In this document: in pieces, positions 1 through 64,000 of the stretch | Position numbering within the stretch: the stretch's first letter is position 1 | How the letters are laid out: every line of letters starts with the position of its first letter | Source of the DNA: an uncultured Poribacteria bacterium | Lineage (GTDB): Bacteria; Poribacteria; WGA-4E; WGA-3G | Assembly (NCBI GenBank): GCA_951828385.1 | Contig: OX639973.1 | Coordinates: 2,241,561 to 2,305,560, forward strand | Direction of reading: 5' to 3' | Length of the DNA stretch: 64,000 bases | The notes under the pieces: generated by a model | Databases searched by the model: none | Seen by the model: only the letters and a program-made list of their open reading frames with translations | What the model was told of the DNA's origin: nothing | Position numbers and translations under genes: made by a program

Positions 1-3000
1 TCCTTGTCACGCTCCAATTTCTCTTCACTCGTCAGTAAGTGTGCGACGTAGACTTCGTCCTTAATCAGCATCACTTTATGAAGATATCTGATAGCGGCTT
101 TTGTGGCACGATAGTCGTGCGATTCTGAATCGTGGGCGTGAACCTGCTTTATCTTTTCGACATAACCGCGTGCGTAGTTAAGATTCTCAAACTGGACGAG
201 GTCGTAGACATAGAGTGCCAGGAGACGATGTGTGTTGTCCGAACCGGTGTTTAACGTCTCCACAGCACTTTCGACGAGTGTCGTATATTCTTGTGCCAGA
301 CGCTTTCCGCCACGTTTTCTCTCCAGAATCTGTCGTTTTGCAGAGAGCATTTCGGCATAACTTGACTGGCGCGGTACCGCATCCTCAAAGTGTTGGGTGT
401 CAAGCGCGAGCCGCCGTCCGACATTGAATGCTTTCATATTGGTCTCCAAATCGGCGTGCGGCACCATCTGCTTGAGTGCTAATTGAAGCGGTTCCAGTTC
501 AAGAGGTATCAATCGTCGTTGGAAGGCAGTCCCCAGGAGCATCATGTTTGCATACAACTTATTGCCGAACAACTCCTCAGAAACGGTGAACAGATCGATG
601 CCGAAATACGCGTCGGATTTGGTATGGGTCTGAAGGGTCTCTTCAAGCGTGTCCGGATCAAAATCGTCTTTGCCAATGAGGGTGGTTATTGTCTCAGTTT
701 TTGCGGTATTGACCACAGCAGCAGTACGCGCCGGGGATGCAACACGGAAAAGTGACCGCGGTGTGATGCCGCGAACCGCCTCTAAAATGTCGAGTCCTAA
801 CAGAAGATCCGCCTTGCCATACGGGATCATCGGCGATGTAGGAACACCGGGTTGCACATAAGCGATGTGTGTATAAACCCCACCGTTGCGAATTGCCAGC
901 CCTTTTCTATCACAGAACGTCACATCGTAGCCTTGGAGATACCCCGCAACGACAAGTACCTTGGAAATAGTCCCAATACCCATGCCACCGACCCCTGCAG
1001 CGTACGTATTCCAACTCCGCTCAAATGTTAGCGGTGGCGGCGGTGGTAAAGGCGTGTCACTCAAAAGGTTCTTGTAGACGGAAGCGACTGCCTGCTCTTG
1101 GGGGGGACGTTTGCGTGTGACGATAACCTCTTCAAAGGCTGGACACGCGTATTTAATCCGCGCACATGCCCCATCAGAGACGCAATTCGACTGGTCAATG
1201 GCAACCTTCTCGCCATAATCGGTATCAACGATTTTTAAACCGGGACACCCGGTAGCCGTGGTGCATTCCCGACAAAATTCGCAGACTTCAGGGGTGATGT
1301 TAATATGCTTCTCATGTTTCAGAAAACCATCTGTGGCTATAGTTTGGCGTTGTTCACGACGGAGGCGGCGCTGATAAGTAATCGCGCACTCTTTATCAGC
1401 AATGACAATTTTGACCCCCGGTTTAAGAATGGTTTTCTCAAGATATTTTTTATAGTTTACCCGATCTTCCGGATTCGTACGCACGATGTCTATTTCAGAG
1501 CTGCCAGCGAGCCCCTGGGCAACCAACTCAATATCCTGTGCAAACGTCGGATTACCGAGAATGTCAAGTTCACCCGCCGGTGTCGGTTGATGCCCTGTCA
1601 TTGCTGTTGTTTGGTTGTCTAAAATGATGTAGGCGATGTCTTGGTTGTTTTTGATTGAATCTGAAATCGCTGCCATCCCGCCATGGAAAAAGGTCGAATC
1701 GCCCATGAAGACGATCTGTTTGTTTTCGATAAACGGGTCAATGCCAGCCCCTGACCCGCCCCCTAATGCCATTGCGGAGAGGTTGTGCATCAAACGCGGA
1801 AACGGCTCATATTTGAGCATTGAGTAGCAACCGATATCACCGTGAAAGACGATATCTACCGGGCCTGAATCGTGATGCTTCTTCATATAGTCCGCATCCA
1901 TAAACTGTTTTGTGATTTCAAGGAAGACGCTTGAAGAATCGCGGTGTGGGCAGCCCGGGCAGAAGGTCGGTGTCCGTTGCGGGATAGCAATCTGTTGTTC
2001 GGCGACCGCCTTTTGGAGGGTCTCTTCGCCGGAAAAGTGTCTCAAATCAACGAGGGTGTCGGTCTCTTCCGAGGCAGCGGTGCGGGGTTCTGTGGCGAGG
2101 CGGTGTTTGAGAAGGGGGATGAGTTTCTGGATGAGGATAGACGCATCCAATCCTGAGGCTGCGGGAATGCCTGCTAAACCGTCGGGGAATTGTTTGCCCC
2201 AAACATTTACGTACCGTTTGATACCACCCGCTTGGTACATTTGCGTAAGAAATGCCTTAATTTCGTTTTCTAAGAGTGGGCGTTTCTCTTCAACGACGTA
2301 GATTTCGTCAACTTGTTCAGCAAACTCTCGGACGATATCCGCATCAATCGGATGGGTCATACCGAGTTTGAGAACCGGGATGTCGCCGTATAGATTCAAT
2401 TCTCCGAGTGCATGGAGCAGGCAGCTATGTGCCAAACCAGCACTAACAAACCCGAGAGGAAACCGCTTTTTACCGGAGGTATCCCGCGCAAACTGAATTT
2501 TATTGAGTCCGAGATGCCTTGCCGTTTCAAGAGCGGTAGGCAGCCGTTCCTGCAACGTTTCTGTCTCAATCTGGGCGGTATGCGGGGGTAAAACAACCCG
2601 TTTATCAGCATCAATGAGTTGGGTATCAAGATTCACGCGTTTCAGACCAGTGATGTCAGGATAAATGTTAGGCTGAAGTTCAACATTTCCGCCACCACTC
2701 GCCTGATTTTCAGTGGTTAAATAACAAACATAGAGGTCCGCTGCAGCCGAAATCTGGAAAGCACAGTTAACCCAATCTTTGAGTTCCTGAAATGTACTCG
2801 GTTCAATAAGGGGCGTATAGACATGTCGCGCCAAGAATCGTGAATCAGCCGGTACCTGCGTGCTGTGTGACCAAGTATCATCACCGACGACAACGACAGC
2901 CCCCTCAGTCGTCCCCGCAAGGTTACTAATCGCCAGCGCATCGGAGGCGACATGCAACCCGACGCTTTTCATGAACGCTATTGCGCGGACATCCGCCATC

Positions 3001-3237
3001 TGCGAGCCATTGAGACGCGCGATACTTAACGCTTCATTGTTGGCTATCTGCGCGACAATGCCGTTGGTTTTCAACAATTCTGCGTTACGTTGGATGACAT
3101 CAAATACTTCGGCAAGTGGGGAGCCGGGATACCCCGTAAGAAGGCTGACACCACTCTCTAAGGCACCTTTGACCAATAACTCGCACCCAGTATAGACATG
3201 CGTTCCGCTGGCTTGTATAAACCTGTCGTCCATATTT
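1..3237 (-). CDS. Fused indolepyruvate/2-oxoacid:ferredoxin oxidoreductase (IorA TPP domain + IorB-like C-terminal part). Partial: the 3' end runs off the window start.
   Basis: A stop-free minus frame runs from ATG 3235-3237 to position 1. It is absent from the ORF track because there is no in-window stop. My own translation gives MDDRFIQASGTHVYTGCELLVKGALESGVSLLTGYPGSP..., the TPP signature IVFMGDSTFFHGGMAAISDSIKNNQDIAYIILDNQTTAMTGHQPTP, and ferredoxin-like Cys motifs (CEFCRECTTATGCPG; C..DGAC). The SD AAGGAAAG lies 8 nt upstream. Plus-strand ORFs 1305-1622, 1636-1827, 1912-2301 and 2860-3195 are antisense artefacts. Confidence 0.8.
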
Positions 3238-3365
3238 TTAACTTTCCTTGTGGTTCAGTCAAGCGGGTTAGTTGCTTCAATCGCCTTTTCGTAACCCTGC
3301 TTCGCAGTGAGAACCATTTCATTACGGACTATCGTTTTGGTTTTCCATCAGAAACCCGATAAAGA

Positions 3366-5105
3366 CTATTTCTCAGACAGTAACTCTCGTGCATGTGCAA
3401 GCCCTATTTCCGTTTCTTTGCCACCGTGCATTCGGGCGATTTCGTTAACCTGTTCTTCCACCGCTAACGGTTTCGCGGTAATCAGAGCCCGTTCATCAAC
3501 AACCTTTTTTTCGACTCGGAAATGCTTGTCAGCAAAACGGGCGATCTGTGGAAGATGCGTAATACAAATCACCTGTGAGAACGCCGAGAGTTCCTTCAAT
3601 TTTTTGCCAACAACATCTGCGACCTTGCCGCCAATGCCGCTATCAATCTCATCGAAAAGCAGCGTCGGAATCTCATCGACTTGTACCAACACCGTCTTTA
3701 AAGCGAGCATGATCCGGGAGATCTCACCACCTGACGCGATTCTTACTATCGGTCGCGCTTCGGAGCCGACGTTCGGTGCAATCAAGAATTCCACAGCGTC
3801 CATCCCATCGGAACGAAATGCATAACGTTCACCCTCTACTTGAAACGGACCGCGTTCGTCTGGAATGTGTTCGACGGATGCCTGAAACTCTGCTTTGTCC
3901 ATGCCGAGCGTGCGGAGTTCCTTTTCAATCCGTTCTGAAAGATGCTTCGCGACGTGTCGCCGTTTCGTTGAGAGTGCTGTACACAGATGCTGCGCTTCTT
4001 GGATCGTTTCCTGAATCTCGCCTTGGAGCGACGCTTGTTTCTCTGAACCAAGTTGTAAGGTCTCCAATTTTTGTTCGGCTTCAGCATGGTATGTGAGTAT
4101 CTCGGAAATGGTGTTGCCATAACGCCGCTTCAGTTTCGCGATCAGCGCAAGGCGGTCGGCGATCTCGTCCAGCCGCCCTTGATTGAATTCCACGGTGTCT
4201 GCATACTGACGGATCTGTAAGGCGATATCTTCCAATTCGTAGAGCGATGATTCCAAACGCTCCCGCAATTCCGAGAGGCTGCCATCCATATCTGATAAGT
4301 CTATGAGCGCGTTCGCAACATCTTTCAGACGGTCAAGCGTAGACAAATCCCTTCCCATACCCCCGCCACCAAAACTTCCTGCTCGGTTGCTGCCATCCAG
4401 TTGTTCCCATACATAATTTGCTGACTGAGATAATTTCTCCGCATTTTTTAGTACCTGTGCTTCATCTGCCAACTTTTCGTCTTCACCTTCCTCCAAATCC
4501 GCCGTGGTCAGTTCGTTAATTTCAAATGCAAGGAGATCTTTTTCGCGTTCTGATGCAGCCAAAGTGTCCGCGAGGGCTGCCGCCTCTTGTTGCAAAACAC
4601 TGAGTTGCGTGTATAACTTGCTAACCTGTTGCCTCGCCTCACTGCTTCCACCGAAATCGTCCAAAAGTTTGAGATGTGTTTCGGTCCGAAATAGCGATTG
4701 ATGTTCGTGTTGCCCGTGGATGTCAACAAGCAGTGTTCCGAGTTCTTGCAACTGCTTTAAATTCACCAAACGCCCGTTGATATGGCAGCGGCTCCTACCG
4801 TTGGCACTAATTTGCCTTGAAAGAATCACCACATCGGAGGGGTCCAACACATCGTTAAATGCAAAATCGGTGTGCCACATCGGATGCGTATCGTCAGGCG
4901 CGACACTCGCTTCTACCTTTGCAAAATCGGTACCTTCGCGTACAACATCGGCGGAGGCTCTCTCACCTAACACCAATCCAATCGACTTGAGGATAACCGA
5001 TTTACCGGCACCGGTCTCACCTGTAAAAATATTCAATCCGGGTGCCAGTTCCAAGTCAAGTTCATCTATGAGGGCAATGTTGCGGATAGAGAGTGTTTCT
5101 ATCAT
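3366..5105 (-). CDS. recN: DNA repair protein RecN
   Basis: 579 aa. N-terminal Walker A (NIFTGETGAGKS), long coiled-coil middle, C-terminal SMC signature/Walker B region (LLFDEIDSGIGG). Lies downstream of nadK, as in many bacteria. Confidence 0.9.
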   Translation of the reverse strand: MIETLSIRNIALIDELDLELAPGLNIFTGETGAGKSVILKSIGLVLGERASADVVREGTDFAKVEASVAPDDTHPMWHTDFAFNDVLDPSDVVILSRQISANGRSRCHINGRLVNLKQLQELGTLLVDIHGQHEHQSLFRTETHLKLLDDFGGSSEARQQVSKLYTQLSVLQQEAAALADTLAASEREKDLLAFEINELTTADLEEGEDEKLADEAQVLKNAEKLSQSANYVWEQLDGSNRAGSFGGGGMGRDLSTLDRLKDVANALIDLSDMDGSLSELRERLESSLYELEDIALQIRQYADTVEFNQGRLDEIADRLALIAKLKRRYGNTISEILTYHAEAEQKLETLQLGSEKQASLQGEIQETIQEAQHLCTALSTKRRHVAKHLSERIEKELRTLGMDKAEFQASVEHIPDERGPFQVEGERYAFRSDGMDAVEFLIAPNVGSEARPIVRIASGGEISRIMLALKTVLVQVDEIPTLLFDEIDSGIGGKVADVVGKKLKELSAFSQVICITHLPQIARFADKHFRVEKKVVDERALITAKPLAVEEQVNEIARMHGGKETEIGLAHARELLSEK

Positions 5106-5148
5106 TATAGTTTTCGGTTGTCAGTTTTCAGTTAAAGAGGTCTATCTC

Positions 5149-6153
5149 TTAACTGACACCTATTCCCAACATTAGTTTTTCACGCAAGGCTCTATAGTAA
5201 CTATGATGTCGCGAACGGATCAGTTGAATTGTCCGTTCTGCTCTCTCCACTCTTATGACTGCACCTGCAGTGAGGCTGTGCGTCTCGCGCTGTCCATCGA
5301 CAAAAACATCGACGCTCTGATACGCCGCACGCATCTTGACGGTTACCTCAGCATTACCATCAGCGATAAAGGGGCGCACGGTCAAACTATGCGGGGCAAT
5401 AGGCGTTAGAAGGATCGCCTCTAACTGCGGGGCAACGATCGTACCAGCACAAGAGAGCGAATATCCAGTCGAACCACTCGGCGTTGCGATTATCAATCCA
5501 TCAGCATTATACGGTATAAAGAGTTCGTCGTCAATATACGCGTCTAATTCAATGAGGCGCGTATAGTGCCGAATAACGACATCGTTGAGCGCGAAAGCCC
5601 GGAACGGTTTTTTTAATTTTCCTTGCGGTTCGGTAAAGTGGGTTTCGCCCTTCACGGTCCTGTCCGTATATCCGCCCTCCATTTCATTATGGGCTATGGT
5701 TTTATTAGCATCTGCAATTTCTTCTTCCGATTCGGTCAGGTCTACTTGGGGCTGCCCATCCACAACAACTTCTAACATCATACGATGTTCTACCCGATAG
5801 TCCCCTGCTAAGGTCGCCTTCAAAGTCGGATAAAGTTGGTCAAGCGATGCATCCGTCAAAAACCCAAGCGTCCCAATATTAATCGCCAAGATAGGTACAT
5901 TCTCAATCTGTGGTGTATGTGCTGCGCTCAGGAGTGTCCCATCTCCACCCAGAACGAGAAGCATATCTGCTTGTTCAACGACCTCCGTTTTGGAGATACC
6001 GGTTTGCGGATACCCTAATTCAACGGCTTGTTCCTCTGGGAGCAGCGGGATAATACCGCGTTCTTTAAGCCACGTAGACACATCTTTGACGATGCCTGCC
6101 GCGTTCGCTTTGGTAGTATTAACAAAAAAACCGACTTTTTTTATTTCTTTCAT
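5149..6153 (-). CDS. nadK: NAD kinase (PpnK/NadK) with a C-terminal extension
   Basis: 334 aa with GGDGT motif (MLLVLGGDGTLLSAAH) and NE/DGLIIATPSGSTGYSLSAGG-like motif (DGLIIATPSGSTGYSLSCAG). Confidence 0.85.
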   Translation of the reverse strand: MKEIKKVGFFVNTTKANAAGIVKDVSTWLKERGIIPLLPEEQAVELGYPQTGISKTEVVEQADMLLVLGGDGTLLSAAHTPQIENVPILAINIGTLGFLTDASLDQLYPTLKATLAGDYRVEHRMMLEVVVDGQPQVDLTESEEEIADANKTIAHNEMEGGYTDRTVKGETHFTEPQGKLKKPFRAFALNDVVIRHYTRLIELDAYIDDELFIPYNADGLIIATPSGSTGYSLSCAGTIVAPQLEAILLTPIAPHSLTVRPFIADGNAEVTVKMRAAYQSVDVFVDGQRETHSLTAGAVIRVERAERTIQLIRSRHHSYYRALREKLMLGIGVS

Positions 6154-6183
6154 CTATATAGGCTACCCGTAAACAGATCGTCC

Positions 6184-7212
6184 TTAATGCTCCAAGCGTG
6201 TAAATAAAAGGATAACGCCACCGCCGACAAGAAAAGCTCCCACAGTGATGAGCAGGTTCATATCGAGCTGCGGTAATATGTGAGCGGTATCTACGCGTTC
6301 CCCATCAACCATTGCGAACTCGCGAAAGGGCCATAATCCGTAAAGTGAACCCACCATCAATCCGATAAGAAAGGCAACTGTGAGGTTGCGGTACCGTTCC
6401 AACAAATAATTAAGCAACCGTGTAAATGCCAGAAGTCCGAACAGACATCCGAGCGCAGCGAAAGCGAGTATCAGAACACTGCCTAACGTCGCCTCGGTTA
6501 AAGTCCCGTTGATCAACCCTGGAACACCCTCTATCAGGGTATTTATCGCCGTTAGGAGCGGAAAATAGACCCCGAGTGCAAGCATCAGAAAAGAACCGCT
6601 GATACCGGGCAGGATCATCGCTGAAATTGCGAGTACCCCGCTTCCAAAAAAGAGTCCAAGTTCCCAATACGTTGGAAACCCATCCGTGTGTCCTGCACTG
6701 TCATCCATCACTGCCGCGTTCCCGGTTTTATAGGCAATCCGTTCTAACTGCTTTTCGTCTGTACCAATAGAGAGGCTTAATATCAGCGCAACGGCGATCA
6801 ATAGGACTAACAATTCCTTCCAGCCGAACGCTTTTAGCATTCGCAACGGGACGAGGATAGATGTTAAGATCAATCCGCTAAAGAAACCGTAAGTCGCGTC
6901 ATGATGGTTGTTCAACAGATAGACAATCAGTTTCGATGTAAGCAATAGGGCAGCGATCGCGCCGATGCCTAACAGTGCAAGAAAACCGAAGTCAATACGG
7001 CGAAGTTCGGTGCCTGCTTCCGTGAAGGCAGATTTTTTGAATCTTAGGACCCCGAGTAATTTTTTAACCGTTGAAAACCCGATGCACCGTAATGCGCCGA
7101 TGAGTCGTTCATAGATTCCCAAAACGAGCGCAAGGGTCCCACCACTCATACCGGGAATAATATTGGCAATGCCTATCAGAAATCCGTTAGCAAGAAGTCG
7201 GAGTGAATTCAT
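6184..7212 (-). CDS. DUF368-family polytopic membrane protein
   Basis: 342 aa, many TM helices, duplicated IPGxSGG motifs (IIPGMSGGTLALVLG; ILPGISGSFLMLALG) typical of DUF368/COG2035. Confidence 0.7.
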   Translation of the reverse strand: MNSLRLLANGFLIGIANIIPGMSGGTLALVLGIYERLIGALRCIGFSTVKKLLGVLRFKKSAFTEAGTELRRIDFGFLALLGIGAIAALLLTSKLIVYLLNNHHDATYGFFSGLILTSILVPLRMLKAFGWKELLVLLIAVALILSLSIGTDEKQLERIAYKTGNAAVMDDSAGHTDGFPTYWELGLFFGSGVLAISAMILPGISGSFLMLALGVYFPLLTAINTLIEGVPGLINGTLTEATLGSVLILAFAALGCLFGLLAFTRLLNYLLERYRNLTVAFLIGLMVGSLYGLWPFREFAMVDGERVDTAHILPQLDMNLLITVGAFLVGGGVILLFTRLEH

Positions 7213-7574
7213 ATTTTAGGTGTCAATTACCCCATCTGACGGTATACGCGTTGACCCTTGAGTCCCCTATCCGCGTGATACTCATGTCAAGCTGCTATTT
7301 ATGATAAATAACCGTTTTAGAACTTTACACGACAGCAACGCTATCACGAGCTTAGCAACCAAAGCCTCTGTAGCAACCTTATACTCTGGTATTTAATTAT
7401 ACTACAAATTTAATTTAAAGGAAAGTCAAATTATTTTTCAAAATAGATATAGATTAATTGCGGCGTACTCGTCCAAACGCGATCAGCATTCCTAACCGCC
7501 TGGGAACCAAAAAAAAGCGCGAAACCTGATAAATCCTTAAAACTAAATGCGCCTAATTATTGATGAAATTTACC

Positions 7575-7603
7575 TTGCTTTCTTAACAAAGTTATAGTAT
7601 AAT
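7575..7603 (+). promoter_or_regulatory. Candidate sigma70-type promoter for uvrA (TTGCTT-17 bp-TATAAT). A GTTA-N12-TAAC palindrome overlaps the -10.
   Basis: Read directly: ttgctt(7575-7580) tcttaacaaagttatag tataat(7598-7603), about 50 nt upstream of the uvrA SD AGGAGG. Lies in an AT-rich 440-bp divergent intergenic region. Confidence 0.4.
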
Positions 7604-7652
7604 TAGTAACAGAAAATTCTCTATTTTTTAACAACAAAATTAGGAGGCATGT

Positions 7653-10523
7653 ATGAGACAGACTGTCGCCGTTAAAGGCGCGCGAGAAAACAATCTACAA
7701 AACATTGAACTTGAGATTCCACGAGACCAACTCGTTGTTGTTACTGGCATCAGCGGTTCGGGTAAATCTTCATTAGCATTTGATACTGTTTACGCTGAAG
7801 GACAGCGTCGATTCCTCGAATCGATGTCCACGTACGCCAAACGCTTTATTACACAACTCAAAAAACCAGATGTTGATTTCATTGACGGCTTGTCCCCTGT
7901 GGTCTCTATTGAACAGAAAACAATTACGATGAACCCGCGCTCCACTGTTGGAACGATGACCGATTTGCAGGACTATCTCCGCATGCTCTTCGCAACGATC
8001 GGTGTTGCGCATTGCCCCTATTGTGAAGTCGAAATTCCCATCCGCTCACACTATCAGATGTTGGAACGGATGCTCTCCCTGCCAGAAGACACTGAGGTAG
8101 AGATTCACGCACCAGTCTTCAAAATCTACGGTGAAGATTACGATTACCTTTTTGACGACATTCGCACGAAAGGATGCAGACACGTCAAAATTGACGGCAT
8201 TGAACACGACATCAGCGAGGAAATTGAACTCGATCCAGATCAGGAATACGACCTCCAAGTGATTGTTGACAAATTCTATGTTAAAAAGGATATTGATAAA
8301 CAGGTGCTCGCCTCCCTTGAACACGCGATGCTCGTCGGCGAAGGCTTCATGCGATTTGATGTCCAGCTTCCCGAAGATGCCGAACCGGACGCAATAGAGC
8401 GGTTGGAAGGTTTCGGATGTCCGAAACATGGGATAATCATGGCTGAACTCGGACCGCATCACTTTACCTTTAACGAACCGACCGGTGCCTGTGTAACCTG
8501 CTCAGGGCTTGGCACTTACTTACAGGTGCATCCGAATTTACTCGTTCCTGACAGGACCCGGAGTATCGTCAAGGGCGCATTCGTCCACCAAGCTTTTAAC
8601 TACGATCCGGATAGATGGGACGGCAGGACAATGTACAGCCTCGCCGCACACTACGGGTTTGATCTTGACACACCTTTTGACGATTTACCAGAGAATGTTA
8701 TTGATATCCTCTATCACGGCACACACGGCGAAGAATTCCCGATCCAGCAGCCAGAAGGTGCAAGACCTGTTGAGAAACGCCACCTCGGTAGAAAAATCCG
8801 TTTTGATGGCATCATTACCCGTATTGACAGACACTATCGTCGTTACCGGAAACAGGGTGAGGCACACTCCGGTATGGAAGAGTATCTCCGAAAAGTGATG
8901 GTAGAACGCACCTGTCCGGATTGTGACGGTGCCAAACTTAAGCGACAACGGCTCCTTGTGACTATTGACGGCCAAACCATCCACGAAGTCGGCGAACTGC
9001 ATTTCGAGGAATTGCGGGATTTTCTGTTAACTGTCACAGGTATTCCCGAAAAACAGCGAGAAGCAGGCAAGCGCGTCATTAATGAACTTGTGACGCGAAT
9101 TAACCTCCTCCTCGGCATCGGGCTTGACTATCTCAACCTCAATCGTCGTTCTGCAACGCTCTCCGGCGGTGAATCGCAGCGTATCCGTCTCTCTACACAG
9201 ATCGGATCCGGGCTGATGGGCATGCTCTATGTCCTTGATGAACCGAGTATCGGTTTGCATCCGAAGGACAATGCTAAGATGATAGAGACCTTACGGAAAC
9301 TGCGGGACATCGGCAACACTGTTATCGTCGTTGAACACGATGAAAGCACAATTCGCGCCGCAGATCACATCATTGAACTCGGACCGGGACCCGGTGTCCA
9401 CGGCGGGCAGGTCGTCGTTCAAGGTGAACTTAAAACGATACTTGACTGCACCGAATCTTTGACGGGGCTCTATTTGAGTGGCAAACGAGAGATCCCGATG
9501 CCAGACCAACGCCGCGGCTTAAACGGTAAGTTCCTGAGTATTACTGGTGCCAGAGAAAACAACCTCAGAAGCATTGATGTGGATATTCCGGTGGGTGTCT
9601 TTATCTGCGTTACCGGTGCTTCCGGTTCTGGCAAGAGTACCCTCGTCAACGAGATTCTCTATAAGAGATTACATTCTATCTATCATGACAGTCGGACGCT
9701 CTACGGTACACACGATGAACTTGAAGGGCACGAACACGTCAGCGATGTGATTAGCATCGATCAGTCACCCATCGGGCGTTCCGCGCGTTCTAATCCTGCC
9801 ACATACATCAAGTTTTACGATAATATCCGCAAACTTTTTGCCAGCACACCACTCTCGCTCTCAAGAGGTTATACCGCCTCACGGTTCAGTTTCAACGTCA
9901 AAGGTGGACGCTGTGAAGAATGCCAAGGTGAAGGCACGATTACCACGCAGCTTCACTTTATGCCGGATGTAGAGGTCGTGTGTCCAACCTGTAAAGGTGC
10001 ACGTTACAATGAAGATACGCTTGACGTTACTTATAACGGCAAGAATATCTCTGAGATCCTTAATATGTCAATTGAGGAAGGCGTTGATTTTTTCGCCGAT
10101 CAGCGGTTGATTAACCATAAATTGGGTGTCTTAAACCAGCTCGGTATGGGGTATCTTCAGATCGGACACCCTGCCACGATCCTCTCCGGTGGCGAAGCAC
10201 AGCGGATAAAGTTGGCAAGCGAACTCGGCAAACTCAAGCGCGGTAAGCACAATTTGTATATTTTAGATGAACCCACTACTGGACTTCACCTTGCAGATGT
10301 GCAGAAACTCTTGGACAGCCTCAACCGTCTCGTCGATAACGGACATACTGTGCTTGTGATTGAGCATCATCTGGATGTCATCAAAACCGCAGATTACGTC
10401 ATCGACCTCGGGCCCGAGGGTGGTCATAAAGGCGGGGATGTTTTAGCGTGCGGTACCCCTGAAGAGGTCGCAGCAGTCGAAGCCTCCTTCACTGGGCAAT
10501 TTTTGAGGGAATATCTCATTTAA
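7653..10523 (+). CDS. uvrA: Excinuclease ABC subunit A (UvrA)
   Basis: 956 aa. Two ABC ATPase modules ([14 protein letters not shown]; [13 protein letters not shown]), zinc-finger Cys clusters (CPYC; CPDCDG; [14 protein letters not shown]), signature LSGGE motifs. Confidence 0.95.
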
Positions 10524-10756
10524 GCGAACGCATCACCTGTGCCGGTAGCCTACATCTCTCGTCGTGCACCGACTGCAGGTGATGCCTTGTCACCTGTTCA
10601 TAAAACCGTGTTCTGCAATTTTCCCCTTGTAAAATTAATTCTAAATCGTATATACTTTAATAGCATGAAATTAAGGCACTGTACCGGATGCTTGTAAACC
10701 TGTTACGGCAGCCCGGTGGGTCCCTCTTTAAAATACTACGAGATAAGGGGTAGAAC

Positions 10757-12958
10757 TTGACCGATAAGCTTTTAAATTCCTTAAATGATGTCCAGCGCGA
10801 AGCCGTCCAGCATGCCAATGGGCCGCTTCTCATTTTATCAGGCGCAGGCAGCGGCAAAACGCGCGTCATCACACACCGCATCGCTCACCTCATCAAACAT
10901 CACGGTATCTCCCCTTTCCGTATCCTTGCTGTGACTTTTACGAATAAGGCTGCAAATGAGATGAAAGATCGGCTGGATGCGCTCGTGGAAGGTGGCGTTA
11001 GCCGTGATCTCTGGGTGTCAACCTTCCATGCGACCTGTGCGCGTATCCTGCGTCGCGATATTGAGAAATTAGGCGAGCGTGCAGCCTCTGAAGGCGTATC
11101 CCCATCCAAAAAGCGTGCTTACACGCGGGATTTTACTATATTTGACACCGGTGAACAAGCCACGCTTGTCAAAGATGTGCTTCGGCAGCTCAACTATAGT
11201 GATAAGCAGTATAACCCGCGTGCTATCCTCAGTCTCATTAGTCGTGCCAAAAATGAATCCATTTCGCCCCAAAAGTATCAAGGAATTGCTGACGGCTATT
11301 TTGAGAGAATCGTTGCTGAAGTCTATCCACTTTATCAAGATGCACTGCGGCTGAACAACTCCCTTGACTTCGACGATCTGCTACTTTTCACGGTGGATAT
11401 CCTGAATCAGAACGCCGAGGTGTGCGAATTTTATCAGAACAAATTTGAATATATCCTCGTTGATGAGTATCAGGATACGAATCGCTGTCAGTACGAACTG
11501 GTGCGTTTGCTAACTGGCGCGAAACAGAATATCTGTGTCGTTGGGGACGACGACCAATCTATCTACGCCTTTCGCGGCGCGGACATCAGAAATATCCTCG
11601 ATTTTGAGAAAGATTATCCAAACACCCGTGTCCTCCGGTTAGAGCAGAATTACCGTTCCACGCAAAACATATTGGACGCAGCGTGGAATGTTGTCCAAAA
11701 CAATAAAGCACGAAAACCGAAAAAACTCTGGACTGAACAAGACGATGGCGAACTGATTACCTGTTACGAGGCGATGGATGAAAGTGACGAAGCGGGTTAC
11801 GTCGGTACGCAAATCGAAGATTGGCGCGCAGAAGGCGTAGATTACAAAGACTTTGCTATCTTTTATCGAACCAACGCGCAATCCCGTATTTTTGAGGAGG
11901 CGTTCCGAGCGGCAAACATCCCCTATCAGATTGTCGGGGGTGTCGGTTTCTACGATCGGATGGAGATCAAGGACCTCCTCGCCTATCTTCGTGTGATGTG
12001 TAATCCCAATGATTCTATGAGTGTCCGCCGTATTATTAATGTGCCGAGTCGCGGCATCGGTGCGACAACCCTTGAGCGACTCATTGATTTTGCCGCCGCA
12101 GAAGATATTACGCTCTTTGAGGCTGTCCAACGTGTTGAGGAAATTACCAAAATTAACCGTGGCCTCCAGTCAAAGGTGAAACGTTTCGCTAAAATTTTTG
12201 ATGAATTCGACGCATCGGTGCTACCTACCGATGCACTATATTATGTCTTAAAGGTAACCGGTTATCTCAAAAATTTGGAGGCACAGAATACGATTGAGGC
12301 ACAGAACCGTGTCGAAAATATTGAGGAACTCATTAACGCCGTTATCGAATATGAGGATAACGAACCAGAGCCAAGTCTTTCGGATTATTTGGAGAACGTG
12401 GCACTTATCGCTGATATAGATACGATGGAGACCGACAGCACAGATATGGTGACGTTGATGACCCTACACAGTGCTAAGGGCTTGGAATTCCCATTCGTTT
12501 TCATCGTTGGGATGGAAGACGGTTATCTACCGCATAAACGCTCTATTGATGAGGCAACGGAGGCAGCGATAGAAGAAGAACGGCGACTCTGTTACGTCGG
12601 CATTACACGAGCGATGGAGCAGCTGTATCTCTTGCACGCCAGATCCCGGAGAACGTTCCGAGAGACAGAATATCGCGTGCAATCTCGGTTTATCGCTGAA
12701 ATTCCAGAACACCTCATCAGGCATGTTGATCGTTACCGTTCTCCATTTCACGAATCGGCAGGCTTGTATGAAGAGGCACTTGAGGATGCGGATGATTATT
12801 ATGTTAACCAAATTGTCCATCACCCGCAGTTCGGAAGGGGTAAGATAACGAAAGTCAGAGGTGCAGGGCAGGATGTTTATATTACCGTTCGGTTTAGTCG
12901 TGCTGGCATGACGAAGCAATTCGCCGCATCGCTTACCCCCCTGACAATATCTGATTAA
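10757..12958 (+). CDS. uvrD: ATP-dependent DNA helicase UvrD/PcrA family
   Basis: 733 aa. Apparent TTG start with SD AAGGGG. Motifs: GxGKT (ILSGAGSGKTRVITHRIAHL), DEYQDTN, QNYRST, LMTLHSAKGLEFPFVFIVGMEDG, YVGITRA. Confidence 0.9.
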   Translation: MTDKLLNSLNDVQREAVQHANGPLLILSGAGSGKTRVITHRIAHLIKHHGISPFRILAVTFTNKAANEMKDRLDALVEGGVSRDLWVSTFHATCARILRRDIEKLGERAASEGVSPSKKRAYTRDFTIFDTGEQATLVKDVLRQLNYSDKQYNPRAILSLISRAKNESISPQKYQGIADGYFERIVAEVYPLYQDALRLNNSLDFDDLLLFTVDILNQNAEVCEFYQNKFEYILVDEYQDTNRCQYELVRLLTGAKQNICVVGDDDQSIYAFRGADIRNILDFEKDYPNTRVLRLEQNYRSTQNILDAAWNVVQNNKARKPKKLWTEQDDGELITCYEAMDESDEAGYVGTQIEDWRAEGVDYKDFAIFYRTNAQSRIFEEAFRAANIPYQIVGGVGFYDRMEIKDLLAYLRVMCNPNDSMSVRRIINVPSRGIGATTLERLIDFAAAEDITLFEAVQRVEEITKINRGLQSKVKRFAKIFDEFDASVLPTDALYYVLKVTGYLKNLEAQNTIEAQNRVENIEELINAVIEYEDNEPEPSLSDYLENVALIADIDTMETDSTDMVTLMTLHSAKGLEFPFVFIVGMEDGYLPHKRSIDEATEAAIEEERRLCYVGITRAMEQLYLLHARSRRTFRETEYRVQSRFIAEIPEHLIRHVDRYRSPFHESAGLYEEALEDADDYYVNQIVHHPQFGRGKITKVRGAGQDVYITVRFSRAGMTKQFAASLTPLTISD

Positions 12959-12979
12959 TAAGGAGACGCACTACGAAAA

Positions 12980-13312
12980 ATGGAAACGATTACGACGGAT
13001 GGCGTACGCCATGTTGCAAATTTGGCGCGCCTTGAATTTAACGACGAAGAAACAGAACACTTTACCGAGCAACTCGCCCGCATTCTGGAGTATATCGGGA
13101 AATTGAATGAACTTGAGACAGATGACGTGCCACCGACATCGCACATCCATCCGCACCAAGTTTTCATCATGGGTGCGCAAGAGGGAGCAGCGCATGTCGC
13201 CAAACCAGATATTGTCAAGCCTTCCTATCCGCGCGAAGAAATCCTTGTTAATGCACCTGAAGCTGAAGAGGGATACTTCGGTGTCCCCAGAGTAGTCGAT
13301 AGGGATTCTTAA
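12980..13312 (+). CDS. gatC: Asp/Glu-tRNA(Asn/Gln) amidotransferase subunit C (GatC)
   Basis: 110 aa. Conserved N-terminus (VRHVANLARLEFNDEE...FTEQLARILEYIGKLNELETDDV). SD AAGGAGA. Immediately followed by gatA. Confidence 0.85.
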   Translation: METITTDGVRHVANLARLEFNDEETEHFTEQLARILEYIGKLNELETDDVPPTSHIHPHQVFIMGAQEGAAHVAKPDIVKPSYPREEILVNAPEAEEGYFGVPRVVDRDS

Positions 13313-13456
13313 GCAAAGCCCAGGCAACGCGCCGAACCGCAAAGAAAGTTAAAAAAAGTTACAAAGAACGATAGTCCGTAATGAAATGGAGGACGGGTTA
13401 CGTAAAGGCGGTTGAAGTAACCAACCCGCCTGACCGAACCGCAAGGAAAGTTAAAA

Positions 13457-14932
13457 ATGCTTTACGAATTGACGGCACATACCTTGCACGAGAAACTCAA
13501 AAATCGGGAAATCACCGCTGTAGCGTTGGTTGAATCTGTCTATGCGCGTATTGCTGAAGTGGAATCGCATGTTAAAGGCTACCTGACGTTGACGAAGGAC
13601 ATCGCCTTGGAGCAGGCGAGTCATGCCGACGCGGGATTTCAAAAGGGAGACGAGATGCCGCCGCTCGCGGGTATCCCGATCGCGATTAAAGATGTGATAT
13701 GTACCAAAGGTGTACAGACAACCTGCGGTTCTAAAATCCTTGAAAACTTTGTGCCGCCATACAATGCGACTGTTATGACGAAACTCTACGAGCAGGGAGT
13801 TGTCATGGTCGGTAAAACGAATATGGACGAGTTCGCGATGGGTTCCTCTACCGAGAACTCGGCATATCAGATTACGCATAACCCATGGAATCTGGACACG
13901 ATCCCTGGTGGTTCAAGTGGCGGTTCTGCCGCAGTTGTATCTGCGGATACGGCGGTCTGTTCGCTCGGTTCAGATACCGGTGGTTCGATTCGGCAACCCG
14001 CAGCACTCTGTGGGGTCGTTGGCATGAAACCGACGTATGGACGTGTCTCCCGCTATGGACTCGTCGCTTTTGCGTCTTCACTTGACCAGATCGGTCCGTT
14101 TACCAAAGATGTCACCGATTGCGCCTTGTTGCTCAACGCTATCTGTGGCAGCGACGCGATGGATGCAACTTCTGTCGATGTACCTGTGCCAGATTTTACA
14201 CAGAGTCTCATCAACGATGTCCAAGGCTTAAAAATCGGTGTGCCGAAAGAGTATTTCACACCGGCGTTGGACACAGAAATTGCGGATAGCGTTCAGAGTG
14301 CGACGGCTGTTCTTGAAAATCTCGGGGCGACCGTTGAAGAAATATCGTTGCCACATACGGAGTATGCAATCGCGACGTATTACATCATTGCCCCCGCTGA
14401 AGCGAGTGCGAATCTCGCAAGATACGATGGTGTCCGTTATGGATACCGCAACGAAAACCCTGAAGACCTTATCGGTATGTACAAAAAGACGCGAAGCGAA
14501 GGGTTTGGTGAAGAGGTGAAACGTCGGATTATGCTCGGCACTTTTGCGCTGAGTGCAGGTTATCAAGATGCTTATTATAAAAAAGCACAAAAAGCACGGA
14601 CGCTGATCAAATCTGACTTTGATGCCGCATTTGAGAAGGTTGACGTTATCGCAACACCGACCTCGCCTACACCGGCGTTCAAAATAGGCGAGCGGACTGC
14701 AGATCCATTGCAGATGTATCTTTCTGATGTGATGACAACGCCTGCAAGTCATGCCGGGCTACCCGGTATCTCTGTGCCGTGCGGCTTCGTCCAAAACGGG
14801 CTGCCGGTCGGATTGCAACTCCTCGGCGCGCCTTTCGCAGAAGATAAAGTCCTACGCGTTGCCTATACTTTTGAACAGAATACCGAACACCATCGGCAGA
14901 AACCGAAAATTCAGACGAATGGAGCTGTTTGA
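13457..14932 (+). CDS. gatA: Glutamyl-tRNA(Gln) amidotransferase subunit A (amidase signature family)
   Basis: 491 aa. Amidase signature [11 protein letters not shown]...[14 protein letters not shown] and GatA-like N-terminus. Preceded by CAAGGAAAGTTAAAAATG. Confidence 0.95.
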
Positions 14933-15414
14933 CAATGAATACCGTGATAGCCCCGCTCGGTGGACTCCTGGGTGCAATACTTGGGGGTGTACTTTGGGCA
15001 AAATATAGCCAATGGACGGGACACACTGCTGGCTTTATTGCCATCGGTATCGGTGTGTTTACCGGAGCAGGGATGCTCCTGACAAGCACTCGAAGTCTGC
15101 CACAAGACACGAAAACTGCGTGGCGTATTGTCGGCATCGGTGCTGCGGTTTTTGCGATACTCGGTATCTTTATCGGGAAATACCTGGATGTTCAGTGGAA
15201 TGCGGTCGCACAAATCGCGGAGCAACTCCGTCAAGAGAATAATATGTCGTTGGAGCAAGCGATGCCTATCGCAAAGACACTTTTCAAAGGACAGTCTGTT
15301 TGGGAATTGATACAGCAACGGATGAGTCGCATTGACCTGCTTTATGGTGCCGTCGCGGCCTTCATCGCTTTTCGCATTCCAAATATTCAACGCTTACGAA
15401 ACTTTTTTTATTAA
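14929..15414 (+). CDS. Small hydrophobic membrane protein, unknown function
   Basis: 161 aa. Overlaps the gatA stop by 4 nt (ATGA). Has 3-4 predicted TM segments. No recognisable family by eye. Confidence 0.45.
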
Positions 15415-15508
15415 TTCAGACTTACATAGATTCCATGTCTCTGCAGCTTGATTTCCAATCGCGCACTTCCAAAACGCGATAGGAACATGCCTGCAGGAGG
15501 GAGAAAAA

Positions 15509-16960
15509 ATGAAACTGTTAATGATACGATCTGGAAACCTGCATGCCTCAGCCAAAACCTCTTTTCACATTTTGTTATCTATATTTCTGGTTTGCATGGT
15601 CCTGCCACTCAGTTGGAGTTCGGAAGAGACAGGAACGGCGGTTGACGATGAATTGTTGGAGGGCATCGCGCTCTTGTCAGATGTCTTGGCTTATGTCCAA
15701 CAGGAGCATCTGGATACGCCGGATAGTAAAGAGATTATAGAGGGCGCAATCAGGGGGATGCTTCGCGAATTAGATCGATACAGTCAATTTATTCCGGATT
15801 ATCTTGAATTTCAGACCCAGAACCAAGGTAAGTACGCTGGACTCGGTATGGTCATCGGTATTCGTGAAGACATGTTGACTGTCATTACGCCTTTTAAAGG
15901 TTCACCTGCCGCGTTGGCTGGCATTCAGAATGGGGACATTATCACTCACATTGAAGATGAATCGACGATGCCACTTTCACTGAGCGATGCTGTAGATCAG
16001 CTGCGTGGTGAACCCGGTACCTATGTTTCTATCACAATCGTGCGCGAGAACGAAAGCCGTCCAATTGAACTTACCATTACCCGTGAGATCATCCGGATTC
16101 CGAGTGTCGAATACGATGTTATCGGCGATAACATTGGATACATCGAAATCAATCAATTCCTTCAGACGACAGCAAATGATGTTGATAATGCGCTTGCTGG
16201 GTTCAAGGCGAAAAATGTCCGTGGCGTTATCCTTGACCTCCGATCAAATCCGGGCGGTCTACTTTCCTCAGCTGTTGATATCGCAAGCGATTTCCTGACA
16301 CCCGGTCAACTCGTTGTTTATAGTAAGGGGCTTGAATCCCGTGAGGACTTCCGGGCAAAAGGCATAAAAAGAGAACATTTTCCACTGATTGTACTCGTCG
16401 ATGACGGGAGCGCAAGTGCCTCTGAGATCGTTGCAGGTGCCATAAAAGATCATGGGCGCGGGCTTGTCATGGGCGATAAGACCTTCGGCAAGGCATCCGT
16501 CCAACGGGTCTTTCAGTTGCGGAATTCAAAAGCTGCTGTGAAACTCACCGTTGCGCGTTACTATACACCCAACGGCGTTGATATTGATAAGGTGGGTATC
16601 ATTCCCGATGTTGAGACAGCAGGGTTTAGTCAGTCTGAATTGGGGATGCTGCGGTCGAAACTCCAAAATCACGAGAAGCTTAAAACCTTTGTAGAAAAAA
16701 ATGGTGACGATGTGTTAGAGAAACTCACTGCTGCTGAATATGCCGCCAGCGACAACTTACAAGCCGGAAAGCTGCTACGGAGTTACCAACGCTTAAGCGA
16801 TGCGCTTGCTGAAGAGCAGATTGTTCTCAGGGATCTCGGTATTAAATACGGACTCGCTCAGATTACGGAAACATCTCAGGACGAGTTGATGCATGACCCG
16901 CAGATCTTCGCCGCGATAAATCAGTTGAAGGTACTTGAACTCTTTGGAAATAAAAACTAA
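15509..16960 (+). CDS. ctpA: S41-family C-terminal processing peptidase (Ctp) with PDZ domain
   Basis: 483 aa. Signal/TM N-terminus, PDZ ([40 protein letters not shown]), catalytic region ([22 protein letters not shown]...[23 protein letters not shown]...[11 protein letters not shown]). Confidence 0.85.
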
Positions 16961-16985
16961 TGCCAAAATTAATGGAGATAAGCTG

Positions 16986-18446
16986 ATGCCTGAAGTCCAA
17001 ACACCACTATCAAACTATATTGATAGCACGTGGCAAAAATCAGCGACGGATGAACTGCTTGACGTTACGAATCCAGCAACCGGGGAAGTCCTTGCCCAAG
17101 TCCCGCTTTCACCCGCTAAAGAAGTGCATCAAGCTGCCACTGCTGCTGCCGAAGCACTCCACGAATGGCGACGCACCCCGCCCGTTCAACGCATTCAATA
17201 CCTCTTTGCCTTGAAAAATCTTTTGGAAGAAAACATTGACGACATCGCGAGAACGATTACGTTGGAGTGTGGTAAGACGCTTGACGAGGCAAAAGGCGAA
17301 ATGCGACGCGCTATCGAAAACGTCGAGGTAGCGTGCGGCATCCCGACGCTCATGCAAGGCACGAACTTAGAGGATATCGCCACCGGTATTGATGAATTTA
17401 TGATTCGTCAACCTGTCGGCGTATGTGCTGCAATCGCGCCTTTTAACTTTCCAGGGATGATTACCTTCTGGTTTTTACCTTATGCAATTGCTTGTGGCAA
17501 CACCTACATCGTCAAACCCTCCGAAAAAGTACCGCTCACGATGCAAAAGGTGTTCCAACTGCTTGAGCAGACAGGATTGCCTAAAGGTGTGGTCAACCTT
17601 GTTAATGGTGGACAGGAGACTGTAGATGCCATCTTAACGCATCCCGATATCCGCGGCATTAGTTTTGTCGGTGCGACTGCAACCGCAAAAGCCATCTATG
17701 CGAAAGCCGCCGCGAACGGGAAACGGGTACAGTGCCAAGGCGGTGCGAAAAATCCACTGATTGTGCTTCCAGATGCTGACCCACAGTTTACTGTGAACGC
17801 TACAGCGGAGAGCGCGTTCGGGTGTGCCGGTCAACGCTGTCTTGCGGCATCCCTTGCATTCACTGTTGGTGGTGCGCGACACTGGTTCACAGAAGCCATC
17901 GCGGATACCGCCACCGATCGGGTTGTCGGAAACGGATTGGCGGAAGGCATCGAAATGGGGCCCGTGATTACTGCCGAAAGCCAGAAGCGAATCGAGGGGT
18001 TAATTCAGGCCGGTGCTGATGAAGGCGCGCAGCTGCTTGTTGATGGTCGGTATCCAAGCATCTCCGGTGGTGAAAACGGTAATTTCATCCGTCCGACGAT
18101 CCTCAACGGTCTTAACCCGGAAGGCGAGATCGCCAAGACCGAAATCTTCGGACCCGTTTTAGGACTTATTCATGTTGAAACAATTGACGATGCAATTGAA
18201 CTCATCAATAGCGGCAGTTATGGCAATATGGCGTGTCTCTTTACAAGTAGCGGTGCGTCTGCCCGGAAGTTCCGCTATGAAGCAGAGATCGGAAACATCG
18301 GCATTAACATCGGTGTCGCTGCCCCGATGGCGTTCTTCCCCTTCAGTGGCTGGAAAGATAGTTTCTTCGGCGACCTCCACGGTCAGAGTTGGGATGCGGT
18401 AGATTTCTTCACACAGAAGAAAGTCGTTGTTGAACGCTGGACGTAA
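16986..18446 (+). CDS. Aldehyde dehydrogenase family protein, probably CoA-acylating methylmalonate-semialdehyde dehydrogenase-like
   Basis: ALDH catalytic Cys motif [15 protein letters not shown]-binding [12 protein letters not shown]. About 500 aa. Start moved to the ATG at 16986 (SD GGAGA) because the ORF-track start at 16935 overlaps ctpA. Confidence 0.8.
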
Positions 18447-18477
18447 TTTTCATAGCAGTATTTTTTCCAATTCGGTA

Positions 18478-18508
18478 GGCGCGCTTTGCAAGCGCGCCGA
18501 TATTTTTT
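18478..18508 (+). terminator. Rho-independent terminator after the aldehyde dehydrogenase gene
   Basis: GGCGCGC-tttgcaa-GCGCGCC perfect 7-bp GC stem followed by gaTATTTTTT. Sits between convergent genes. Confidence 0.5.
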
Positions 18509-18579
18509 GGAAATACTCTGTCTTTCCGACTTTGCTGGCGAGGCTTCATCTCGCCTTATAGTGCTTATCGCGTTCATGC

Positions 18580-20472
18580 TCACCACGGCTGCCTATATGA
18601 CGGCGAATTCGCGAAACGTTCCATCCTCAATTCCAAATCAATCTCTGTGTTCGGCGGCAGTTGGACGCAGATATACATGCCATTGACCGGAACCGTTTGC
18701 ACCTTTTCACTGGTGTTGACGCGTGCTGAAGTGAAGTTATGCTCACCCATCGCACCTGCCTGCACAACGACATCCCGCGATTCTGTGGTGTTAAGGTTGA
18801 CAAGTTGAAGCTCCGTTGTATCCGCTGTCAGCTTGGTAACCAACGCACCGACATCCGGTGGAAGTCCCGGTCGCTGCTGTTGCGCGTCAAAGTGCCGTAG
18901 CCGTGTCACGAACAAGCCGCCGTTGTAATGCGGTAGCGGAGCCCCACAGGTCAGTTGAACCAGCCCTTCACACGTAATTGGGTTGCGCCGCTGGAAATAG
19001 GCATCTCCATAATTCGCTGGAGCCTCGTCGTCGTTCGCCATAAAGTTGAGACGTGCTTCGACTTGCGATATGTTATGATTGAGGATTGATTCTGGATATT
19101 CAGGATAATCGCCGCGCATAAACGCCAGCCATGCCCCGTCGTGCCCACCGCTATCCTTTGTATGATGCCACGCGTTGATGTCAAATTTTGAACCCGTCTT
19201 TTTAGCGATGTTCTCTCCGCGTTTTTGATCCGCCTGATCCATTGACATTGCCCATAGATGGGCGACATCCGAAGCGTGCATCGGCATAAATTCAAACCAA
19301 CCGTCCACTTGCAGAGCCGTGCCGTCCACGTTTGTAATCGGATATTGCAACCAAGCACCGGGGACGTAGTTGACCTTGCCCGGATCACCATACTTCTGCG
19401 GGACGTAAAGTTGATCGTCCTTCCCAATCCCTTGTTGAATTAAAACGTCAATCTGTGAGCGCGGAAAATCGAGGAACGCCAAATCGCGCCAGAGCAATGC
19501 CGCATTCTGTCCAGCGATACTGACTGCTTGCCCGACGCTATGCCACCCATGCGGCCAACTCCAACCGTAGTAAGAACCATACCATTTGCCGTCTATATGT
19601 TCGCCAATTTTTCCAGTAAGTCCGACGTTGTCTGGAACGATACCACCATTTTCGGTTGTCCGTTCTATCCACGCATCGACGTATTCCCGGACCCATTCGC
19701 TGTATTTATCTTCACCCGTCAGGAGATAGGCATTGGTCGCAAGGGTTGTCGCAGCGAGGTTGACAACAGTATCCCCGACACCTTGCCGTTCACGGATACG
19801 CTGCCCCATACGGGTGCGCACCGCCTCATTTTCCCGCACCGCTTCATGACTCGTGCCGCCCGGTATATCGTAGAACGGCATATTGTAGCCGTCCCAGGGC
19901 CAATATGGGTGTCCAGTGAAAGCCCAAAACGCTGGTCCTTTGCTTCCGTTCATGGCGCACTTGATGATTTTGTGCTGACTGTCATAATTTGGGGCATCAG
20001 GGTCTTCGTTCATAAAGAACCCCGCAAACCGTTTTGCCCGTTCAATGTGCTTAGCATTTGACGGGTCCGCCATGCAGAGCATGTAAAAGAGGTAGTTCCC
20101 TTCGCCTTGATGAAACCAGTCATATCCGGGTTGATAATCTTTGACAACCATTGGGTAACCATGACCGCTACCGTATCGCGCCATATCGTTTGTGATGACA
20201 TCGAATTCGGTGTCTGCATCGACCAAGAATTGCGCGTCGCCACCGAGCATATAAAAAAGGGGCCAGTTATGAAAACTCTCGTAGGCATCGTCTAATCCGT
20301 CGATACTCTGAAAGTCTGGGGTTGTTGGCCAGAGCAGTGTACCATCAGCGCGCGTATATTTCTGTAGGACTTCTGGTCCTGCAGCGTTCATTTTATCAAT
20401 GAGTTCGCGCTCAAGGACTGCCCACGCCGGTGGTGTCTGGAGTTGTATTTGCGCTTCAATCGTTGGGAACAT
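18580..20472 (-). CDS. Large cytoplasmic W/Y/G-rich hypothetical protein. Possible (alpha/alpha)6 glycosidase-like fold, not supportable from sequence alone.
   Basis: The ORF-track frame is 18580-20592. The likely start is the ATG at 20470-20472 (MFPTIEAQIQ...) with SD GAGGGT. No signal peptide. Aromatic-rich segments (GKWYGSYYGWSWPHGWHS; HPYWPWDGYNMPFYDIPGG). Confidence 0.5.
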   Translation of the reverse strand: MFPTIEAQIQLQTPPAWAVLERELIDKMNAAGPEVLQKYTRADGTLLWPTTPDFQSIDGLDDAYESFHNWPLFYMLGGDAQFLVDADTEFDVITNDMARYGSGHGYPMVVKDYQPGYDWFHQGEGNYLFYMLCMADPSNAKHIERAKRFAGFFMNEDPDAPNYDSQHKIIKCAMNGSKGPAFWAFTGHPYWPWDGYNMPFYDIPGGTSHEAVRENEAVRTRMGQRIRERQGVGDTVVNLAATTLATNAYLLTGEDKYSEWVREYVDAWIERTTENGGIVPDNVGLTGKIGEHIDGKWYGSYYGWSWPHGWHSVGQAVSIAGQNAALLWRDLAFLDFPRSQIDVLIQQGIGKDDQLYVPQKYGDPGKVNYVPGAWLQYPITNVDGTALQVDGWFEFMPMHASDVAHLWAMSMDQADQKRGENIAKKTGSKFDINAWHHTKDSGGHDGAWLAFMRGDYPEYPESILNHNISQVEARLNFMANDDEAPANYGDAYFQRRNPITCEGLVQLTCGAPLPHYNGGLFVTRLRHFDAQQQRPGLPPDVGALVTKLTADTTELQLVNLNTTESRDVVVQAGAMGEHNFTSARVNTSEKVQTVPVNGMYICVQLPPNTEIDLELRMERFANSPSYRQPW

Positions 20473-20739
20473 GATTTTTACCCTCAATATTCGGATTCTG
20501 ATTGGTAGCAGTATATCACATTTGGGTTTTTGTATATTCGTAAAATCTATACTCTTACGTAAAGATAATCTAAAACCAAATCGTACTATCATAGTTCAGA
20601 ACCATTCAATTCTCCATTTTTCGCTCGAATCTTCACCACAAGGCCCGGTAGGTGCGGTTTTGGATGCACTTTACTGAGGCACATGGATAAAAACATATCC
20701 AAAAACCAGTATTCAGGAGATCCTTTTGTGGATTGTCGC

Positions 20740-20768
20740 TTGAATTCTCAGCGGGTTTCGTGTATAAT
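20740..20768 (+). promoter_or_regulatory. Candidate sigma70 promoter for the eutN-like gene (TTGAAT-17 bp-TATAAT)
   Basis: ttgaat(20740-20745) tctcagcgggtttcgtg tataat(20763-20768), about 60 nt upstream of ATG 20827. SD AAGAAAGG. Confidence 0.45.
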
Positions 20769-20826
20769 TTCAGAAACAGAAATAGTGTAAGTGAACTATT
20801 TTAACTCATAAGAAAGGTCAAACTAA

Positions 20827-21114
20827 ATGATCCTTGGAAAAGTTACTGGGACAATCGTCGCGACGCAGAAAGATGAGAAACTTATCGGAAGCAAGTTGAT
20901 GGTTGTCCAAGATGTGGATCTGAATGGAGAAGTCGACCGGAAATATACAGTCGCTGTGGATGCGGTTGGCGCAGGCATCGGCGAGATTGTCCTCGTCGCA
21001 ACGGGGAGTTCTGCGCGGCAAACCCAAGTCACATCGAACAAACCGGTTGATGCTGTGATCATGGCGATTGTTGATACCGTAGAAGTCGCCGGAAAAGTCC
21101 GGTATCATAAGTAG
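20827..21114 (+). CDS. eutN: Bacterial microcompartment vertex (pentamer) protein, EutN/CcmL/PduN family (BMC-P)
   Basis: 95 aa. Aligns by eye along its full length to E. coli EutN. Conserved blocks: AVDAVGAGIGEIVLVATGSSARQ vs AIDNIGAGTGEWVLLVSGSSARQ, and PVDAVIMAIVDTVEVAGKVRYHK vs PVDLCVIGIVDEVVSGGQVIFHK. Confidence 0.9.
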   Translation: MILGKVTGTIVATQKDEKLIGSKLMVVQDVDLNGEVDRKYTVAVDAVGAGIGEIVLVATGSSARQTQVTSNKPVDAVIMAIVDTVEVAGKVRYHK

Positions 21115-21148
21115 AAAATGGAACGCGCATTTATACGGGAACAAAGTA

Positions 21149-21718
21149 ATGGAACGTGAACGTGTCCGCGCTGAAGTGCTTCGCCAGCGTGACGGACTCG
21201 TACCGGAAGTCCGTGCCGTGTTCAGCCGACAGATTGTAGATTCGGTCATGCGTTGGATACAAAGCGGAAGTTTCGACGCTGTGATGCTCTATCTCAGCAT
21301 GCGGAGCGAGGTCGAAACGGATGCCCTCCTTGAAAGGCTGCTCCACGCAGGAAAACATATTTGTGCGCCTGTCGTAGATACGGATCAGCACCGACTCATA
21401 CCGCGGCGTATTCAGGAAGTAGAAACAGCATTGGTACGGCATCGCTACGGTATGTTGGAACCCAATACGGCATGCCCGATTTTTCCGATTTCGCAGCTGC
21501 AACTCATCGTCGTCCCTGGTATCGCCTTCGATTGTAAAGGGTATCGCCTCGGATACGGTAAAGGTTTCTACGATCGGTTCCTCGCGAGCTGCCCACATGC
21601 CATCCCGATCGGTCTAGCGTATCAGATACAAGTTGTAGAAAATACGTTCCCGCACGTATGGGATATACCGGTTAAACACATTTTTACAGAGACCGGTAGA
21701 ATAGATATTCATGAATAA
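21149..21718 (+). CDS. 5-formyltetrahydrofolate cyclo-ligase (MTHFS)
   Basis: 189 aa. Motifs VVPGIAFDCKGYRLGYGKGFYDRFL typical of 5-FTHF cyclo-ligase. Lies 34 nt downstream of the eutN-like gene. Confidence 0.85.
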   Translation: MERERVRAEVLRQRDGLVPEVRAVFSRQIVDSVMRWIQSGSFDAVMLYLSMRSEVETDALLERLLHAGKHICAPVVDTDQHRLIPRRIQEVETALVRHRYGMLEPNTACPIFPISQLQLIVVPGIAFDCKGYRLGYGKGFYDRFLASCPHAIPIGLAYQIQVVENTFPHVWDIPVKHIFTETGRIDIHE

Positions 21719-21761
21719 AAGTTGGGCGAGGCACAGGGACCACGTTCAACAAGAGAGTGGC

Positions 21762-22175
21762 TCACTTGGCATTAACAAAAGGTCGGAGTTTTTCCAACGT
21801 CTTCGCGCCGATACCTTTGACGTTCTGAAGCGCATCCACGCTGGTAAAGTTGCCGTGCTGTGTCCGATAATCCACAATCCGTTGTGCTGTCGTCTCGCCG
21901 ATATTAGGGAGGGTTTGGAGCTCCTCAACAGTAGCGGTATTGATATTAAGAAGTTCCGGTTTGTTCGGCATCCTATCCTCTGTTGTTCGATTTTGTGGAT
22001 GTGCGTCATTCGGTACAGCGATCAGATCCGGTTTTCCGAGAAACATCGCCGGTGCGAACCGCCGCACCCCCCAAAAGCCTGCCCCCGCTAAAATCAGTAT
22101 CACAAGGAAAGTGACTGCCTTCCAATAATGGCGTTCAACTGCGTTCTCCACGTTATTCATCTCTATTTTCCTCAA
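21762..22175 (-). CDS. comEA: ComEA-like helix-hairpin-helix DNA-binding protein (membrane anchored)
   Basis: 137 aa. N-terminal TM helix. C-terminal HhH tandem (LLNINTATVEELQTLPNIGETTAQRIVDYRTQHGNFTSVDALQNVKGIGAKTLEKL). Confidence 0.75.
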   Translation of the reverse strand: MRKIEMNNVENAVERHYWKAVTFLVILILAGAGFWGVRRFAPAMFLGKPDLIAVPNDAHPQNRTTEDRMPNKPELLNINTATVEELQTLPNIGETTAQRIVDYRTQHGNFTSVDALQNVKGIGAKTLEKLRPFVNAK

Positions 22176-22615
22176 GAAATAGCACCACTCTCATGTTCTT
22201 CCCAACTCGTCCGCAGTAAGTTTTCAATTCGACGTGGAAGTTGGTCCAATGAAATCGTTTTGCTCATAGGTCCATCCCCTTTTCAAGTAACACTTTTGGT
22301 CATTATTATACCATATTTTTTAGAATGTCGGCTACATCTTTTGCTGGGCTATTTAAACGCCCTAATCAAAATACTCGTCCTCATTAAACTTTGTCCACGA
22401 TTCAAATATAGGGAAGGGTCGCGGAAAATTGTCGTTGTTGATATTCAATCTGAACCTTATTTTTTCGCTATCAAAAAGGTTCTGGATCGAGATTGAGATG
22501 CCCGTGGTTTCGATGCAATTGTCGCACTCTGTGGGGAGTATTTGTTGGGAACGGGGTGCTTCAAAATAAATTCTGTATTCCGAACCCGCCTTCTCAATAC
22601 GATAATCGTCCGATA

Positions 22616-22936
22616 CTATCTCCCACTCGTTAAGCGCATACGGACCTTCAGCATACTGTGCCCATAGGCTGACCCCGTTAAAGAAATCAAGGATAACGCC
22701 TTTCTCTTGTCGGCATCTTTAGAAGGGTCGAATTGGCGGAATGAACGATCATCCAATTCCGCTTTTATCCGTTGTTCCTCTTCGCTACTGACGGGTTGCA
22801 ATGGATTGTCCGCACACGAAGAAAGGATCAAACAGGTGAACGTAAAAATAAAAAGCAGGAAGCGTGTTTTTGTGTTGGTTTTGAAGGCGTTGTGTTGACG
22901 CATGTGTATCCCCTCCATTATATTTTTATTGTCCAA
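22616..22936 (-). CDS. Small lipoprotein (lipobox LILSSC), probably 5' part of a frameshifted ~190-aa gene extending to about 22362
   Basis: Signal peptide plus Cys lipobox. The -1 frame downstream continues stop-free for 89 codons of protein-like sequence with no start codon (...NEWEIVSDDYRIEKAGSEYRIYFEAPRSQQILPTECDNCIE...). A G4 run (aacggggtc) is the candidate indel site. Confidence 0.5.
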   Translation of the reverse strand: MDNKNIMEGIHMRQHNAFKTNTKTRFLLFIFTFTCLILSSCADNPLQPVSSEEEQRIKAELDDRSFRQFDPSKDADKRKALSLISLTGSAYGHSMLKVRMRLTSGR

Positions 22937-23065
22937 ATTGTAGCGTTAAGTGAATAGGATTTTCCACAGAAAACGGACAGTGTGCGTTGGAACATTGGAT
23001 TATACTTGATACGGAAACCTGTCTCTGCTAAAATACGCAGTGAATTCACATTTGAAGAAAATGTT

Positions 23066-24100
23066 ATGCAGGAAATTGTGGTAGATTCAGCGAAGTTACA
23101 TGATTTCGCTCGGACACTCTGTGAAAAATCGGGACTGCGCTCGGAAGACGCGGAGCAGATGGCGGCACTTCAGGTGCAGACCGATTTGCGGGGTGTCCAT
23201 TCACACGGCACACGCGCCTTGCCGGGTTACCTCAACCTTGTCCTTGACGGTAAAATGAATCCAAAACCCGAACTCCACATTGCGACAGAGGGACCGAGTT
23301 TCGTTGTCGTTGACGGAGACAACGGCATGGGACATCTGGCAAGCACGCTCGCAATGGAGACAGCGATAGAGAAAGCGAAGACGACCGGTATCGCTGCGGC
23401 AGGGGTACGCAATGCTGGGCATTTTGGTGCGGCTGCATGCTACTCGATTATGGCGGCATCAAACCAGATGGTCGGATTTTCGACGACGAACACAGGTGGT
23501 GCCTCTATTGTAGCACCGGGTGGTGCTGAGGCTGTAGTTGCCAACAACGCGATGAGTTACGCGCTGCCTACAGGTAATGGGCATCCGATCGTATTGGATA
23601 TGGCGTGCGGCGTTTCCGCATGGGGCAAGATCGGCACCCTCCGAATGTATGGCAAACCGATCCCAGAAGGGTGGCTCATAGACGATACCGGACAACCGAC
23701 CAACGACCCGGATAAAGGACGGTTCTTAGCACCCGCAGCAGGACCACGCGGTTATGGTTTGGCACTCATCATGGGTGTCCTCGCTGGTCCCCTGAGCGGT
23801 GGCTTGATGGCGTGTAATAAATCGGGGGATCCGTCTGAACATTTCTTTTTCGCGCTGAACATTTCGAGTTTCACCGATTATGACGGCTACGTTGAAGAGA
23901 TGCAGCAAGGAATCGACAAGATTCACACCTCGAAAACGGCAGAAGGCGTGGAACAGGCATACCTTCCCGGTGAAATTGAGTGGAATAACTACGACAATTA
24001 CCTTGAAAACGGCATTCCGATCCATATAGACCATTTACGAGGTCTCGCTGGCATCGCTGAGAAATTAGATGTACCTATCTGTTGGGAATGGGAAGAGTAG
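23066..24100 (+). CDS. Ldh_2 family (malate/L-lactate/sulfolactate-type) NAD(P)H-dependent dehydrogenase
   Basis: N-terminus MQEIVVDSAKLHDFARTLCEKSGLRSEDAEQMAALQVQTDLRGVHSHGTRALPGYL and overall size/composition are typical of Ldh_2. Start moved to the ATG at 23066 (ORF-track 22982). Confidence 0.75.
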   Translation: MQEIVVDSAKLHDFARTLCEKSGLRSEDAEQMAALQVQTDLRGVHSHGTRALPGYLNLVLDGKMNPKPELHIATEGPSFVVVDGDNGMGHLASTLAMETAIEKAKTTGIAAAGVRNAGHFGAAACYSIMAASNQMVGFSTTNTGGASIVAPGGAEAVVANNAMSYALPTGNGHPIVLDMACGVSAWGKIGTLRMYGKPIPEGWLIDDTGQPTNDPDKGRFLAPAAGPRGYGLALIMGVLAGPLSGGLMACNKSGDPSEHFFFALNISSFTDYDGYVEEMQQGIDKIHTSKTAEGVEQAYLPGEIEWNNYDNYLENGIPIHIDHLRGLAGIAEKLDVPICWEWEE

Positions 24101-24120
24101 CAAAGAAATAAGGAGTCAAT

Positions 24121-25620
24121 ATGGCAGATACTAATAATGAACGTGTAGATGGTGGTGCGCTTCCCGATTGGGATGTTGCGGAACTGCCCGAACCACCGAA
24201 ATATCAATTTGGAAAAGCGTTCCGAAGCATCTTAGGTCCCGGCATCATTGCATTAGGGGGTTCAATCGGGAGCGGTGAGTGGTTGCTGGGCCCCGCAATT
24301 ACTGCGCAATACGGCGGGAGTCTCCTATGGATCGCGACAATCGCTATTTTGCTTCAGGTGATCTTGAATACAGAGGCGATCCGCTATACGCTTTACACAG
24401 GCGAACCGATGTTGAGCGGCTACATGCGCTGTAAACCGGGCGCGCCATTTTGGGCATCTTTCTATTCGGGCATCAACTTTTTTGGGATTTGGCCCGGTTG
24501 GGCGATGACCGCTGCGACGGCACTCGCTGCGGCGTGGATCGGTTATATGCCACAAGATGCTGATAGTGGAACGGTGCGTCTATTCGCATATCTTATTTTT
24601 TTCGCGTGTTTAGGGATCGTGCTGTTTGGCGGAAAGATTTACAACGTCCTTGAGAAGGTCCAACTTTTCATGGTCATCTGGATTATCAGTTACCTTGTTG
24701 TTATTGATCTATTTTGGGTACCGCCAAGTGTGTGGTGGACAACGATCAAAGGTTTTTTTAGCTTTGGATCACTCCCTACGCCAGGACCAGACGGAGAGGT
24801 TAATTGGCTATTGCTTGGTGCTTTTGCGGCTTACGCGGGAAGCGGCGGCTTAGGCAACGTTACCATCAGCAATTACGTGCGCGATAAAGGGTGGGGTATG
24901 AGCAGTCTCGTCGGTGCGATCCCATCGATGATCGGTGGACAGAATGTAACGCTTTCACACTTGGGCAAAGTCTTTCGTATTACCCCAGAAAACCTTGCCC
25001 GATTCAAGGAGTGGTGGAAATATGTTCGCTTTGAGCAGTACGGTATCTGGCTCATTGGGTGTTTTATCGGCATTGCGCTACCAGCAATGTTAACCTTGGC
25101 GTTCGTGCCTGCTGGACAGGAGATAGACCAGTGGTCAGCGGCAGGATTCCAAGCGGACGGACTCGCGAAGGAAGGCGGTAGAGTGTTGTGGTATCTCACA
25201 CTACTCTGTGGGTTCTGGGTGCTGTTCTCAACACAACTTGGTAGTGTGGACGGCGTTCCGCGAACTTATACCGATATTATATGGACCGGATTGAAGCGTG
25301 CGCGAAACCTCGGTGAACACAACGCAAAATGGATCTACTATCCCATCCTCGGTGTCTATATATTGTGGGGTGTTATCGCGATATATTTCACGCAGCCGTT
25401 CTTTATGATTCTGGTATCCGCAACGATTGGCGGGTATCTATTGGTGATTACCTCGCTACATACACTTTACGTCAACCGAAAATTCTTACCGAAAGAGATA
25501 CAACCTCCGATGTGGAAACAGGTTGGGTTGGTGTTGTGTGCAGGATACTATTCGATTTTTGGGACGATTACTGTCTGGCAACAAGTGATTGTGCCTTATG
25601 TTTTGCCGATTTTTGGATAG
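24121..25620 (+). CDS. Polytopic membrane transporter with weak Nramp/APC-superfamily-like features. Substrate unknown.
   Basis: 499 aa with about 11-12 hydrophobic segments. Gly-rich first TM region (GPGIIALGGSIGSGEWLLGP). Immediately downstream of the Ldh_2 gene. Confidence 0.5.
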   Translation: MADTNNERVDGGALPDWDVAELPEPPKYQFGKAFRSILGPGIIALGGSIGSGEWLLGPAITAQYGGSLLWIATIAILLQVILNTEAIRYTLYTGEPMLSGYMRCKPGAPFWASFYSGINFFGIWPGWAMTAATALAAAWIGYMPQDADSGTVRLFAYLIFFACLGIVLFGGKIYNVLEKVQLFMVIWIISYLVVIDLFWVPPSVWWTTIKGFFSFGSLPTPGPDGEVNWLLLGAFAAYAGSGGLGNVTISNYVRDKGWGMSSLVGAIPSMIGGQNVTLSHLGKVFRITPENLARFKEWWKYVRFEQYGIWLIGCFIGIALPAMLTLAFVPAGQEIDQWSAAGFQADGLAKEGGRVLWYLTLLCGFWVLFSTQLGSVDGVPRTYTDIIWTGLKRARNLGEHNAKWIYYPILGVYILWGVIAIYFTQPFFMILVSATIGGYLLVITSLHTLYVNRKFLPKEIQPPMWKQVGLVLCAGYYSIFGTITVWQQVIVPYVLPIFG

Positions 25621-25646
25621 CAAGAAATCGGGGTTACAAACCGCTT

Positions 25647-27179
25647 CTACAAAGAATGGTAAGCTGCAATAATTGCCTCCACAAGGCTCTCTATTGTGGC
25701 TTTCTTTGCAATCACATCAACCTGTATACCCTGTTTGATCGCTGTTTTCTGTGTCTCTGGACCGATGACTGCGATTTGCACATCCGCCAATAAAGTCTCA
25801 GGGGTATGCCTGGGGAACATCTCCAAGAAATTGTTGACTGTGGAAGAACTGGTGAATGTGAGGAGGTCAATCCTGCCGTTCAAGAGATCCGTTTCAATTT
25901 CATCTCGCCCTTTATCGCTATCGCTTGCCACTTTGAGGGTATCGTAGAGCGGGATATCATCAACGTGCGCGCCTCTTTCGCGCAAACCGTCGGGGAGATC
26001 GGACATCGCGATTTTCGCACGTGGTAGAAGGATTTTCCGCGCGCTTACTTCGTCTATTTCAGCAGCAATGGCACTCCCGCGGGAGCGCGCTGGGACAAAG
26101 TCAGGCTGAATACCGATAGCGTTAAGTGCCTCAACCGTTTTCGGACCCACTGCACAGATTTTGGTGCCACCGAACGCTCGTACATCGCTCCCATTTTCTC
26201 GCAAACGTTTATAGAAAATCTCAACGGCGTTAACACTCGTAAAGATAACCCAATCGTATTTGTCGGGAGAAGGCAGGTCTACACGTTCAATAGGTTGAAT
26301 CTTTATAGTCGGAAACTGGATGACCTCTGCGCCGTTTGCCTCTAAGAGGTCTGCGAATTCACTTGCTTGTGCGCGGGCGCGTGTGACAAGGATGCGTTTT
26401 CCGAAAAGTGGTTTGGTGTCAAACCATCGGAGTTGCTGGCGTAGCCGATTCACTTCTCCGACAACGATAACAGCGGGACTTTCGAGTTGGACTGCCGTTA
26501 CTTTTGACACAATATCCGCAAGGGTCCCTTGGACGACTTGCTGTTGCGGTGTCGTGCCAACACGTACTAAACTAACAGGCGTTGCGGGCTGCCTACCGTG
26601 TGTTATCAATCGTTCCACAATCTCGCGGAGATGCGCGACTCCCATATAAACGACAAGCGTATCTACTGCAGTGGCGAGGTGTTCCCAATTGATGTTTGAA
26701 TCTGATCGCAGTGCGGCGGAATGTCCTGTCACAAACGCTACCGATGATGCGTAATCTCGGTGCGTGACGGGGATGCCTGCATAAGCGGATGCGGCAATCG
26801 CAGAAGTGATACCGGGGACGACCTCAAACGGAATGCCTGCCTCGGTGAGTGCCATCGCCTCTTCGCCGCCACGCCCAAAGATATAGGGATCTCCACCCTT
26901 GAGGCGAACGACAACTTTGCCTGCCTTGGCATGCTTAACAAGTAACTGATTAAGTTCGGCTTGGCGTGTGGCGCGCACCCTTGGATCGGGTGCTTTGATT
27001 TTTTCGGTGTGCGAAGGACAGTGTTCCAATAACGCATCGTTCAGTAATAGGTCATAGATAACGACATCGGCGCGCTGAAGACACTCCACCCCTTTAAGTG
27101 TGATAAGTTTTCTATCACCGGGTCCAGCACCTACGATGTAGACGCTACCTGTGGGTAGTTTGTTTAGAGACGCGTTCAT
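25647..27179 (-). CDS. Uroporphyrinogen-III C-methyltransferase (CobA/SUMT) fused to uroporphyrinogen-III synthase (HemD)
   Basis: 510 aa. N-terminal SUMT motifs (VYIVGAGPGDRKLITLKGVECLQRADVVIYD; VVRLKGGDPYIFGRGGEE). C-terminal ~250 aa HemD-like. Confidence 0.85.
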   Translation of the reverse strand: MNASLNKLPTGSVYIVGAGPGDRKLITLKGVECLQRADVVIYDLLLNDALLEHCPSHTEKIKAPDPRVRATRQAELNQLLVKHAKAGKVVVRLKGGDPYIFGRGGEEAMALTEAGIPFEVVPGITSAIAASAYAGIPVTHRDYASSVAFVTGHSAALRSDSNINWEHLATAVDTLVVYMGVAHLREIVERLITHGRQPATPVSLVRVGTTPQQQVVQGTLADIVSKVTAVQLESPAVIVVGEVNRLRQQLRWFDTKPLFGKRILVTRARAQASEFADLLEANGAEVIQFPTIKIQPIERVDLPSPDKYDWVIFTSVNAVEIFYKRLRENGSDVRAFGGTKICAVGPKTVEALNAIGIQPDFVPARSRGSAIAAEIDEVSARKILLPRAKIAMSDLPDGLRERGAHVDDIPLYDTLKVASDSDKGRDEIETDLLNGRIDLLTFTSSSTVNNFLEMFPRHTPETLLADVQIAVIGPETQKTAIKQGIQVDVIAKKATIESLVEAIIAAYHSL

Positions 27180-28102
27180 TCCAAGACCCCTTGTGTCGCC
27201 AACAATCCAGTTGCCCCCCCCTCCCGGAGTTTTTCGGCAACAACTTCGCCTAAGTGTTGGGCAGCGTTTGGTTCCCCCTTTGCGCTCTTCACAATACGCA
27301 AGGCACCTTCTGGATGACAGACGACACCGATAAGGGAAAGTTCGCCATTAACATGTTTGGCGTACGCGCCAATCGGTACTTGACATCCACCGCCGAGGCT
27401 TTCCAACACGGTCCTTTCAGCGGTAACTTCTGCCACCGTTTCCTGATGGTTCAGAGGTTGAAGTAGGGTTTCAAGCGCAGTATCGCCTTCGCGTGCTTCA
27501 ATCGCGAGCGCGCCTTGTCCAACGGCTGGTACCATCCGTTCTACATCAAAGAATTGTGTAATAACTTCCGGCTTGCGGAGACGGTTGATGCCGGCTGCAG
27601 CAAGGATAATTCCATCAAGGCCGGTTTCATGAAGTTTGCGCAACCGCGTATCTATATTACCTCGGATATCAACGACTTGTAAATCTGGACGCATATAGAG
27701 GATTTGCGCTTTTCGACGCGGACTTGTGGTGCCGATTGTTGCGCCATTCAGCAAGTCCTCTAAGGGTAGTCCTGAGGCAGTGATGAGTACATCTCGCGGA
27801 TCCTCCCGTGTCGGAATCGCGGCGATGCAAAGCCCTTCGGGAAGTTCTATTGCGAGATCTTTCAAACTATGCACAGCGAGATCAATATCTCCTGCTAAGA
27901 GTGCGTTTTCTATCTCTTTGGTAAAGGCACCTTTGCCGAGTCCAACTAATGAGCGGTCCTGAATGGTATCCCCAGTAGTTTTGATGATCTTGAGGTTGAC
28001 TTCGAGATCAGAAAAGAGGCGTTCCAACTGATCTTTGACGAATTGTGCTTGCCAAAGTGCGAGTTGGCTACCACGGGTGCCGATTACAAGCGAGTTGCGC
28101 AT
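27176..28102 (-). CDS. hemC: Hydroxymethylbilane synthase / porphobilinogen deaminase (HemC)
   Basis: Conserved N-terminus LVIGTRGSQLALWQA and dipyrromethane cofactor Cys region (GGGCQVPIG). Start moved to the ATG at 28100-28102 (SD AAGGAA). 4-nt overlap with the downstream cobA/hemD gene. Confidence 0.9.
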   Translation of the reverse strand: MRNSLVIGTRGSQLALWQAQFVKDQLERLFSDLEVNLKIIKTTGDTIQDRSLVGLGKGAFTKEIENALLAGDIDLAVHSLKDLAIELPEGLCIAAIPTREDPRDVLITASGLPLEDLLNGATIGTTSPRRKAQILYMRPDLQVVDIRGNIDTRLRKLHETGLDGIILAAAGINRLRKPEVITQFFDVERMVPAVGQGALAIEAREGDTALETLLQPLNHQETVAEVTAERTVLESLGGGCQVPIGAYAKHVNGELSLIGVVCHPEGALRIVKSAKGEPNAAQHLGEVVAEKLREGGATGLLATQGVLE

Positions 28103-28224
28103 CAAAATTCCTTTTTTTAATATCGGGATTCTGCTCGTTTTTTGCCCTGCTTCCCCGTAACGGGTGGCGGATCTTATCAAAACGGAGCTTCCGTGAAGTT
28201 ATGTTGCTCTTGACGGGATTCACC

Positions 28225-29526
28225 TTATACATCCGAATGATCATCGTTAACATCCAAGGCGAACAATTCCTGCAAGGCTTGGATGTACTGCCCGTGGTCG
28301 GCATCTCCGTCGTTGACGGCACAGCGTAGATTTTGCATGGGATGGTGGAGCAGTTTTTTGACAATCGCTTGCGTCATGGAAGCAACAGCCGCTTCCTGCT
28401 GATCCGAAAGTGTTGCTTTATAGAAACACGCTTGCAATTCAGTGTCAGCGATCTCTCGAAACTGCTGATGGAGTGCCTTAATAGTAGGATTGACCTGAAA
28501 GATTTGCAATTGGGCGTAGAACCGCTTCGCTTCTTCGGTGACAATCTGCTCTGCTCGGTTCGCTTCTTGCTGTCGATCCTTGAGGTTGGAGGCGACAACG
28601 GCTTCAAGGTCGTCAATATTGTAAAGGAAGGCGTGGTCAATCTTACTCACATCGGGGTCTATATCGCGGGGTACAGCGATGTCAATGAGAAACATATACC
28701 GGTGCCTGCGTTTCCGCATGATATTAGCGAGGGGCTGTCGTTTGATAAGATAATCGGGTGCATCGGTAGAACTAATAACAATGTCGGCATCAATAAGGAA
28801 ATCAAGGTCGCTATCATAAGCGATGGGTGTACCGTTAAACTTCTCTGCGACTTTGACAGCACGTTCATAAGTGCGATTTGCAACAATCACGTTAGAGACA
28901 CCATTTGAAACGAGATGCTTTGCGGTCAGTTCACTCATTTCACCTGCTCCGAGAATTGCAACAGTCTTGCCTTCAAGTGTATTGAAAATCTTTTTGGCGA
29001 GTTCAACGGCGGCGTAACTAATAGAAACGGCACCCGTGGCGATAGTCGTCTCGGAGCGGATCCGTTTACCAACACTGAAAGCCTTGGTGAAAAGACGGTT
29101 GAGAATTGCCCCCCCCCCACCGGCTTCCCGCGAGGTATCGTAAGCAGTCTTGACCTGTCCTAATATTTGGGATTCACCGACCACCATAGAATCAAGGCTC
29201 GTTGTCACTCTGAAAAGGTGTTGGATTGTCTCCAAGTTATGATGGAGATACGTCCATTTTTTGAGGGACCCTACGCCGATTCGGTGGTAGTGTGAGAGGA
29301 ATTCAACCAACATTTTGGCGGCAGCGTCAGCAGTTCGCACCGAATTCACAACAGCGTAGACTTCTACCCGGTTACAGGTAGAGAGAATGACCGCCTCGTG
29401 AATCTGATAAGACTCACGAAGCTGCTGGAGCGATTCAGTAAGTTGTGCTTCGGAAAACGCCAATTTTTCCCTAAATTCAATCGGGGCAACATGATGGCTG
29501 GTTCCGATGGAGACGATCTGGTTCAT
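28225..29526 (-). CDS. hemA: Glutamyl-tRNA reductase (HemA)
   Basis: 433 aa. Catalytic Cys region (LSTCNRVEVY). NADPH-binding (AILGAGEMSELTAKHL). Confidence 0.9.
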   Translation of the reverse strand: MNQIVSIGTSHHVAPIEFREKLAFSEAQLTESLQQLRESYQIHEAVILSTCNRVEVYAVVNSVRTADAAAKMLVEFLSHYHRIGVGSLKKWTYLHHNLETIQHLFRVTTSLDSMVVGESQILGQVKTAYDTSREAGGGGAILNRLFTKAFSVGKRIRSETTIATGAVSISYAAVELAKKIFNTLEGKTVAILGAGEMSELTAKHLVSNGVSNVIVANRTYERAVKVAEKFNGTPIAYDSDLDFLIDADIVISSTDAPDYLIKRQPLANIMRKRRHRYMFLIDIAVPRDIDPDVSKIDHAFLYNIDDLEAVVASNLKDRQQEANRAEQIVTEEAKRFYAQLQIFQVNPTIKALHQQFREIADTELQACFYKATLSDQQEAAVASMTQAIVKKLLHHPMQNLRCAVNDGDADHGQYIQALQELFALDVNDDHSDV

Positions 29527-29655
29527 TCCTTATAACCAAAAGATCTAAAAGCTGAAATGTTGTTGATACGTTCCGTAAATTATATCACATATCAGCGATT
29601 GTGTCAAATTTGGAAGTCGCGAAGTCGCGATTCCAAACGGCTCTACCCAAGAAAA

Positions 29656-30498
29656 TTAGCGATACGTATGCATGCTATCTAAAAAGAGATCAACGCCAAC
29701 GTAAGTGCAAAGGACAGCGACGAACCCGAGGATTGCGGCGTAGGCTGCGCGTCGTCCGTGCCAGCCCCATAACTGACGGAGACCGATCTGGACGACATAG
29801 ATAAACCATGTCATGAGGGTGGAGATTACCTTCGCATCAAGCCACCTCCACGGGACATCTCGGATATACTGGGTCCAGAGACTTCCGACAATGACACCCA
29901 TTGTGAGCAGAATCACACCGAGAATCGTACAACGATACCCAAGTTCATCAGAAACACCGAGAGAAGGGAGGAGGTTGTCAAAAAGCGTGTCCGTTTTTTG
30001 GCGGATTTTCCGCTCGGCTATCAAATACATCAACCCAAATCCAAACGCAGCGATGAACGCCGCATAGCCGAGAAAGATGAGGGAGGTGTGTGCCAAAAGC
30101 CAATAGTTTTGCAACGGTTCCGGGAGTGCAGCAGTGTGTGTCGCGAAACTATATGAGATAAGTATAGCAATAAACGCAACCGGCATCACAAAACTACCGA
30201 GTGTGCGGAGTTGTGTCAGCCGCACGATGATGAGGTAGATCAGTGTGATTGCCCATGCAAAGAAAGCGGTGGAATCGGTCCAGTGCGTCATCGGAAAATG
30301 CCCTTGTGTGAGCCACCATAGCGTAATAAAGAGACTCAGAAAAGCAAAACCGATACTGGTTCCCCAAAAAGCGATTCGCTCAATCGTTGGACGGATGATA
30401 ACCGCTTCGCTCCGGTTACTGATAGCCAACGAGAGTGTCTGAAAAATGCTTGCCGCTAAGTATATTAAAAGAGTAACAAGAAACAGAAAATTTATCAT
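29656..30498 (-). CDS. Cytochrome c assembly protein CcsA/HemX-like (W-rich motif membrane protein)
   Basis: About 280 aa, 8 TM segments, WGW motif region (LRQLWGWHGRRAAY). Location immediately upstream of hemA is typical for hemX/ccsA-like genes. Start moved to the ATG at 30498. Confidence 0.6.
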   Translation of the reverse strand: MINFLFLVTLLIYLAASIFQTLSLAISNRSEAVIIRPTIERIAFWGTSIGFAFLSLFITLWWLTQGHFPMTHWTDSTAFFAWAITLIYLIIVRLTQLRTLGSFVMPVAFIAILISYSFATHTAALPEPLQNYWLLAHTSLIFLGYAAFIAAFGFGLMYLIAERKIRQKTDTLFDNLLPSLGVSDELGYRCTILGVILLTMGVIVGSLWTQYIRDVPWRWLDAKVISTLMTWFIYVVQIGLRQLWGWHGRRAAYAAILGFVAVLCTYVGVDLFLDSMHTYR

Positions 30499-30562
30499 AC
30501 GCTGTGCTTTTCGAGAGCCTAAGGACACATAGCAGTCAGATATGCCTCTCCGTTATGTGTGT

Positions 30563-31510
30563 TCATTCGCTTTCATTTTCGCTATTGGCGAGGTGCGCCC
30601 GGAGGCGTTCTAACTCGGCTTCTATTGCCAGTCGTCTTTCGGCTTCTTCTCTGGCGCGACTTTCCGCGGCTTGCCGCTGTTCCGCTTCTTCTCTGGCGCG
30701 ACTTTCCGCGGCTTGCCGCTGTTCCGCTTCCTCTCTGGCGCGACTTTCCGCGGCTTGCCGCTGTTCCGCTTCCTCTCTGACGCGTCTTTCTGCCGCTTGC
30801 CGCTGTTCCGCTTCTCCTGCCAGCAGTTCTTCTGCTGCCACTCGTAGGTGATGTTCCTCCAGGGAAGTTGTAATAGCGGTGCCATCGGGAAGATACGGAC
30901 GTAAAAGCCGCAGCTCCCACGCCTCATGAAGCTCCCACCGAAAATAAAGGTTTAACGACGCACTGAACAAACCATCATCAGCCTCTTCTTCAATCTCAAC
31001 GATGTCGCCCAATGCATCCCGCCGCCACCCCCGAAATTCTATAGGGCGATTCATGTTGGGTTGATGAATGAAATACTCCGCAACCCCCATATCCCGCAGA
31101 TACACTTCAATTTTTTCATGCCGGTCCTCAGACGCTGTTGTATCTGAAAGGAACTCAAAAACTGCTGTAGGGACGGCGCCTTCTGCCCAGGTATAAAAAC
31201 TCCTTCGTAACGGAAGTTTCGCGGCACCAAGGGCGACAAACACATCGGGAGCCACGACCTTTCTGATATCGCCTTCGCGGTAATAGATAAAGTTGTCCAT
31301 ACCGACATGGATATACGGGTGTGCCTGAAAATATCGTAAGAACTGGTCAAATAAACTATGCATCTGCATTCCGTGAAATTCGCCTGCTGGCATGGGTTCA
31401 TCGTCCTCATAAGGGTAGCCTTCAATGTAAGTGGTCGGTTTTCCACTCGCTTTTGGAAAGACAGGCATGTATTTTCTTTGCTTGAGTTCAAAATCGTTTA
31501 GCGTATTCAT
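30563..31510 (-). CDS. Uma2-family (DUF820) putative endonuclease with a C-terminal coiled-coil tandem-repeat tail
   Basis: N-terminal ~230 aa Uma2-like (PVFPKASGKPTTYIEGYPYEDDEPMPAGEFHGMQM...VAPDVFVALGA...VFEFLSDTTASEDRHEKIEVY). C-terminus has 4 copies of the 14-aa unit AEQRQAAESRAREE. Confidence 0.7.
   Translation of the reverse strand: MNTLNDFELKQRKYMPVFPKASGKPTTYIEGYPYEDDEPMPAGEFHGMQMHSLFDQFLRYFQAHPYIHVGMDNFIYYREGDIRKVVAPDVFVALGAAKLPLRRSFYTWAEGAVPTAVFEFLSDTTASEDRHEKIEVYLRDMGVAEYFIHQPNMNRPIEFRGWRRDALGDIVEIEEEADDGLFSASLNLYFRWELHEAWELRLLRPYLPDGTAITTSLEEHHLRVAAEELLAGEAEQRQAAERRVREEAEQRQAAESRAREEAEQRQAAESRAREEAEQRQAAESRAREEAERRLAIEAELERLRAHLANSENESE
30643..30810. repeat. Near-perfect 42-bp tandem repeat x4 (coding; encodes the EAEQRQAAESRARE repeats of the Uma2 protein)
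   Basis: Unit cttcttctctggcgcgactttccgcggcttgccgctgttccg at 30643, 30685, 30727, 30769, with 0-4 substitutions per copy. Spawns artefact ORFs on both strands. Confidence 0.9.
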
Positions 31511-31630
31511 GATTTTCTTCCTTTGCCTATCGAGACAGGAATGTCACTCATCTACGTGAGATGGTTAAGGCAGTACTCAACCGTTTTGAAAATCTTAAAA
31601 AAAGCAGACTATTTTCGCTTTCGGGCAATT

Positions 31631-32818
31631 TTAACACCCCTTGTCCGCTTTATCAAGCAGTTTGGTGGTAAAGGTATCGGCGCGTTCCAAATTGCCGTGC
31701 CGAACCCAGTTGAAAAGACATTCAGCAGAACACTCAGGGTTTGTGAGGCCGAGACAACATGTTGTAGGAGGGATTTGCAACCCCGATCCCGCATCTTCAA
31801 CGGTGTTGATAAGCGTTTCAAAGAAGTCGGCGCGTTTCTTAGGCGTTGGAAAAGCCTTGAGAATCTCGGAACGACGCGCCCCAAGGAACTCAATAAATGC
31901 ACCGTAGCCGTTGTTTTCAAACTGGTTGGCGAGTTGCTTATGGAGCCGTTTCGCTTTGTCACTGTCTTTGCCGTTTTGAGTCGATACACTAATTATTAGA
32001 TTGTCGTCTACCACAAGATCAGGGGTGAAGTGGGTGCCAGCACTCGGTTGATCAAGATATTCTCGAATGAATCCGGTTTCACTTTCACAAGATGCGTCTA
32101 CCGCTGAAGATTTGTCTGCGATTACAAGGAATGCATCTTCAAGATGATGCGGTTTCACTTCGTCCGGTGCCGGACGGACAACAGACGCACCACATCGGTT
32201 TAGCAAGGAGATGCGGCGTTCAATCTTCTGCGTTTTCTGCTTATATAAGACGATACACGTGCGATTTTCCAATAGTAGGTAGACAGGATAGGGTAACGCT
32301 TGCCCTCCTTTTTCACTGGCAATCGGCACCGGTACTCCATCTTCATACCCGAGCGTATATAGAGAAGTCGCGTTCAGTATTCTCTCAAAATGTTCACGGA
32401 TGCGGCGGCTCGTCGCGGGACTTTTACCACTCGTGGAGATGCTGAGCATCAAGTCGCCATCCGTTACAACAGAAGCGGCGGCGAAGGTGCATTGTGGGAT
32501 AACATCAACGACATTAACTAAACGAATTTTGTTTTTCTCGTGCGCTTCTGTGAAGACAGCAGTGTTAATATCCGTGAAATCGGTGGCAGCACAAACGAGG
32601 AAATAGCCGTGCGTGTCACCTATTTTCAGTTGCCGTTTGTGCCAGCGAATTGTGCCGATTTGTGCAAGGTAGGTCAGCAATTCGGTTGCATCAGGACTCA
32701 CCACGGTAACATCGCCACCACTGACGAGCATAGCGACGACTTTCCGCTCAGCAACGGTTCCGCCCCCTACGACAAGGCATTTCCGATCTTGAAGGTTTAC
32801 GTGCACAGGATAAAACAT
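31631..32818 (-). CDS. Precorrin-2 dehydrogenase / sirohydrochlorin ferrochelatase-like (SirC/Met8p-type). Has a tandemly duplicated Rossmann-type domain and a Cys-rich C-terminal tail.
   Basis: N-terminus VHVNLQDRKCLVVGGGTVAERKV...LMLSISTSGKSPATSRRIREHFE matches the CysG N-terminal/SirC pattern. A second degenerate copy follows (YLLLENRTCIVLYKQKT...LIISVSTQNGKDSDKAKRLHKQL). The C-terminus carries TTCCLGLTNPECSAEC. Confidence 0.6.
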   Translation of the reverse strand: MFYPVHVNLQDRKCLVVGGGTVAERKVVAMLVSGGDVTVVSPDATELLTYLAQIGTIRWHKRQLKIGDTHGYFLVCAATDFTDINTAVFTEAHEKNKIRLVNVVDVIPQCTFAAASVVTDGDLMLSISTSGKSPATSRRIREHFERILNATSLYTLGYEDGVPVPIASEKGGQALPYPVYLLLENRTCIVLYKQKTQKIERRISLLNRCGASVVRPAPDEVKPHHLEDAFLVIADKSSAVDASCESETGFIREYLDQPSAGTHFTPDLVVDDNLIISVSTQNGKDSDKAKRLHKQLANQFENNGYGAFIEFLGARRSEILKAFPTPKKRADFFETLINTVEDAGSGLQIPPTTCCLGLTNPECSAECLFNWVRHGNLERADTFTTKLLDKADKGC

Positions 32819-32913
32819 TTTATAATAGTTCTCAGTCGTCAGTCGTCAGTTATCAGTTAAGAGGTGGTCTGATTAATCAAAAATATCTTTAACCGACAGT
32901 TGATAGTCATTCC

Positions 32914-33897
32914 TCATGACTCGCGTGAAACGACGTAGTCTGCGAGTTGTTCGAGTGCGAGGCGGGCAGGTGTCTCTGGTAAGTCTGTCAATGCTGCTTT
33001 AGCACGGTCGGCATAGTCTTGGGCAACCTTCAAACAGTGAGTCTCGACACCATACCGTTGGAACAGTGCCTCAACAAAGGCGATCGCCTCTGCTTCATTC
33101 GTATTCGGATTCAGGACTTTCTCAAGTGTCTGCTTTTCATCATCATTGCAAACGGATCTGGCATAAATGATTGGAAAAGTGAGTTTTCCTTCACGGAGGT
33201 CCCCGAATGTATTTTTTCCTAATTTATCAGAATCTTCCGTGAAATCAAGCACATCATCGACAATTTGGAAGGCGGTTCCAATTTGCTGTCCGTAGGTTGT
33301 GAGTGCCTCAACCTGCTGTGTGTCTGTTGGGTTTCCGAGGTGTGCGCCGAGGGTGCAGGACGCAGCGATCAACTTACCGGTCTTGAAACTGATGATTTTG
33401 AGGTACTCGGCTTCGGAGATGTCAAAATCACCGCTTTTATATGCATGGATAACTTCACCTTCACACATCGCCTGCGTGGTGTCGGCGAGGATCGCCATCG
33501 CGGGATCGTCGGCACGACGGGAGACGAGCATAGAGAGGACACGCGCATGGAGATAATCTCCGACGAGGACAGCGACTTTATTGCCCCATTTCGTCTGTAA
33601 GGTCTCACGTCCACGCCGGATCGCGGCTTCATCAAGCACATCGTCATGAACAAGTGATGCAACATGGATGAGTTCAACGACAGCGGCAAGCGTGTGTGCA
33701 TCGTTTCCTTCATATCCGTAGACCTTGGCAGAAAGCACAACGAGGATAGGACGGAGCCGTTTGCCCCCGCCTTCTACAACATGTTGGACTGCCATATCGA
33801 CGAAACTATACTCGCTGGCGGTGTGTTCCGTGAGTTTCACCTCAATAGCACTGAGATCATCGGCAATTAATTCAACAATTTGATCAAAACTGGACAT
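32914..33897 (-). CDS. Polyprenyl diphosphate synthase (trans-IPPS; IspB/HepT-like)
   Basis: 327 aa with both Asp-rich motifs (LVHDDVLDEAAIRRG and FQIVDDVLDF). Confidence 0.85.
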   Translation of the reverse strand: MSSFDQIVELIADDLSAIEVKLTEHTASEYSFVDMAVQHVVEGGGKRLRPILVVLSAKVYGYEGNDAHTLAAVVELIHVASLVHDDVLDEAAIRRGRETLQTKWGNKVAVLVGDYLHARVLSMLVSRRADDPAMAILADTTQAMCEGEVIHAYKSGDFDISEAEYLKIISFKTGKLIAASCTLGAHLGNPTDTQQVEALTTYGQQIGTAFQIVDDVLDFTEDSDKLGKNTFGDLREGKLTFPIIYARSVCNDDEKQTLEKVLNPNTNEAEAIAFVEALFQRYGVETHCLKVAQDYADRAKAALTDLPETPARLALEQLADYVVSRES

Positions 33898-34058
33898 AAT
33901 GTAATGGTTGTCAGTTGTCAGTCATCAGTTGTCAGTTCGGTTTTTCTGCGAAAAACCTTTCAGTTATCAGTTAAAGAGGTGTACTGTGGCAGTAACATAA
34001 TTTGTAATTGCCACAAGAAGTTAACTGAAAACTGACAACTGATGACTGACAACTATTA
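33898..34058. repeat. Imperfect ~30-bp inverted repeat built from AACTGAC-type heptads, flanking an ~80-bp centre (hemL-ispB intergenic)
   Basis: Left arm ggttgtcagttgtcagtcatcagttgtcagtt (33906-33937). Right arm aactgaaaactgacaactgatgactgacaac (34023-34053). Related heptad runs at 5116-5160 and 32825-32860. Confidence 0.7.
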
Positions 34059-35342
34059 AAAGAGGTTCCCCAGTACCTCCGTTGCGGCTTGAACGGTTTT
34101 ATTGATATCGTCTTCAGAATGGACCAAAGAGACGAACCCCGCCTCGAACTGGGAGGGTGCGACATAGACCCCGCGTTGGACGAGTCCCCAGAAGTAGTGT
34201 TCAAAGCGTTCGGTATCCGCTGTGCGTGCGCCATCAGCATCCGTAACGGTCTCCGGTGTGAAGTAGAGCATCAGCATCGAACCGACGCGGCTATGCCAAG
34301 CATCAATATCGTGTTTTTGGGTTGCTTCAGCGAGTCCGTCCGCAAGGGCTGCCGCACGAGTCTCGAGTTGTTCATAAGTGCCCGGTTCAGCAAGCCTTTT
34401 GAGCGTTGTTATACCCGCGGTAACGGCTAACGGATTACCGGACAACGTACCCGCCTGATAGACATCGCCTTCTGGAGCGACACACTGCATGATGTCCCGT
34501 TTGCCGCCGTACGCCCCAACCGGTAAACCGCCACCGATAATCTTCCCTAAACAGGTCATATCAGGTGTGACGTTATAGTAAGTTTGGGCACCGCCATAAG
34601 CCACCCGAAAGCCGGTGATAACCTCGTCGAAGATGAGTACAATACCGTGTTCTTCGGTAATCTCACGGAGTTGATTGAGGTATCCGTCATGCGGTGGGAT
34701 GATCCCCATATTGCCCATAATCGGTTCGAGAATGAGACAGGCGATTTCATCTGGATTGGCTGCTACTGCTTCGCGGACAGCATCGGGATTGTTAAAGGGG
34801 ACGGTGAGCGTATTGCGTGCGAAATCCTCCGGCACGCCGCCGCTATCAGACAGTCCAAACGTTGCGACCCCAGAGCCGGCTTTTGCCAACAGATAGTCCA
34901 CATGACCGTGATAGCATCCGTCAATTTTGAGGATCTTATCGCGACCGGTATACCCGCGTGCGACGCGGATCGCGCTCATTGTGGCTTCGGTCCCGGAATT
35001 GACGAGACGTACCTTTTCGATTGAAGGCACAGCGTTGACAATAATCTCAGCGAGTTCCGTTTCTAATGTCGTTGGCGCGCCAAAACTGGTGCCGTTCAAC
35101 GCTGCTGCACCGATAGCCTCCGCAATGCTCGGATGCGCATGCCCTAAAACTAAGGGCCCCCATGAAGCAACATAGTCAACATACGCGTTTCCATCGATAT
35201 CGTATATTTTTGAACCTTCGCCACGTGCGATAAAACGGGGATGCCCGCCGACTTTGCTGAAATTTCGGACAGGACTGTTGACCCCACCGGGGATAAATTG
35301 TTGTGATTTTTGCCATGCGGCTAAGGATTTACTGCTCTCCAA
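34056..35342 (-). CDS. hemL: Glutamate-1-semialdehyde 2,1-aminomutase (HemL)
   Basis: 428 aa class-III aminotransferase with PLP-Lys region ([12 protein letters not shown]) and HemL-like N-terminus ([11 protein letters not shown]). Confidence 0.9.
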
Positions 35343-35444
35343 AGCGTTCCCTCCAAATTTTTAAATTTTTAGCTACTCGGTTTCTGATGAAGTTATGTCG
35401 TTATCAGTTGATAGAGACAAACAACGAAGGGTCAATTGCGATTC

Positions 35445-36422
35445 CTAATCGTTGAGCCATTCGACGACGGACTTTGCGAAGTACGTTAAAATCATATCCG
35501 CGCCGGCGCGCTTGATGCTTGTTAAAAGTTCCAATGCGACCCGCTCTTCGTCAATCCAACCGTTCTGTGCTGCTGCTTTAACCATAGCGTATTCTCCGCT
35601 GACGTTATAGGCAGCAACAGGTACCTGAAATTCTGTCTTGACGCGATGGATGACATCCAGATACGAGAGTGCGGGTTTCACCATAAGAATGTCCGCGCCT
35701 TCCTGAATATCCAATGCGACTTCCCGTAGTGCTTCCTCTGCATTCGCTGGGTCCATCTGATAGGAGCGGCGGTCCCCAAATTGTGGTGCGGATTCCGCGG
35801 CTTCGCGAAAGGGACCGTAAAATGCCGAAGCATATTTGGCGGCGTATGCCATAATGGGTATATTCTCATACCCGTTTTCGTCCAATGCTTCTCGAATTGC
35901 GCCGACGCGACCGTCCATCATATCTGAGGGGGCAATGACATCGGCACCAGCACGAGCGTGTGAGAGGCTCTCTTTAACGAGGAGTGCCAGTGTCGGGTCG
36001 TTTTGTACCTCGTTATCTTCAATGACACCACAATGCCCATGATCGGTGTATTCACAGAGACAGACATCTGTCATCACAAGCAGGTCCGGCACGGCATCTT
36101 TGATTGCTCGGACCGCGAGTTGAATGATACCGTCATCGGCATAAGCCTCAGTGCCGAGTGGGTCTTTCGCTGCGGGTATGCCGAACAAAATTGTGCCGGG
36201 GATTCCGAGGGCAGCGAGTTCTTTCGCGGCGGTGACGAGCCTATCAACCGAGAATTGGTAGCAACCGGGCATCGCAGAAATTTCGGTTGCGGTATTATGT
36301 CCATGAACGACGAACATCGGATAAATGAGGTCATTGACAGAGAGTGCCGTTTCGCGGACGAGTCGGCGTAGGTTTTCATTTGCACGCATCCGTCTCGGGC
36401 GATAGACAGGGAAGGTGCTCAT
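35445..36422 (-). CDS. hemB: Porphobilinogen synthase (HemB / ALAD)
   Basis: 325 aa. Active-site Lys regions and metal-binding Cys cluster ([14 protein letters not shown]). Its ATG overlaps the stop of the upstream secreted-protein gene (ATGA). Confidence 0.9.
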
Positions 36423-37339
36423 TCATCCTCCGAAGGTGAGCCTTTGATTTCATAGTTCGTTAGTTCGAGGGTACTCTCTCCATCAGGTTCCAATCCGAGC
36501 TGCTCCTTTGCTTCGTCAGACTCCGGATGCTCATGACTGAATTTGACAATACCGACGTTAGGTGCCAACCAGATTGTTGTTAGGGTCGTCCCGTTTCGTT
36601 CTTCCGGTTCTTGCTGCGGCGCACCAGGCACAGATATATTTACTTCAACCGTTTCGTTCGTCTGGTATTCAATGATCAAGCAGTCTTCAAACGTGCCAGC
36701 AGATGTTTCAACGGTTTCTGTGCCGGTAACTGTGCCTGTCTCAATGATGGTGCTATGGGTTTTGATAACCGGTGCACCGCCCGGTATTTCCATAGGTGCC
36801 CCTTGGATATCCATAGTCAGGGTGAGCGTAACATTTAACTCCAACGCTGTCCATTCTTCATTGTAGGCAATAGGTGTAGGTAGCAGATAGAAATAATCTG
36901 CGGATACCACCTCAATATCGTAATTCAAGTCAAGGGCGACCCCTTCAGGGGCATCCCCGAGCATTTGTTGACGTAGCATTGGCAGTATTTCTTCCATCTC
37001 TTGCGCTGTGCGTGCTTTAAGCCCGTTCTCAATTTCAGTGCCGACAAAGAACGCGACCCAGTCGTCCCCGACCTGATAAAAATACGGATGAATGTAATGC
37101 TCAAAGTCCGCCCAATCCTCCAAGGCGGGATCATAACTGAAGGCGCGATAGGTTTCGCCATCAATATCTTCAGGTGCTATGGCGTAGCGCGTTAATTCGT
37201 TCCCGTCTTGGTCTTCATAAGTCCAGTAGCTGCCAACTGCATCTGGAAAATAGTAGTTTGCCCATTCATTTCCGACGGACATCGCGCTGAAACCGAAAAT
37301 GAGTAAAAGGACAAAAACAGGCTGCATTTTTTTTAACAT
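36419..37339 (-). CDS. Secreted hypothetical protein, paralog 3 of a tandem triplet
   Basis: Signal peptide, then [42 protein letters not shown]... This is near-identical at its N-terminus to the 37407-38306 gene. SD AAAGGAA. Start at the ATG at 37339. Confidence 0.6.
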
Positions 37340-37406
37340 AAGAGATTCCTTTTGCGCCTCGCGGTAAACTTTCAAGTTCCCGAAAGCGGTGCTTCAGAAA
37401 GCGGAA

Positions 37407-38306
37407 TTAATCACTTTCACTGCTCTCTGATTCAGTGGATTTGATTTCATAGTTCGTTAGTTCAATGGTTTTAACGATGTCGGTACTTTCGGATTCCTGT
37501 AGCATTTTAACAATACCGACATTCGGAGCGAGCCAGAGCGTTGTCAACGCCCCCTTATATACATCCTCAAACATAGTTTTCGCTTCTGGTAGATCCGGTT
37601 CAGTCCTTATTGAGGCATCCATTTTATACTCAATTATTAGGCAATCTTCAAACGTACCGGCAGCGGTTTCGACCGTCTCTGTACCCGTTACATTCCCAGT
37701 TTCAACAAGCGTTAAGAACATTGTGATCATCTGACTTGTTGGTGGAAAACCCTCCACGTTGCTTGTGATGTCAATCTGCAGATCCATTTCCACATTAACG
37801 CGCGAAGCCTCCCACTCCTCATTGAACGTCGCAGGCGTTGGCAAAACATAGAAATAGTCTTGTGCCTCTATATCAAGTTCGTATGTTACATTAAGGTCAA
37901 CAGTCACCCCGGGTGGCAGTTGATTATTCAACTGTTGTTTCATCACTACCATAGCCTCGTTCCAGTGCTTCTCTGTGACCGCCCGTGTCGTATTCTCGAT
38001 ATCATCACCGACAAAGAACGCCACCCAGTCGTCACTGACTTGGTAAAAATAGGGATGAAAATAATACTGGTATTTTGTCCAGTCCTCCAAGACGGGTTCA
38101 TAACTGAAGGCACTATAGGTTTCGCCATCAATATCTTCGGGTGCTATGGCGTAGCGCGTTAATTCCTCACCGTCTTGGTCTTCATAAGTCCAGTAACTGT
38201 CGAGTGCATCTGGAAAATAGTAATTTGCCCACTCATTCCCCATCAATGTCGTGCTAAAACCGAAGATGAGTAAGAGAACGAAAACGGACCGCATTTTTTT
38301 TGACAT
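37407..38306 (-). CDS. Secreted hypothetical protein, paralog 2
   Basis: 299 aa, signal peptide, same family. SD AAAGGAA. Confidence 0.6.
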   Translation of the reverse strand: MSKKMRSVFVLLLIFGFSTTLMGNEWANYYFPDALDSYWTYEDQDGEELTRYAIAPEDIDGETYSAFSYEPVLEDWTKYQYYFHPYFYQVSDDWVAFFVGDDIENTTRAVTEKHWNEAMVVMKQQLNNQLPPGVTVDLNVTYELDIEAQDYFYVLPTPATFNEEWEASRVNVEMDLQIDITSNVEGFPPTSQMITMFLTLVETGNVTGTETVETAAGTFEDCLIIEYKMDASIRTEPDLPEAKTMFEDVYKGALTTLWLAPNVGIVKMLQESESTDIVKTIELTNYEIKSTESESSESD

Positions 38307-38384
38307 GAAGAGTTCCTTTCGCTATTTTTGCTAACTTTACAGAAAATGTCTACATATTTCGGGATTTCAGCATATAAAGCGGGA

Positions 38385-39323
38385 TTAATCGCTCTCACTG
38401 CTTCCGGACGCATCGGACGTGATTTGGTATTTCGTTAATTCAAAAGTCTTAACCGTGGCTGAGGATTGAAACTCAGGAGAAGGTATAGTTTTCAGAAATA
38501 TATCCTCTGTTTTCTGATGAAACTTCACAATCCCGACATTCGGAGCAAGCCACAACGTCGTAACAGATTCGCCGGGTGGATCATTTGCTGAGTGCTGTTC
38601 GACAGGTGACACTTCCATTGTCGTTGCTGTGCGGTATTCAATCTTTAAACAGTCCTCAAAGGTACCCGCCTGCGTTTCAACGGTTTCTGTGCTGAGGATG
38701 TTTCCGGTTTCGGCAATGTTAAAGTCAAGTATAATTTTTGGCATCTCATCTGTCGCGGGGAAATCAGCAGGTGCCCCTATGATTTCATACTGCATCGAGA
38801 CTTTCGCTTTTATCTGCGTTGTATCCCACTTTTCGTTTGGAGTTGTGGCAGTTGGAACCAGAACAAAATGGTCCTCTGCCTTAACCTCCACATCATAATT
38901 GATATCAAAGGAGATATTAGGTGCGTCGGGTGGCGGGTTGTCCTCTATAGATTTCTTCGCCATCTCGGTGAAAGCTTCCATCTCTTTGATAAGGCGTGCC
39001 TTCATCGCTTTTTCTATCTCGTCGCCGATGAGGCATGTAATACTCTCATCATCAACACTGTACAGGGACGGCAGAAAGTGATAAGCGTAATTTGCCCAAT
39101 CTTCTATGTCAGGTTCGTAAATGAAAATGTTATACGTTTCGCCAGCAATCTCTTCGCCTTCATCAACAGTGCGTGTCAATTCATTTCCATCTTGGTCTTC
39201 ATATACCCAATAGCTGCCAAACGTCCCCGGAAAATATGTTTTCGCCGTTTCATTTCCCATCAATGTCGTACTGCAACTGAAGACGAATAGGAAAACGAAA
39301 ACGGCTCGGATTTTTTTTAACAT
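38385..39323 (-). CDS. Secreted hypothetical protein, paralog 1 (more divergent)
   Basis: Signal peptide [58 protein letters not shown]. Start at the ATG at 39323. Confidence 0.6.
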   Translation of the reverse strand: MLKKIRAVFVFLFVFSCSTTLMGNETAKTYFPGTFGSYWVYEDQDGNELTRTVDEGEEIAGETYNIFIYEPDIEDWANYAYHFLPSLYSVDDESITCLIGDEIEKAMKARLIKEMEAFTEMAKKSIEDNPPPDAPNISFDINYDVEVKAEDHFVLVPTATTPNEKWDTTQIKAKVSMQYEIIGAPADFPATDEMPKIILDFNIAETGNILSTETVETQAGTFEDCLKIEYRTATTMEVSPVEQHSANDPPGESVTTLWLAPNVGIVKFHQKTEDIFLKTIPSPEFQSSATVKTFELTKYQITSDASGSSESD

Positions 39324-39479
39324 GCGACACCCCTGTTGCATTTTGTGCTTCCTCAATTAAGTATACAGAATCCGAGCGCAAACGGCAAGGAAAATTCAAT
39401 TGTCAGCCATCAGCAAAGAATGTCTTACAAAGGCGTAGAAGTGCTTCGCTGGTTTTTTCGCCTGCGATCTTTTGAGCGT

Positions 39480-40565
39480 TCAACGTTTGTCATACGCAAA
39501 CGGAAAGGTAACGGGTGCGCCGTTGTTTGACCATGAACGTGCCATCGCGACATCAATTTCTCGGTCTTTACGACCGTTGTATGCACCGTATTCAGGTGCT
39601 ATATCATCGCGAACGGCGTTGACGAGGCTCATCAGTTCAGAAGCGACCGTAATTTCACCATCGCTGAGCGGATAATTTTGCAACGGGTTTTCCCAAACCA
39701 CTTCAGGGTCCGTATCGGCGACAAGTGCGGCTAAGGTTTCATAGCCGTCAACGGTATTGGTTCTGCGTGCGATCGTAATCGCGCGCTGTTCATCGGCGGT
39801 GTCGTTCAAAATAACAGCATCGTTTCGGAAACACATCCCGCGTTCTGCGTAGAATTTAGAACCGTTAAAGCCGCGTAGCGGAGAACCGTAGGAGAGCCCA
39901 CTGAAATTGAAGATGCCGACAGCACCATCGGCGAATTCAATCACCGCATGTTGCCAATCTTCGGTATTGCGCGTGGGTTGCCCTTTCCGCCAGACGTGTT
40001 CCTGAACGTCATATCCCTTTCGGAATCCGTAAACTTGCACCGGTTCGTTATCAAAACCGAGGTAGCTGCGGATGAGACCGATGCCGTGATAGCCGTGTCC
40101 TCGAAAATCATTGTAGGCGACGTTGACTTTGCCGAAGACTCCTGCGAGAATCATCTCGCGTTTGATCCGCTCTGTCGGTACACGATAATAGTTTTCGTTG
40201 ACCTCCAGTTTTATGCCGTTCTCCTGTGCGGAAGCGATCATCTTGTCCGCCCATCCGAGATCGGTATCAATCGGCGTTTCTGTACAATAACTGACACCGC
40301 GTTCGGAGCAGAGTAATCCGGGAATGTGATTGTTGCTCGGTGTAATCACGATTGAACAGATATCAGGTTTTACTTCGTCTAACATCTGCTCGGTGTCTGT
40401 GTAAGCAGGAACGTTGTATTTTTCGCCTTGTTCCGTAACGCTCTCTTCACGTGGATCGCAAACAGCGACCAACGCAAGGTCATGCGTCAGTTTTGAGATA
40501 AGGGGAAGGTAGGTACCGGCACCACGTCTGCCCGTGCCGATATGTGCGATGCTGAGTCTATCCAT
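39480..40565 (-). CDS. Gfo/Idh/MocA-family NAD(P)-dependent oxidoreductase
   Basis: 361 aa. N-terminal Rossmann (IAHIGTGRRGAGTYLPLISKLTHDLALVAVCD). Family-typical size. Confidence 0.75.
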   Translation of the reverse strand: MDRLSIAHIGTGRRGAGTYLPLISKLTHDLALVAVCDPREESVTEQGEKYNVPAYTDTEQMLDEVKPDICSIVITPSNNHIPGLLCSERGVSYCTETPIDTDLGWADKMIASAQENGIKLEVNENYYRVPTERIKREMILAGVFGKVNVAYNDFRGHGYHGIGLIRSYLGFDNEPVQVYGFRKGYDVQEHVWRKGQPTRNTEDWQHAVIEFADGAVGIFNFSGLSYGSPLRGFNGSKFYAERGMCFRNDAVILNDTADEQRAITIARRTNTVDGYETLAALVADTDPEVVWENPLQNYPLSDGEITVASELMSLVNAVRDDIAPEYGAYNGRKDREIDVAMARSWSNNGAPVTFPFAYDKR

Positions 40566-40595
40566 GACTTCTCTCCATCTGGGTGCGGCAGGTGG

Positions 40596-41090
40596 TTACT
40601 CTACCCAGAAGTAATGGCTCCGCTCAAAGAGGTCGCCATCAAGGTGGATTTCAACGAACCACTCACCTGTAATGTCCGGGTCTGGTAGATCGACATAAAA
40701 CCATGTAATTTTATCACCGGTTGTTGATGTAAAGCTCTGTTTATCTGTCCAGAAGGGTGGATCCTCAGGGTCGTCTTCCGGCGAGTACCATGAGACCTCA
40801 ACGGTATGCTGTTCGGTGATATTTGTCCATAAGATCCATAAAAACACCTGATCGTCGAATTCGGCGAAGAACGTGTTTGTAATCCCGCTGGGTCTGTCCT
40901 CTAAAATATTATTCGCCAAGACAGAATCAATGATAGTCGGTTCACCGCGCGCGACATCCGTGAAGCCGCTGCCGCCAGAAGGATCCTCACCACAACCACT
41001 CAACGCAATCGCCACGGACAGCAGGACTATCCCTAATGTAGAATATAGATCTGTAAACAATGTTCTCATACGAGTGTGTGCCTGATGCAT
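40596..41090 (-). CDS. Hypothetical lipoprotein
   Basis: Lipobox LSGC after a hydrophobic signal segment. Strong SD AGGAGGAAA upstream of the ATG at 41088-41090. Confidence 0.5.
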   Translation of the reverse strand: MHQAHTRMRTLFTDLYSTLGIVLLSVAIALSGCGEDPSGGSGFTDVARGEPTIIDSVLANNILEDRPSGITNTFFAEFDDQVFLWILWTNITEQHTVEVSWYSPEDDPEDPPFWTDKQSFTSTTGDKITWFYVDLPDPDITGEWFVEIHLDGDLFERSHYFWVE

Positions 41091-41297
41091 GCGTTTCCTC
41101 CTGATGGCTGTTATGGACATATTGCCTTTACAAGGCTAAAGACCGATGGCGATTTTTTGTTATTCTATCAAGCATCAGGTTTTTTGTCAAAGAAAATCGG
41201 GATAAGCGTTGTGATTTGGAGATCAATTCCATCGAAATTTTCTGTTGACGGACACCCTTTTTGATGGTAAACTCAATCAACAATAGAGGAGAATTTT

Positions 41298-42851
41298 ATG
41301 AGATTTGATACAATCATTGCAGACGGAAGTATCGTTGATGGGACAGGTAAACGGGAACCGTTTGTTGCAGACCTCGGTATTCAAGACGATCAAATCGCCG
41401 CGATTGGTGACCTCTCGGACGCAGAAACGCCGCGTCGGATTTCAGTAGCAGGACAGGTTGTCTGCCCCGGGTTCGTTGATGTGCATGTGCATTCCGAAAT
41501 CGCTCTGCTCGGTGGACGCGACCAGTTCGCTGCTGTCAGTCAAGGTGTAACGACGCATTTAGCTGCGCCGGATGGCTTTGGATGGGCACCTTTGGCACCA
41601 GAGCAGGCGAAAGAATTGTGGCACTACACACAATTCGCTTATGGCGATGCTGAACTACCGCTCAACTGGCAGACCCCTGAAGCGTATCTTGATATGTTCC
41701 ACGGGCGAATCCCTGCGAACCTCTACCCGCAAGTACCCCACTGCGCTGTCCGCCTCGGTGTGATGGGTTGGGATCCACGTCCGGCAACTAATGATGAACT
41801 GAGAGCGATGACGCGCATAACCCATAGGTGGTTAGCGGAAGGTGCTTGTAGTCTCTGCTTAGGGTTGGATTATCAACCCTCCGCGAATGCCGACCTGAAC
41901 GAACTCGTGTATCTCTCAAGTATCGCTACAAGCTACGACGCAATCTATGCCGCGCATATCCGATACCGTATTCTCGGGAGAAAACAGGCGTGGGAAGAGA
42001 CGATTGAGATTGCTCAACGCGCTGGGATTCCTGTGCATATCTCACATGAACGGGTAGACGATGAAGTCGCTGATATCCTTGAACGTGTTGAGAAGGAACA
42101 GATTGATTTGACCTTTGAATCCTATCTCTATCCCGCTGGCATGACGCATCTCGCAATGATGCTCCCGATGGAATATCAGACGGGTGCTCCTGATGATATG
42201 TTAGCACATCTCGAAAACCCCGAAGTCCGAGAAAAATCGATTGCACACCTACGCGGTGAATTACGCGACGGTAGCCAGATTGTGGGTTACAACCGTTCGG
42301 GTCGGTTTATCGGTATGACGCTCGCTGAAGCCGCCGAAAGTGAAGGTAAATCTAACGAAGAATTCGCCTTTGACTTTATCTGCGAAGAAGCCGCGATTGA
42401 GACCTTTGTGATGCCGTGGGCGACACCGCCTGAAGCAAACGAACGTATCTTGAATCAGACGGCAAGCCACCCGCGTATGATGATCGCGAGCGATGGTGTT
42501 TATAACATTCCACATCCACACCCCCGGAGTTATGGATGTTTCGTGCAGTATCTCGGCAAGTTTGTGCGTGAACGTCAACTCGTCTCGCTGAAAGAAGCGA
42601 TTTACAAGATGAGTGGTTTCCCCGCGGAACGTTTCCGAATTTTCGACCGCGGCAGAATCAGTCGCGGACTCGCCGCGGATATAGTCGTTTTCGATCCAGA
42701 GACCGTTTCAGATAGGTCTACATGGTTTGATCCGGTGCAATCGCCCGTCGGTGTAAACTGGGTGTTCGTCAACGGCGTTTCAGTTGTTGAAGATGGGAAC
42801 GTGACGGGGCAGCTGCCGGGTAGAGTGCTGCGTCGGTCAACATGGGGATGA
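41298..42851 (+). CDS. Amidohydrolase-superfamily N-acyl-D-amino-acid deacylase (D-aminoacylase)-like
   Basis: 517 aa. N-terminus MRFDTIIADGSIVDGTGK...VCPGFVDVHVHSE (metal-binding HxH). D-aminoacylase-like length and layout. Confidence 0.75.
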   Translation: MRFDTIIADGSIVDGTGKREPFVADLGIQDDQIAAIGDLSDAETPRRISVAGQVVCPGFVDVHVHSEIALLGGRDQFAAVSQGVTTHLAAPDGFGWAPLAPEQAKELWHYTQFAYGDAELPLNWQTPEAYLDMFHGRIPANLYPQVPHCAVRLGVMGWDPRPATNDELRAMTRITHRWLAEGACSLCLGLDYQPSANADLNELVYLSSIATSYDAIYAAHIRYRILGRKQAWEETIEIAQRAGIPVHISHERVDDEVADILERVEKEQIDLTFESYLYPAGMTHLAMMLPMEYQTGAPDDMLAHLENPEVREKSIAHLRGELRDGSQIVGYNRSGRFIGMTLAEAAESEGKSNEEFAFDFICEEAAIETFVMPWATPPEANERILNQTASHPRMMIASDGVYNIPHPHPRSYGCFVQYLGKFVRERQLVSLKEAIYKMSGFPAERFRIFDRGRISRGLAADIVVFDPETVSDRSTWFDPVQSPVGVNWVFVNGVSVVEDGNVTGQLPGRVLRRSTWG

Positions 42852-42855
42852 CATT

Positions 42856-44283
42856 GTGGATACGTACGATTTGACGATTATCGGTGGCGGCAGTGCGGGA
42901 CTCGTGCTTGCTGTGGCAGGCGCAAAATTAGGAAAAAAAACCGCACTTGTGGAGAAGCATCGCATCGGTGGCGACTGCCTCTGGACGGGGTGCGTGCCTT
43001 CTAAAGCACTCCTGAAAGCGGCGAAGGTGGCGAATTACACCAGAAACGCGGCGAAATACGGCATTGATGTGCAAGACACTACGCCTGATTGGCAACGCGT
43101 GATGGATTATGTGCGGGGGACGCAACACGCTATAGAAGAAGAACACGACAACCCGGAGCGGTTCCGCGAAATGGGAGTCGATGTCATTTTTGGAGACGGG
43201 CATTTTGAATCCTCCGATACCTTCGTCGTGGCAGATACCGAAACCGGAGAGACACGCACGCTCAAAAGCAAAAAATTTGTGATCAGTACGGGTTCTCGTC
43301 CGGTAGCCCCCCCGATACCCGGGTTGGAATCTTGTGATTACCTCGACAGTGAAACCGTTTGGGAGTTGGCAGAATTCCCGGAACGGCTGCTCGTTGTCGG
43401 TGCGGGTCCGATTGGTATTGAACTCGGACAGGCATTTCACCGTCTCGGTGCCGACGTGACGATTGCCCAACGGAGCGAACGTATCCTCACAAAAGAGGAT
43501 ACCGATGTCTCTGAACAGATGCTGGGTTACCTCCGTGAGGAGGGGATCACGATTCGACTCAATACGAATATCACGCAGGTTGCGCAAAGCCAAGAAGGCG
43601 TAAACGTCCAGTTTAATAGTAGTGAGAACGGAACAGTAGAACAGGCGTTTGATAAAATCCTGATTGCGGCGGGACGCGCGCCGAATGTGGAAGGGTTAGG
43701 CCTCGACAAAATCGGGGTGCAGGTCGGTAGCCGCGGGATTGAAGTTAACAACAAACTTCAGACGAGCGTCAGGAATATCTATGGCGCAGGTGATGTGATT
43801 GGGCACTACCTGTTCACACACGTCGCTGCTTTTCAAGCGCAGCTGCTCCTCCGAAATATCTTCTTTCCGCTTTCTAACACTATCAACTATGCTGTCGTGC
43901 CGTGGACAACTTTCTGTGATCCAGAGGTGGCACGCTGTGGTCTGACCGAGGCAGAGGCGCGTGAGAAATACGGCGATGTTGACATCTTTACACTCGATCA
44001 AAACGATGTTGACAGAGCTGTTGCGGAAGGCGAGACGCACGGGTTCAGTAAAGTTATTGCGAGCCGATGGACAGGAAAGATATTGGGGGTCCACCTCGTC
44101 GGTACGAATGCGGGTGAGGTTGTGCATGAATATGTTCTGGCGATGCAACAGGGGATTCCGTTGCGGAAGTTGAGCGGGATGATCCATGTCTATCCGACGT
44201 TTTCGAGCAGTGTGTGGCGTGTGGCGGGCAAATGGTTCTCGGAGAGCACACTGATTCAGACGTTGCGAAAATTGTTTCCATAA
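42856..44283 (+). CDS. Class-I pyridine nucleotide-disulfide oxidoreductase (dihydrolipoyl dehydrogenase / mercuric reductase-like family)
   Basis: GTG start. FAD site DLTIIGGGSAGL. Redox-active disulfide GGDCLWTGCVPSK. Second dinucleotide fold LLVVGAGPIGIELG. C-terminal dimerisation HVYPTFSS. Confidence 0.8.
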   Translation: MDTYDLTIIGGGSAGLVLAVAGAKLGKKTALVEKHRIGGDCLWTGCVPSKALLKAAKVANYTRNAAKYGIDVQDTTPDWQRVMDYVRGTQHAIEEEHDNPERFREMGVDVIFGDGHFESSDTFVVADTETGETRTLKSKKFVISTGSRPVAPPIPGLESCDYLDSETVWELAEFPERLLVVGAGPIGIELGQAFHRLGADVTIAQRSERILTKEDTDVSEQMLGYLREEGITIRLNTNITQVAQSQEGVNVQFNSSENGTVEQAFDKILIAAGRAPNVEGLGLDKIGVQVGSRGIEVNNKLQTSVRNIYGAGDVIGHYLFTHVAAFQAQLLLRNIFFPLSNTINYAVVPWTTFCDPEVARCGLTEAEAREKYGDVDIFTLDQNDVDRAVAEGETHGFSKVIASRWTGKILGVHLVGTNAGEVVHEYVLAMQQGIPLRKLSGMIHVYPTFSSSVWRVAGKWFSESTLIQTLRKLFP

Positions 44284-44412
44284 CACGACAACGCGGACAA
44301 AACACCGTGGCGAAGCACACGCGCGCAAAAGATGCTTTACCCTCGAAATCCCTTAATTGAGTGAGTGGCGATTTCCTGAAAAACCACCACTCTACTGGAA
44401 ACATGACATTGC

Positions 44413-46041
44413 TTACTTCCGAATTAACATCTTACGCGTCGCAGTAAACTGCCCAGCTTTGAGCGTATAGAAATAGACTCCACTTGCGACTGGCTCTCCG
44501 TGAGCATTCTTACCATCCCAATAGGCAGCACGGTCTCTACTCTGATAGACACCTGCAGGCATTTCGCCTAACGGCAAACTCCGAACTAAAGCACCGTTCG
44601 CAGTATGAATGAAGACAGCGACTTCCGCTGGTTGCGCCAACTGATAAGGTATCCAAGTCTCTGGATTGAAGGGGTTGGGGTAGTTTGCCAAGAGCACTGT
44701 TTTTGGGGGTGTCGGTCGTGCCATCCGTGTCCCAACTGCCAAAAAGCGTTCTAAGATCGCGATCGTCTGTGGATCCGCACCGACATCCTGTGCCTCTTGG
44801 ATCCACTGCTGGACATCTTCTGCAGTGAAGGAGAAATCGTGTAGATGCTGTGCAAGAATAGGAGCCGCTTGGGAATCTACTGGTGCTTGGGCATCCACTG
44901 CCTTAGCAACAACAATGAGGTCTTCAATATTAACGACCCCATCTTTGTTGACATCCGCGCGTGGGTTTGCGCCATCTACGACAGTTTTTCCGTAGTTCTC
45001 TCCCACCTCAATAATGTCAAGATATGTGACACTACCGTCCCCTGTTATATCAACCGCTGCGAGTGGCTCCCACAAGCGGATTGTGTCGTCATCACTGCCA
45101 CTCACAAGAAGTGACCCATCAGAGTTCCAAGCAATTGTATTAACACTAGCGGTATGCCCTTTCAGAGTGGCTTTGTGTGCGCCAGTGGTGGAGTCCCATA
45201 AGCGGATGGTATCATCGCTACTGCCACTGGCAAGGATTGCCTCGGTTGGATGGAATGCCAACGTATGGACGTTACCGGTATGCCCTTCCAAGACGTGCAG
45301 CGGGGAATCCGTGTCCGTTGGGTCCCAAATACGGATGGTGTCATCGTTGCTTGCACTCGCGAGCAGCGTTCCATCAGGACTCCACGCAACCGATCTAACA
45401 GTATGCGTATGTCCGCGAAGTGTAGCAATGTTGGCACCGTTGTCTGGGTTCCACAAACGGACGGTACGGTCTCTACTTGCACTGGCGAGCAGCGTTCCAT
45501 CAGGACTCCACGCAACCGACTCGACATCATTCCGATGCCCCCGCAGTGTCCGAACGGGTCGACTTTTCCATGCGTCCCATGTTAAATCCCAGATACGGAT
45601 TGTGTCGTCATTGCTCCCGCTGGCAAGGATGGAGCTCCCCGGTTTAAAGGACAGCGTATTGACAGTGTTTGTATGTCCTGTGAGGTAACCTCTTATGTCT
45701 CCGTCATCTGTGTAAGACATCCCAATATAAGGGCGGAAAAAGAGTCCGCCGGCATAAACGACAAAACGCGAGTCATGCGATGAGATCGCAATATCAGAGA
45801 TTAAGAAGAGATCCACTTCGGTATGCCAAGGTTGTGCACCCGTGTCAAGATCCCAAAAGCGAAGGTCGCTATCGCCTCCCACACTGATAAGTGTGCTATC
45901 GTCTTTGAATGCCACTGCAGAGACATGAATTTTATGCCCGCTGAGCGTCCGAGTATGGAAGTACTCTTCGGCAGCGGCAAAAGGTAAAGTAACTGTGAAA
46001 ATGGACAGTAGCGTTAAAATCAAAAGGCTTATTTTTTTCAT
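44413..46041 (-). CDS. Secreted WD40 beta-propeller protein with a dockerin-like repeat and a T9SS-type (Por_Secre_tail/FlgD-Ig-like) C-terminal domain
   Basis: Signal peptide, about 7 WD40 repeats (LRGHTHTVRSVAWSPDGTLLASASNDDTIRIWD etc.), dockerin-like DVNKDGVVNIEDLIVVAKAV, C-terminal NYPNPFNPETWIPYQL...GVYFYTLKAG. Confidence 0.8.
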   Translation of the reverse strand: MKKISLLILTLLSIFTVTLPFAAAEEYFHTRTLSGHKIHVSAVAFKDDSTLISVGGDSDLRFWDLDTGAQPWHTEVDLFLISDIAISSHDSRFVVYAGGLFFRPYIGMSYTDDGDIRGYLTGHTNTVNTLSFKPGSSILASGSNDDTIRIWDLTWDAWKSRPVRTLRGHRNDVESVAWSPDGTLLASASRDRTVRLWNPDNGANIATLRGHTHTVRSVAWSPDGTLLASASNDDTIRIWDPTDTDSPLHVLEGHTGNVHTLAFHPTEAILASGSSDDTIRLWDSTTGAHKATLKGHTASVNTIAWNSDGSLLVSGSDDDTIRLWEPLAAVDITGDGSVTYLDIIEVGENYGKTVVDGANPRADVNKDGVVNIEDLIVVAKAVDAQAPVDSQAAPILAQHLHDFSFTAEDVQQWIQEAQDVGADPQTIAILERFLAVGTRMARPTPPKTVLLANYPNPFNPETWIPYQLAQPAEVAVFIHTANGALVRSLPLGEMPAGVYQSRDRAAYWDGKNAHGEPVASGVYFYTLKAGQFTATRKMLIRK

Positions 46042-46120
46042 CTGAATGCATCCTTTCCCGAAAACACTTTCGGGTGTAGATAATTTATGTTGCCCTAAAT
46101 TGCTCAAACTTTCAGTCGTT

Positions 46121-46179
46121 GTTTAATGATACAATTTGAAGGTCAAAAAGGTGCATAATGGGAAAAAAAATTGAATGAG
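46121..46179 (-). promoter_or_regulatory. Conserved ~55-bp upstream element, copy A (between the ECF-fusion 1 stop and the WD40 gene start)
   Basis: gtttaatgatacaatttgaaggtcaaaaaggtgcataatgggaaaaaaaattgaatgag. Matches copy B 49280-49338 at about 50 of 59 positions. On the coding (minus) strand it carries TGCACC-18-TATCAT. Confidence 0.55.
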
Positions 46180-46220
46180 ATGAAAATAAGCGGTTTTTGA
46201 TGGGAGAATTGCTGGGAATA

Positions 46221-49200
46221 TCAATCGTTTTTCTTCTCAAGCGCGGCATAAAACATCCCGCTCCGTTCGGTAACAATATAAAGCCTGTTACGCTTGACAG
46301 CAACAGAAATGACGCGGCTTGGTACGTTTGGCGAGATCTGTTCCCATCTGCCCCGAGTATCCAATTGATAGGCACCCGTATCGCCAGCACCATAAACGGT
46401 TATATCATCTACGGCAACTCGGGCTATGACGGTGTGTGTACCACCTTTATCGGTGATTGCGCGCCAATTTTCACCGTCTGCCGATGTTAAGACCCCCGCG
46501 TCTGTGGCGACATAAACCGTTGAACCCGCAAAAACAATATCGTTGAAATGTTCAAATCGAAGTGGCAGTGTTGCGGTCAGGTCTTTCCATGTGTTCCCGC
46601 TATCAAACGATCGGAACAGATGTCCATCCCGTTTGCCAACGTAGACGGTTTCACCTGAAACAGCCAGAACGAAATGATCGGGCCCCTCATGGTTAGTAGG
46701 TGCGTCAATGTCTACCAGCCCAGTGTCGAACCATTCAGGTTCGCCGCGTCTCCACCGCAGGAGCCGCCCCTGATATTCCACATAGAACGTATCACCGCTG
46801 ACTGCAAACGCGCTGTGAGATGCTATGGACTCGCGGGTTGTGTCTATCGATTTATCGGCTTTCTCAGGATCGTTAGGGGCAGCGTCGGGTATATTTCTTT
46901 CCGACATCTCTTGTGATGCAGTTTTTGGAGGCTCAATAGAAAGATTTTCACCCAAAACAGGGGCTTCTGGCATAAGCACCAGCACACCGCCATTCTTAGA
47001 AAGATGGAAGATGCGCTGCTCGGTACCTTCTATGTCTACGGAAAGTGCGGTGCCGATGCAGTAGAGTTTATCGTCAGAAATTGCCAGCTGCGAAGAACGG
47101 AGTAGAAGACCGACAGCCAATACCGATCCTAATTCTGGTGTTAATTGATCAGGGCTGAATCGCAGGTCTCTCCATGACATCCCACCGTCGGTGGATTTCG
47201 CGATATTTGTACCGGTATAGGCGTAGAGTGCGTTTTTGAATGCGACTAAGTTAGATATCTGGGTTCCGACCATGCCTGTCATAAACGGATGCCACGATTC
47301 GCCAGCATCGGTTGAACGGATAAGTCCAAAAGGACTGGCTTTGAACAGGATATTTTCGTTCATGCCAATAGCGGGGAATACACTCAGCATAAACGAATTC
47401 ATCATTGAAAGCGGATCCAATTTTTTGTATCCGTGGTTTGTCCATGTTTCGCCGCCGTCAGTCGATCGGCATTGGAAGCCGGTGTATCCCAATGCCCAAA
47501 GCGTTTTTCCAGCAGTAAGGACCTTAATGCCCGGGGATAGCATCGTCAAGACTGGCTCGCTTGTAGGTGTGATTTCAGTCCACGAATCGCCGAAATCGGT
47601 TGACCGGAAAATTTCCCACATAGACTGCCCGGCAGACACCTCTTCGCGTATTTCATCCTCTTTAAAGGCTCCCAAGTCGGGACCTGTCCCGACATAGAGG
47701 TTGCTTTCAGAAACCGCTAAGGAGTGGATAGCCTTAGTGGTCGTTAGCGGCAATTTTTCCCACATATCCATTGCCGAATTATGCCCTGGATTGATACGGT
47801 AGAGTCCCTGATTCGTTCCGATAAACATTGTGTTTTCAAGAGTAGCCAAAGCAAAGATTTTTCTATCCGTCACTTCACCACCGAGGGGTGTCCACTGCTG
47901 TCCCCTATCTTCGGATCGGAAAACACCTTTATCTCTCAGCAGGAGGTATAAGGCTTCATCCGTTACGGCCAATGCGACAGCAATACCTTCGGGGCGGGTG
48001 CCAATCGGCTCCCACATCTCGCCGCTATCGGTTGAGATAAGTACTTTATCATCAGAAATAAGATAAAGGGTTCCGTTTTGCTCCGCCATCGGTATCATGG
48101 GGGGTGCCTCCGTAGGTGTCTCCAAAGTTGTTGTAGGGCTGAGGAACGTCCATGCTCGTGTGTCTGGCGTTAATCTATAGACACCGAGACGCGAAGCGGC
48201 GTAGATATCGCCATTTGAACTTACCAGTAAGCCGCCTACGGGGCCGCTCGCTGGTACGCTCGCGGGTCTCCACTGCTGTGGTGTTGTCAGTGGTTCCTTT
48301 TCTATCTGCGCGACAGCAGGGACAACAGGCTCTGAAACTTGCGGCCCGGCACCGCTGCCCCGACCCGTGGTATCAGAACGTCCGGCTTGGTTCCGTAGGT
48401 CCGGTTCCGCCTGCGTATCAATAACAATGGGTGTGTCAATAATTTCAACAGTGGTTTCCGATTGGGCATTCAAGTTGTAAGGTCTCTGAAAGCGACTCAG
48501 GTATTGGGACCCGACACCGATCATCAGCATTATAAGAATGGTAGCGGTGCCAAAAGCGATCCAGGGTAGCAACGGTTTTCCAACCGAAGGTGGTGCTGGT
48601 TTGATGTCGGCAACTTGCTGCATAATACGCTCAATGAAATTGGCAGGCATCTGGACGTTTCCAAGCGTTTCGCTAATCAGGTGCTCTTCGGCTTGTAAAC
48701 GCTCCCGTGCCCGGCGAAGCCGACTTTTAATGGTGTTCACCGATACCCCTAAGAAATTGCCAATCTCCTTCGCCGTCATTTCACCGAGGTAGTAGAGCGT
48801 TACCACCGTCCGTTCACTCTCTGGCAATGTTTCCAGAAGCTCTTTGACGATTTCGTGGCGATGTTCCATCGCTTCCGCCTCCCGTTGCTCCGATACATAA
48901 CGTCTATAAGAAAATGCCTCTACGTCCGCTACAGATGTGTCATCCAGGGATTGCATCGCGGGTTTGTTGCTTTGATGCCACCTCTTGCAAAGATTACTCG
49001 CAATCACATAAAGCCATCCAGCAAACTGGCTGGGATTCCTCAGCCTTGCAAGGTTTTTGTATGCTTGGAGGAAGGCATCTTGGGCAATCTCTTCAGCGAT
49101 GTGAAAATCGCCAATCTTCCGCCACGCCAGCGCGTGAACGCTTTTTTGGTACTTTTGGACCAAAGCACTAAATGCCGCTTCATCACCCGACAAAATTCTG

Positions 49201-49229
49201 TGAATCAGTTGAACATCGTTTTCCACCAT
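46221..49229 (-). CDS. Membrane-tethered ECF sigma factor fused, via one TM helix, to a large extracytoplasmic BNR-repeat beta-propeller domain (paralog 1)
   Basis: N-terminal ~190 aa has sigma70 regions 2 and 4 (HIAEEIAQDAFLQAYKNL...; LGEMTAKEIGNFLGVSVNTIKSRLRRARERL). TM helix PLLPWIAFGTATILIMLMIGV. At least 8 Sx(D/S)xGxxW BNR motifs in the remaining ~800 aa. Start taken at MVENDVQ (49229) by homology with paralog 2. Confidence 0.8.
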   Translation of the reverse strand: MVENDVQLIHRILSGDEAAFSALVQKYQKSVHALAWRKIGDFHIAEEIAQDAFLQAYKNLARLRNPSQFAGWLYVIASNLCKRWHQSNKPAMQSLDDTSVADVEAFSYRRYVSEQREAEAMEHRHEIVKELLETLPESERTVVTLYYLGEMTAKEIGNFLGVSVNTIKSRLRRARERLQAEEHLISETLGNVQMPANFIERIMQQVADIKPAPPSVGKPLLPWIAFGTATILIMLMIGVGSQYLSRFQRPYNLNAQSETTVEIIDTPIVIDTQAEPDLRNQAGRSDTTGRGSGAGPQVSEPVVPAVAQIEKEPLTTPQQWRPASVPASGPVGGLLVSSNGDIYAASRLGVYRLTPDTRAWTFLSPTTTLETPTEAPPMIPMAEQNGTLYLISDDKVLISTDSGEMWEPIGTRPEGIAVALAVTDEALYLLLRDKGVFRSEDRGQQWTPLGGEVTDRKIFALATLENTMFIGTNQGLYRINPGHNSAMDMWEKLPLTTTKAIHSLAVSESNLYVGTGPDLGAFKEDEIREEVSAGQSMWEIFRSTDFGDSWTEITPTSEPVLTMLSPGIKVLTAGKTLWALGYTGFQCRSTDGGETWTNHGYKKLDPLSMMNSFMLSVFPAIGMNENILFKASPFGLIRSTDAGESWHPFMTGMVGTQISNLVAFKNALYAYTGTNIAKSTDGGMSWRDLRFSPDQLTPELGSVLAVGLLLRSSQLAISDDKLYCIGTALSVDIEGTEQRIFHLSKNGGVLVLMPEAPVLGENLSIEPPKTASQEMSERNIPDAAPNDPEKADKSIDTTRESIASHSAFAVSGDTFYVEYQGRLLRWRRGEPEWFDTGLVDIDAPTNHEGPDHFVLAVSGETVYVGKRDGHLFRSFDSGNTWKDLTATLPLRFEHFNDIVFAGSTVYVATDAGVLTSADGENWRAITDKGGTHTVIARVAVDDITVYGAGDTGAYQLDTRGRWEQISPNVPSRVISVAVKRNRLYIVTERSGMFYAALEKKND

Positions 49230-49279
49230 CAGCATTCTCCATGTCTCACGCATAAACGTGATTGTGTTTACATTCAAAT

Positions 49280-49338
49280 TGTTAATGATACAATTTTAAG
49301 GCGGAAAGGGTGCATGATTTGAAAAAAAATTGATACCC
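49280..49338 (-). promoter_or_regulatory. Conserved ~55-bp upstream element, copy B (about 55-110 nt upstream of the ECF-fusion 1 start)
   Basis: tgttaatgatacaattttaaggcggaaagggtgcatgatttgaaaaaaaattgataccc. See copies A and C. Confidence 0.55.
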
Positions 49339-49380
49339 ATAGGGTTTGGATTATAGTAAATTCCAAAAATAACACACTTT

Positions 49381-49575
49381 CAACACCGCAAAACCGCACC
49401 TACCGGACCTGGGAACTGAGACGGGATTCAAGAGGGTTTTGAAGTCCTCAAGGTTTCCGCGTAGTATCCGGTTCGGTTAGGAATGCAGGTCGCATTTGGG
49501 CGTGTACGCCGCGATGCACGTCGCATCTGGGCGTGTACGCCGCAAAAACCGAACCTACCGGGCCTGGGTCTGAAA
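49381..49575. repeat. Complex intergenic repeat region. Direct copies of CAAAACCGCACCTACCGGRCCTGGG flank a 2x direct repeat GTCGCATYTGGGCGTGTACGCCGC.
   Basis: 49389-49413 and 49545-49570 carry the flanking motif. The inner repeats are at about 49485 and about 49517. A further inverted copy of the flanking motif lies at 20643-20665. Confidence 0.6.
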
Positions 49576-49684
49576 CGGTTAAGGTAGGTCGTACGGGAAT
49601 GGATATGTTAAAAGTGCGCGCTAAATGTAGGAACAAAAAAGTCCTACTTTTTCAAGTTCAACTTTAAGATTTTGTGTGTCAAGT

Positions 49685-50596
49685 TCAAAACGCTTCTGAC
49701 TTGACTTGGCCCCATGTCGTTGTTAAAGAGGTATCGGGACGAATTTCAAGTCCACCTTCAGGATTGCGATTAAGATCAACACCGGTTCCACCAATCACAG
49801 CAGCACCATTCATGCCGATGAGGGTCTTCCCATTCCCAGACGTATCTTCAAAGCGATCCGCGCCTTCCTTGTCATTGAAATCCCAGAGTGCTAACGTGTG
49901 TGCATCAGCAAAAAAACGAGGCGGTGGATTAAACGGATTGTCGCCCTGTTCGGCGCAGTCATACCGAGCGATATTTGAAAACCTTATCGCATCAATTTCG
50001 CCTTGAAAACTACTTACTTGGAATAACAACGCACCGTTAGGTGCCACAAACTTATCCTCACCATATCCGCCTACGACGAAATCTTGAACGCCTTCAGGTC
50101 TATTGATATGCAAAGACACCCTGTCCACAAGAGGAAGTCTCCGGCCTTGACTAATTCGATTGTTGGACGCATGACAAAGCATGCCATTCTTGAAAATGAT
50201 TGCTATATAGTTCCATTGATCTTTCTCGACTGCACTATCAGTTCCTGCAAGTCCGTCAGCTCTGTCTCCTGAAAGATATGCCTGACGATAACTGCAAAGT
50301 TGATTTTTTTCGAGTAGACACTGATCTCTTGCCTTTAATCCGATGGAAACTTGCTGAGTGAGAATAAGGTCTTTATCTTTTTGCTTCGGTTCATCTTTCG
50401 GATAGAACCATACTTCAACAGTAAACGCGTGGGTGCCTTCCGGGAAAATATGCCCATGTTCCGCAAAAGGGAGTATTGCATAGTCATCTTCACCATCCAA
50501 CGACAAAACACCACCGGACGGCTCGAAAGAAAGAACAGGTACAACTAAGCTGAACAATAACACCGTACTGAGTAAGCACTTAAAATTAATAAACAT
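49685..50596 (-). CDS. Secreted LamG/concanavalin-A-like lectin-fold protein with a C-terminal ...TTTWGQVK tail
   Basis: Signal peptide. LamG_3-like hallmarks (SLDGEDDYAILP...FTVEVWFYP...WNYIAIIFKNG). SD GAAGGAGAG. Confidence 0.65.
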   Translation of the reverse strand: MFINFKCLLSTVLLFSLVVPVLSFEPSGGVLSLDGEDDYAILPFAEHGHIFPEGTHAFTVEVWFYPKDEPKQKDKDLILTQQVSIGLKARDQCLLEKNQLCSYRQAYLSGDRADGLAGTDSAVEKDQWNYIAIIFKNGMLCHASNNRISQGRRLPLVDRVSLHINRPEGVQDFVVGGYGEDKFVAPNGALLFQVSSFQGEIDAIRFSNIARYDCAEQGDNPFNPPPRFFADAHTLALWDFNDKEGADRFEDTSGNGKTLIGMNGAAVIGGTGVDLNRNPEGGLEIRPDTSLTTTWGQVKSEAF

Positions 50597-50657
50597 CAGA
50601 AACTCTCCTTCAACGGTTATTTATAGTAAAGTTTAGAATTAATTGGGCACTCTCAAA

Positions 50658-50690
50658 CAGTCTGAATACCTATAACAGGCATTCAGACTG
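50658..50690 (-). terminator. Hairpin terminator candidate downstream of the PD40a gene
   Basis: cagtctgaata-cctataacagg-cattcagactg has a 10-11 bp stem. On the minus strand it is followed by a T-rich tract (TTTG). Confidence 0.35.
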
Positions 50691-50697
50691 GCACAAA

Positions 50698-51121
50698 CTA
50701 AAAGTTTGTGGTACGAATGTGTCTATTTATTTTAGGATTCACTATAACATATTTTTTCAGTTGTCCCCACGTCACTGCCAGTTTACCTTGGGGTTGAACC
50801 GATAAATTGCCGTGGTTCGGCACCTCTTCGCCCACAAAAAGAGAGTGTTCTGAACTAAAGGCAATCCATTGGCTGTCCGGAGACCAAGCCGGTCTTTTGC
50901 AGCCCCCTCGGTTCGTCAGCCGCTTCACATTTCCGCCATCTGCGTCTATTCTGTAGATGTCCATCTCCCCGTTGCGTTCGGCGATGAATGCGATCCACTT
51001 CCCATTCGGAGACCAAGCGGGCCATATATCTCTACTCTCGTGGAACGTCAACTGACGTTCTACATTTGTTCTCACGTCCCTCACATAAAAATAGAATTGT
51101 TACAATGATTAGAAATTTCAT
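50698..51121 (-). CDS. Exported PD40/TolB-like repeat protein (paralog a), frameshifted at a T5 run between the lipoprotein-type signal peptide and the PD40 domain. C-terminal ...VTWGQLKK tail.
   Basis: The ORF-track part 50698-51084 starts at GTG. Upstream in another frame, SD GGAGG + ATG 51119-51121 encodes MKFLIIVTILFLCEG... (lipobox-like). Deleting one T of tatttttat restores a continuous ORF. PD40 motifs WPAWSPNGKWIAF and PAWSPDSQWIAF. Confidence 0.6.
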
Positions 51122-51300
51122 TAGTTTCGTCACCTCCGCTCTACACAAACATTCGTATGATATAGTAGATTCTGTAATTACTTATACACTCGTATGGTAG
51201 CGCGAACCGTGAAGTTGCGTCCTATACTGCCACAGGGGACCAACGGTTTCCTATGCTACAAAAGTGTAAATTTATTTTCGGATTTTACTATAAATCACAT

Positions 51301-53184
51301 CTAAAACGCATTTGCGACCATCACAAGGTCCAAAATGTTCACAACACCATCAAAGTTCAAATCAAATTTCAAATCGGAATCTGTTGAACTACCAAAAGCG
51401 TTCGCAACGATCACAAGGTCCAAAATGTTCACAACACCATCAAAGTTCAAATCTTCACGAGGCGTATTCACCATTTGTTCTAATTCTTCCCAAAACTCAA
51501 CATTTGAAGAGGTGCGATGCAGTATGGAAATCGCTTGTTGTATTTCCAGATGATGCTCAAAATAATACCGGATTGTCGGAAGCACCGGTACCTGTTTATA
51601 CGTCTTAATATGTGCATTCAATATTTCCAGTTCTTGTGCTTTATATCTGTCCCCCAAATAGGCAAAAGTACCGCTATAAGCAAGGGACCACTGCGAAAAT
51701 AAGAAATCCGTAATCGGGTGCGGATCTCCGTAATCCAAATTGTCCGCGGTCCCATAAAAAGCGACATACGGAGCTGTCACCGCGTGAATATATTCGCCAG
51801 AAAAAACAATATCTGGCATCGCTTCAATAAGTTCTTCATGTAAAAGCATGTTCCCTTGAATAGGTGTCAATCCATCAATTGTAGCGTGATTTCTGATAAG
51901 CCCGTTAGCGTCAAGATGGATGGCATCAATGTTATATGTCTCTTGCACGTTTTTCAATAATTGCACGAAATATTCTCTATAACTTGAAGCTGCAGGATTT
52001 ATATAGGCGGGGCCTCCCAGTTCTAATTCCCATCCCTGTATGTTTCCATCGCTATCTCGATAGAAATAGGGTTCCCACTCAGCGTAACGCGGGTGGTCTT
52101 GAGCAACAAACGGAAAACCTGCATAGACCATTACCCTAAACCCGCGAGCCTTTGCCTCAGATACAAACGCCCCGAAGTGTTCCTGTCTCCAACCGCCGCG
52201 ACAGTAAATTAACACATTTTGCGGGTTGATCTGTTGTGGTAAAAAATCTAACATTCTAATGTAGTTACGAGTCAGTGAACAGTACATAACAACGAGTTGA
52301 ATATCTTTAACCCACGCCGGCTTATGAGCGAGACGCGATGCATTTCGCTCCATCATCCCTTGACGATACCTTTCCGCAGGCACCTGCCAATCACCCCTAT
52401 ATGTATTAAATCTCCAAATTGCGGAGGTAATATGTTGACGATTTTCAAAAGGAAGAAAATTGTGCGTGTTAAAAGCAATAGCGAAGAGATTTGGCTTTTT
52501 TCTCTCTGGCCACTGACCGAGTGCTTTAAATTGATCTGTTTCATCCTCACTCATCACAAAACATCCGCCCAATGTTCCTTGCACGACGGCAAGAGGGGCT
52601 TCCCATAGACCCGGATACGTCCAATACAAATCCATCGTGTGTTGTCCATTCATTATGTTTCCGCTGCGCCCTGGCACAATCGGAGATACCTGATCATAAT
52701 CTAAATTTCCGATTCCCCATCCGATAGTGGAAATTCCTGTTTGATCAGAAAAACCTTCCTGTCTAATTATTAAATCTCCAGTGAGCACCTCAATAATCAC
52801 CCACATAATAAGTGTGCTCTGATGCCACCGAGCCGTCAGTTTCGCCGCTAAGGGTGAAATCTTTTCAACTTCCAAGGCATCAGCACCACCTATTTCCCAC
52901 TCAGGTTCCAAGTAATCTTCGCCGTCTATTTCTGACTCATGGAACCGGGGCCCACGCATCCCTGAAAGTCTTGCATCTGGTCTTCCTGAAAGTGTATACG
53001 TTTCTTGAGTGAGTTTGTTATGCACATGTATGACGTTACCATTTTTAAACCGCACCTGATAGCGATCCGTCTCAGCGAAAACTTCACCATCTTCACTGAT
53101 CGTCAAAGTGTTTGACAACGCAGCGGGTACTAAAACAAACTGCAATATCAGCATATAAACACATTTTGTCCAAACATTTTTCAT
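51301..53184 (-). CDS. Secreted putative glycoside-hydrolase-like (TIM-barrel-type, family unassigned) protein with two C-terminal dockerin repeats
   Basis: Signal peptide MKNVWTKCVYMLILQFVLVPAALS. Catalytic-looking central region. C-terminal DLNFDGVVNILDLVIVANAF x2 (dockerin type-I-like). Confidence 0.65.
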   Translation of the reverse strand: MKNVWTKCVYMLILQFVLVPAALSNTLTISEDGEVFAETDRYQVRFKNGNVIHVHNKLTQETYTLSGRPDARLSGMRGPRFHESEIDGEDYLEPEWEIGGADALEVEKISPLAAKLTARWHQSTLIMWVIIEVLTGDLIIRQEGFSDQTGISTIGWGIGNLDYDQVSPIVPGRSGNIMNGQHTMDLYWTYPGLWEAPLAVVQGTLGGCFVMSEDETDQFKALGQWPERKKPNLFAIAFNTHNFLPFENRQHITSAIWRFNTYRGDWQVPAERYRQGMMERNASRLAHKPAWVKDIQLVVMYCSLTRNYIRMLDFLPQQINPQNVLIYCRGGWRQEHFGAFVSEAKARGFRVMVYAGFPFVAQDHPRYAEWEPYFYRDSDGNIQGWELELGGPAYINPAASSYREYFVQLLKNVQETYNIDAIHLDANGLIRNHATIDGLTPIQGNMLLHEELIEAMPDIVFSGEYIHAVTAPYVAFYGTADNLDYGDPHPITDFLFSQWSLAYSGTFAYLGDRYKAQELEILNAHIKTYKQVPVLPTIRYYFEHHLEIQQAISILHRTSSNVEFWEELEQMVNTPREDLNFDGVVNILDLVIVANAFGSSTDSDLKFDLNFDGVVNILDLVMVANAF

Positions 53185-53218
53185 AAATGCATCTCTTTCT
53201 TGTGTTATTTCTCTTTCT

Positions 53219-55248
53219 CTATTCAAACGCATTCGCTACAATCACCAAGTCCTGTATATTGACAACGCCATCACCATTTATATCCGGTGCCGTTTCCCCA
53301 AACGCATTTGCGACGATGACCAAATCCTGGATATTCACGACACCATCACCATTAACATCCGCAGTGGGAGGCGTTTCCGACTTCAAATAGATTTCGCCAT
53401 CCAAATCTGCCAACGTATGCTGGCGTTGATTCTCTACACCGCTTGCCCAGCCGGAGACCTCCTGCGGAAGTTCTATCTCCTGTTCCTTACCAGAGCGATT
53501 ATACACCGCCCAACCATTGGTGAATTCCCGGATAAACAACCCCTCTCGGTTCTCATAAAGCTGCGCTTTCGTTTCATTGCCACCCACCGGACGACCGAGG
53601 TCGGCGTTCCAGAAATCGTACCAGTAAAACTCATCATAATGGAACGTATAAACCGATGCATTGGAATGCGTGAGTGCCATTGTCGTGAAAAACCTGTTGC
53701 GTTGCTTTGCTTCGGGACCGTCGATCGGTTTGAAAGGTGACAACTCACCTTCTAAAAGATTTAATGTTGGTTTCCTCAGCTTCGTTCATTCCACAAAAGC
53801 GCATCTTCTATGTCACGGATCCCAGACAAGGTATAGCCCTCAGGTTCACCCGGGTGAAAGTCATAAAGATCACGTCCTGTTTCCATGTAGATACCGTTGA
53901 CATAGGGTGCCCAACGGCGCTGCAGTTTACGGCGGTTGTTGTTAACGAGTATAAAAAAGTCATCGGGGACAACTTCGCGAATGCGTCGGAGGATTGTGTC
54001 CATCGCAATAGATTCTTCTTCTGCGGTATAGATTCCCTGTAGCCTCTTTTTTCCTTCGCCCCAATGGTCAAAAAAGATACCATCATAGAGTCCACACTCG
54101 CTAATCGCTTTTGCCTGTTGCACAATTTGTTCTATGACAGCAGGTTTCGTGAAGTCAATAAGATGATCTATTAGTTCTTCCATGGCATGCCTGCGCCAAA
54201 CTGATGTTAGACGGTTTCCTTCTTTATCGCGTAGCCAACCGTCCCAATCTTCGCCATAAAAATCGGGGTGCCCGCTCTCAAAATACAGCCCTACAAGCAA
54301 AATCATATTAGGATTTCGGCGAAGGACTTCGGTGTGTGTTTCTATCATTTTATCCATCTGTCCTGTCCGTAAGGTTGCGTTTATACCCTCAGGAGACAGC
54401 CATATTGTTCTCACATCATTTCCGAGTGGGCCAAAAGGGTGCACTCCAAAAATAAAGTCAAACACCGTGAAAATTTCTATAGTGTGTTGATCGTGCTCCG
54501 CAAGCGTGTGGGATTTTACCCAATTAGAAGGAAAGTTTCTGTTTTGAATGCGTTCTGCCAAAGGGAGTTTGTACGAAAAATCGTCAAATAAAGATAAACA
54601 CCATCTCTCAAATGAGTTTTTTATTGCTCCTGCGAAATGCTTGATCTGGGAAAAATCCTCAATAGGGTTGTCTATTATTTCCAAAACTTTGAGTTTGGTT
54701 AGACCGGTTATTGCGGATAGGTCTGAAACCTGATTCTCGCGCAATAGCAATACTTCTAAATTTATCAGTCCCGCCAGGGGTGTTAGGTCTGAAATCTGAT
54801 TCTCGCTCAATTGCAATTCTTTTAAATTTATCAGTCCAGTGAGGGGTGTTAGGTCTGAAATCTGGGTGTCATAAAATTCGAGCGTGTGTAGTTTGACCAG
54901 TCCAGCGAGGGGCGTTAGGTCTGAAATGTTACATCGATTGATACTTAGAAACTTCAAATTAACGGCGTGTTGGAGACCTTCAAGGTTCTCAATTTCATCA
55001 CGTTCGCTTATAAGCGTGTGTAATCGTTGCATGTCCGCGATTGTTAGGCTTTCCACGTCCAACGCTTCTGATACAATTCTCCGTAGGTGTGGATCCGGCA
55101 TCCAGTCTTGGACATCTTCTGCATGGACGGAAGCATTATAGACAAGTATGCCCACAATCGACGCGAGGAACAACTGAAACCAAAATGATTTACGATATAT
55201 TTCTTTCATTGTCATAAGATAATCTATAATCTCCTTTTCAAAACGCAT
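53219..55248 (-). pseudogene. Disrupted paralog of the LRR-hydrolase-dockerin gene (two ORF fragments, 53776-55248 and 53219-53743, separated by a frameshift)
   Basis: Fragment 1 ends ...ALLWNERS*. The -1 frame then continues as KLRKPTLNLLEGELSPFKPIDG..., colinear with ...TLLWSEKNFREPQINALEGWGLESEPLDSP... of the intact paralog 55238-57268. A single nucleotide near 53787-53790 restores the frame. Confidence 0.65.
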
Positions 55249-57229
55249 TCGCTACAATCACTAAATCCTGTATATTCACAACGCCATCACCATTCAGATC
55301 AGGTGCCGCTTCCCCAAACGCATTCGCCACAATAACTAAATCCAGTACATTCACCGTGCCATCACCATTGACATCCGCAGTAGGAGGCGTTTCCGACTTC
55401 AAATAGATTTCGCCATCCAAATCTGCCAACGTATGCCGGCGTTGATGCTCCACACCGCTCGACCAGCCAGAGACCGTTTCCGCAAATTCAATCTGTTGTT
55501 CGGAGCCGGACCGATTATACACTGCCCAGCCGTTAGTAAACTCCCGGATAAACAACCCCTCGCGATCCTCATAAAACTGCCCTTTAGTTTCATCACCACC
55601 CACCGGCCGACCGAGGGGTGCCTCGTAGAAGCGGTACCAGTAATGTTGATGTTGGTGGTCATGGGATGTTCCGATGGCGTGTTCTTCTGAATGTCCTGCA
55701 TAGAGTTCATAAGCGTGCGTGTGTACGGGACCGTTAATCCCTGTTACATACTGGACGTAACCGTCGGAATGCGTCAAATTCAGCGTTGTGAAAACACGCA
55801 TCCACTGCCGGTTTTTAGGACTGTCAAGCGGTTCGCTCTCAAGTCCCCATCCCTCAAGGGCATTTATTTGTGGTTCTCGGAAGTTCTTCTCTGACCAGAG
55901 TAACGTGTTTTCAATTTCGCGCAGTCCTGCGTATGTGTAACCACTTTTGTAATCCCGTACGGTTTCCATAAATGTTCCATTCACATAGGAAGCCCATCTT
56001 GGAATTTTACCTCGATTCGTATTTACCATTATCAGAAAGTTATCACCCACTGCCTTGCGAATTCCCTTGAGAATTCTGTCTCGTGCAGTGTGTTCTTCCT
56101 CTAAAGTCTTGGAAGCTTCGAGTCTTGGCTGTTCATTCCAGTGATCGAGAAATATACCGTCATATAACCCGCATTTTGAAACTTCAATTGCCTGTTGGAC
56201 GAACATATCTTGGATTTCAGGATGTGTATAATCAATGAGATATACACCGTTATTCCCGTCCTCCACCCTCTTACCTGATGTGTCTCGCAACCAGTACTCC
56301 CAATCTTCAGGATACTCATTTGGATGTCCATAGTAGTAACGGATGACAGCAAGAAATATCATATTGGGGTTTTGAGAAAGCAGCGCGTTTCTTGTTGACT
56401 TTGCGCGTTCTATATCTCCAATTAGTTTCCAACCGTTGGACGTAGATTCCCATTGAGTACCAAAGTAATCCGGGTAAGAAAAATATAGATGGTGGTATGT
56501 GAGTAGTTCGCTCCATGTTCCTGGCAAGTTGATAATGTTATGCCATGCTGCAAATACCCGCGGTGTGTTTATGTTCTTCAACCTAACTTCGACAGAATCT
56601 CGAGGTAAAGCACATATATTGTGGGATGTGAGATTCAATGCAATCAATTCTGTAACATCTGCGCTGTTTCCATAAGTCTGCACATTTTGAAGTCTTGGGA
56701 GTTTCAAAATCGGTGTAAAATCTTCTATCTGATTTTCTTGCAACTTCAATTCTTCCAGGTTTATTAACCCTGCGAGCGGGGCAATATCCGAGATGTGATT
56801 CTTAGACAACTTTAAGACCCGTAAGTTCTCAAGCCCCACAAGCGGTGTCAAATCCGACACTTCACTTTTAACAATAGCCAAGAATTCTAAGTTCTCAAGC
56901 CCCGCAAGTGGTGCTAAATCTGAGACTTCACTTCTGTCGATAACCAAGACTCTAAGATTCACGGCATACTCAAGTCCTCTTAAACTCCTAATCTCGTGTT
57001 CTATTTCTATTAAGATAAGATTATGTAATCCTGTCATGTCTCCAGGATGTATAGGTATCTCATCAGGGATGCCGAGTTCTTCACGGACAGCCTGCCGAAG
57101 GTTTGGATCGGGCATCCAATCCTCGGCATCTTCTGCATAGGTAAAAGCATTATAGACAAGTATGCTCACAACAGACGCGAGGAGCAACTGAAACCACAAG
57201 GATTTACGATATATTTTTTTCATTGGCAT
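55238..57229 (-). CDS. Secreted protein with N-terminal leucine-rich repeats (internalin-like), a central hydrolase-like domain and two C-terminal dockerin repeats
   Basis: Signal/TM segment KSLWFQLLLASVVSILVYNAFTYA. LRRs (VSDLAPLAGLENLEFLAIVKSEVSDLTPLVGLENLRVLKLSKNHISDIAPLAGLINLEEL). Motif GLYDGIFLDHWNE. Dockerins DVNGDGTVNVLDLVIVANAF and DLNGDGVVNIQDLVIVANAF. Start codon uncertain (M14 or M16). Confidence 0.7.
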   Translation of the reverse strand: MPMKKIYRKSLWFQLLLASVVSILVYNAFTYAEDAEDWMPDPNLRQAVREELGIPDEIPIHPGDMTGLHNLILIEIEHEIRSLRGLEYAVNLRVLVIDRSEVSDLAPLAGLENLEFLAIVKSEVSDLTPLVGLENLRVLKLSKNHISDIAPLAGLINLEELKLQENQIEDFTPILKLPRLQNVQTYGNSADVTELIALNLTSHNICALPRDSVEVRLKNINTPRVFAAWHNIINLPGTWSELLTYHHLYFSYPDYFGTQWESTSNGWKLIGDIERAKSTRNALLSQNPNMIFLAVIRYYYGHPNEYPEDWEYWLRDTSGKRVEDGNNGVYLIDYTHPEIQDMFVQQAIEVSKCGLYDGIFLDHWNEQPRLEASKTLEEEHTARDRILKGIRKAVGDNFLIMVNTNRGKIPRWASYVNGTFMETVRDYKSGYTYAGLREIENTLLWSEKNFREPQINALEGWGLESEPLDSPKNRQWMRVFTTLNLTHSDGYVQYVTGINGPVHTHAYELYAGHSEEHAIGTSHDHQHQHYWYRFYEAPLGRPVGGDETKGQFYEDREGLFIREFTNGWAVYNRSGSEQQIEFAETVSGWSSGVEHQRRHTLADLDGEIYLKSETPPTADVNGDGTVNVLDLVIVANAFGEAAPDLNGDGVVNIQDLVIVANAF

Positions 57230-57379
57230 AGGTATAACTAAAGTTTGGACAATCGATTTGTGTATCAAGTAGCGTTTTCAAGGGGCTTGGTATTTTTCTG
57301 TGAGTTCTGTACCCAGGCAAACGCGGAAAAAACTATAACAGGTTAGTTACACAAGAGACACAGCCTAACAGGAGACCAT

Positions 57380-57574
57380 GCTACACAAGAGACACAAACT
57401 GGAAGTTTATGCTACACAAGAGACACAAACTGGAAGTTTATGCTACACAAGAGACACAAACTGAAAGTTTATGCTACACAAGAGACACAAACTGGAAGTT
57501 TATGCTACACAAGACACAACTGGAAGTTTATGCTACACAAGAGACACAAACTGAAAGTTTATGCTACACAAGAG
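57380..57574. repeat. Intergenic 31-bp tandem direct repeat, about 6.3 copies (gctacacaagagacacaaactggaagtttat)
   Basis: Units at 57380, 57411, 57442 (G>A variant), 57473, 57504 (28-bp short copy), 57532, and a partial seventh. Degenerate partial copies lie at 57341-57379. No unique spacers. Confidence 0.9.
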
Positions 57575-57663
57575 GGTATTCAAGTGGAAACCTGTGTCTA
57601 TTTTAAAATTGTCCAAACTTTAGTAGGTATAAGATATAATCTCCATTTCAAATTTTGTTCCCT

Positions 57664-60603
57664 CTATTTACGAGATAAGTTGTCTCCCGCTTCCGCAAGC
57701 GGAATCTGAAACATCCCGTTGTGTCTGGTAACAATATAAAGTGTGTCGTTTTTAACAGCGAGTGAGAGGACTTTATCTGGCACGCTTGGAAAAATCTGTT
57801 CCGATTGTCTACGGTCCTCTAAACGATAGACACCGGCATCACCAGCCCCATAAATTGTGGTACCATCAACAGCAAATCTGTCTATAACGATACGCTCGCC
57901 CGCGGTATCGGTCAGGACACGCCAATATGCGCCGGTTTGTGAAGCTAAAATACCTCTGTCCGTTGCGACGTAAGCCGTTGAATCGACAAAAACGATCTCC
58001 TTGAAATGGGTAAAACGTAGGGGCAGGCTGGGGGTAATGTCGCGCCAACTGTCGCCGCCATCAAGCGACTGAAAGAGCCTACCGTCTCGCTTACCGACGT
58101 AGACGGTTTCCGCTGAGACCGCCAATTTGAACCCATTTTTCGAGCCGTCATCAGCCCGTTTCCCGGTATCTATTAATCCGGTATTTTTCCATTCAGGATC
58201 ACTCGGTTTCCAATTAAAGAGTTTCCGCTTGTATTCCACGTAGAAAGTATCACCACTGATTGCAAACGCACCGGCTCTCTCATAGTTTTCACGAAAGGAC
58301 AAATCCCTCATCAATTTACGGTCCTTTTCAGGATCACCAGAAAAGGACATTCCCTGTGCTACCGCAATCTCCTTTAGCACCGCAGGAGACAGATTTCTCT
58401 TACCAAAATCGGGTACGCCTTGAACAGGGATAAACGTATTATCACCAGATAAATGGAAGATACGGAGGTTGTCTCGCCCAGACTCAATAGCATAAAGAAC
58501 GTCGTCAACAATCACAAATTTTGAATCAGTATCGAAGTCGGTGTTAGGAGATTCTCTTTTTGAGGGTTCAGATGCTTGTTCGGCGTAATCAACTGGAACA
58601 GGTGTCCAAGATTCGCCGTCATCAGCAGATTGAACCATATTGCCGTTAGCATGTACATAGAGGCTATTATTGAATACCACCAGATCTCGTGCTCCGGTGC
58701 CGACCATGCCGTCCATAAAATGATGCCACGATTCACCCGCGTCGGTTGTGCGATAGAGACCGGAGTTTCCGGTCTTGTAGAAGGTATTTTTATCGAATGC
58801 TAAATAGGCATAGGTATTTGAGACAGTGCCAAGATTTGTCCAAGTTATCCCGTCATCTTTTGAACAAAATAGCCTGAGACCGCGTGCTAAAATTGTTTCG
58901 CCTCTAACAGCCATTGCCATAGCAGATGCTGCTATAAGGGGATATTTTTTGTCTGTAGGCGTTATCTCGGTCCACGACGTTCCGAGATCGTTTGATTTGA
59001 AAATTCTGCCTGCCCGTGACAGATCAAGTCGCATGTGATCCTCAACTTTGCGACCTGTTCCGACATAGAGAGTATCTTCAAAGGCCACCAAGTCGTGTAC
59101 GGCTCTGGTTGTATCTACCGGTAACTGTTCCCAAACATCGGCGTTGAGGCGGTAGAGGCCTCTGTCTGTGCCAGTGAATACCGTCTCTTTAATCGCAGCG
59201 AGTTTGTAAATTTCTCTACCCGTTAATCCCGTGTTCACGGGTGTCCAGTGTTTTCCAGCATCGGTGGATCGGAAAACGCCTCTCTTCCAAAGGGCGAGAT
59301 ACATCGTAACATTCGCGGGTGCGTTGCGTCCATCTGCTGCATCTACCACGATGAGTTCAGCAGGGTGTCCTTCTGGCCGGTGCCCTAATGTATTCCACGT
59401 CTCGCCATCATCGGTTGAAGCTAATAGTTCATTGCCAGCGATGATATAGAGGGTGCTTGCATGCTCTGCTATAGGCACTCGCGGCATTTCGTTTGGAATA
59501 TTGACGTTTACGGGTGTCCAGAGAGTTGCATCTGCTGTTAACCTGTAGATGCCTATTGACGAATTAACGTAGAGTGTTTTGTTAGATGTCTCAAAGATGT
59601 CAAACACGAATCCGCCTGGCGGTCCGCCCATCTGTGTCCACGGCGCAGTCGAAAATGTAGCGGAGAAATCCGCCGTTGTTGTGGTTACGACAGCCGCCTC
59701 AGCAGTCTGTAAGCCGGTCCCGATGTTTTTGGTGGCGGTCGTCGTGCGTCCGACCTGATTTCGGACAGCTGGTTTGGAAAGCAGATGGAGCATGATAGGT
59801 GCGTCAACGATTTCAACCGTCGGTTCAGATTGTGCTTCAAAACTGTATGGCTGCTGGAAGCGCGCGAGATACTGATGATGCGTACCGAGCATCAAAACTA
59901 TCAAAAGCACAGCCGCGCCAAAAGCCGCCCACGGTAGCAACGGTTTCGCGACCTGCGGCGGTGTCAGTTTCAGATCGGCGACGTGCCGCATGATGTGCTC
60001 TGTTAGGTGAGTGGGTAATTGGAAATTCCCAAGCATCTCACGAATTAAGGATTCTTCGTTCCGCGCCTGTAAACGCTTCCGCGCCCGTTGAAGCCGACTC
60101 TTGATTGTGTTCGCGGATACGCCTAAGAAGTTGCCAATTTCTTTGGCAGTCATCTCGCCGAGATAGTGGAGCGTTACGACGGTACGTTCACTTTCGGGTA
60201 GTTTTTTCAGGAGTTCCTTAACGATTTCGTAGCGGCGTTCCGCGGCTTCCGTTTCTCGTTGCTCTAATACATAATGTTTATAAGAAGATTTTTCTACTTC
60301 TGTGCGAGATATTTTTTCCAGTGATAGCATTGGCGGTTTTTTATTTTTGAACCACCGAATGCACATCCGATTCGTAATTACATATAACCACCCTGCAAAT
60401 TGGTTGGGGTTTTGGAGTGTCGTGAGTTTTTTGTGGACTTGGAGGAAGGTATCTTGTGTAATCTCTTCAGCGATATGAAAATCGCCAACTTTCCGCCACG
60501 CGAGTGCGTGGACACCCTTTTGGTATTTTCGGACTAAAGCAGTGAACGCCGCCTCATCACCTGCTAAGGTTCTCTGGATTAATTGAACATCATTTTCTAC
60601 CAT
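57664..60603 (-). CDS. Membrane-tethered ECF sigma factor fused to a BNR-repeat beta-propeller extracytoplasmic domain (paralog 2)
   Basis: N-terminus MVENDVQLIQRTLAGDEAAFTALVRKYQKGVHALAWRKVGDFHIAEEITQDTFLQ... is highly similar to paralog 1. TM PLLPWAAFGAAVLLIVLMLG. BNR motifs STDDGETW, STDAGKHW, SNDLGTSW, SKDDGITW, TTDAGESW, SADDGESW, SLDGGDSW. Its SD AAAAAGGAG lies inside the upstream PD40b tail. Confidence 0.8.
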   Translation of the reverse strand: MVENDVQLIQRTLAGDEAAFTALVRKYQKGVHALAWRKVGDFHIAEEITQDTFLQVHKKLTTLQNPNQFAGWLYVITNRMCIRWFKNKKPPMLSLEKISRTEVEKSSYKHYVLEQRETEAAERRYEIVKELLKKLPESERTVVTLHYLGEMTAKEIGNFLGVSANTIKSRLQRARKRLQARNEESLIREMLGNFQLPTHLTEHIMRHVADLKLTPPQVAKPLLPWAAFGAAVLLIVLMLGTHHQYLARFQQPYSFEAQSEPTVEIVDAPIMLHLLSKPAVRNQVGRTTTATKNIGTGLQTAEAAVVTTTTADFSATFSTAPWTQMGGPPGGFVFDIFETSNKTLYVNSSIGIYRLTADATLWTPVNVNIPNEMPRVPIAEHASTLYIIAGNELLASTDDGETWNTLGHRPEGHPAELIVVDAADGRNAPANVTMYLALWKRGVFRSTDAGKHWTPVNTGLTGREIYKLAAIKETVFTGTDRGLYRLNADVWEQLPVDTTRAVHDLVAFEDTLYVGTGRKVEDHMRLDLSRAGRIFKSNDLGTSWTEITPTDKKYPLIAASAMAMAVRGETILARGLRLFCSKDDGITWTNLGTVSNTYAYLAFDKNTFYKTGNSGLYRTTDAGESWHHFMDGMVGTGARDLVVFNNSLYVHANGNMVQSADDGESWTPVPVDYAEQASEPSKRESPNTDFDTDSKFVIVDDVLYAIESGRDNLRIFHLSGDNTFIPVQGVPDFGKRNLSPAVLKEIAVAQGMSFSGDPEKDRKLMRDLSFRENYERAGAFAISGDTFYVEYKRKLFNWKPSDPEWKNTGLIDTGKRADDGSKNGFKLAVSAETVYVGKRDGRLFQSLDGGDSWRDITPSLPLRFTHFKEIVFVDSTAYVATDRGILASQTGAYWRVLTDTAGERIVIDRFAVDGTTIYGAGDAGVYRLEDRRQSEQIFPSVPDKVLSLAVKNDTLYIVTRHNGMFQIPLAEAGDNLSRK

Positions 60604-61211
60604 CCGGATTCTCCTTTTTCAGTTGTCCCCAGGTCGTCGATAGCAACGCCGGCTGCGGCGAGACCGGCAACGCATACGCTGGATTAAACCAATCCGCGTT
60701 GGCGTTATCACCCCGGCGCGTGAGTTGTTCTGGAACACCGTCGTCCGAAGCGATTTTGAAGAGTTGTCTGAAACCACGAACCCGTTTATCGTAAATGAGT
60801 TCATTCCCGTGCGGTGCCCAGGCAGGATTAGACGCGAAGTTGCCGCCTCCATCTGCAATCTTCCGGAGTCCGCTACCATCTTGGTTCACAACATAGACCC
60901 CCATAGTGTGTCCTATCTCTTGCCTACCTGTCCAAAAAAAGGCTATCTGCGCGCTATTGGGTGCCCAAGCTGGGTCAAACATCCCAATCTTCCCCGGAAG
61001 AATTTTCTCTTCTACATGCGTTTGTAGATTAATAATCTCGACCCTGACGTTCGGTGCTTGGAGATTTCCGTTTTCAGCCCAAACGAACTTGGCTGCCATA
61101 AAGGCTATCTCAGAACCGTTAGGAGACCACGCATGCTTTGGCAAAAAGTGGACGCATCATTCCACACATCAGCATCCAGAAGATGATAGAAAAAACCAAC
61201 TTCAATCTCAT
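60590..61211 (-). CDS. Exported PD40/TolB-like repeat protein (paralog b), frameshifted at a T5 run after the signal peptide. C-terminal ...STTWGQLKK tail. Its 3' end overlaps the ECF-fusion 2 start by 14 nt.
   Basis: The ORF-track part 60590-61144 starts at TTG. Upstream, GGAGGAATCGGT-ATG (61209-61211) encodes MRLKLVFSIIFWMLMCGMMRPLFAKAC... in the +1 frame. Removing one T of ctttttgcc fuses the two. PD40 motifs AWSPNGSEIAF, PAWAPNSAQIAF, PAWAPHGNELIY. Confidence 0.6.
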
Positions 61212-61292
61212 ACCGATTCCTCCGATTCGTAATTTTAGGACCAATGATTCAAAGCCGTCATTCTGTCGCGCGTGTCGGCATGGCACTATTAT

Positions 61293-61352
61293 CCAATTAT
61301 TAAAGAGACTATTTTTAAGGGCAAAGGGTGCATAATTTGAAAAAGTGGATAG
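61293..61352 (-). promoter_or_regulatory. Conserved ~55-bp upstream element, copy C (about 80-140 nt upstream of the PD40b signal-peptide ATG)
   Basis: ccaattattaaagagactatttttaagggcaaagggtgcataatttgaaaaagtggatag. Shares the core TTTTAAGG-N4-AAAGGGTGCATNATTTGAAAAA with copies A and B. Confidence 0.5.
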
Positions 61353-61397
61353 TCCTTATGAACACTCCCAGTTAATTTTAGAAAAAATCACAACGTA

Positions 61398-62771
61398 TCA
61401 CTTCGATTGGACAGTATAGGAAACATTATCAAAATAGACATCGACAAAATGTCCACCGCGCTGAAATGAAAGGATGCCGAACCGATCAAAAACGGCACCA
61501 CCCGCGCGAGCATCGGGTTTGAGATTCAGCGAGACTGTTTCGTCATTGAACGTGACAGTCACCTGTCCGTCTCCATTGTTGGCATCTGGTGCGTAGGCGA
61601 GTCGCCACTGATGCGCTGTGCGAGAAGGTTTAATCACGGGTCCGGTCTTCATAATTTCGTGCTGACTTTTAGCGTTGGCATAGACAGGACGGAAGTAATG
61701 TCCGATACGACTGGGTCCCTCAACCATGATGCCGACAAAGTTGCTCGGTGGGGCGCCGATATAGGTTTCCGAATTGAACCAACCGATAAGCACGGCACTG
61801 TCAGCACTTGCCCGAAGCATTGCGATTTTTCCGGATGCCTCAAGTGTATCCTCCATCGTTAGATGACCGATTCGATCCGCATAATACCCCGCCTGTTCAG
61901 GTTTCCTCTCGTCTGCGCGCCAAATCAGCCCACCAATTTCGCCGAGTGTTCCACCGGCGTGGTTCGTTTGGCTCCATCCAAAATTATGGTAGGGTCGGAT
62001 TTCGCTGTCATCGAATGTGATGCGGTTGCGGTTCTCTTCCCAAGCCGGATCGTCGGTGAAATCGTAGGATTCTCCATCAATGCTCAGGTCATCGAGATAG
62101 ACGTTCATCCCCTTCCCGGCAACCTGCATGTTCACCATACCGAAGCGATTAAAGGTGGCACCGTCGGCTTTGTGTCCGGGTGCCAGTGGTGCCGTATAGG
62201 TTACACCGTCTATGACAAAGGTTATCTTGCCGTTGCTATCGGCACTGTCCGGGTCGTAGGTTAGTGACCACGTATGTACTGTGCTGTCCGCCTGCTCTGG
62301 TGGCGTTTTCGTGGTTTGATAGCGTTCACCTTCAAAGGTCGCGCTGCCTCCTGTCAGATAATTCTGCGTCCCGTATTCAAAGAACACCCAATATTTTCCG
62401 CCGTTGCCGTCCAATCGGAACACCAGCGAATTGGGGGTTCTCCAACCTCTTGAATCGGTATTGAACCAACCGATCAGCATCCCACTACTGCTATCGGCTT
62501 CGGTGACAGCGAATTTGCCAGACGCTGTGAAGGGGTCGTTGAGTGTTTTCGTGGGGATAACTGTGGCGTAAGTCGCTGGTGTCAGTGAACGTGAGATATG
62601 TCCGCCGATCTCACCGGGTGTCTCGCCGCCTGCATGATTCGTGCGACTGTAGCCGAAGTCTTGCACAACGGTTCGAGCGTGCTTTTCGGCGGTTCGATTG
62701 CCTCTACCTTCCCAGTTTGGATCGGCAGTGAAGTCTTGGAAGCGGTTGGCGGTTGCTTGTGTAGTGAGCAT
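61398..62771 (-). CDS. Hypothetical protein made of two tandem ~225-aa homologous domains (unknown family)
   Basis: Internal duplication is visible by eye: FTADPNWEGRGNRT...NHAGGETPGEIGGHI...ASGKFAV...IGWFN...FNRFGMVNMQVAGKGMNVYLDDLS versus FTDDPAWEENRNRIT...NHAGGTLGEIGGLI...ASGKIAML...IGWFNS...FDRFGILSFQRGGHFVDVYFDNVS. No signal peptide detected. Confidence 0.55.
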   Translation of the reverse strand: MLTTQATANRFQDFTADPNWEGRGNRTAEKHARTVVQDFGYSRTNHAGGETPGEIGGHISRSLTPATYATVIPTKTLNDPFTASGKFAVTEADSSSGMLIGWFNTDSRGWRTPNSLVFRLDGNGGKYWVFFEYGTQNYLTGGSATFEGERYQTTKTPPEQADSTVHTWSLTYDPDSADSNGKITFVIDGVTYTAPLAPGHKADGATFNRFGMVNMQVAGKGMNVYLDDLSIDGESYDFTDDPAWEENRNRITFDDSEIRPYHNFGWSQTNHAGGTLGEIGGLIWRADERKPEQAGYYADRIGHLTMEDTLEASGKIAMLRASADSAVLIGWFNSETYIGAPPSNFVGIMVEGPSRIGHYFRPVYANAKSQHEIMKTGPVIKPSRTAHQWRLAYAPDANNGDGQVTVTFNDETVSLNLKPDARAGGAVFDRFGILSFQRGGHFVDVYFDNVSYTVQSK

Positions 62772-62880
62772 AATGGATAGTAGTATGGTTATTCTCGTAT
62801 GTTCTCCAATCGGTTTGATGGCATCCGTTCAACCCAACCTACAATGCCATCTTTCCTTAAATTGACACCTATGGGCAGTT

Positions 62881-64000
62881 TCAAACGGTGTCTACCGGGT
62901 CTGGGGATTCTAATGCCGGTAGGTTGTCGATAATATCCACCGTCTTCACGCTGACAGTGATGACTTTGCCGATTAACTTGACGATATACTGCGGGTCATC
63001 GGTGCGGTTTGGGTCGTTGACGATGCCGCTCCGTTTGTCCGTTTTGACACGATATTGGTCGATTACCCACTCCAGCGCGGAACGGGTGCCGAGCCGGTAG
63101 TCGAAGACTTTTGGCGGTATCCCATCAAGCGTCAAGAATTTATTGTAGACAATCTGTGTTTTGTCTTTCGAGAGTTTCATCTTCTCAACGCGCCAATCGA
63201 GCGGCACCTCCGGGGTCTGGATGAACTTGAGTTTATCGTATTCGGGTTGCGATTCGTAGGTGACGTGGAGATCCGCTAACCTCGCGCCTGCCTTTGCAAA
63301 CCCCCAGAAGTTTTTAGCGAGAGGGATATGCGGTAGATCGCGTTTGAGGTTCGCTTCGTATTTTTCGCGATACTCCGGGTGATGCAAGAGTCCGTAGTTA
63401 TAGTGGAAGATGTCCCACTTGCTGATGGTGTCGTCCGCGTAATGCGTGCGGAATTGCGTCAATGCCCAATCGGTGATGTTCTCGCGGCGATTTGTGCCGT
63501 CTTCGTCGTAGGTGTAGAAGGGAAAGCATTGGGCACTGCAACCTGGACCCACAACATGGAGGTCGGTGAGTTGGTCGCTCATAAGAACCATGAAAGGTTT
63601 TTCAGACCCCTTATCCGTCAGGCAAATCACTCGATTTTCCGTCTCTGTCTCTGAAATCGGAAAAATAAAAGGAAATACAAGCACTCTATCATTCATCATT
63701 CGATCAAAATAGAGGTTAGATTTCGTAAAGGGACGATAAAGAGATTGCCGGATTTTTGCCTCTGTAAATGCCTCCACCTGACCATTTCGCAGTTTTTGCT
63801 TTAAAGTTGAACTCCACTTAATTTTTGTCCCATCAGAAATTACGTAATCATCAAGGTTATCACTCCGATCCGTCCGTTGTCCCCATCGTGCAACTTCCGC
63901 ATTGTAATTTTCAATCATTCTCCTTATGTTTTCAGTTAGCGTGCTTCGGTTGAAGTTGCAAACCCATGCATCGCGATTGGTTTTCACACCGTTGCTGTAG
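62881..64000 (-). CDS. C-terminal (target-recognition/coupler-like) region of a large restriction-modification-type enzyme (type IIG/ISP or BREX PglX-like). Partial: the N-terminal part lies beyond the window end.
   Basis: The frame stays open to the window edge. Motifs recalled from MmeI/type-ISP/PglX-like methyltransferase C-termini: LYRPFTKSNLYFD, CFPFYTY, LPHIPL, FWGFAKAGARLADLHVTYE, LDGIPPKVFDYRLGTRSALEWVIDQY. Assignment is from memory, not from a search. Confidence 0.35.
   Translation of the reverse strand, partial: YSNGVKTNRDAWVCNFNRSTLTENIRRMIENYNAEVARWGQRTDRSDNLDDYVISDGTKIKWSSTLKQKLRNGQVEAFTEAKIRQSLYRPFTKSNLYFDRMMNDRVLVFPFIFPISETETENRVICLTDKGSEKPFMVLMSDQLTDLHVVGPGCSAQCFPFYTYDEDGTNRRENITDWALTQFRTHYADDTISKWDIFHYNYGLLHHPEYREKYEANLKRDLPHIPLAKNFWGFAKAGARLADLHVTYESQPEYDKLKFIQTPEVPLDWRVEKMKLSKDKTQIVYNKFLTLDGIPPKVFDYRLGTRSALEWVIDQYRVKTDKRSGIVNDPNRTDDPQYIVKLIGKVITVSVKTVDIIDNLPALESPDPVDTV

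Follow-up and report, generated by a model that had tools for sequence, protein, structure and literature searches.

Intergenic direct repeats of the heptamer TAACTGA have been described in marine Beggiatoaceae, some Cyanobacteria and Bacteroidetes (MacGregor 2015, Front Microbiol 6:1397, PMC4679880). In 132 of the 170 sets the repeats are directed at a start codon that has no ribosome-binding site, and the 170 sets of the BOGUAY genome include one inverted repeat (PMC4679880). The roles proposed for these repeats, including translation initiation without an SD sequence, were put forward as hypotheses (PMC4679880). Initiation at SD-less bacterial genes is only partly understood. Few recurrent sequence features occur exactly at the place of the SD sequence, and the TAACTGA repeats, until now a curiosity of giant sulfur bacteria that have not been cultivated, are among them.

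Judged by their sequence, the heptads in the window (the whole 64-kb stretch of DNA that was analysed) are Poribacteria copies of this known class of intergenic heptamer direct repeats. At least two TAACTGA units, or split sets of them, lie in intergenic DNA in forward orientation near a start codon, and the downstream gene has no SD sequence. The same heptamer is combined in split sets with CAACTGA, AAACTGA and TGACTGA, each set contains 2-6 units, and the forward sets end a few nucleotides before SD-less starts. Some sets reach into the end of the upstream ORF, and strains differ by indels in 7-nt steps. Unlike the class described by MacGregor, the present repeats have Candidatus Poribacteria as their host, and a reverse array after the upstream stop codon makes them bounded palindromes. 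They also contain a conserved inner TTAAAGAGG/CCTCTTTAA stem and terminal units of the form ATAGTTG.../...CAACTAT, and the variants AACCGA, AACTTA and AACCAA are frequent. The kind of repeat is itself known; new here are its presence in Poribacteria and many further phyla, its form as a bounded palindromic insert of fixed polarity, its turnover at the same site, the depletion of SD sequences, and the occurrence of either an SD sequence or an insert at one gene among relatives. The earlier note was right that the heptads are real, but it did not recognise the described repeat class and overlooked the reverse arm directly after upstream stops.

REP and BIME sequences of Enterobacteria and Pseudomonas are also imperfect extragenic palindromes, often located between co-directional genes after a stop codon, with presence or absence between relatives and potential effects on mRNA stability; REP and BIME sequences occur in many dispersed copies. 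The present elements differ from them in being built of 7-nt tandem units, in having arms of variable length, and in a 3' arm that extends as far as the start codon of the following gene and takes the place of the SD sequence. MITEs such as Correia, ERIC and RUP are likewise short non-coding inserts with terminal inverted repeats and with filled and empty sites among relatives, and they can give neighbouring genes stop codons or expression signals. In contrast to MITEs, internal sequence is not conserved between copies here, and a TAA target-site duplication is seen in one filled/empty comparison only. Cyanobacterial STRR heptamers were reportedly described by Mazel et al. in 1990. The units of STRR1-3 are CCCCAGT, TTGGTCA and CAACAGT. 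These and other long prokaryotic simple-sequence repeats resemble the present arrays as tandem heptanucleotides that are mostly intergenic and variable in copy number, presumably through replication slippage. However, the units here differ from those of STRR1-3, and STRR sequences are not known to form bounded palindromes that adjoin stop and start codons. An STRR or cyanobacterial identity was rejected on the grounds that the units read NAAC(T/C)GA, that there are only two HIP1 sites (GCGATCGC) in the 64 kb, and that the proteins are 91-95% identical to those of Candidatus Poribacteria. At the level of function, a G-poor, predicted single-stranded leader next to an AUG without SD sequence is reminiscent of S1-dependent standby binding on A/U-rich leaders, and an upstream stop at one foot of a stem with the AUG beside the other foot is reminiscent of termination-reinitiation or of coupling by ribosome-mediated unfolding. 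Unlike those systems, the leaders here are periodic heptads, and the likeness is a functional analogy only.

Heptad arrays in three intercistronic spacers

The window contains four arrays of at least three AC[CT]GA cores at a strict 7-nt period and one doublet, whereas the mean number of arrays of at least three units in 200 dinucleotide shuffles of the window is 0.005. The word AACTGAC is present in 15 copies against 7.8 expected, a count reached by none of the shuffles. Tandem Repeats Finder, used as an independent check, gives arrays of period 7 at 5109-5133, 32827-32859, 33907-33937 and 34023-34054. These sites are confined to three intercistronic spacers, nadK|recN, polyprenyl synthase|sirC-like and hemL|polyprenyl synthase; although about 89% of the window is coding, every heptad array is intergenic. 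The same holds for all arrays of at least three units in the related Poribacteria loci examined, where coding sequence makes up about 85-90%.

The leader sequences that the earlier note quoted for recN, the sirC-like gene and ispB are exact, stand at the coordinates given and read on the minus strand, and the gene names (recN, nadK, sirC-like with a siroheme-synthase N-terminal domain, ispB-like polyprenyl synthase, hemL) are backed by NCBIfam. The earlier note also described these starts as SD-less, and none of the three has an SD-consensus 4-mer in the last 25 nt, which is weak evidence alone because 19 of 41 (~46%) crude longest-ORF starts in the window likewise lack one. The distance from the last AC[CT]GA core to the ATG is 8 nt for recN and 13 nt for both the sirC-like and the ispB-like gene. 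The features of the window are as follows.

3366-5105, minus strand: recN (full-length TIGR00634 match, E = 4e-167), led by the first tract
5105-5103, minus strand: recN ATG, one A after the forward tract
5107-5135, minus strand: forward tract of the recN leader, TTAACTGA AAACTGA CAACCGA AAACTAT, then A-ATG; no SD-like 4-mer
5128-5156, minus strand: nadK/recN hairpin GUCAGUUAAGAG / CUCUUUAACUGA, predicted fold -18.1 kcal/mol, z = -3.45, also found by inverted-repeat search
5149-5151: nadK stop codon, in the 5' arm of the preceding hairpin
31631-32818, minus strand: sirC-like gene (sirC/cysG-N-like; siroheme synthase N-terminal domain; TIGR01470, E = 8.5e-38), led by the second tract
32825-32860, minus strand: forward tract of the sirC-like leader, TTAACTGA TAACTGA CGACTGA CGACTGA GAACTAT, then TATAAA-ATG
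32851-32898, minus strand: weak predicted stem-loop UGUCGGUUAAAGA ... CCUCUUAACUGAUA, z = -1.4, alone not significant
32914-33897, minus strand: polyprenyl diphosphate synthase (ispB-like; NCBIfam), led by the third tract
33904-33938, minus strand: forward tract of the ispB-like leader, GAACTGA CAACTGA TGACTGA CAACTGA CAACCAT, then TACATT-ATG
33939-33957, no strand assigned: small inner hairpin GGTTTTTC-TGC-GAAAAACC, separating two forward heptad blocks
33960-33980, minus strand: distal forward doublet TAACTGATAACTGA with the preceding junction ACCTCTTTAA
33985-34015, no strand assigned: hairpin GTGGCAGTAAC...AATTGCCAC in the central loop of the hemL|ispB element, from fold and inverted repeat
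34021-34055, plus strand: tract of opposite orientation, TTAACTGA AAACTGA CAACTGA TGACTGA CAACTA
35397-35414, minus strand: probable decayed remnant of a heptad element, CAACTGATAACGAC, in the hemB|hemL spacer, with a normal GGAGGG SD downstream

The start codon of recN is fixed by its N-terminus MIETLSIRNIALIDEL, which is conserved in relatives. As the earlier note had proposed, the recN-leader hairpin overlaps the nadK stop, which lies in its 5' arm; comparison of the C-terminus with those of relatives indicates that the last five codons of nadK (IGVS) and the stop are supplied by the terminus of the element. The forward tract of the sirC-like gene, whose ATG is at 32818, is predicted to be unpaired. 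The weak stem-loop lies between this tract and the polyprenyl synthase stop (32914-32916), and its loop TTGATTAATCA has a conserved orthologous counterpart in the relatives L121, L122 and L150.

The hemL|ispB spacer of 158 nt contains a perfect 25-nt inverted repeat (33913-33937 / 34030-34054), its predicted fold has an energy of -68.2 kcal/mol (z = -8.8), and the ispB-like forward tract forms the 3' arm of this long hairpin. The fourth array of the window is the reverse arm: on the mRNA it reads as the 5' arm UAGUUGUCAGU... directly after the hemL stop (34056-34058). The hairpin-forming capacity claimed for the leaders holds for hemL|ispB and, at z = -3.45, for nadK|recN, but is weak in ispB|sirC (z = -1.4). 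The module of the small inner hairpin also occurs in L122 and L152, at other positions. The doublet TAACTGATAACTGA, two head-to-tail TAACTGA units on the minus strand, is found at 32846-32859 and 33960-33973, and the units that follow such doublets are CGACTGA, CAACTGA, TGACTGA and AAACTGA. The junction ACCTCTTTAA is anti-SD-like on the mRNA strand and reads AAAGAGGT on the plus strand; it is found again at 5128-5140, and a version short of one T lies at 32853-32865. Small ORFs behind the plus-strand AAAGAGGT were rejected: inspection by eye gave a single 4-codon GTG ORF, behind one of the sites, and no consistent reading frame behind the others. The sequence TCAGTTAAAGAGG, searched with up to 3 mismatches, gives 17 matches against 14.2 expected, so that it is confined to heptad sites and is not an independent dispersed motif. 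Rfam 15 gives no gathering-score match in the whole window and none at E <= 1 in 32700-34200 and 5000-5300.

A bounded palindromic insert and its turnover among relatives

In this lineage the heptads are not free arrays; they make up a bounded insert, an imperfect palindrome that takes up the entire space between the two cistrons. Reverse heptads of the ATAGTTGTCAGT type, starting with (A)TAGTTGTCAGT, begin 0-5 nt after the upstream stop codon. They are followed by the inner TTAAAGAGG/CCTCTTTAA stem, that is TTAAAGAG(G) / (C)CTCTTTAA, around a variable loop. Forward NAAC(T/C)GA units then end in ACTGACAACTAT, that is ACTGACAAC(T/C)AT, and 0-12 A/T-rich nucleotides lead to the ATG. The termini ATAGTTGTCAGT ... 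ACTGACAACTAT recur at the different sites and in relatives. In 343 kb of Poribacteria DNA, ACTGACAACTAT with up to 2 mismatches has 83 matches against 26.8 in shuffles, mostly right before ATGs or, reversed, right after stops, and the Poribacteria DNA that was sampled contains at least 6 distinct element sites. Intact arrays ending in ACTGACAACTAT occupy the orthologous hemB|hemL spacer of L124, L129 and L149.

The degree of pairing varies between copies. Most of the ispB forward tract is buried in the -68 kcal/mol stem, and spacer stems of several relatives reach -68 to -77 kcal/mol, whereas the nadK|recN and ispB|sirC copies have short or weak stems and mostly unpaired heptads. Forward arrays without a reverse partner occur in L036 and at the hemB|hemL site of L124 and L149. 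A test of G·U asymmetry found the sense fold more stable in 7 and the antisense fold in 6 of 13 orthologous spacers; there is no consistent asymmetry, and so nothing marks the mRNA strand as the structured molecule.

Among close relatives, inserts arise, decay and vanish at the same site and replace short ancestral spacers. The hemL|ispB insert is present in the window and in the relatives L121-L124, L129, L149, L150 and L152. It is absent from L151, which has a 35-nt spacer, and from L130 and L131, which have spacers of about 15-20 nt and carry an AAAGGA SD there instead. These two are the clean cases of an SD sequence in place of heptads; the AAAGGAG of the sirC-like gene in L124 was not counted because it lies about 16 nt from the ATG. 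TAA is found on both sides of the insert in the single comparison of a filled (L122) with an empty (L151) site. An autonomous parent element with the same ends was not seen in the fetched Poribacteria loci. In L121 and L150, IS605 OrfB/TnpB genes lie close to the heme operon.

Because unit number and sequence change array by array, the arrays are attributed to slipped-strand expansion and homogenisation. Homogenised arrays include GAACTGA x5 (L122), TAACCGA x4 (L124) and TAACTTA x4.6 (L152), copy number differs between species-level relatives, and within the lineage the unit drifts to TAACCGA, GAACTGA, TAACTTA and CAACCAA. Such lack of conservation of the heptad core within the lineage speaks against a specific binding partner. 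A device providing stops in all frames (TGA every 7 nt) was rejected, as it fails for the frequent AACCGA, AACCAA and AACTTA units. The REP-like option raised by the earlier note has support in structural terms: the elements are palindromic and extragenic, have defined inverted termini, and may fill a given site in one close relative while that site is empty in another.

Association with translation starts

In the Poribacteria loci, an SD-like 4-mer precedes 2 of 18 element-led starts and 82 of 153 other starts (Fisher p = 7e-4; the 18 include orthologous sites and are not independent). The start region is predicted to be more open at element-led starts (unpaired probability 0.55 vs 0.47, p = 0.013), and the region from -120 to -25 to be more structured (0.38 vs 0.44, p = 6e-4). 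Arrays with an ACTGA core are found in many phyla beyond Poribacteria. Across phyla, 35 of 159 arrays have the start of a long ORF no more than 25 nt away in the forward sense, and 11 of 159 in the reverse sense (p = 5e-4), so that only 22% of arrays are start-proximal, and an SD-like 4-mer is present in just 6 of the 35 forward start-proximal arrays. Palindromes with the order TCAGT-array ... ACTGA-array outnumber those with the opposite order by 19 to 3.

Taken together, the element is a slippage-prone, REP/MITE-like insert, and from its sequence context we infer that the forward tract has a role in translation initiation. We assign a probability of about one half to the reading in which the G-poor forward tract of this insert serves as a leader for SD-independent initiation or coupling. 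The option of a translation-initiation element for SD-less genes had been raised before; tracts 8-13 nt from the ATGs, SD depletion and the SD sequences of L130 and L131 speak for it. Folding without strand asymmetry, the drifting heptad core, the burial of most of the hemL|ispB forward tract in a stem, the share of only 22% start-proximal arrays across phyla and the many crude window starts (about 46%) without an SD sequence weigh against it. The forward tract, being G-poor and predicted to be unpaired, may act as a landing or standby leader from which ribosomes reach the downstream gene without an SD sequence. The palindrome would place the upstream stop and the downstream AUG at the two feet of one stem, and ribosomes terminating on the 5' arm could open the stem and then initiate or re-initiate close by. 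The insert would thereby preserve translational coupling in the operons that it invades. The hairpin is also likely to influence mRNA stability in a REP-like manner.

A wider reading, which we regard as doubtful, is that ACUGA-type tracts constitute a cross-phylum module for SD-independent ribosome recruitment and translational coupling, carried on a small palindromic mobile insert. A selfish element of this kind could enter operon spacers, and even erase a resident SD sequence, because it would bring its own initiation region and a stop folded beside the AUG. The descriptive observation becomes testable at hemL|ispB, where natural variants with and without the insert can be compared. Even if the tracts were inert, annotation would gain, since the inserts displace stop codons, the nadK C-terminus being an example, lead the prediction of start codons astray and interrupt assemblies made from short reads.

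Competing explanations

A possible, though less probable, explanation is that the heptads are purely selfish or neutral slippage-prone repeats that seed REP/MITE-like palindromes in tolerated gaps, and that the downstream genes are translated by a generic SD-independent or coupled route in which the heptads have no part. Forward units would then face starts only because TGA or TAA in all frames bars them from upstream coding sequence. Presence or absence with fast turnover at orthologous sites, drifting units in internally homogenised arrays, and folding without strand asymmetry all speak for this. Other small palindromic repeat families in the same Poribacteria genomes fit it as well, as do the crude window starts, about half of which lack an SD sequence. 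Heptanucleotides are also the commonest long prokaryotic simple-sequence repeats, according to the summary of Mrazek 2007 given in PMC4679880. However, the stop-codon argument accounts for exclusion from genes and leaves unexplained both the 3-fold forward excess directly before starts within intergenic DNA and the 19:3 polarity of the palindromes. The ispB-like gene, which is probably important, lost its AAAGGA SD at the insert and yet its protein has kept 89-95% identity to proteins named Candidatus Poribacteria, and the start region is open despite very stable upstream stems.

It is unlikely that the hairpins are the functional part, as mRNA stabilisers, RNase III sites or partial terminators causing REP/BIME-like differential expression within operons, with the heptads serving as stem material. 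The very stable stems that fill the spacers of several relatives, their location between co-directional genes right after stops, and a -120 to -25 region significantly more structured than in controls are consistent with this. Against it, the nadK|recN and ispB|sirC stems are short or weak with mostly unpaired heptads, and some forward arrays have no reverse partner. Moreover, a T-run is missing behind the stems on the mRNA strand, and the sole terminator-like match in the heptad spacers (33939-33957) belongs to the other strand.

That the heptads are bound by a sequence-specific DNA regulator, or form a phase-variable switch that controls expression through copy number, is very unlikely, and the regulator site is the weakest of the options that the earlier note offered: direct repeats upstream of genes are a classical operator architecture, copy number varies among relatives, and other, unrelated heptamers modestly changed promoter-reporter responses in Nostoc (bioRxiv 10.1101/2022.06.06.494920), but the unit drifts, a 7-bp period should by established B-DNA geometry put successive sites out of helix phase on different faces, the arrays lie within operons beside start codons and not at promoters, the genes have housekeeping functions (recN, heme, isoprenoid synthesis) untypical of contingency genes, and the arrays of L122 and L123, from two samples, are identical. 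The sigma-70-like -10 hexamers within the heptads overlap the ATG or end just 3 nt upstream. The promoters to which they would belong, CTGAAA-16-TATAAT at 5131-5104 (-10 overlapping the recN ATG) and CTGACG-16-TATTAT at 32849-32822 (-10 ending 3 nt upstream of the sirC-like start), were rejected because the transcript would begin inside the gene.

The locus L036, from a sponge Poribacteria MAG, was rejected as an orthologous hemL|ispB spacer, as tblastn found neither hemL nor ispB in it. Its forward array is followed by the SD sequence AAAGGAGGG and an ORF with a TTG start, the N-terminus of which is hydrophobic by eye.

Heptad arrays and their published class

The heptad arrays are real and statistically solid. 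With the core AC[CT]GA, a strict 7-nt period and at least three units as the criterion, the window holds four arrays vs a mean of 0.005 in 200 dinucleotide-preserving shuffles, and Tandem Repeats Finder recovers matching period-7 arrays. The word AACTGAC is about twofold over-represented in the window (15 observed vs 7.8 expected). The three leader sequences quoted in the earlier note, upstream of recN, the sirC-like gene (siroheme synthase N-terminal domain) and the ispB-like polyprenyl synthase gene, are present as written on the minus strand. The window arrays are confined to three spacers between co-directional genes, and the gene names (nadK, recN, sirC-like, polyprenyl synthase and hemL) are backed by NCBIfam.

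Array-bearing spacers and AC[CT]GA period-7 runs in the window
5106-5148, minus-strand co-directional genes, nadK–recN spacer
5114-5132, minus strand, array of at least three units
32819-32913, minus-strand co-directional genes, polyprenyl synthase–sirC-like spacer
32832-32857, minus strand, array of at least three units
33898-34055, minus-strand co-directional genes, hemL–polyprenyl synthase spacer
33911-33936, minus strand, array of at least three units
33960-33971, minus strand, heptad doublet
34024-34049, plus strand, array of at least three units

These heptads show all the defining features of the TAACTGA class of MacGregor (2015). TAACTGA is the first unit in four of the five window arrays (register NNACTGA), and the canonical doublet TAACTGATAACTGA is present in two. 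In the draft genome of the orange Guaymas 'Maribeggiatoa', TAACTGA direct repeats form 170 sets of 2–6 units, and 36 of these sets are interrupted by related heptamers (PMC4679880). As many as 132 sets face a start codon that lacks a ribosome-binding site, their most frequent end point being 1 nt before that codon; 14 overlap the last part of the preceding ORF, and a Shine-Dalgarno sequence (SD) is found in only ~10% of TAACTGA-bearing spacers (PMC4679880). Further hosts of the repeats are Thiocystis, 15 Cyanobacteria and 5 Bacteroidetes; the repeats behave in a strain-specific manner and vary by indels in 7-nt steps, and the roles proposed for them are translational control by way of S1, cold-shock or CsrA-like proteins, or none (PMC4679880). 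A literature search found no experimental follow-up on the function of TAACTGA repeats, and for other heptamers a Nostoc preprint reports only modest reporter effects, the remainder being speculation (bioRxiv 10.1101/2022.06.06.494920). The window heptads are a rediscovery of this published class. Poribacteria are not among the phyla reported in 2015. What is new here is the Poribacteria host, a bounded palindrome with fixed polarity, and the alternation of SD and insert at one gene.

The window polyprenyl synthase and RecN share 89-95% identity with many proteins, several of them named Candidatus Poribacteria bacterium. A scan of species-representative genomes with ACTGANNACTGANNACTGANNACTGA, which leaves the two leading positions free and is looser than TAACTGA, yields at least 120 loci. 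The matches listed include Acidobacteriota, Cyanobacteria, Chloroflexota, Planctomycetota, Verrucomicrobiota, Bacteroidota, Poribacteria, KSB1, Latescibacterota, Omnitrophota, Methylomirabilis, Parabeggiatoa and others, and many of these phyla, including Acidobacteriota, Planctomycetota, Chloroflexota and Verrucomicrobiota, are absent from the 2015 list.

Anatomy and turnover of the insert in Poribacteria

The heptads are TAACTGA-class palindromic inserts, REP/MITE-like and prone to slippage, that have spread in intercistronic spacers of this clade. In orthologous loci of the relatives L121-L131 and L149-L152, read on the mRNA strand, every Poribacteria copy follows one common plan. The upstream stop codon stands first, and 0-5 nt past it lie reverse units that start (A/G)AGTTGTCAGT. 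A variable loop is enclosed by the inner stem TTAAAGAG(G) ... (C)CTCTTTAA, and forward NAAC(T/C)GA units lie 3' of it. The array ends with a decayed unit, ...ACTGACAAC(T/C)AT, and an A/T-rich stretch of 0-12 nt separates this end from the ATG. The termini are mutual inverted copies. With up to two mismatches, ACTGACAACTAT has 83 matches in 343 kb of Poribacteria DNA vs 26.8 in shuffles, and marks further copies in addition to the three window sites.

Further copies marked by ACTGACAACTAT
hemB–hemL spacer, with a normal SD after it
upstream of a VCA0040-like gene, in two relatives (L127, L128)
hemA–hemC spacer, in L150

Arrays of at least three units all lie between genes in the Poribacteria loci examined, and nearly all period-7 arrays of at least three copies in this DNA belong to one family. 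The unit drifts and, within each array, is homogenised (GAACTGA x5 in L122; TAACCGA x4 in L124; TAACTTA and CAACCAA in L152); L125 and L126 have recN leaders made of degenerate AACCGA/AACCAA units. This drift and homogenisation point to slipped-strand expansion rather than a conserved binding word.

The window, L121, L122/L123, L124, L129, L149, L150 and L152 carry the hemL–ispB element, which three relatives lack. In L151 the spacer is 35 nt long with only a small GC hairpin inside; in L130 and L131 (87% and 82% protein identity), spacers of ~15-20 nt have the sequence TAAAGGAATTGA-ATG with an ordinary SD. In this Poribacteria clade, at least one gene has lost its resident SD to the insert. 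TAA flanks the insert on both sides when filled L122 is compared with empty L151, a single instance of a possible target duplication. The ispB–sirC element is found in the window, L121 and L150. In L122 only a minimal palindrome of 58 nt is left of it, L149 has part of the element, and L124, L130 and L131 have none. A deletion at nadK–recN has joined nadK to the element: in the window, L125 and L126 NadK ends in ...LMLGIGVS*, the last five codons (IGVS) and stop coming from the element terminus GGAATAGGTGTCAGTTAA (window 5149-5166), whereas L127 (...LMLGERIRQA*) and L128 (...ESVRRM*) keep a different, native C-terminus. The longest nadK ORF of the window has 334 aa vs 293-296 aa called in relatives, and its true start therefore probably lies downstream.

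Start codons, folding and possible roles

SD-like 4-mers are absent from all three element-led starts of the window, in agreement with the earlier note, and many other window genes have clear SDs such as AGGAGG, AAGGAG and GGAGG; this is weak evidence alone because 19 of 41 window genes, taken at crude longest-ORF starts, also lack such a 4-mer. In the same Poribacteria loci, 2 of 18 element-led starts have one vs 82 of 153 other ATG-ORF starts (Fisher p = 7e-4), a count inflated because the sites are partly orthologous. Among the cross-phylum matches listed, a long-ORF start lies within 25 nt of the array in 35 of 159 cases in the forward orientation vs 11 of 159 in reverse (p = 5e-4), with an SD-like 4-mer in only 6 of the 35. 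Thus, the bias toward start codons is general, yet it concerns a minority of arrays. Palindromic pairs also occur in other phyla, a TCAGT-array preceding an ACTGA-array 19 times and following it 3 times among the matches listed, so that forward tracts face outward to flanking genes.

The proposed hairpins hold for the nadK–recN and hemL–ispB spacers; at ispB–sirC the predicted stem is weak (z = -1.4). Positions 33913-33937 and 34030-34054 form a perfect 25-nt inverted repeat, and the hemL–ispB spacer has a folding energy of -68.2 kcal/mol (z = -8.8), its predicted stem taking in most of the forward tract. The recN hairpin does overlap the nadK stop, which lies in the 5' arm (-18.1 kcal/mol, z = -3.45). 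Partition-function folding from -200 to +60 around starts gives a somewhat more open start region (-15 to +12) for element-led genes than for controls (unpaired probability 0.55 vs 0.47, p = 0.013) and more pairing from -120 to -25 (unpaired probability 0.38 vs 0.44, p = 6e-4). The predicted picture is an upstream stem with an open initiation site.

The palindrome fills the spacer, with the upstream stop at the 5' foot of the predicted stem and the AUG 10-30 nt past the 3' foot. A ribosome terminating at this stop would occupy and melt the 5' arm over its first dozen nucleotides, and such geometry could let coupling survive insertion in a simple way. The G-poor forward tract may serve as a leader for SD-independent initiation or coupling. 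Insertion together with such a leader is the best-supported account, with a probability of about one in two. The stop–AUG geometry is not independent evidence of selection, because it is automatic for a palindrome inserted in a short spacer. An RNA-specific role is weakened by three observations: sense and antisense folds of the spacers do not differ consistently, the unit drifts, and the hemL–ispB forward tract lies mostly in the stem. The main rival, that the inserts are neutral passengers tolerated since these genes are translatable without an SD anyway, is a serious but less probable explanation. A REP-like role of the hairpin in mRNA stability is unlikely. Regulation at the DNA level or phase variation is very improbable for units that drift in this way.

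Other repeats of these genomes

Other small palindromic repeat families coexist with the heptad elements. A 31-bp unit in 6.5 tandem copies (57378-57574) holds a small palindrome, CACAAACTG(G/A)AAGTTTATGCTACA. This 24-mer recurs at L129 4238 and 4295, L151 11053 and 11109, and L124 17263; in two relatives, two copies 56 nt apart occupy the ispB–sirC spacer. The likely reading is a second family of dispersed small hairpins. An intergenic REP-like hairpin, CCCGGTAGGTGCGGTTT..AACCGCACC, lies at 20644 (plus), 49389 (minus) and 49544 (minus), occurs in L122-L126, and is repeated four times in tandem, every 72 bp, at L152 1015-1231. In the window, copies of it flank a tandem pair of a 31-bp GC-rich unit (ATGCACGTCGCATCTGGGCGTGTACGCCGCG, 49483-49543) within a 407-nt spacer.

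L121 (19899-20969) and L150 (3426-4640) have IS605 OrfB/TnpB-like genes next to the heme operon, a co-location only. A 42-bp tandem repeat (30638-30815; 4.2 copies, 94% matches) lies within the ORF at 30563-31510, and 66-bp repeats (54718-54864 and 56814-56956) lie in the adjacent genes 53776-55248 and 55238-57268. Genes 51301-53232 and 53776-55248 have near-identical 25-nt upstream sequences. The 22-nt motif AAAGGGTGCATAATTTGAAAAA, at 46146, 49305 and 61323 (plus strand), lies upstream of three minus-strand genes (44413-46107, 46221-49277 and 60590-61144) and may serve them as a common promoter or operator.

Follow-up and report, generated by a model that had tools for sequence, protein, structure and literature searches.

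A stand-alone EutN/CcmL-type vertex-protein gene next to 5-formyltetrahydrofolate cyclo-ligase in Poribacteria: a probable member of the FRAG2 class of dispersed microcompartment genes

The stretch of Poribacterial DNA analysed here (64,000 nucleotides of contig OX639973.1; hereafter, the window) carries on its forward strand, at positions 20827–21114, a gene for a bacterial microcompartment vertex protein (BMC-P) of the EutN/CcmL family. The gene specifies 95 aa and is followed on the same strand, after a spacer of 34 nt (21115–21148), by the gene for 5-formyltetrahydrofolate cyclo-ligase (MTHFS; 21149–21718, 189 aa), with which a ComEA-like helix-hairpin-helix gene on the reverse strand (21762–22175) is convergent. 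A profile search reveals a full-length match of the BMC-P open reading frame (ORF) to PF03319 (EutN_CcmL; E = 1.9e-30, 105.6 bits, cut-off 25), with residues 1–83 matching profile positions 1–83 of 83 above the gathering score. Residues 1–95 align with 5V74, the BMC-P of the intact shell of Haliangium ochraceum, at approximately 60% identity (E = 3.9e-28), and in the long, conserved segment running from DAVGAG to MAIVD the two are mostly identical. The protein was modeled using AlphaFold (AF2; pLDDT 88.9), and comparison of the model by Foldseek with the shell-embedded pentamer subunits 6OWF and 5V74 gave TM values of 0.93–0.94 and an rmsd of 1.2 Å. Homologues of the protein carry the name Candidatus Poribacteria. 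A sequence-only reading of this DNA had placed the product in the BMC-P pentamer family, and the full-length profile match, the alignment with 5V74 and the model bear this out; by homology the protein would form pentamers at shell vertices.

The conserved block to which the gene belongs begins at a rearrangement breakpoint (20658–20739, forward strand), homology to other Poribacterial EutN loci starting at 20658. Comparison of the window with one of these loci, L009, by blastn aligned only positions 20658–22182 and 22354–30491. On the 5′ side of 20658 the genomic context differs from that of other Poribacterial EutN loci; the genes upstream of EutN in the window are absent from loci L001–L022 and are found in L100–L102. 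A motif scan located a sigma-70-type promoter-like site, TTGAAT-17 nt-TATAAT, at 20740–20768 on the forward strand, from which transcription is predicted to start near 20775. This site had been described as a near-consensus promoter, and the hexamers are indeed present, but the quality of the match is by itself at chance level (16 sites in the window matching at least 10/12 positions against 12.9 ± 3.3 in shuffles). Its support comes from the conservation of a TTGAAA...TATAAT block across Poribacterial lineages, which is kept in L001–L013 and L021 and also, amid unalignable flanks, in L016, L018 and L019 of the clade bearing a kinase and a regulator (see below). A sigma-54 promoter 5′ of EutN was considered and rejected: the candidate, TGGATTGTCGCTTGA, overlaps the −35 hexamer, its TGG is replaced by TAG in most relatives, and its −12 element reads GA where GC would be expected. 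The Shine-Dalgarno sequence AGAAAGG (20811–20817, forward strand), 9 nt before the BMC-P ATG, had likewise been noted in the sequence-only reading; its AAAGG core is invariant or nearly so in 19 aligned Poribacterial upstream regions. Neither an intrinsic terminator nor a structured element was found in the 34-nt spacer, the fold of which is no better than that of shuffles (z = 0.27), and read-through is likely. In the clade of the window, EutN and MTHFS probably constitute a bicistronic unit, co-transcription being deduced from the geometry of the genes and from the equal in-situ FPKM values of published orthologues rather than from mapped reads.

The second gene is an ordinary MTHFS that lies, as first described, on the same strand as BMC-P and 34 nt from it. 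Its product matches PF01812 (E = 1.2e-36) and, at equivalog level, TIGR02727 (157.3 bits; cut-off 84.9), residues 4–181 falling on profile positions 2–182 of 182; residues 3–182 also align with residues 3–176 of the 194-residue 1SOU (E = 3e-21). Only three residues precede the profile match and eight follow it, so neither terminus has an extension for an encapsulation peptide, nor is there room for such a peptide plus linker. From the TIGR02727 and 1SOU alignments, MTHFS is therefore unlikely to be cargo targeted by an amphipathic encapsulation peptide. The third gene (PF12836, E = 2.9e-24; TIGR00426) occurs after MTHFS in L001–L014, L016–L018, L020, L021 and L100–L102 and is absent in L019, L022 and L091–L099. 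This ComEA-like gene is regarded as a conserved neighbor in some lineages of the phylum, and no functional role in the locus is claimed for it.

No further shell gene accompanies BMC-P, as the sequence-only reading had also noted. Searching the 64-kb window by tblastn with PduA, EutM and CcmK2 yielded no BMC-H (best E 0.057), which leaves the 20.8 kb upstream and the 42.9 kb downstream of BMC-P without one. Neither PF00936 nor PF06130 was found among about 50 window ORFs scanned, and neither PF06130 nor PF01515 revealed a phosphotransacylase among them. The same absence of BMC-H characterizes the fetched flanks (6–10 kb on each side) of 34 other Poribacterial places as well as the 10 kb around 12 GTDB Poribacteria loci. 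The related claim that no signature enzyme lies within 20 kb needs qualification: a PF00171 (Aldedh) gene is located at 16935–18446, 2.4 kb upstream of EutN, but it encodes a CoA-acylating methylmalonate-semialdehyde dehydrogenase (MMSDH; TIGR01722 at 537.7 bits, cut-off 448.5), which is not of the microcompartment type. This gene was rejected as a signature enzyme, having no N-terminal extension beyond its likely start and no synteny with EutN outside the strain group of the window, L100–L102, where alone MMSDH is found in the fetched flank 5′ of EutN. A metabolosome core, that is, a PduP/EutE-type Aldedh or a phosphotransacylase adjoining a shell gene, is thus not found among the window ORFs scanned.

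Synteny was compared across 35 Poribacterial places, comprising the window and 34 others (e.g., L001–L022 and L091–L102). Every one of them has an uninterrupted BMC-P ORF of 95 aa. EutN and MTHFS are adjacent in 16 of these places, while in 13 the order on one strand is EutN, a PilS-like kinase, an NtrC-like regulator and MTHFS (with gaps of 10–12 nt in L016). A TnpB remnant separates EutN from MTHFS in three (L100–L102), and in another three (L015, L095 and L096) the fetched flank contains no MTHFS, EutN remaining intact in both groups. The eutN–MTHFS pairing is accordingly kept as a linkage in 32/35 places, and as direct adjacency in 16. The clade to which the window belongs has neither of the regulator genes, and this is why EutN and MTHFS are adjacent there. 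Upstream of EutN in L001–L010 and L016 is a divergent DAO-family gene (glycine/sarcosine-oxidase-like), a neighbor that the window does not have; MMSDH and DUF8034 occupy that position. Judged from EutN identity only, the four-gene arrangement would be ancestral, and the MTHFS beside EutN is most likely the leftover of an older four-gene operon and not a microcompartment partner. The pairing, which had been called unexplained, was reported in 2014 and is read here as the rest of a Poribacteria-wide EutN–kinase–regulator–MTHFS block. That this block has outlasted many rearrangements throughout the phylum might be due to selection for co-regulation and not to inertia.

Outside the phylum the surroundings are different. 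In 47 of 68 other-phylum loci the closest homologue (56–67% identity) is found just downstream of BMC-H, and where such loci contain BMC-P triplets the window protein resembles the first member (56–67% identity) more than the other two (31–48%). Locus L077, for instance, is of the SPU type, with the order TetR, RpiB, DeoC, BMC-H, BMC-P, Aldedh, BMC-T and then two further BMC-P genes. HMM searches of the 10 kb around the homologous BMC-P brought up no MTHFS (0/68 loci); regulator orthologues were likewise found in 0/68, so no EutN–kinase–regulator linkage was seen among them. The BMC-H proteins adjoining these homologues resemble one another closely even between phyla. The window BMC-P is a descendant or close kin of the first BMC-P of SPU/HO-like loci.

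The locus is already known from the literature, as "BMC group C" of Kamke et al. 2014 (PLoS One 9:e87353, PMC3909097) and within class FRAG2 of Sutter et al. 2021 (Nat Commun 12:3809, PMC8217296). In the single amplified genome SAG 3G, group C consists of POR3G_02618 (EutN), 02619 (MTHFS) and 02620 (ComEA), with EC 1.4.3.19 listed just before the EutN row, whereas EutN and MTHFS of SAG 4E are separated by a kinase and an NtrC-type regulator and followed by MraW (PMC3909097). SAG 3G possesses one PF00936 gene and three PF03319 genes; the shell genes were arranged into groups A–D, each in its own small locus, and the BMC-P locus of group B abuts a sigma-54 two-component system (PMC3909097). Sutter et al. 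describe Poribacterial shell genes as FRAG2, dispersed and without a main locus, 21 of 33 FRAG2 loci being Poribacterial, and catalogue a 95-aa Poribacterial BMC-P of the "green" clade as "FRAG2 (sat)", fadedGreen1; no enzymes, cargo or encapsulation peptides have been identified for FRAG types (PMC8217296). The defining feature of the class, that no locus has both BMC-H and BMC-P, holds for the window and for the flanks of the 34 other places. Stand-alone BMC-P genes are, as the sequence-only reading stated, a known phenomenon, all sequenced Poribacterial loci having been called "satellite-like" (Axen 2014). Its presumption of a main locus elsewhere in the genome finds no counterpart in this literature, which reports none in Poribacteria, and for this reason the locus is filed under FRAG2 rather than as a satellite. 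Published Poribacterial genomes carry one or two BMC-H genes (PMC3909097, PMC8217296), from which it is presumed that the genome of the window has BMC-H as well. An antibody against Poribacterial BMC-H gave a ring-shaped, membrane-associated signal, and there are no reports of polyhedral bodies in this phylum.

From these data we consider it probable that the gene encodes one of the vertex proteins of a FRAG2 microcompartment, MTHFS having been carried along from the four-gene block. The gene at 20827–21114 most likely represents the "green" clade within the BMC-P triplet of Poribacterial FRAG2 and is thereby the shell gene of Kamke's group C. The FRAG2 shell genes are scattered on the chromosome as one or two BMC-H genes, a tandem BMC-P pair and the single BMC-P seen here. 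The "green" BMC-P, which in other phyla directly follows BMC-H and precedes Aldedh in SPU/HO-like loci, heads in Poribacteria a lineage-specific block of EutN, PilS-like histidine kinase, NtrC-like sigma-54 response regulator and MTHFS, which the conserved sigma-70-like promoter would drive. Its pentamers would cap the vertices of a shell made from BMC-H encoded elsewhere, and MTHFS would have been kept through inherited gene order, not microcompartment biochemistry. The capping of a closed shell is proposed by homology only, since no polyhedral bodies have been reported and FRAG types have no known cargo that carries an encapsulation peptide.

Other explanations have to be weighed against this one. 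The sequence-only reading had allowed that BMC-P might be a non-functional remnant, and a decaying relic of a lost microcompartment locus would suit a window with no other shell gene and a neighborhood rich in rearrangements and mobile-element debris. Relative to the ten strains L001–L010, however, BMC-P shows 0 non-synonymous and 4–21 synonymous differences, that is, no amino acid change at dS up to 0.38, while the adjoining MTHFS and ComEA are only 82–95% identical in the same strains (disrupted copies in L010 apart). Relative to L011–L022, dN/dS is 0.04–0.09, which indicates strong purifying selection phylum-wide. The ORF is intact throughout, its promoter and Shine-Dalgarno sequence are conserved, BMC-H exists in published Poribacterial genomes and transcripts of the SAG 3G orthologue are present in sponge tissue (EutN 299.6 FPKM, MTHFS 306.7, BMC-H 1047; published in-situ data). 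Purifying selection and transcription together show that the gene is no remnant, and decay is scarcely credible. A functional pair of EutN and MTHFS, in which MTHFS would be cargo or partner, or the compartment would serve a folate- or one-carbon-linked, aldehyde-producing pathway, could draw upon a linkage that persists despite variable flanks, including on a pelagic marine metagenome contig, upon the near-equal transcription of the two genes and upon the oxidase-like neighbor that most genomes have divergently upstream (the DAO-family gene, or EC 1.4.3.19 in SAG 3G). Yet MTHFS is ordinary end to end, two regulator genes intervene in the common arrangement, the DAO neighbor is lost in the window, the link is broken or interrupted in six places in which EutN is intact, and the other-phylum loci have no MTHFS within 10 kb. 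Such a pair appears very unlikely.

It is also conceivable, though quite unlikely, that BMC-P acts outside a classical closed shell, in a membrane-associated assembly or as the partner or target of the PilS/NtrC-type two-component system. EutN opens a tight EutN–kinase–regulator unit (gaps of 3–12 nt) in most Poribacterial clades; the group B BMC-P locus likewise borders a sigma-54 two-component system; the ring of BMC-H immunolabel at the membrane does not resemble polyhedral bodies; BMC-P genes outnumber BMC-H genes; and no cargo is known for FRAG types. On the other hand, the window's clade has neither regulator and its BMC-P is nevertheless unchanged, the protein is close in sequence and model superposition to a pentamer of an intact shell, regulators beside shell genes are common in microcompartment loci (Axen 2014; PMC8217296), and H. 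ochraceum, which also has BMC-P triplets with few BMC-H, forms regular shells (Axen 2014). A broader possibility, which we regard as unlikely, is that the EutN–kinase–regulator–MTHFS cassette is a functional module and not inherited gene order, in which the "green" vertex protein is co-produced with a membrane sensor system controlling the scattered shell and enzyme genes, or in which BMC-P is employed at the membrane outside a closed shell. The compartment could then derive from an SPU-like ancestor that uses the deoxyribose of imported DNA, in keeping with the ComEA neighbor and the PilS/PilR-type regulators. If either the module or the membrane role were true, it would offer a first handle on the function of FRAG-type compartments.

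The EutN locus in the window is real, ordinary and already known, and by itself adds little, having been described in 2014 and its class catalogued in 2021. What is new is the finding of the closest other-phylum homologues directly after BMC-H in SPU/HO-like loci; the synteny of 35 places, with its four-gene block, adjacency through absence of the regulators, and lineages with a TnpB remnant or no MTHFS; and the demonstration that MTHFS has no encapsulation-peptide extension and that BMC-P is under strong purifying selection. FRAG-type microcompartments are found in the Poribacteria, symbionts of sponges that are abundant and uncultured. The comparison narrows the hypotheses: a conserved kinase/regulator pair accompanies BMC-P in most Poribacteria, MTHFS is a dispensable neighbor, and the chemistry inside the compartment is unlikely to be that of folate. 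Experiments could start from two concrete points, the conserved promoter and the NtrC-like regulator.

Several known systems invite comparison. In E. coli, MTHFS is co-transcribed with 6S RNA in the ssrS-ygfA operon, where, as in the window, it trails a lead gene without folate function; the lead gene of the window, by contrast, encodes a shell protein, and a 6S RNA 5′ of MTHFS was rejected, no Rfam family being detected at gathering thresholds in the whole window. The satellite loci of cyanobacterial ccmK3/ccmK4 are similar in that shell genes stand apart from the others with expression signals of their own, a separation proposed to allow separate regulation, but they are BMC-H genes supplementing a clear main carboxysome locus, whereas Poribacteria have no main locus and the gene considered here is a BMC-P. 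The first ("green") BMC-P of SPU/HO-type loci, including 5V74, is alike in sequence and fold (TM 0.93); its gene, however, lies between BMC-H and a microcompartment-type Aldedh, with BMC-T and two BMC-P genes within 2–5 kb, while the window locus has no shell gene or microcompartment enzyme nearby. Group C of Kamke et al., whose comparison covered two genomes where the present one covers 35 places, is the same locus, differing in the DAO-family gene upstream in place of MMSDH and DUF8034. The FRAG2 catalogue, the text and examined supplements of which are silent on MTHFS or two-component neighbors (PMC8217296), agrees with the window in phylum, in the 95-aa length, in the dispersal of the shell genes and in having no main locus, and nothing essential differs.

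The 95-residue product of the EutN gene (20827-21114, forward strand) matches the whole PF03319 EutN_CcmL profile (E = 1.9e-30) and aligns over residues 1-95 with 5V74, the BMC-P from the intact shell of Haliangium ochraceum (E = 3.9e-28, approximately 60% identity). Its AlphaFold model, built from 42 homologues, has a pLDDT of 88.9 and superimposes on the shell-embedded pentamer subunits 6OWF and 5V74 with TM scores of 0.93-0.94. The sequence-only reading had called it a microcompartment vertex protein; the observation is real and the assignment correct. All named homologues come from Candidatus Poribacteria, which are sponge symbionts. The pentamers would most likely close the vertices of a shell made of BMC-H encoded elsewhere, and other shell genes are presumably present in the window's own genome.

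No BMC-H was found in the 64-kb window by tblastn with PduA, EutM, and CcmK2 (best E 0.057), and Pfam scans of approximately 50 window ORFs revealed neither PF00936 nor PduL. The claim that the gene has neither shell partners nor an aldehyde dehydrogenase nearby holds for BMC-H but not for the dehydrogenase, as an Aldedh-family gene lies 2.4 kb upstream (16935-18446, forward strand). This encodes a CoA-acylating methylmalonate-semialdehyde dehydrogenase (MMSDH; TIGR01722, 537.7 bits vs. a cut-off of 448.5) with no extension past its probable start, and adjoins EutN only in the window's strain group. It is followed by a gene for a protein of 630-670 residues (18580-20592, reverse strand). The version of Pfam used contains no family for this protein; the precomputed annotation of L100-L102, loci of the same strain group, lists it as PF26099 (DUF8034). 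The region 16935-20592 is an upstream context peculiar to this group, other Poribacteria having a DAO-family gene there; L100-L102 additionally have a PIN-type toxin pair inserted between the MMSDH and DUF8034 genes.

The near-consensus promoter (TTGAAT-17-TATAAT, 20740-20768, forward strand) and good Shine-Dalgarno sequence (AGAAAGG, 9 nt 5′ of the ATG) noted previously are both present, but the promoter match is no better than chance would provide: the window contains 16 sites matching at 10 or more of 12 positions vs. 12.9 ± 3.3 in shuffled sequence. Homology to relatives starts at 20658, 82 nt 5′ of the -35 hexamer, and the promoter block and Shine-Dalgarno sequence are kept in the two-gene as well as the four-gene clades described below, where the sequence around them is unalignable. 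EutN is most likely transcribed moderately from its own conserved σ70-type promoter. The 34-nt spacer (21115-21148) between EutN and the 5-formyltetrahydrofolate cyclo-ligase gene (MTHFS) shows neither a terminator-like site nor a fold of unusual stability, and in the window's clade MTHFS would presumably be co-transcribed with EutN. In many relatives (L001, L005, L008, L011, L012, L018, and L019) the EutN leader is longer by a 45-50-nt segment containing a GC-rich inverted repeat (GGCG...CCTCGCC), at columns ~225-275 of the alignment of upstream regions (A2; e.g., L001 ~9940-9985). This element, missing from the window (~20805), L009, L004, and L013, may form a hairpin in the leader or may be a short inserted stretch.

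The alternative that EutN is a non-functional remnant did not survive comparison with related strains. Against ten strains with an identical protein the gene shows 4-21 synonymous and no non-synonymous differences (dS up to 0.38), and more distant Poribacteria give dN/dS values of 0.04-0.09. Identity over those ten strains is only 82-95% for MTHFS and the helix-hairpin-helix gene ComEA (21762-22175, reverse strand), disrupted L010 copies aside. In single-cell genome 3G, Jahn et al. 2016 recorded in situ transcription of EutN at 335, 261, and 302 FPKM (mean 299.6), MTHFS at 237, 280, and 404 (mean 306.7), and BMC-H at a mean of 1047, equivalent to 0.38, 0.39, and 1.34 times the housekeeping mean, respectively; their BMC-H antibody signal was ring-shaped and membrane-associated. 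Together, these selection data, the less conserved neighbors, and the published transcription exclude a decaying remnant. In L010 (10323-11320) MTHFS and ComEA are each split into two or three ORFs beside an intact, 100% identical EutN, reflecting either real pseudogenization or frameshift errors in a contig built from long reads at 19x.

MTHFS (21149-21718, forward strand; PF01812, 1.2e-36; TIGR02727 equivalog, 157 bits vs. a cut-off of 84.9) follows EutN on the same strand at the 34-nt spacing first described, and over residues 3-182 it can be aligned with positions 3-176 of 1SOU, a solved enzyme of 194 residues. Whether relatives share this pairing was examined at 35 Poribacterial places (the window, L001-L022, and L091-L102), which sort into four groups. 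The two genes are adjacent in 16, all with EutN 94-100% identical to that of the window. Thirteen others (EutN identity 68-85%), of which one derives from a metagenome of the marine pelagic zone, encode EutN, a PilS-like kinase (6TM_PilS, PAS, HisKA, and HATPase domains), an NtrC-like regulator (receiver, σ54 activator, and HTH_8), and MTHFS on one strand, with gaps of 10-12 nt in L016. In L100-L102, close relatives whose MTHFS protein is identical to that of the window, the spacer is 489 nt (L100 5512-6000) and holds, on the opposite strand, a C-terminal TnpB/Cas12f1-like TNB fragment (PF07282, 1.4e-20), a mobile-element remnant within the presumed operon. MTHFS is missing from the fetched flank of L015, which retains kinase and regulator, and of L095 and L096, where EutN stands alone. 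Upstream genes vary (DAO, VWA, GFO_IDH, transposases; DUF8034 in the window), and downstream lie ComEA, AP-endonuclease-family genes, or an rsmH-ftsL-ftsI-murE cluster.

The simplest reading is that the four-gene unit is probably ancestral in Poribacteria, with polarity drawn from EutN identity only; the window's clade would then have lost kinase and regulator. HMM searches found MTHFS and kinase/regulator orthologues in Poribacterial loci only (0/68 loci of other phyla). We regard it as quite improbable that a genuine role, regulatory or non-canonical, underlies the conserved link between BMC-P and PilS/NtrC-type regulators. A biochemical partnership of MTHFS with the compartment is unlikely, since the profile and 1SOU alignments leave no room for an encapsulation peptide and the gene has been lost or displaced in several lineages. 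In the deeper clades (L091, L092, and L099) and in single-cell genome 4E alike, the rsmH-ftsL-ftsI-murE division/cell-wall cluster comes immediately after MTHFS, and this neighborhood may be the original home of the gene.

Elsewhere in the window, the first 3.3 kb (1-3365) is without an ORF >129 aa, tandem repeats, or an Rfam match and may represent degraded gene remnants or non-coding DNA. No 6S RNA or other Rfam family reached gathering score in the 64 kb, spacer 21115-21148 included, and no tRNA genes were reported there. A heme/siroheme biosynthesis cluster (25647-36422, reverse strand), syntenic in most close relatives, comprises a cobA-hemD fusion, hemC, hemA, a cytochrome c assembly protein, a siroheme synthase-like gene, polyprenyl synthase, a class-III aminotransferase (hemL-like), and hemB. 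Three tandem paralogues of ~300-320 aa with a weak DUF3108-like match follow (36419-39356). Two proteins of ~1000 aa (46221-49277 and 57664-60603) join N-terminal ECF σ70 regions 2/4 to BNR/Sortilin-type β-propeller repeats, an unusual sigma-factor architecture. A WD40 protein, leucine-rich-repeat proteins, and dockerin-bearing proteins, one of the last with a GHL15 domain (44413-46107 and 51301-57268), are eukaryote-like repeat proteins of a kind known in Poribacteria (Kamke et al. 2014, PMC3909097). The window edge (62881-63987) encodes the C-terminal specificity domain of a Type ISP restriction-modification enzyme (PF18135, 8e-104), whose other parts would fall outside.

Both the EutN locus and the class to which it belongs have been published before. 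Kamke et al. 2014 described it as "BMC group C," with EutN (POR3G_02618), MTHFS (02619), and ComEA (02620) in that order in 3G, and EutN and MTHFS separated by a histidine kinase and an NtrC-type regulator in 4E. Their group A is a single BMC-H adjoining PduL and group B a tandem BMC-P pair adjoining a σ54 two-component system; 3G has one PF00936 and three PF03319 genes. Axen et al. 2014 termed all Poribacterial loci "satellite-like." In Sutter et al. 2021 (PMC8217296) the fragmented (FRAG) class comprises shell-gene sets that are dispersed among as many as six places and include a BMC-P triplet, and the tree labels a 95-aa Poribacterial BMC-P "FRAG2 (sat)," fadedGreen1; MTHFS is mentioned neither in that paper nor in the supplements examined. 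Our additions, namely likely SPU/HO-like descent, a probable ancestral four-gene block, promoter conservation, and MTHFS dispensability, are incremental.

Scanning one genome per GTDB species with the 42-homologue alignment recovered 12 Poribacterial loci and 68 from other phyla. A BMC-H gene immediately precedes the closest homologue (56-67% identity) in 47 of the 68. After the homologue there usually come a weakly Aldedh-like gene, a tandem-domain BMC-T, and two more BMC-P, which share only 31-48% identity with that of the window. The Gemmatimonadetes locus L077, with TetR, RpiB (PF02502), DeoC (PF01791), BMC-H, BMC-P, Aldedh, BMC-T, and two further BMC-P in that order, is of the sugar-phosphate-utilization (SPU) type as defined by Sutter et al. 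The other 21, mostly from Ignavibacteria, Melioribacteraceae, Bacteroidota, and Chlorobi, have BMC-P pairs or singles without BMC-H and resemble FRAG1. From these homologue positions and identities we surmise that the Poribacterial BMC-P is most likely the counterpart of the first ("green") BMC-P in an SPU/HO-like shell set and has become isolated; this kinship, together with PduL beside BMC-H, suggests that the Poribacterial compartment is an aldehyde-to-acyl-phosphate metabolosome.

Follow-up and report, generated by a model that had tools for sequence, protein, structure and literature searches.

The window (the whole 64-kb stretch of DNA that was analysed) carries on its minus strand three tandem genes for predicted-exported paralogous proteins, followed by two genes of heme biosynthesis. 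In the direction of reading, these are par1 (38385..39323), a divergent "type B" copy of 312 aa from its conserved ATG, par2 (37407..38306), encoding 299 aa, and par3 (36419..37339), the hemB-proximal copy, whose ORF encodes 306 aa. All three products belong among DUF3108-like proteins and are predicted to be exported, as detailed below. The array is followed by hemB (35445..36422), coding for porphobilinogen synthase (Pfam ALAD, E 7e-157; NCBIfam PRK09283, 536 bits), and by hemL (34056..35342), coding for glutamate-1-semialdehyde 2,1-aminomutase (NCBIfam TIGR00713, 625 bits). The rest of the tetrapyrrole cluster lies on the same strand at 25647..33897, where Pfam matches give the order polyprenyl synthase, a SirC/CysG-N-like gene, an inserted unknown ORF, a HemX/CcsA-like membrane protein, hemA, hemC and a cobA-hemD fusion; these genes are given as the context of the array.

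A sequence-only reading of this region had described three tandem secreted paralogs directly upstream of hemB, and the arrangement was borne out, with the three ORFs found in place and their products aligning along the full length. Several details needed revision. Of the lengths originally given, 299 aa stands, while 318 and 323 aa correspond to the longest TTG-started ORFs, the conserved ATG codons at 37339 (par3) and 39323 (par1, fixed by orthologue alignment) giving 306 and 312 aa. Another candidate start for par1, the ATG at 39341, is preceded by GAGGAAG as Shine-Dalgarno but was rejected because it is not conserved in orthologues. The identical AAAGGAA Shine-Dalgarno ascribed to all three genes is present in par2 and par3, but par1 has AGGGG (AGGAG in its orthologues). 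The conserved N-terminal block was recovered exactly in par3 and nearly exactly in par2.

The same reading had regarded par1 as diverged and the other two copies as very similar. The first point agrees with the pairwise protein identities, which are 42-46% for par1 against par2 or par3 and about 56-58% between par2 and par3. The second applies to codons 24-100, where par2 and par3 share 83% amino acid and 86% nucleotide identity (dS 0.55), but not to the remainder, which is 37-62% identical with saturated dS. This mosaic pattern suggests that gene conversion may have acted between the two copies. A 303-aa ORF at 49685-50596, upstream of a sigma-factor fusion gene, was compared as a possible fourth copy and is not one.

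When compared with close relatives, the paralogs gave dN/dS values of 0.10-0.21 (par1, 0.13-0.19; par3, 0.11-0.21), against 0.03-0.08 for hemB, hemL, the polyprenyl synthase gene and the oxidoreductase gene, so that the family evolves at 2-4 times the rate of the flanking enzymes. Sequence searches retrieved 932 homologues. These values, together with a confident AlphaFold model (pLDDT 83), indicate that the paralogs are real genes and not chance ORFs. Matches to Pfam PF21347 (DUF3108_like) were above the gathering score of 27 for par1 (33.2 bits) and par2 (28.9 bits) and just under it for par3 (26.2 bits); the match spans only about 60 C-terminal residues and is close to threshold, and it was precomputed for all of the 120 homologues listed. 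In addition, the family profile matches the crystal structures 3fzx and 4fvs through the common motifs TETVxTxAGxFxC..Y and WxAPNxGIV, and a Foldseek search with the paralog model reached E 1e-6 to 3fzx, an exported protein of YmcC-like fold. By these matches the paralogs have the YmcC-like beta-barrel fold of 3FZX and 4FVS, and they apparently form a divergent branch of the DUF3108-like (YmcC-fold) superfamily with mostly Poribacteria members.

The likeness to 3FZX (BF2203, Bacteroides fragilis) and 4FVS (BDI_3050, Parabacteroides distasonis), which represent PF21347 and PF11306 (DUF3108), extends to the C-terminal motifs and to the character of the proteins, which are exported or lipoproteins with function unassigned. 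By contrast, the Poribacteria paralogs have about 90 additional residues, 30 of which form a helix (residues 100-129), carry predicted Sec leaders rather than lipoprotein leaders, and occur in tandem arrays and fusions with a retained operon link to hemB, of which no description was found in the literature searched. A lipoprotein-type relative of the paralogs is encoded in a Poribacteria MAG. The lipid-binding open barrels LolA, LolB, LprG and RseB-MucB differ from these proteins in having no sequence-level match to them, their fold scores being in the range of general barrel similarity. The NCBIfam search returned no family for the three paralogs, and the best hit in a viral structure library was not significant (E 0.03). 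PADLOC and PHROGs searches gave no matches either, so that no tie to phage defence or phage proteins is indicated. Publications on DUF3108 and on Poribacteria heme yielded no functional study of the paralog family or of the hemB operon.

Features of the sequence, from which signal peptides were called, predict Sec-dependent export of all three proteins: each has a basic n-region followed by a hydrophobic core of 13-15 residues, with the first invariant positions at N24-E25. Several distant family members carry lipoprotein-type leaders with a Cys at the leader end. In a natural four-domain fusion protein, a single N-terminal hydrophobic segment is present and the internal repeats begin at profile position 21; in such fusions, the domains are joined via acidic, Pro-rich linkers. 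The paralogs themselves are very acidic (pI about 4.1), their mature forms carrying 55-57 Asp+Glu and 1-2 Cys, and end in acidic tails (SESSESD/PSEDE). DUF3108 proteins have been described as integral outer-membrane beta-barrels, and the same could be supposed for the paralogs. This is highly improbable given the acidity of the mature proteins, the long helix of the model and the concatenation of domains via soluble linkers. Barrels inserted by the BAM machinery typically end in a C-terminal aromatic residue, in place of which the paralogs have the acidic tail, and the structures matched best are crystal structures of soluble proteins, one exported and one a lipoprotein.

The linkage to hemB was followed in 77 loci, all from Poribacteria. 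The order oxidoreductase, family copies, hemB, hemL and polyprenyl synthase is kept in 72 of them, with 1 to at least 7 family copies per locus, so that the linkage noticed at the single locus is a general one in these relatives. The sequence-only reading had named absence of the linkage from relatives as grounds for refutation, and on this count it stands. A copy of par3 type occupies the proximal position in 54 loci, in 31 of which it is the sole copy. The genomes in this comparison are rather closely related (hemB 80-98% identical), and part of the synteny may thus reflect simple inheritance. The gene order is also found in a low-GC lineage (34% GC) whose hemB is 80% identical, and the linkage persists while the paralog family diverges to 26-42% identity. 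Among seven more distant members, only that of the low-GC lineage adjoins hemB; no hem gene was seen near the other six (one contig ends before the downstream neighbour), nor next to five second-site copies in Poribacteria genomes.

At the end of the array, the par3 stop codon (TGA) and the hemB ATG overlap in an ATGA at 36419..36422 of the minus strand, as had been noticed from the sequence, and a GGAGG Shine-Dalgarno for hemB lies at 36427..36431 within the last par3 codons (S-E-D-E). The pair therefore has the geometry of coupled genes (same strand, overlapping stop and start, downstream Shine-Dalgarno inside the upstream ORF). In related junctions, the overlap is of 4 nt (ATGA) in 52/68 cases and of 1 nt (TAATG/TGATG) in 9/68, making 61/68 altogether, and it is retained also where a copy of the other paralog type adjoins hemB. 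Of these 61 junctions, 41 have GGAGG and 10 a 4-mer core, leaving 10 with no core, for which re-initiation is the obvious route. With its Shine-Dalgarno inside the end of par3 and its ATG overlapping the stop, the hemB start would be opened or re-used by terminating ribosomes, and translation of hemB is accordingly predicted to be coupled to that of the last paralog copy. Coupling is not indispensable everywhere, since in one relative the proximal copy has decayed and hemB is intact. A large gap before hemB in another relative is an assembly gap, with 37 Ns inside the proximal copy. Other ATGA-type overlaps occur in the window, e.g., that of hemC with cobA-hemD at 27176-27179. In ATGA-type coupled pairs such as trpE-trpD, stop and start overlap by 4 nt and the downstream Shine-Dalgarno lies inside the upstream gene; the products of coupled genes are usually subunits or enzymes that belong to one pathway. 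The par3-hemB junction has the same geometry as trpE-trpD but differs in that the gene of a predicted-exported protein precedes that of a cytoplasmic enzyme.

Upstream of par1, a promoter scan predicted a sigma70-like element, CTTGCCG-N17-TATACT, at 39360..39389 (minus strand), which is the single such element in the window. Two alignments, one with 6 and one with 15 diverse Poribacteria loci, revealed an invariant -35 TTG and a -10 TAnAnT separated by a variable 17-nt spacer, a footprint that suggests promoter activity. One element is found per oxidoreductase-to-hemB interval, with none before the internal copies or hemB, and no terminator-like sites were found on the minus strand between the array genes and hemB. 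The hemB-hemL spacer (26-339 nt in relatives) is conserved at the Shine-Dalgarno and TTG start only, with no footprinted promoter. Retention of linkage (72/77) and overlap (61/68), together with a promoter footprint upstream of the first copy only, argues that the array, hemB and probably hemL form one operon, which makes the co-transcription with cytoplasmic heme enzymes envisaged in the sequence-only reading likely. Where at least 7 copies are present, hemB would be >7 kb from the footprinted promoter, and unrecognised internal promoters are therefore possible. Neither Rfam (at gathering thresholds) nor tRNA scans gave a hit anywhere in the window, hence no riboswitch or RNA element accounts for the locus. 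Genes for non-enzymatic proteins are found within heme operons in other bacteria, as in hemAXCDBL of Bacillus subtilis (HemX) and hemCDXY of E. coli (HemX, HemY), where HemX and HemY reside in the membrane and belong to families other than that of the paralogs (Pfam Cytochrom_C_asm, TPR). The Poribacteria locus resembles these operons in embedding genes for non-enzymatic envelope proteins among hem genes, and the window, too, has a HemX/CcsA-like gene adjoining hemA. It departs from them in that its proteins are soluble predicted-exported barrels, present in multiple copies upstream of hemB.

A rival explanation is that the paralogs are periplasmic proteins that bind, chaperone or sense a tetrapyrrole (heme, porphyrin or a precursor) and are tied in function to the hem cluster, with coupling fixing their ratio to HemB, and a heme- or porphyrin-binding role had indeed been put forward at the outset. 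The array stands at the head of a tetrapyrrole cluster of roughly 14 kb with a HemX/CcsA-like membrane protein, linkage and overlap are kept in nearly all Poribacteria examined, the divergent low-GC lineage included, and the persistence of this linkage despite 26-42% family identity would also fit a tetrapyrrole-related function. Moreover, the barrel fold class binds hydrophobic ligands, and the Cys of the FEDCL motif is invariant among 46 aligned members. This Cys, however, is missing in several distant members; like the other invariant motifs, it characterises DUF3108-like proteins in general and recurs in Bacteroides BF2203. The heme-attachment motif CXXCH is absent from all three proteins, and the 46 aligned members have no invariant His or Met. 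No Pfam or NCBIfam match to known heme-binding or hemophore families (HasA, HmuY, NEAT, ChaN and similar) was obtained, and no hemophore fold appeared among the top PDB fold matches, the remote fold relatives of the paralogs being lipid binders. The six distant members and five second-site copies without hem genes seen nearby also speak against this explanation, as does a copy number of 1 to at least 7, unusual in a stoichiometric pathway partner. The heme- or porphyrin-binding proposal thus gained no support, and a tetrapyrrole function of the family is doubtful; its stricter form, in which the hemB-proximal proteins bind or sense tetrapyrroles in the periplasm and coupling ties their synthesis one-to-one to that of HemB, is quite improbable. 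The other suggestion made at the outset, an unrelated expanding family, is the better fit to the variable copy number and the faster evolution relative to the flanking enzymes.

An expanding exported family could alternatively consist of secreted or surface modules directed at the sponge host or matrix, that is, symbiosis factors diversified via tandem duplication, gene conversion and fusion, for which the position before hemB would provide steady housekeeping-level transcription. All named matches and all 77 loci are from Poribacteria, a phylum whose members are dominant in the microbial communities of marine sponges (PMC3909097). Variation in copy number, multi-domain fusions with acidic, Pro-rich linkers, evolution faster than that of neighbouring genes, the mosaic identity of par2 and par3 with its suggestion of gene conversion, and the strong acidity of the mature proteins are all compatible with such a role. 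Against it, the overall dN/dS of 0.1-0.2 gives no gene-level sign of positive selection, Pfam gave no match to known adhesin or eukaryote-like repeat families, and the best-conserved positions are hallmarks of the fold and not those of a variable surface. A role in symbiosis is accordingly considered unlikely, and it overlaps the preferred explanation, from which it differs only in the proposed ligand.

The analysis shows the genes, their fold class, the conserved linkage, the overlap and the promoter footprint, and the best reading is that of a fast-evolving, lineage-specific family of exported envelope proteins sharing an operon with hemB. The paralogs would be Sec-exported, very acidic, soluble beta-barrel proteins of a family that amplifies, fuses and diverges in tandem, and they most likely serve, either in the periplasm or at the cell surface, to bind a hydrophobic or amphipathic ligand as a module. 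The array would constitute the promoter-proximal part of an operon served by one conserved sigma70-like promoter, with hemB and probably hemL as its distal part. The tie to heme would then most likely be one of shared expression, locked in by the dependence of hemB on coupling, and probably not one of shared biochemistry. As a whole, this explanation is given a probability of roughly 0.5.

The DUF3108-like/YmcC-fold superfamily has solved structures for which no assigned function was found, and the locus described here, in which one branch is fixed at the head of a hemB-hemL operon in an uncultivated phylum, with a conserved promoter and a conserved stop/start overlap, offers a concrete, testable handle. 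For annotation, the "hypothetical proteins" of the array can be labelled exported DUF3108-like proteins. If tetrapyrrole binding or sensing proved true, it would be the first function for the superfamily and would reveal a new envelope-to-cytoplasm link in heme control or trafficking in an uncultivated sponge-symbiont phylum. Even if shared expression is all that links the two, the locus is instructive: expression of an essential housekeeping gene seems to hinge on a fast-evolving gene of variable copy number whose product is predicted to be exported.

On the minus strand at 36419-39356, three ORFs lie in tandem upstream of hemB, as the sequence-only reading had described, and can be aligned over their whole length (par1, par2 and par3, the last being proximal to hemB). 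At the protein level, par2 and par3 are about 56-58% identical, par1 and either of them about 42-46%. Orthologue alignments set the starts at ATG 39323 (par1, 312 aa), ATG 38306 (par2, 299 aa) and ATG 37339 (par3, 306 aa). The initial proposal of longer ORFs beginning with TTG was abandoned because those starts are not conserved in these alignments, and the ATG at 39341 was ruled out for par1 on the same grounds. A homology search returned 932 relatives, all named ones belonging to Candidatus Poribacteria. When compared with close relatives, the paralogs showed dN/dS values of 0.10-0.21 against 0.03-0.08 for the genes on either side (hemB, hemL, polyprenyl synthase and oxidoreductase), meaning that purifying selection acts on the paralogs, yet they evolve faster than these genes by a factor of 2-4. 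Codons 24-100 of par2 and par3 (37040-37270 versus 38010-38240) are 86% identical in DNA, with a dS of 0.55, while dS is saturated outside this block; this suggests gene conversion between neighbouring copies, or a partial duplication of more recent date.

The Pfam family DUF3108_like (PF21347) matches the three paralogs with 33.2, 28.9 and 26.2 bits (cutoff 27), only in their C-terminal block. A profile built from 46 members matches both solved DUF3108-like structures, 3fzx (Bacteroides protein BF2203) and 4fvs, through the common motifs TETVxTxAGxFxC..Y and WxAPNxGIV. The par proteins belong to the DUF3108-like superfamily, itself without known function, as divergent members. The full-length family is small, since just 332 proteins at E<=1e-3, and 44 at E<=1e-30, came out of a profile search run exhaustively against 1.84 billion representatives.

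Each par N-terminus has an n-region with basic residues (KK, R) and a hydrophobic core of 13-15 residues, the invariant residues of the family starting at N24-E25, and the mature proteins are strongly acidic (pI ~4.1) with 1-2 Cys. Lipoprotein-type leaders that end in Cys are seen in several distant relatives. Locus L076 gives independent support for a separable leader: four family domains are fused there in a single ORF of 1139 aa, which has just one hydrophobic segment, at its N-terminus, and internal repeats that start at profile position 21, joined by acidic, Pro-rich linkers. The par proteins are thus predicted to be exported. In some Poribacteria (L076 8899-12318, L059 8883-11564, L050 8889-10736), 2-4 tandem copies are fused into single ORFs that reach 1139 aa, each with one predicted signal peptide and linkers of the same acidic, Pro-rich type. 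Distant subfamilies (~25-40% identity, other genomic contexts) also form tandem arrays of 4-5 copies (L085 1-5616, L087 4368-7464), which makes tandem amplification a general habit of the family.

A scan limited to one genome per species yielded 77 loci, and each of them is from Poribacteria. In 72 of these, the same succession is found on one strand, namely lipoprotein, oxidoreductase, one to at least seven family copies, hemB, hemL and polyprenyl synthase, so that the synteny first noticed in a single genome is kept in relatives. According to an HMM scan of loci L001-L085 plus the window, one copy is present in 45 loci, two in 18, three in 11, four in 8 and five to seven in 4. Even the locus of a divergent 34%-GC lineage (L079, hemB 80% identical) has two copies, a 4-nt overlap and the whole downstream order. 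The linkage-bearing genomes are fairly close (hemB 80-98% identical), and part of the conservation may therefore reflect simple inheritance; the junction nevertheless survives copy-number change and paralog replacement, showing that the arrangement is important, for hemB expression at least.

At this junction, the par3 stop and the hemB ATG overlap in the ATGA at 36419-36422, as had been claimed, and the GGAGG of hemB sits within the final par3 codons. Four-base overlaps are ordinary in operons. Among the 68 loci where both hemB and an upstream family copy were found, the overlap is ATGA in 52 and a single base (TAATG/TGATG) in 9. Of these 61 overlap junctions, 41 have a GGAGG Shine-Dalgarno sequence for hemB, 10 a 4-mer core and 10 no core; in the latter, hemB would most obviously be started by termination-reinitiation. 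In 54 loci, the copy next to hemB is of the par3 type. Where a lineage has 4-7 copies, the proximal ones resemble par1 and the par2/par3-like copy lies distally, with the ATGA still kept, which suggests selection on the junction itself. Translation of hemB would be coupled to that of the last family copy. The two large gaps before hemB correspond to an assembly gap of 37 Ns in L009 and to a decayed family copy in L017. In the latter, the remnants between the last intact copy and hemB (6900-8342, including the fragment WVYEDENGDELTRYAVEPGEVDGETY) are interrupted by stop codons and frame changes, and hemB has no overlapping upstream ORF.

A putative promoter (TTGCCG-N17-TATACT) was detected at 39388-39360, upstream of par1, and is unique within the 64-kb window. 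When 6 close and 15 diverse loci were aligned, the invariant columns coincided exactly with the -35 TTG and the -10 TAnAnT, spacer and flanks being variable; one locus carries a 400-nt insertion on the upstream side of this promoter. In 47 of the 70 loci scanned, the interval between oxidoreductase and hemB contains the strict motif once, and most of the others have recognisable variants; neither internal copies nor hemB were ever preceded by it. A minus-strand scan of the spacers between the genes gave no terminator-like sites, and the hemB-hemL spacer (26-339 nt) is conserved solely at the Shine-Dalgarno sequence and TTG start. The simplest reading is that one transcript would run from ~39350 via the array into hemB and hemL. 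The best promoter-like match of the region (TTGACA-17-TAGAAT with TG, 11/12) lies at 41162-41190 on the minus strand, before the genes for a small lipoprotein and a GFO/IDH/MocA oxidoreductase found upstream of the array, which would form a separate transcription unit.

Downstream of the array, hemB, hemL and polyprenyl synthase are followed by SirC/CysG-N-like, an inserted unknown ORF, HemX/CcsA-like, hemA, hemC and a cobA-hemD fusion (polyprenyl synthase to cobA/hemD, 25647-33897, minus strand), so that the array heads a ~14-kb tetrapyrrole cluster. Compared with the Bacillus-type hemAXCDBL, this version is reshuffled, with polyprenyl synthase in its middle. Another 4-nt overlap joins hemC and cobA-hemD (27176-27179). 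The 315-aa ORF between the SirC-like and HemX-like genes (30563-31510, minus strand) has no Pfam match and ends in a repeat run of unit EEAEQRQAAESRAR; it is missing at the same position in L079 and thus looks like an insertion. Also on the minus strand are a 564-aa WD40-repeat protein (44413-46107) and a large fusion of an ECF-type sigma factor (regions 2 and 4) with BNR/sortilin-like beta-propeller repeats (46221-49277). Eukaryote-like repeat proteins are a reported trait of Poribacteria genomes (PMC3909097).

The position of the array had led the sequence-only reading to suggest, as one of two possibilities, heme or porphyrin binding, for which motif, family, fold and neighbourhood checks gave nothing positive. 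The three proteins lack CXXCH, the aligned family has no invariant His or Met, and neither family nor structure searches brought up a heme-binding family or fold. The invariant Cys sits in a motif common to BF2203 and is missing in some distant members. Second-site solo copies in Poribacteria genomes (L061, L065, L067, L068, L071) have no hem neighbours, the next gene in L068 being an ECF-sigma/beta-propeller fusion (7005-9917). Of seven more distant members looked up, only P0152 (L079) adjoins hemB. P0173, P0156, P0162, P0148, P0188 and P0153 do not, and P0146 (L087) is in a truncated array whose contig stops before the downstream neighbour. P0156 (L080) lies among many small ORFs without Pfam match on a 52.7-kb contig (ctg101384_32x_c) that may be a mobile element or phage. 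A tetrapyrrole-related role is doubtful. We favour, with a probability of about 0.5, the reading that the proteins are exported barrels of the cell envelope, binding some ligand, and are encoded in one operon with hemB; a host-interaction module seems unlikely, and an integral outer-membrane barrel very improbable.

Non-enzyme envelope genes do occur within hem operons, as HemX in Bacillus and HemX/HemY in E. coli; these belong to different families from the par proteins. The literature searched held no description of the par family or its hemB linkage. What is new here is the near-universal hemB linkage in Poribacteria, the footprinted candidate promoter before the array, and the way in which the family amplifies and fuses. 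The par array can be viewed as a known superfamily in an unusual conserved context.

Follow-up and report, generated by a model that had tools for sequence, protein, structure and literature searches.

Predicted membrane-tethered ECF sigma factors with propeller ectodomains, and a conserved ECF-type promoter motif, in a recombination-prone locus of a Poribacteria bacterium

The window, i.e. the whole 64-kb stretch of Poribacteria DNA analysed here, contains a locus in which every gene lies on the minus strand (Table 1). Two genes encode ECF sigma factors fused to a large C-terminal region, and around them are found genes for exported proteins with WD40 or LamG_3-like domains, dockerin-bearing hydrolase-like proteins, PD40 remnants, repeats, and copies of an element of ~52 nt.

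Table 1. Genes and other features of the locus, with positions in the window.
Feature	Position	Strand	Remarks
WD40 propeller, type I dockerin and T9SS type A C-terminal domain; exported	44413..46107	-	Probable start ATG 46041
ECF-type promoter motif, copy 3	46117..46168	-	Before WD40-dockerin gene; TGCACCt, ~17 nt, GTATC; PWM 50.8 bits
ECF fusion 1 (ECF1)	46221..49229	-	1002 aa, intact; Pfam and NCBIfam domain matches, AF2 models, Foldseek
ECF-type promoter motif, copy 2	49276..49327	-	Predicted autoregulatory promoter; PWM 60.2 bits
226-nt insertion	49354..49579		31-nt x2 repeat at 49483-49543; stands in place of a relative's PD40 gene
LamG_3-like exported protein	49685..50596	-	303 aa; C-terminal tag ...SLTTTWGQVKSEAF
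PD40a remnant	50698..51121	-	Deletion scar; ORF 50698-51084, 128 aa
GHL10/DUF6259-like protein with double type I dockerin	51301..53232	-	643 aa
LRR-GHL15-dockerin paralogue, disrupted	53219..55248	-	ORFs 53776-55248 and 53219-53743; one frameshift
LRR-GHL15-dockerin protein, intact	55238..57268	-	676 aa; probable start ATG 57223; LRR_4, GHL15 and Dockerin_1 pass
31-nt tandem repeat	57378..57574		6.5 copies; between ECF2 and LRR-GHL15 gene
ECF fusion 2 (ECF2)	57664..60603	-	979 aa, intact; architecture as ECF fusion 1
PD40b remnant	60590..61211	-	ORF 60590-61144, 184 aa; ends ...STTWGQLKKENPDGRK
ECF-type promoter motif, copy 1	61294..61345	-	Upstream of PD40b-ECF2 operon; PWM 50.6 bits
Conserved protein, family unassigned	61398..62771	-	457 aa, internal duplication; upstream neighbour of ECF2 cassette

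Both ECF fusions gave matches above the Pfam cut-offs for Sigma70_r2, Sigma70_r4_2, Sortilin-Vps10 and BNR, passed the NCBIfam cut-off for TIGR02937 (sigma70-ECF), and contain a single hydrophobic helix each, C-terminal to sigma region 4. In ECF fusion 1, sigma regions 2 and 4 (residues 1-182) are followed by two short helices, a TM helix (residues ~225-243), a juxtamembrane segment (residues 244-320) that is conserved yet disordered, with a pLDDT of ~30 in the AF2 models of the fusions, and a double seven-bladed BNR/Asp-box propeller (residues 321-1002). The top Foldseek matches of the ectodomain were GH74 xyloglucanases (E ~1e-22), and the next ones the periplasmic domains with which the Bacteroides hybrid two-component systems BT4663 and BT4673 sense glycans. 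The sigma domain matched AlgU, SigW and sigmaE, and these proteolysis-regulated ECFs are its nearest relatives. The first-pass annotation had proposed membrane-tethered ECF sigma factors with a BNR double propeller of sortilin/GH74-like type; the domain matches and the lone TM helix of each protein sustain the first part and the Foldseek matches the second, and the models support ECF fusions 1 and 2 being membrane-tethered sigma factors with a GH74-like double propeller as ectodomain. Between the two, sigma region 4 is 88% and sigma region 2 72% identical, and the propellers share 41-46% of their residues. In the stretch leading from sigma region 4 to the membrane, neither the Pfam search nor the AF2 models revealed a recognisable anti-sigma domain; only the two short helices are found there. 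The locus has no linked gene for a site-1 or site-2 protease.

Species-representative genomes hold at least 585 copies of the sigma-fusion family, and 501 clusters were counted at 50% identity (E <= 1e-30). The best 80 genomic copies are all in Poribacteria, with several per chromosome, some of them in tandem. ECF fusion 1 has homologues in Poribacteria at 94% identity and below, and ECF fusion 2 has orthologues at 77% (L029) and 72% (L004). Ectodomains among the best 150 representatives are of different types: 46 are BNR, 38 WD40, 8 LRR/GHL15, and 36 other or unassigned; a LamG_3 ectodomain was seen in one representative, P0369. The chassis formed by the sigma domain, the TM helix and the juxtamembrane segment is 50-65% identical across members with differing ectodomains, and recognition-helix residues are near-invariant in 77 diverse members. 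Since the DNA-reading parts are near-constant while the ectodomain varies among paralogues, a single promoter type appears to serve many different sensors. The WD40, LRR-GHL15 and LamG ectodomains of paralogues are homologous to free exported proteins of the locus: the free LRR-GHL15-dockerin protein of the window aligns through its own residues 43-624 with the ectodomain of P0313 (41% identity), and it also aligns with P0300 (49% over 461 aa). As far as sequence can tell, the GHL/LRR-dockerin genes, located between the two cassettes in this strain, share ancestry with the ectodomains of sister sigma fusions.

The repeated element had been described as a ~55-bp sequence with two copies, one before each cassette; instead, there are three copies, and copy 2 is directly before ECF1, hence inside cassette 1 and not ahead of PD40a. 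Its core is TGCACCC, ~17 nt, GTnTC, and the family-wide consensus reads TTATGCACCC, ~17 nt, then (C)GTnTCaTTAAT. Of 74 upstream regions, 33 contain TGCACCC, where 1.9 would be expected. Scanning 1.29 Mb with a PWM yielded 135 sites, of which 131 have the sense orientation. Among the sites are 77 before sigma fusions (77 Poribacteria loci), a count that is partly circular because the training set consisted of sites upstream of sigma-fusion genes, 7 before WD40-dockerin genes, 8 before PD40 genes, 4-5 before LamG or tag genes, and 12 before ABC-2 permease genes. Outside the window, the motif also fronts 3-keto-disaccharide-hydrolase-like genes. Independent support is smaller and comes from the sites at non-sigma genes, from the strand bias and from loci L079-L084; loci outside the training set also have the motif upstream of sigma fusions. 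Besides the three copies, neither strand of the 64-kb window has a further site of >=14 bits (0 expected by chance); all three window sites fall in the present locus, and the 44 kb of housekeeping genes contain no site. Copy 3 is conserved in L078 and L083, and the ECF2 orthologue of L035 has the motif at the matching relative position. From its sequence and placement, we take the repeated element to be a conserved promoter of the ECF type, and not a recombination repeat; another factor could in principle bind to it.

Downstream of ECF1, the WD40-dockerin protein was confirmed as the WD40/dockerin/T9SS-CTD protein first described, with 229.7 bits for Pfam WD40 and 24.3 bits for TIGR04183 (cut-off 23). 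Dockerin_1 was not among the matches listed for it (25 of 57 Pfam families); its orthologues carry a dockerin-like D.N.DG.V motif, and a probe with the dockerin-bearing C-fragment matches WD40-gene orthologues in L001, L002 and L021 (tblastn). In L001, L002, L015, L078 and L083, its orthologue is the gene that directly follows the ECF1 orthologue. It is the only dockerin gene of the window with both motif and conserved synteny, and a predicted member of the regulon. The LamG_3-like protein scores slightly below the Pfam cut-off (25.3 bits); homologues (n=369) carry PF13385 and, wherever they are named, belong to Poribacteria. A previously undescribed C-terminal tag, KLxTTWGxLK, is common to neighbouring exported proteins. 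Tagged genes share the strand of the sigma fusion in 117 of 118 cases and are found <=8 kb from it in 42 of 77 loci (none in the other 35), and reverse look-ups from LamG homologues found a sigma fusion 1-9 kb away in 3/3. The linkage with PD40/LamG-type exported proteins thus recurs; the strict 'PD40 then ECF' module is not what is conserved, PD40 being immediately upstream in only 4/77 loci, and the immediate neighbours of sigma fusions are mostly 'other' genes across loci. The 457-aa protein upstream of the ECF2 cassette matched no Pfam or NCBIfam family; in L035, an 87% identical orthologue lies directly upstream of an ECF2-like gene.

Both PD40 genes, initially taken to encode exported proteins, are truncated and have frame-shifted signal peptides. 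PD40a joins pieces of three genes: a signal peptide read in a different frame (ATG 51121), a stretch with 87% identity to residues 91-170 of a PD40 protein of 349 aa, and a tail that is 93% identical to the final 28 residues of a 3-keto-disaccharide-hydrolase-like protein of 275 aa and carries the tag; L078 positions 5247-7645 and 8763-9793 have no counterpart in the window. In PD40b, the frame of the signal peptide (ATG 61211) is lost at a T5 run, and the remainder corresponds to 181 residues from the C-terminal end of a PD40 family whose members normally have 322-348 aa. Its overlap with ECF2, already noticed at first, is 14 nt, and in L004 an intact 348-aa PD40 gene overlaps the ECF2 orthologue with the same promoter motif ahead. 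From these alignments, both PD40 ORFs are decayed leftovers, and relatives still have the corresponding arrays intact. The 226-nt insertion, absent from L078 and L083, holds two copies of CCCAGGyCCGGTAGGTkCGGTTTTGCGG, a short unit found also near sigma-fusion genes in L040, L055 and L082. The 31-nt tandem repeat, present as reported, is absent from the 77 related loci searched and has no Rfam match. Gene content differs among relatives that are 94-99% identical; together with the deletion scars and the frameshift, this bears out the view of a recombination-prone locus.

We consider it reasonably likely that these proteins form a large, Poribacteria-specific and so far uncharacterised family of one-component membrane-tethered ECF sigma factors, which are probably autoregulated and released by proteolysis. 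From cytoplasm to exterior, each would comprise a SigW/AlgU/RpoE-type sigma domain, a ~40-residue linker, the TM helix, the juxtamembrane segment and an extracytoplasmic sensor, and as long as it is tethered, the sigma domain would be unable to reach RNA polymerase. When the ectodomain meets a ligand or undergoes a mechanical event, the juxtamembrane segment would become accessible to a site-1 protease, a site-2 (RseP-type) protease would make the second cut, and the freed sigma domain would drive transcription from the family-wide promoter. ECF sigma factors usually autoregulate via their own promoter, and the promoters of the sigma-fusion genes would likewise be targets, giving positive autoregulation. 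Other targets would be the WD40-dockerin-T9SS gene and the PD40b-ECF2 operon in the window, and PD40, LamG_3, 3-keto-disaccharide-hydrolase-like and ABC-2 permease genes elsewhere.

An unlikely alternative is that the fusions sense glycans and switch on the interleaved GHL/LRR-dockerin genes, in a polysaccharide-utilisation regulon like that of SigI/RsgI and the cellulosome. SigI/RsgI biomass sensors control dockerin enzymes (PMC10328401), and RsgI sensors carry module types of the enzymes under their control (PMC10328401, PMC4711584); they are a functional analogue of the locus, in which the resemblance of the GHL15/LRR proteins to sister sigma-fusion ectodomains mirrors RsgI. The likeness of the fold to GH74 and to glycan-sensing domains of hybrid two-component systems, and the motif before the WD40-dockerin gene, are also in its favour. 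The dockerin genes are largely as first described, namely three hydrolase-like proteins, two with LRRs and one of these disrupted: the GHL10/DUF6259-like protein passes for Dockerin_1 (36.4 bits) and falls below the cut-offs for GHL10 and DUF6259, and in tblastn, residues 14-462 and 463-676 of the intact LRR-GHL15-dockerin paralogue match different frames of the disrupted one, i.e. a single frameshift at residue 462/463. In the close strain L083, GHL-dockerin genes also adjoin LamG-ECF1, among them a 96% identical GHL10/DUF6259-like gene and a second paralogue of it. However, no motif of >=14 bits lies upstream of GHL-dockerin genes in the window, L047 or L083; these genes are missing from 75/77 related loci and from the 94% identical L078; and the GC content of their block is 0.42-0.46, versus ~0.49 in the flanks. 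The initial suggestion that the sigma factors switch on dockerin-tagged enzymes is therefore unsupported for the GHL-dockerin genes, one of which is frameshifted and whose GHL families are hypothetical hydrolases.

We also give little credence to the ectodomains being accidental, i.e. to duplicated sigma-TM modules that landed in, or recombined with, genes of exported proteins, as has been put forward for Planctomycetes ECFs, so that the ectodomain would act mainly as a membrane tether or bulky plug, with release by turnover or general stress on the envelope and no specific ligand. This would fit the unrelated folds (BNR, WD40, LRR-GHL15 and LamG) carried by one chassis and matching exported proteins of the same loci, as well as the heavy recombination and decay of these loci; the diverse C-terminal extensions of Planctomycetes ECFs offer a precedent (PMC7671368), and with a single promoter type in all paralogues, sensor-specific outputs are not evident. 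Yet across many species and paralogues, at identities of 43% to 94%, the BNR ectodomain is kept at full length and with intact Asp-boxes, which argues for selection on it, and both sigma fusions of the window are intact while their neighbours have decayed.

That the propeller is an active, surface-displayed GH74-type glycoside hydrolase and the sigma domain secondary or vestigial is very improbable: GH74 xyloglucanases are its best structural matches, and there is a partial match to the NCBIfam BNR model 'F510_1955 family glycosylhydrolase', but the latter is below cut-off (122.6 bits vs 175), identity to GH74 enzymes is only 13-16% with no sequence-level match, and conservation is highest in the sigma domain, which is preceded by a conserved promoter of its own. 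A chance juxtaposition of functionally unlinked repeat proteins in an accessory dumping ground, which the differing gene content of close strains, the three remnant or frameshifted genes and the 'other' neighbours in most loci might suggest, is already disfavoured and hardly credible given the motif shared by sigma fusions and WD40-dockerin, PD40, LamG and ABC-2 genes across loci, the common strand of tagged genes, the reverse look-ups, and the ECF1-then-WD40-dockerin order in at least five genomes.

For the proposed proteolytically released sigma factors, close functional analogues exist. The fused sigma/anti-sigma protein IutY is activated by Prc and RseP, and proteolysis is presumed to activate SCO4117 (ECF52) as well, which is likewise fused (PMC8999054). 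Both are precedents for a one-protein membrane sigma factor. With these two, the Planctomycetes ECFs and SigI/RsgI in mind, the initial statement that the locus resembles no described signalling system was too strong; rather, it adds a variant to the known signalling by membrane-linked sigma factors, in which swappable sensors would be mounted on one chassis.

The two paralogous sigma fusions of the locus, ECF1 (1002 residues) and ECF2 (979 residues), both passed the Pfam thresholds for Sigma70_r2 (47 and 44 bits; cut-off 24), Sigma70_r4_2 (56 and 57 bits; cut-off 25.7), Sortilin-Vps10 and BNR, as well as the NCBIfam threshold for TIGR02937 (96 and 94.6 bits; cut-off 42.9), in agreement with the first-pass annotation, which had read them as sigma factors joined to BNR propellers. 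They contain sigma regions 2 and 4 only, with models above threshold, and are ECF (group 4) sigma-70 factors. The solved structures closest to the sigma domain (AlgU-MucA, SigW-RsiW and sigmaE-RseA) belong to classic ECFs regulated by intramembrane proteolysis. A hydrophobic TM helix at about residues 225-243, also modelled as a helix, is followed by the propeller ectodomain, so that sigma factor, TM helix and extracytoplasmic part lie in one polypeptide. In a second model, built for residues 1-330 with a more diverse alignment, the sigma domain is confidently predicted (pLDDT about 90), region 4 is followed by two short helices (182-188 and 198-208) within a linker of ~40 residues, and residues 246-330 are disordered. 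We found no Pfam or NCBIfam match to a FecR-like or zinc-finger (ZAS) anti-sigma domain between region 4 and the membrane. A folded domain with autoproteolytic activity next to the membrane, like that of RsgI, was rejected, as AF2 models give no fold for this segment (pLDDT about 30).

The AF2 model of the ECF1 ectodomain (pLDDT 70-90) has about 14 four-stranded blades. Its top 21 Foldseek matches were all GH74 enzymes (E 1e-22 to 1e-20; target-normalised TM-scores 0.44-0.55), with xyloglucanases ranked first, so that, as far as the fold goes, the GH74-like double propeller proposed earlier is right. The likeness is that of a tandem pair of seven-bladed Asp-box propellers; in contrast to GH74 enzymes, the window domain is fused to a sigma factor and shows no family-level sequence match. 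Identity to GH74 is 13-16%, too low to place catalytic aspartates, and a phmmer search of the ectodomain against solved structures returned no GH74 chain, the best match being HCF136/Ycf48 (E 7e-4), a weak Asp-box similarity. A second Foldseek group comprised periplasmic sensors from two hybrid two-component systems of Bacteroides, BT4673 and BT4663, a weaker structural match (TM-score about 0.3, against about 0.5 for GH74). These sensors likewise join an extracytoplasmic tandem beta-propeller, a TM helix and a cytoplasmic transcription-control module in one polypeptide, but their output is a kinase-receiver-AraC cascade, whereas that of the window fusions is a sigma factor.

The 49% overall identity of ECF1 and ECF2 is unevenly spread: sigma region 2 has 72% and sigma region 4 has 88%, but the propellers 41-46%. 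The same pattern holds across the family, in which the DNA-reading parts are constant and the ectodomains variable. In a search covering 1.84 billion cluster representatives, 501 clusters matched with E <= 1e-30. There are at least 585 genomic matches, the best 80 all in Poribacteria assemblies; the best homologues of the large proteins are likewise proteins from Poribacteria MAGs, which places the window in Candidatus Poribacteria, and all named family members come from this phylum. The family is multi-copy, with several members per chromosome and tandem copies (one related locus, L007, alone has three). Many matches cover only residues 1 to ~300, that is, the sigma domain, the TM helix and the juxtamembrane motif, at 50-65% identity within proteins of 600-1400 residues, and continue into WD40 propellers, LRR arrays, GHL15 or LamG_3. 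Among the best 150 representatives, 46 ectodomains were BNR, 38 WD40, 8 LRR/GHL15 and 36 other; a WD40 ectodomain was present in 32 of the 55 variants lacking BNR. The conserved juxtamembrane motif spans roughly 45 residues (RFQKPY...TVEIxDAPIV...KPDxRNQ). The ectodomain of one cluster representative, P0313, aligns to residues 43-624 of the LRR-GHL15-dockerin protein of the window with 41% identity, a span that takes in all of the mature protein ahead of the dockerin, and that of a second, P0300, shows 49% identity to it over 461 residues. The dockerin-bearing "hydrolases" of the locus are thus unfused relatives of the sensors that sister fusions carry.

All genes of the locus are encoded on the minus strand, and positions 1-44 kb of the window have a housekeeping content (UvrA, UvrD, haem synthesis, S41/PDZ peptidase, aldehyde dehydrogenase).

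Features of the locus in transcription order (window coordinates)
Feature	Position	Strand	Basis or remark
457-aa protein, unknown family	61398-62771	-	first in transcription order
Promoter motif before PD40b-ECF2	61294-61345	-	weight matrix
PD40b, overlapping ECF2	60590-61144	-	PD40 remnant
ECF2 sigma fusion	57664-60603	-	Pfam + NCBIfam
31-nt tandem repeat	57378-57574		between ECF2 and LRR-GHL15 gene
LRR-GHL15-dockerin protein	55238-57268	-	Pfam
Frameshifted LRR-GHL15-dockerin paralogue	53219-55248	-	
GHL10/DUF6259-like protein with dockerin	51301-53232	-	
PD40a remnant	50698-51084	-	
LamG protein	49685-50596	-	LamG_3 just under cut-off
226-nt repeat-bearing insertion	49354-49579		just upstream of ECF1 promoter
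Promoter motif before ECF1	49276-49327	-	weight matrix
ECF1 sigma fusion	46221-49229	-	Pfam + NCBIfam
Promoter motif before WD40-dockerin gene	46117-46168	-	weight matrix
WD40-dockerin-T9SS C-terminal domain protein	44413-46107	-	last in transcription order

A repeated element of ~55 bp had been described ahead of each of two cassettes. The repetition is real, but there are three copies rather than two: the copy assigned to PD40a lies directly before ECF1 instead, and the third precedes the WD40-dockerin gene. In 74 related loci we examined the 320 nt that precede the sigma-fusion genes; the heptamer TGCACCC occurs in 33 of these regions, against 1.9 expected. The aligned sites have a T-tract, then ATTATGCACCCTTT, about 10 variable bases, and a 3' part formed by AAAAT, one base, GT(A/G)TC or CGTC, and ATTAAT. 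This arrangement reads as putative -35 and -10 boxes a constant distance apart, as is typical of ECF promoters. That the ~52-nt element is a mobile or recombination repeat was rejected, as the -35/-10 structure is kept before paralogues even though the rest of their intergenic DNA cannot be aligned.

A weight matrix of the motif found exactly three sites in the 64-kb window, all of them in the locus and on the coding strand, and 135 sites in 1.29 Mb of related loci, where fewer than one was expected by bit score. Nearly all (131/135) lie on the strand of the sigma gene. Behind them lie 77 sigma fusions, 12 ABC-2 permease genes of a single family, 8 PD40 genes, 7 WD40-dockerin homologues, 4-5 genes for LamG or other tagged proteins, and a small remainder; two ectodomain-swapped fusions are also preceded by the motif (L023 at 13347 and L052 at 4075). 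The sigma-gene hits are partly circular, since it was on such sites that the matrix was trained; independent support comes from the non-sigma targets, the strand bias, the lack of sites among the window's housekeeping genes, and the occurrence of the motif in loci retrieved in another way (L079, L082 and L084). A scan for generic sigma-70 promoters and terminators found no more of them than in shuffled sequence, and so was no help in delimiting operons. The predicted regulon in the window comprises ECF1, the PD40b-ECF2 operon and the WD40-dockerin-T9SS gene. The ABC-2 protein, probably a regulon member too, is a recurrent membrane protein of ~470 residues (ABC2_membrane_2, E 2e-31) with a long charged insertion, found in L006, L027, L032, L038, L049, L054, L056, L063 and L070, and not in the window.

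Some genes of the neighbourhood share a second signature. The C-terminus of the three small exported proteins of the locus consists of TWGQ(L/V)K with a few residues after it (49700-49717, 50755-50772 and 60617-60634), a motif that six-frame translation found nowhere else in the window. The longer consensus of this tag is phi-[S/P]-V-x-P-x-x-x-K-L-x-T-T-W-G-x-[LIV]-K followed by 1-8 residues (phi, hydrophobic); one tag peptide is ...GKLAVTWGQLKK. The tag ends 118 of the 930 ORFs near sigma-fusion genes in 77 related loci, and none in the other 44 kb of the window; 117 of the 118 are on the strand of the sigma gene and 104 have a signal-like N-terminus. Tagged genes occur in 42/77 loci (at least one per locus), often in tandem arrays, and their folds are unrelated (PD40 propeller, LamG_3, 3-keto-disaccharide-hydrolase/DUF1080 and Kelch). 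The tag itself is matched by neither Pfam nor NCBIfam models. In reverse look-ups from LamG homologues, a sigma-BNR fusion was found within 1-9 kb on the same strand in 3/3 cases. The linkage of PD40 and ECF genes suspected earlier has to be restated: neighbourhood and promoter do recur, but PD40 lies directly upstream of a sigma fusion in only 4/77 loci. As the immediate neighbour is variable, the conserved relationship is the neighbourhood with its shared promoter and not a fixed gene pair.

The two PD40 ORFs themselves had been taken for exported proteins. Their PD40 domain passes Pfam, yet both are remnants rather than intact genes. Upstream of each there is a ribosome-binding site with a signal-peptide ORF in another frame, both ending at a T5 run. 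PD40a is a chimera of three gene fragments: the signal peptide of a 3-keto-disaccharide-hydrolase-like family, residues 91-170 of a 349-residue PD40 protein (87% identity), and the last 28 residues of a 275-residue 3-keto-disaccharide-hydrolase-like protein (93% identity). In L078, a related locus whose ECF1 is 94% identical, ten intact genes are found here, including a 3-keto-disaccharide-hydrolase-like gene, five PD40 genes and a LamG gene; in a DNA alignment the window lacks L078 positions 5247-7645 and 8763-9793, and it also lacks a 662-residue gene found downstream of the WD40 gene in L078. Of PD40b, whose family normally measures 322-348 residues, only the 181 C-terminal residues are left, while in L004 an intact 348-residue PD40 gene overlaps the ECF2 orthologue just as PD40b overlaps ECF2. 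The frameshifts at T5 runs may be sequencing errors; whether they are or not, the large internal deletions are real. Together with the rearranged gene content of L083, these deletions and remnants uphold the plasticity attributed to the locus. The original interpretation thus stands for the sensor-sigma fusion and for plasticity, but not for intact PD40 genes or for the nature of the repeat.

The remaining domain calls were mostly sound. Dockerin_1, LRR_4, GHL15 and WD40 all pass Pfam thresholds, while LamG_3 and GHL10/DUF6259 gave matches just below their cut-offs. Type I dockerins are present in three proteins (36.4, 44.5 and 39.7 bits; cut-off 22.9). The dockerin-like similarity of the WD40 protein appears in its orthologues as a D.N.DG.V motif and in tblastn matches to a dockerin-bearing C-terminal fragment used as probe, in L001, L002 and L021. 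The T9SS sorting domain of the WD40 protein is marginally confirmed (TIGR04183, residues 476-562, 24.3 bits against a cut-off of 23). No cohesin was found among the scanned subset of the window's ORFs. One LRR-GHL15 paralogue is indeed disrupted, by a single frameshift at residue 462/463.

The proposal that the sigma fusions control the GHL-dockerin hydrolases is unproven; the weight matrix found no promoter site before any GHL-dockerin gene in the window, L047 or L083. The block of these genes plus the PD40a remnant (50001-58000) has a GC content of 0.42-0.46, compared with 0.48-0.52 in the flanks, and a more negative GC skew, which fits a compositionally distinct insertion. The GHL-dockerin block is absent from L078 and from 75/77 loci, and L083 has a rearranged form. 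We treat it as a putative passenger, evolutionarily related to the system.

The 31-bp tandem repeat noted earlier is real, with 6.5 copies and 94% matches in the spacer of 395 nt that separates ECF2 from the LRR-GHL15 gene; its unit is absent from the 77 related loci searched. A CRISPR array was ruled out, as the repeat is tandem without spacers, and so were known RNAs for this and the intergenic repeats, an Rfam scan of 44-64 kb having found nothing at E <= 0.1. The 226-nt insertion is absent from the two closest relatives and contains a 31-nt unit in two copies and two copies of CCCAGGyCCGGTAGGTkCGGTTTTGCGG. Its short unit recurs in intergenic DNA beside sigma fusions in three other Poribacteria loci (L040 7491-7507, L055 11387-11403 and L082 5810-5826) and may thus be a small mobile or repetitive element. 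Elsewhere in the window, a 42-nt tandem repeat (30638-30815; 4.2 copies, 94% matches) lies within an ORF of 315 residues (30563-31510, no Pfam match) and would encode a repeated 14-residue unit.

The 457-residue protein that heads the locus gave no match in Pfam and NCBIfam searches. It is internally duplicated, with two FxDPxWExxxNR...NHAGGxxGEIGG halves, and an 87% identical orthologue is found directly upstream of an ECF2-like gene in L035. Next to it, at 62881-63987, is the C-terminal specificity domain of a Type ISP restriction-modification enzyme (PF18135, E 8e-104), in an ORF that continues past the window end; the L035 orthologue has 1043 residues and the same relative position. The ORFs at 18580-20592 (670 residues) and 24121-25620 (499 residues) had no Pfam match at E <= 1e-5. 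A housekeeping-like S41 tail-specific peptidase with a PDZ domain (Prc/CtpA type) is encoded at 15509-16960. Proteases of the Prc class recognise the C-terminal ends of proteins and make the site-1 cut in the fused sigma factor IutY.

The first-pass annotation knew of nothing similar. BNR double-propeller and LRR-GHL15 ectodomains are indeed not mentioned in the ECF papers (PMC7671368, PMC8999054), the ECF reclassification paper has no mention of BNR, propellers or Poribacteria, and a search of the accessible literature library found no paper linking Poribacteria with ECF sigma factors; but IutY, the Planctomycetes ECFs and SigI/RsgI are comparable. The closest mechanistic relatives appear to be IutY (Pseudomonas putida, ECF243), activated through Prc and RseP, and SCO4117 (Streptomyces coelicolor, ECF52), probably also activated by proteolysis, both of them fusions of sigma and anti-sigma factor (PMC8999054). 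They share with the window fusions an N-terminal ECF sigma, one or more TM helices and an extracytoplasmic C-terminal part in one polypeptide. Unlike them, the window fusions have only about 40 residues before the membrane, without a FecR-like or zinc-finger anti-sigma, and a double propeller of roughly 680 residues outside; their family is Poribacterial, highly multi-copy and tied to one promoter type, and proteolysis would be common to all only by inference.

By description, rather than by ECF group models, the closest evolutionary precedent seems to be the Planctomycetes ECFs, which have diverse C-terminal extensions, including WD40-like repeats in ECF57 (PMC7671368, PMC8999054). There too, sigma regions 2 and 4 are kept while recent paralogues differ greatly in their C-terminal extensions, and WD40-type extensions are common (38/150 best representatives here); in contrast, the Poribacteria chassis also keeps the TM helix and the juxtamembrane motif of roughly 45 residues. 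The closest functional analogy is SigI/RsgI of Clostridium thermocellum, whose paralogous sensors share module types with the dockerin enzymes that they control and pass the signal across the membrane through a juxtamembrane cut and then RseP (PMC4711584, PMC10328401, PMC12203970). Both systems have multiple paralogous membrane sensors with interchangeable modules matching secreted dockerin-bearing proteins, and the output is transcription of secreted and surface proteins, only predicted for the window. However, RsgI is a separate anti-sigma working with a SigI-type sigma, while in the window the sigma itself is tethered and of ECF type, and we detected neither Pfam RsgI_N nor a folded autoproteolytic SEAL-like domain in the fusions. 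The resemblance is functional only, and the fusions are not SigI/RsgI family members.

From the precedents of ECF and fused sigma/anti-sigma factors (PMC8999054) we infer the following steps for the window fusions. The membrane-tethered sigma would be inactive; a signal at the ectodomain would lead to a cut in the conserved juxtamembrane segment and then to one within the membrane, freeing the sigma domain. The motif would be the family's own promoter, giving positive autoregulation. We consider it improbable that this extends to a many-sensors/one-promoter circuit with modules copying its exported-protein classes and the tag as the signal that closes the loop. Dozens of tethered sigma paralogues would then read one promoter, each showing a different surface module (BNR propeller, WD40, LRR-GHL15 or LamG). 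The tag would be recognised either by the propeller ectodomain, as sortilin-type propellers read the C-termini of their ligands, or by a PDZ-containing tail-specific protease that cuts the juxtamembrane segment, much as DegS reads the C-termini of outer-membrane proteins. If true, the system would keep track of the load of its own exported or surface proteins, or of its contact with the host matrix.

In bacterial signalling ECF sigma factors form the third pillar, and distinct promoters and anti-sigma partners normally insulate their paralogues from one another. The Poribacteria, mostly uncultured sponge symbionts, are known for "eukaryote-like" WD40, LRR, BNR and LamG proteins. Specialists would be interested in the use of one promoter type by many sensors, in ectodomains that mirror the exported proteome and in an undescribed C-terminal tag, a short sequence without described function that marks a large set of exported proteins. 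The defined 52-nt promoter and the sigma domain of roughly 190 residues are parts that could be tried in a heterologous host, and the tethered sigma offers a concrete path, open to testing, by which the surface of an uncultivable symbiont could be linked to its gene expression. Across the phylum, one sigma chassis seems to have been expanded to hundreds of membrane-tethered versions, which appear to hold promoter specificity constant while exchanging their outside domains, copies of the Poribacteria's own repeat and hydrolase-like proteins.
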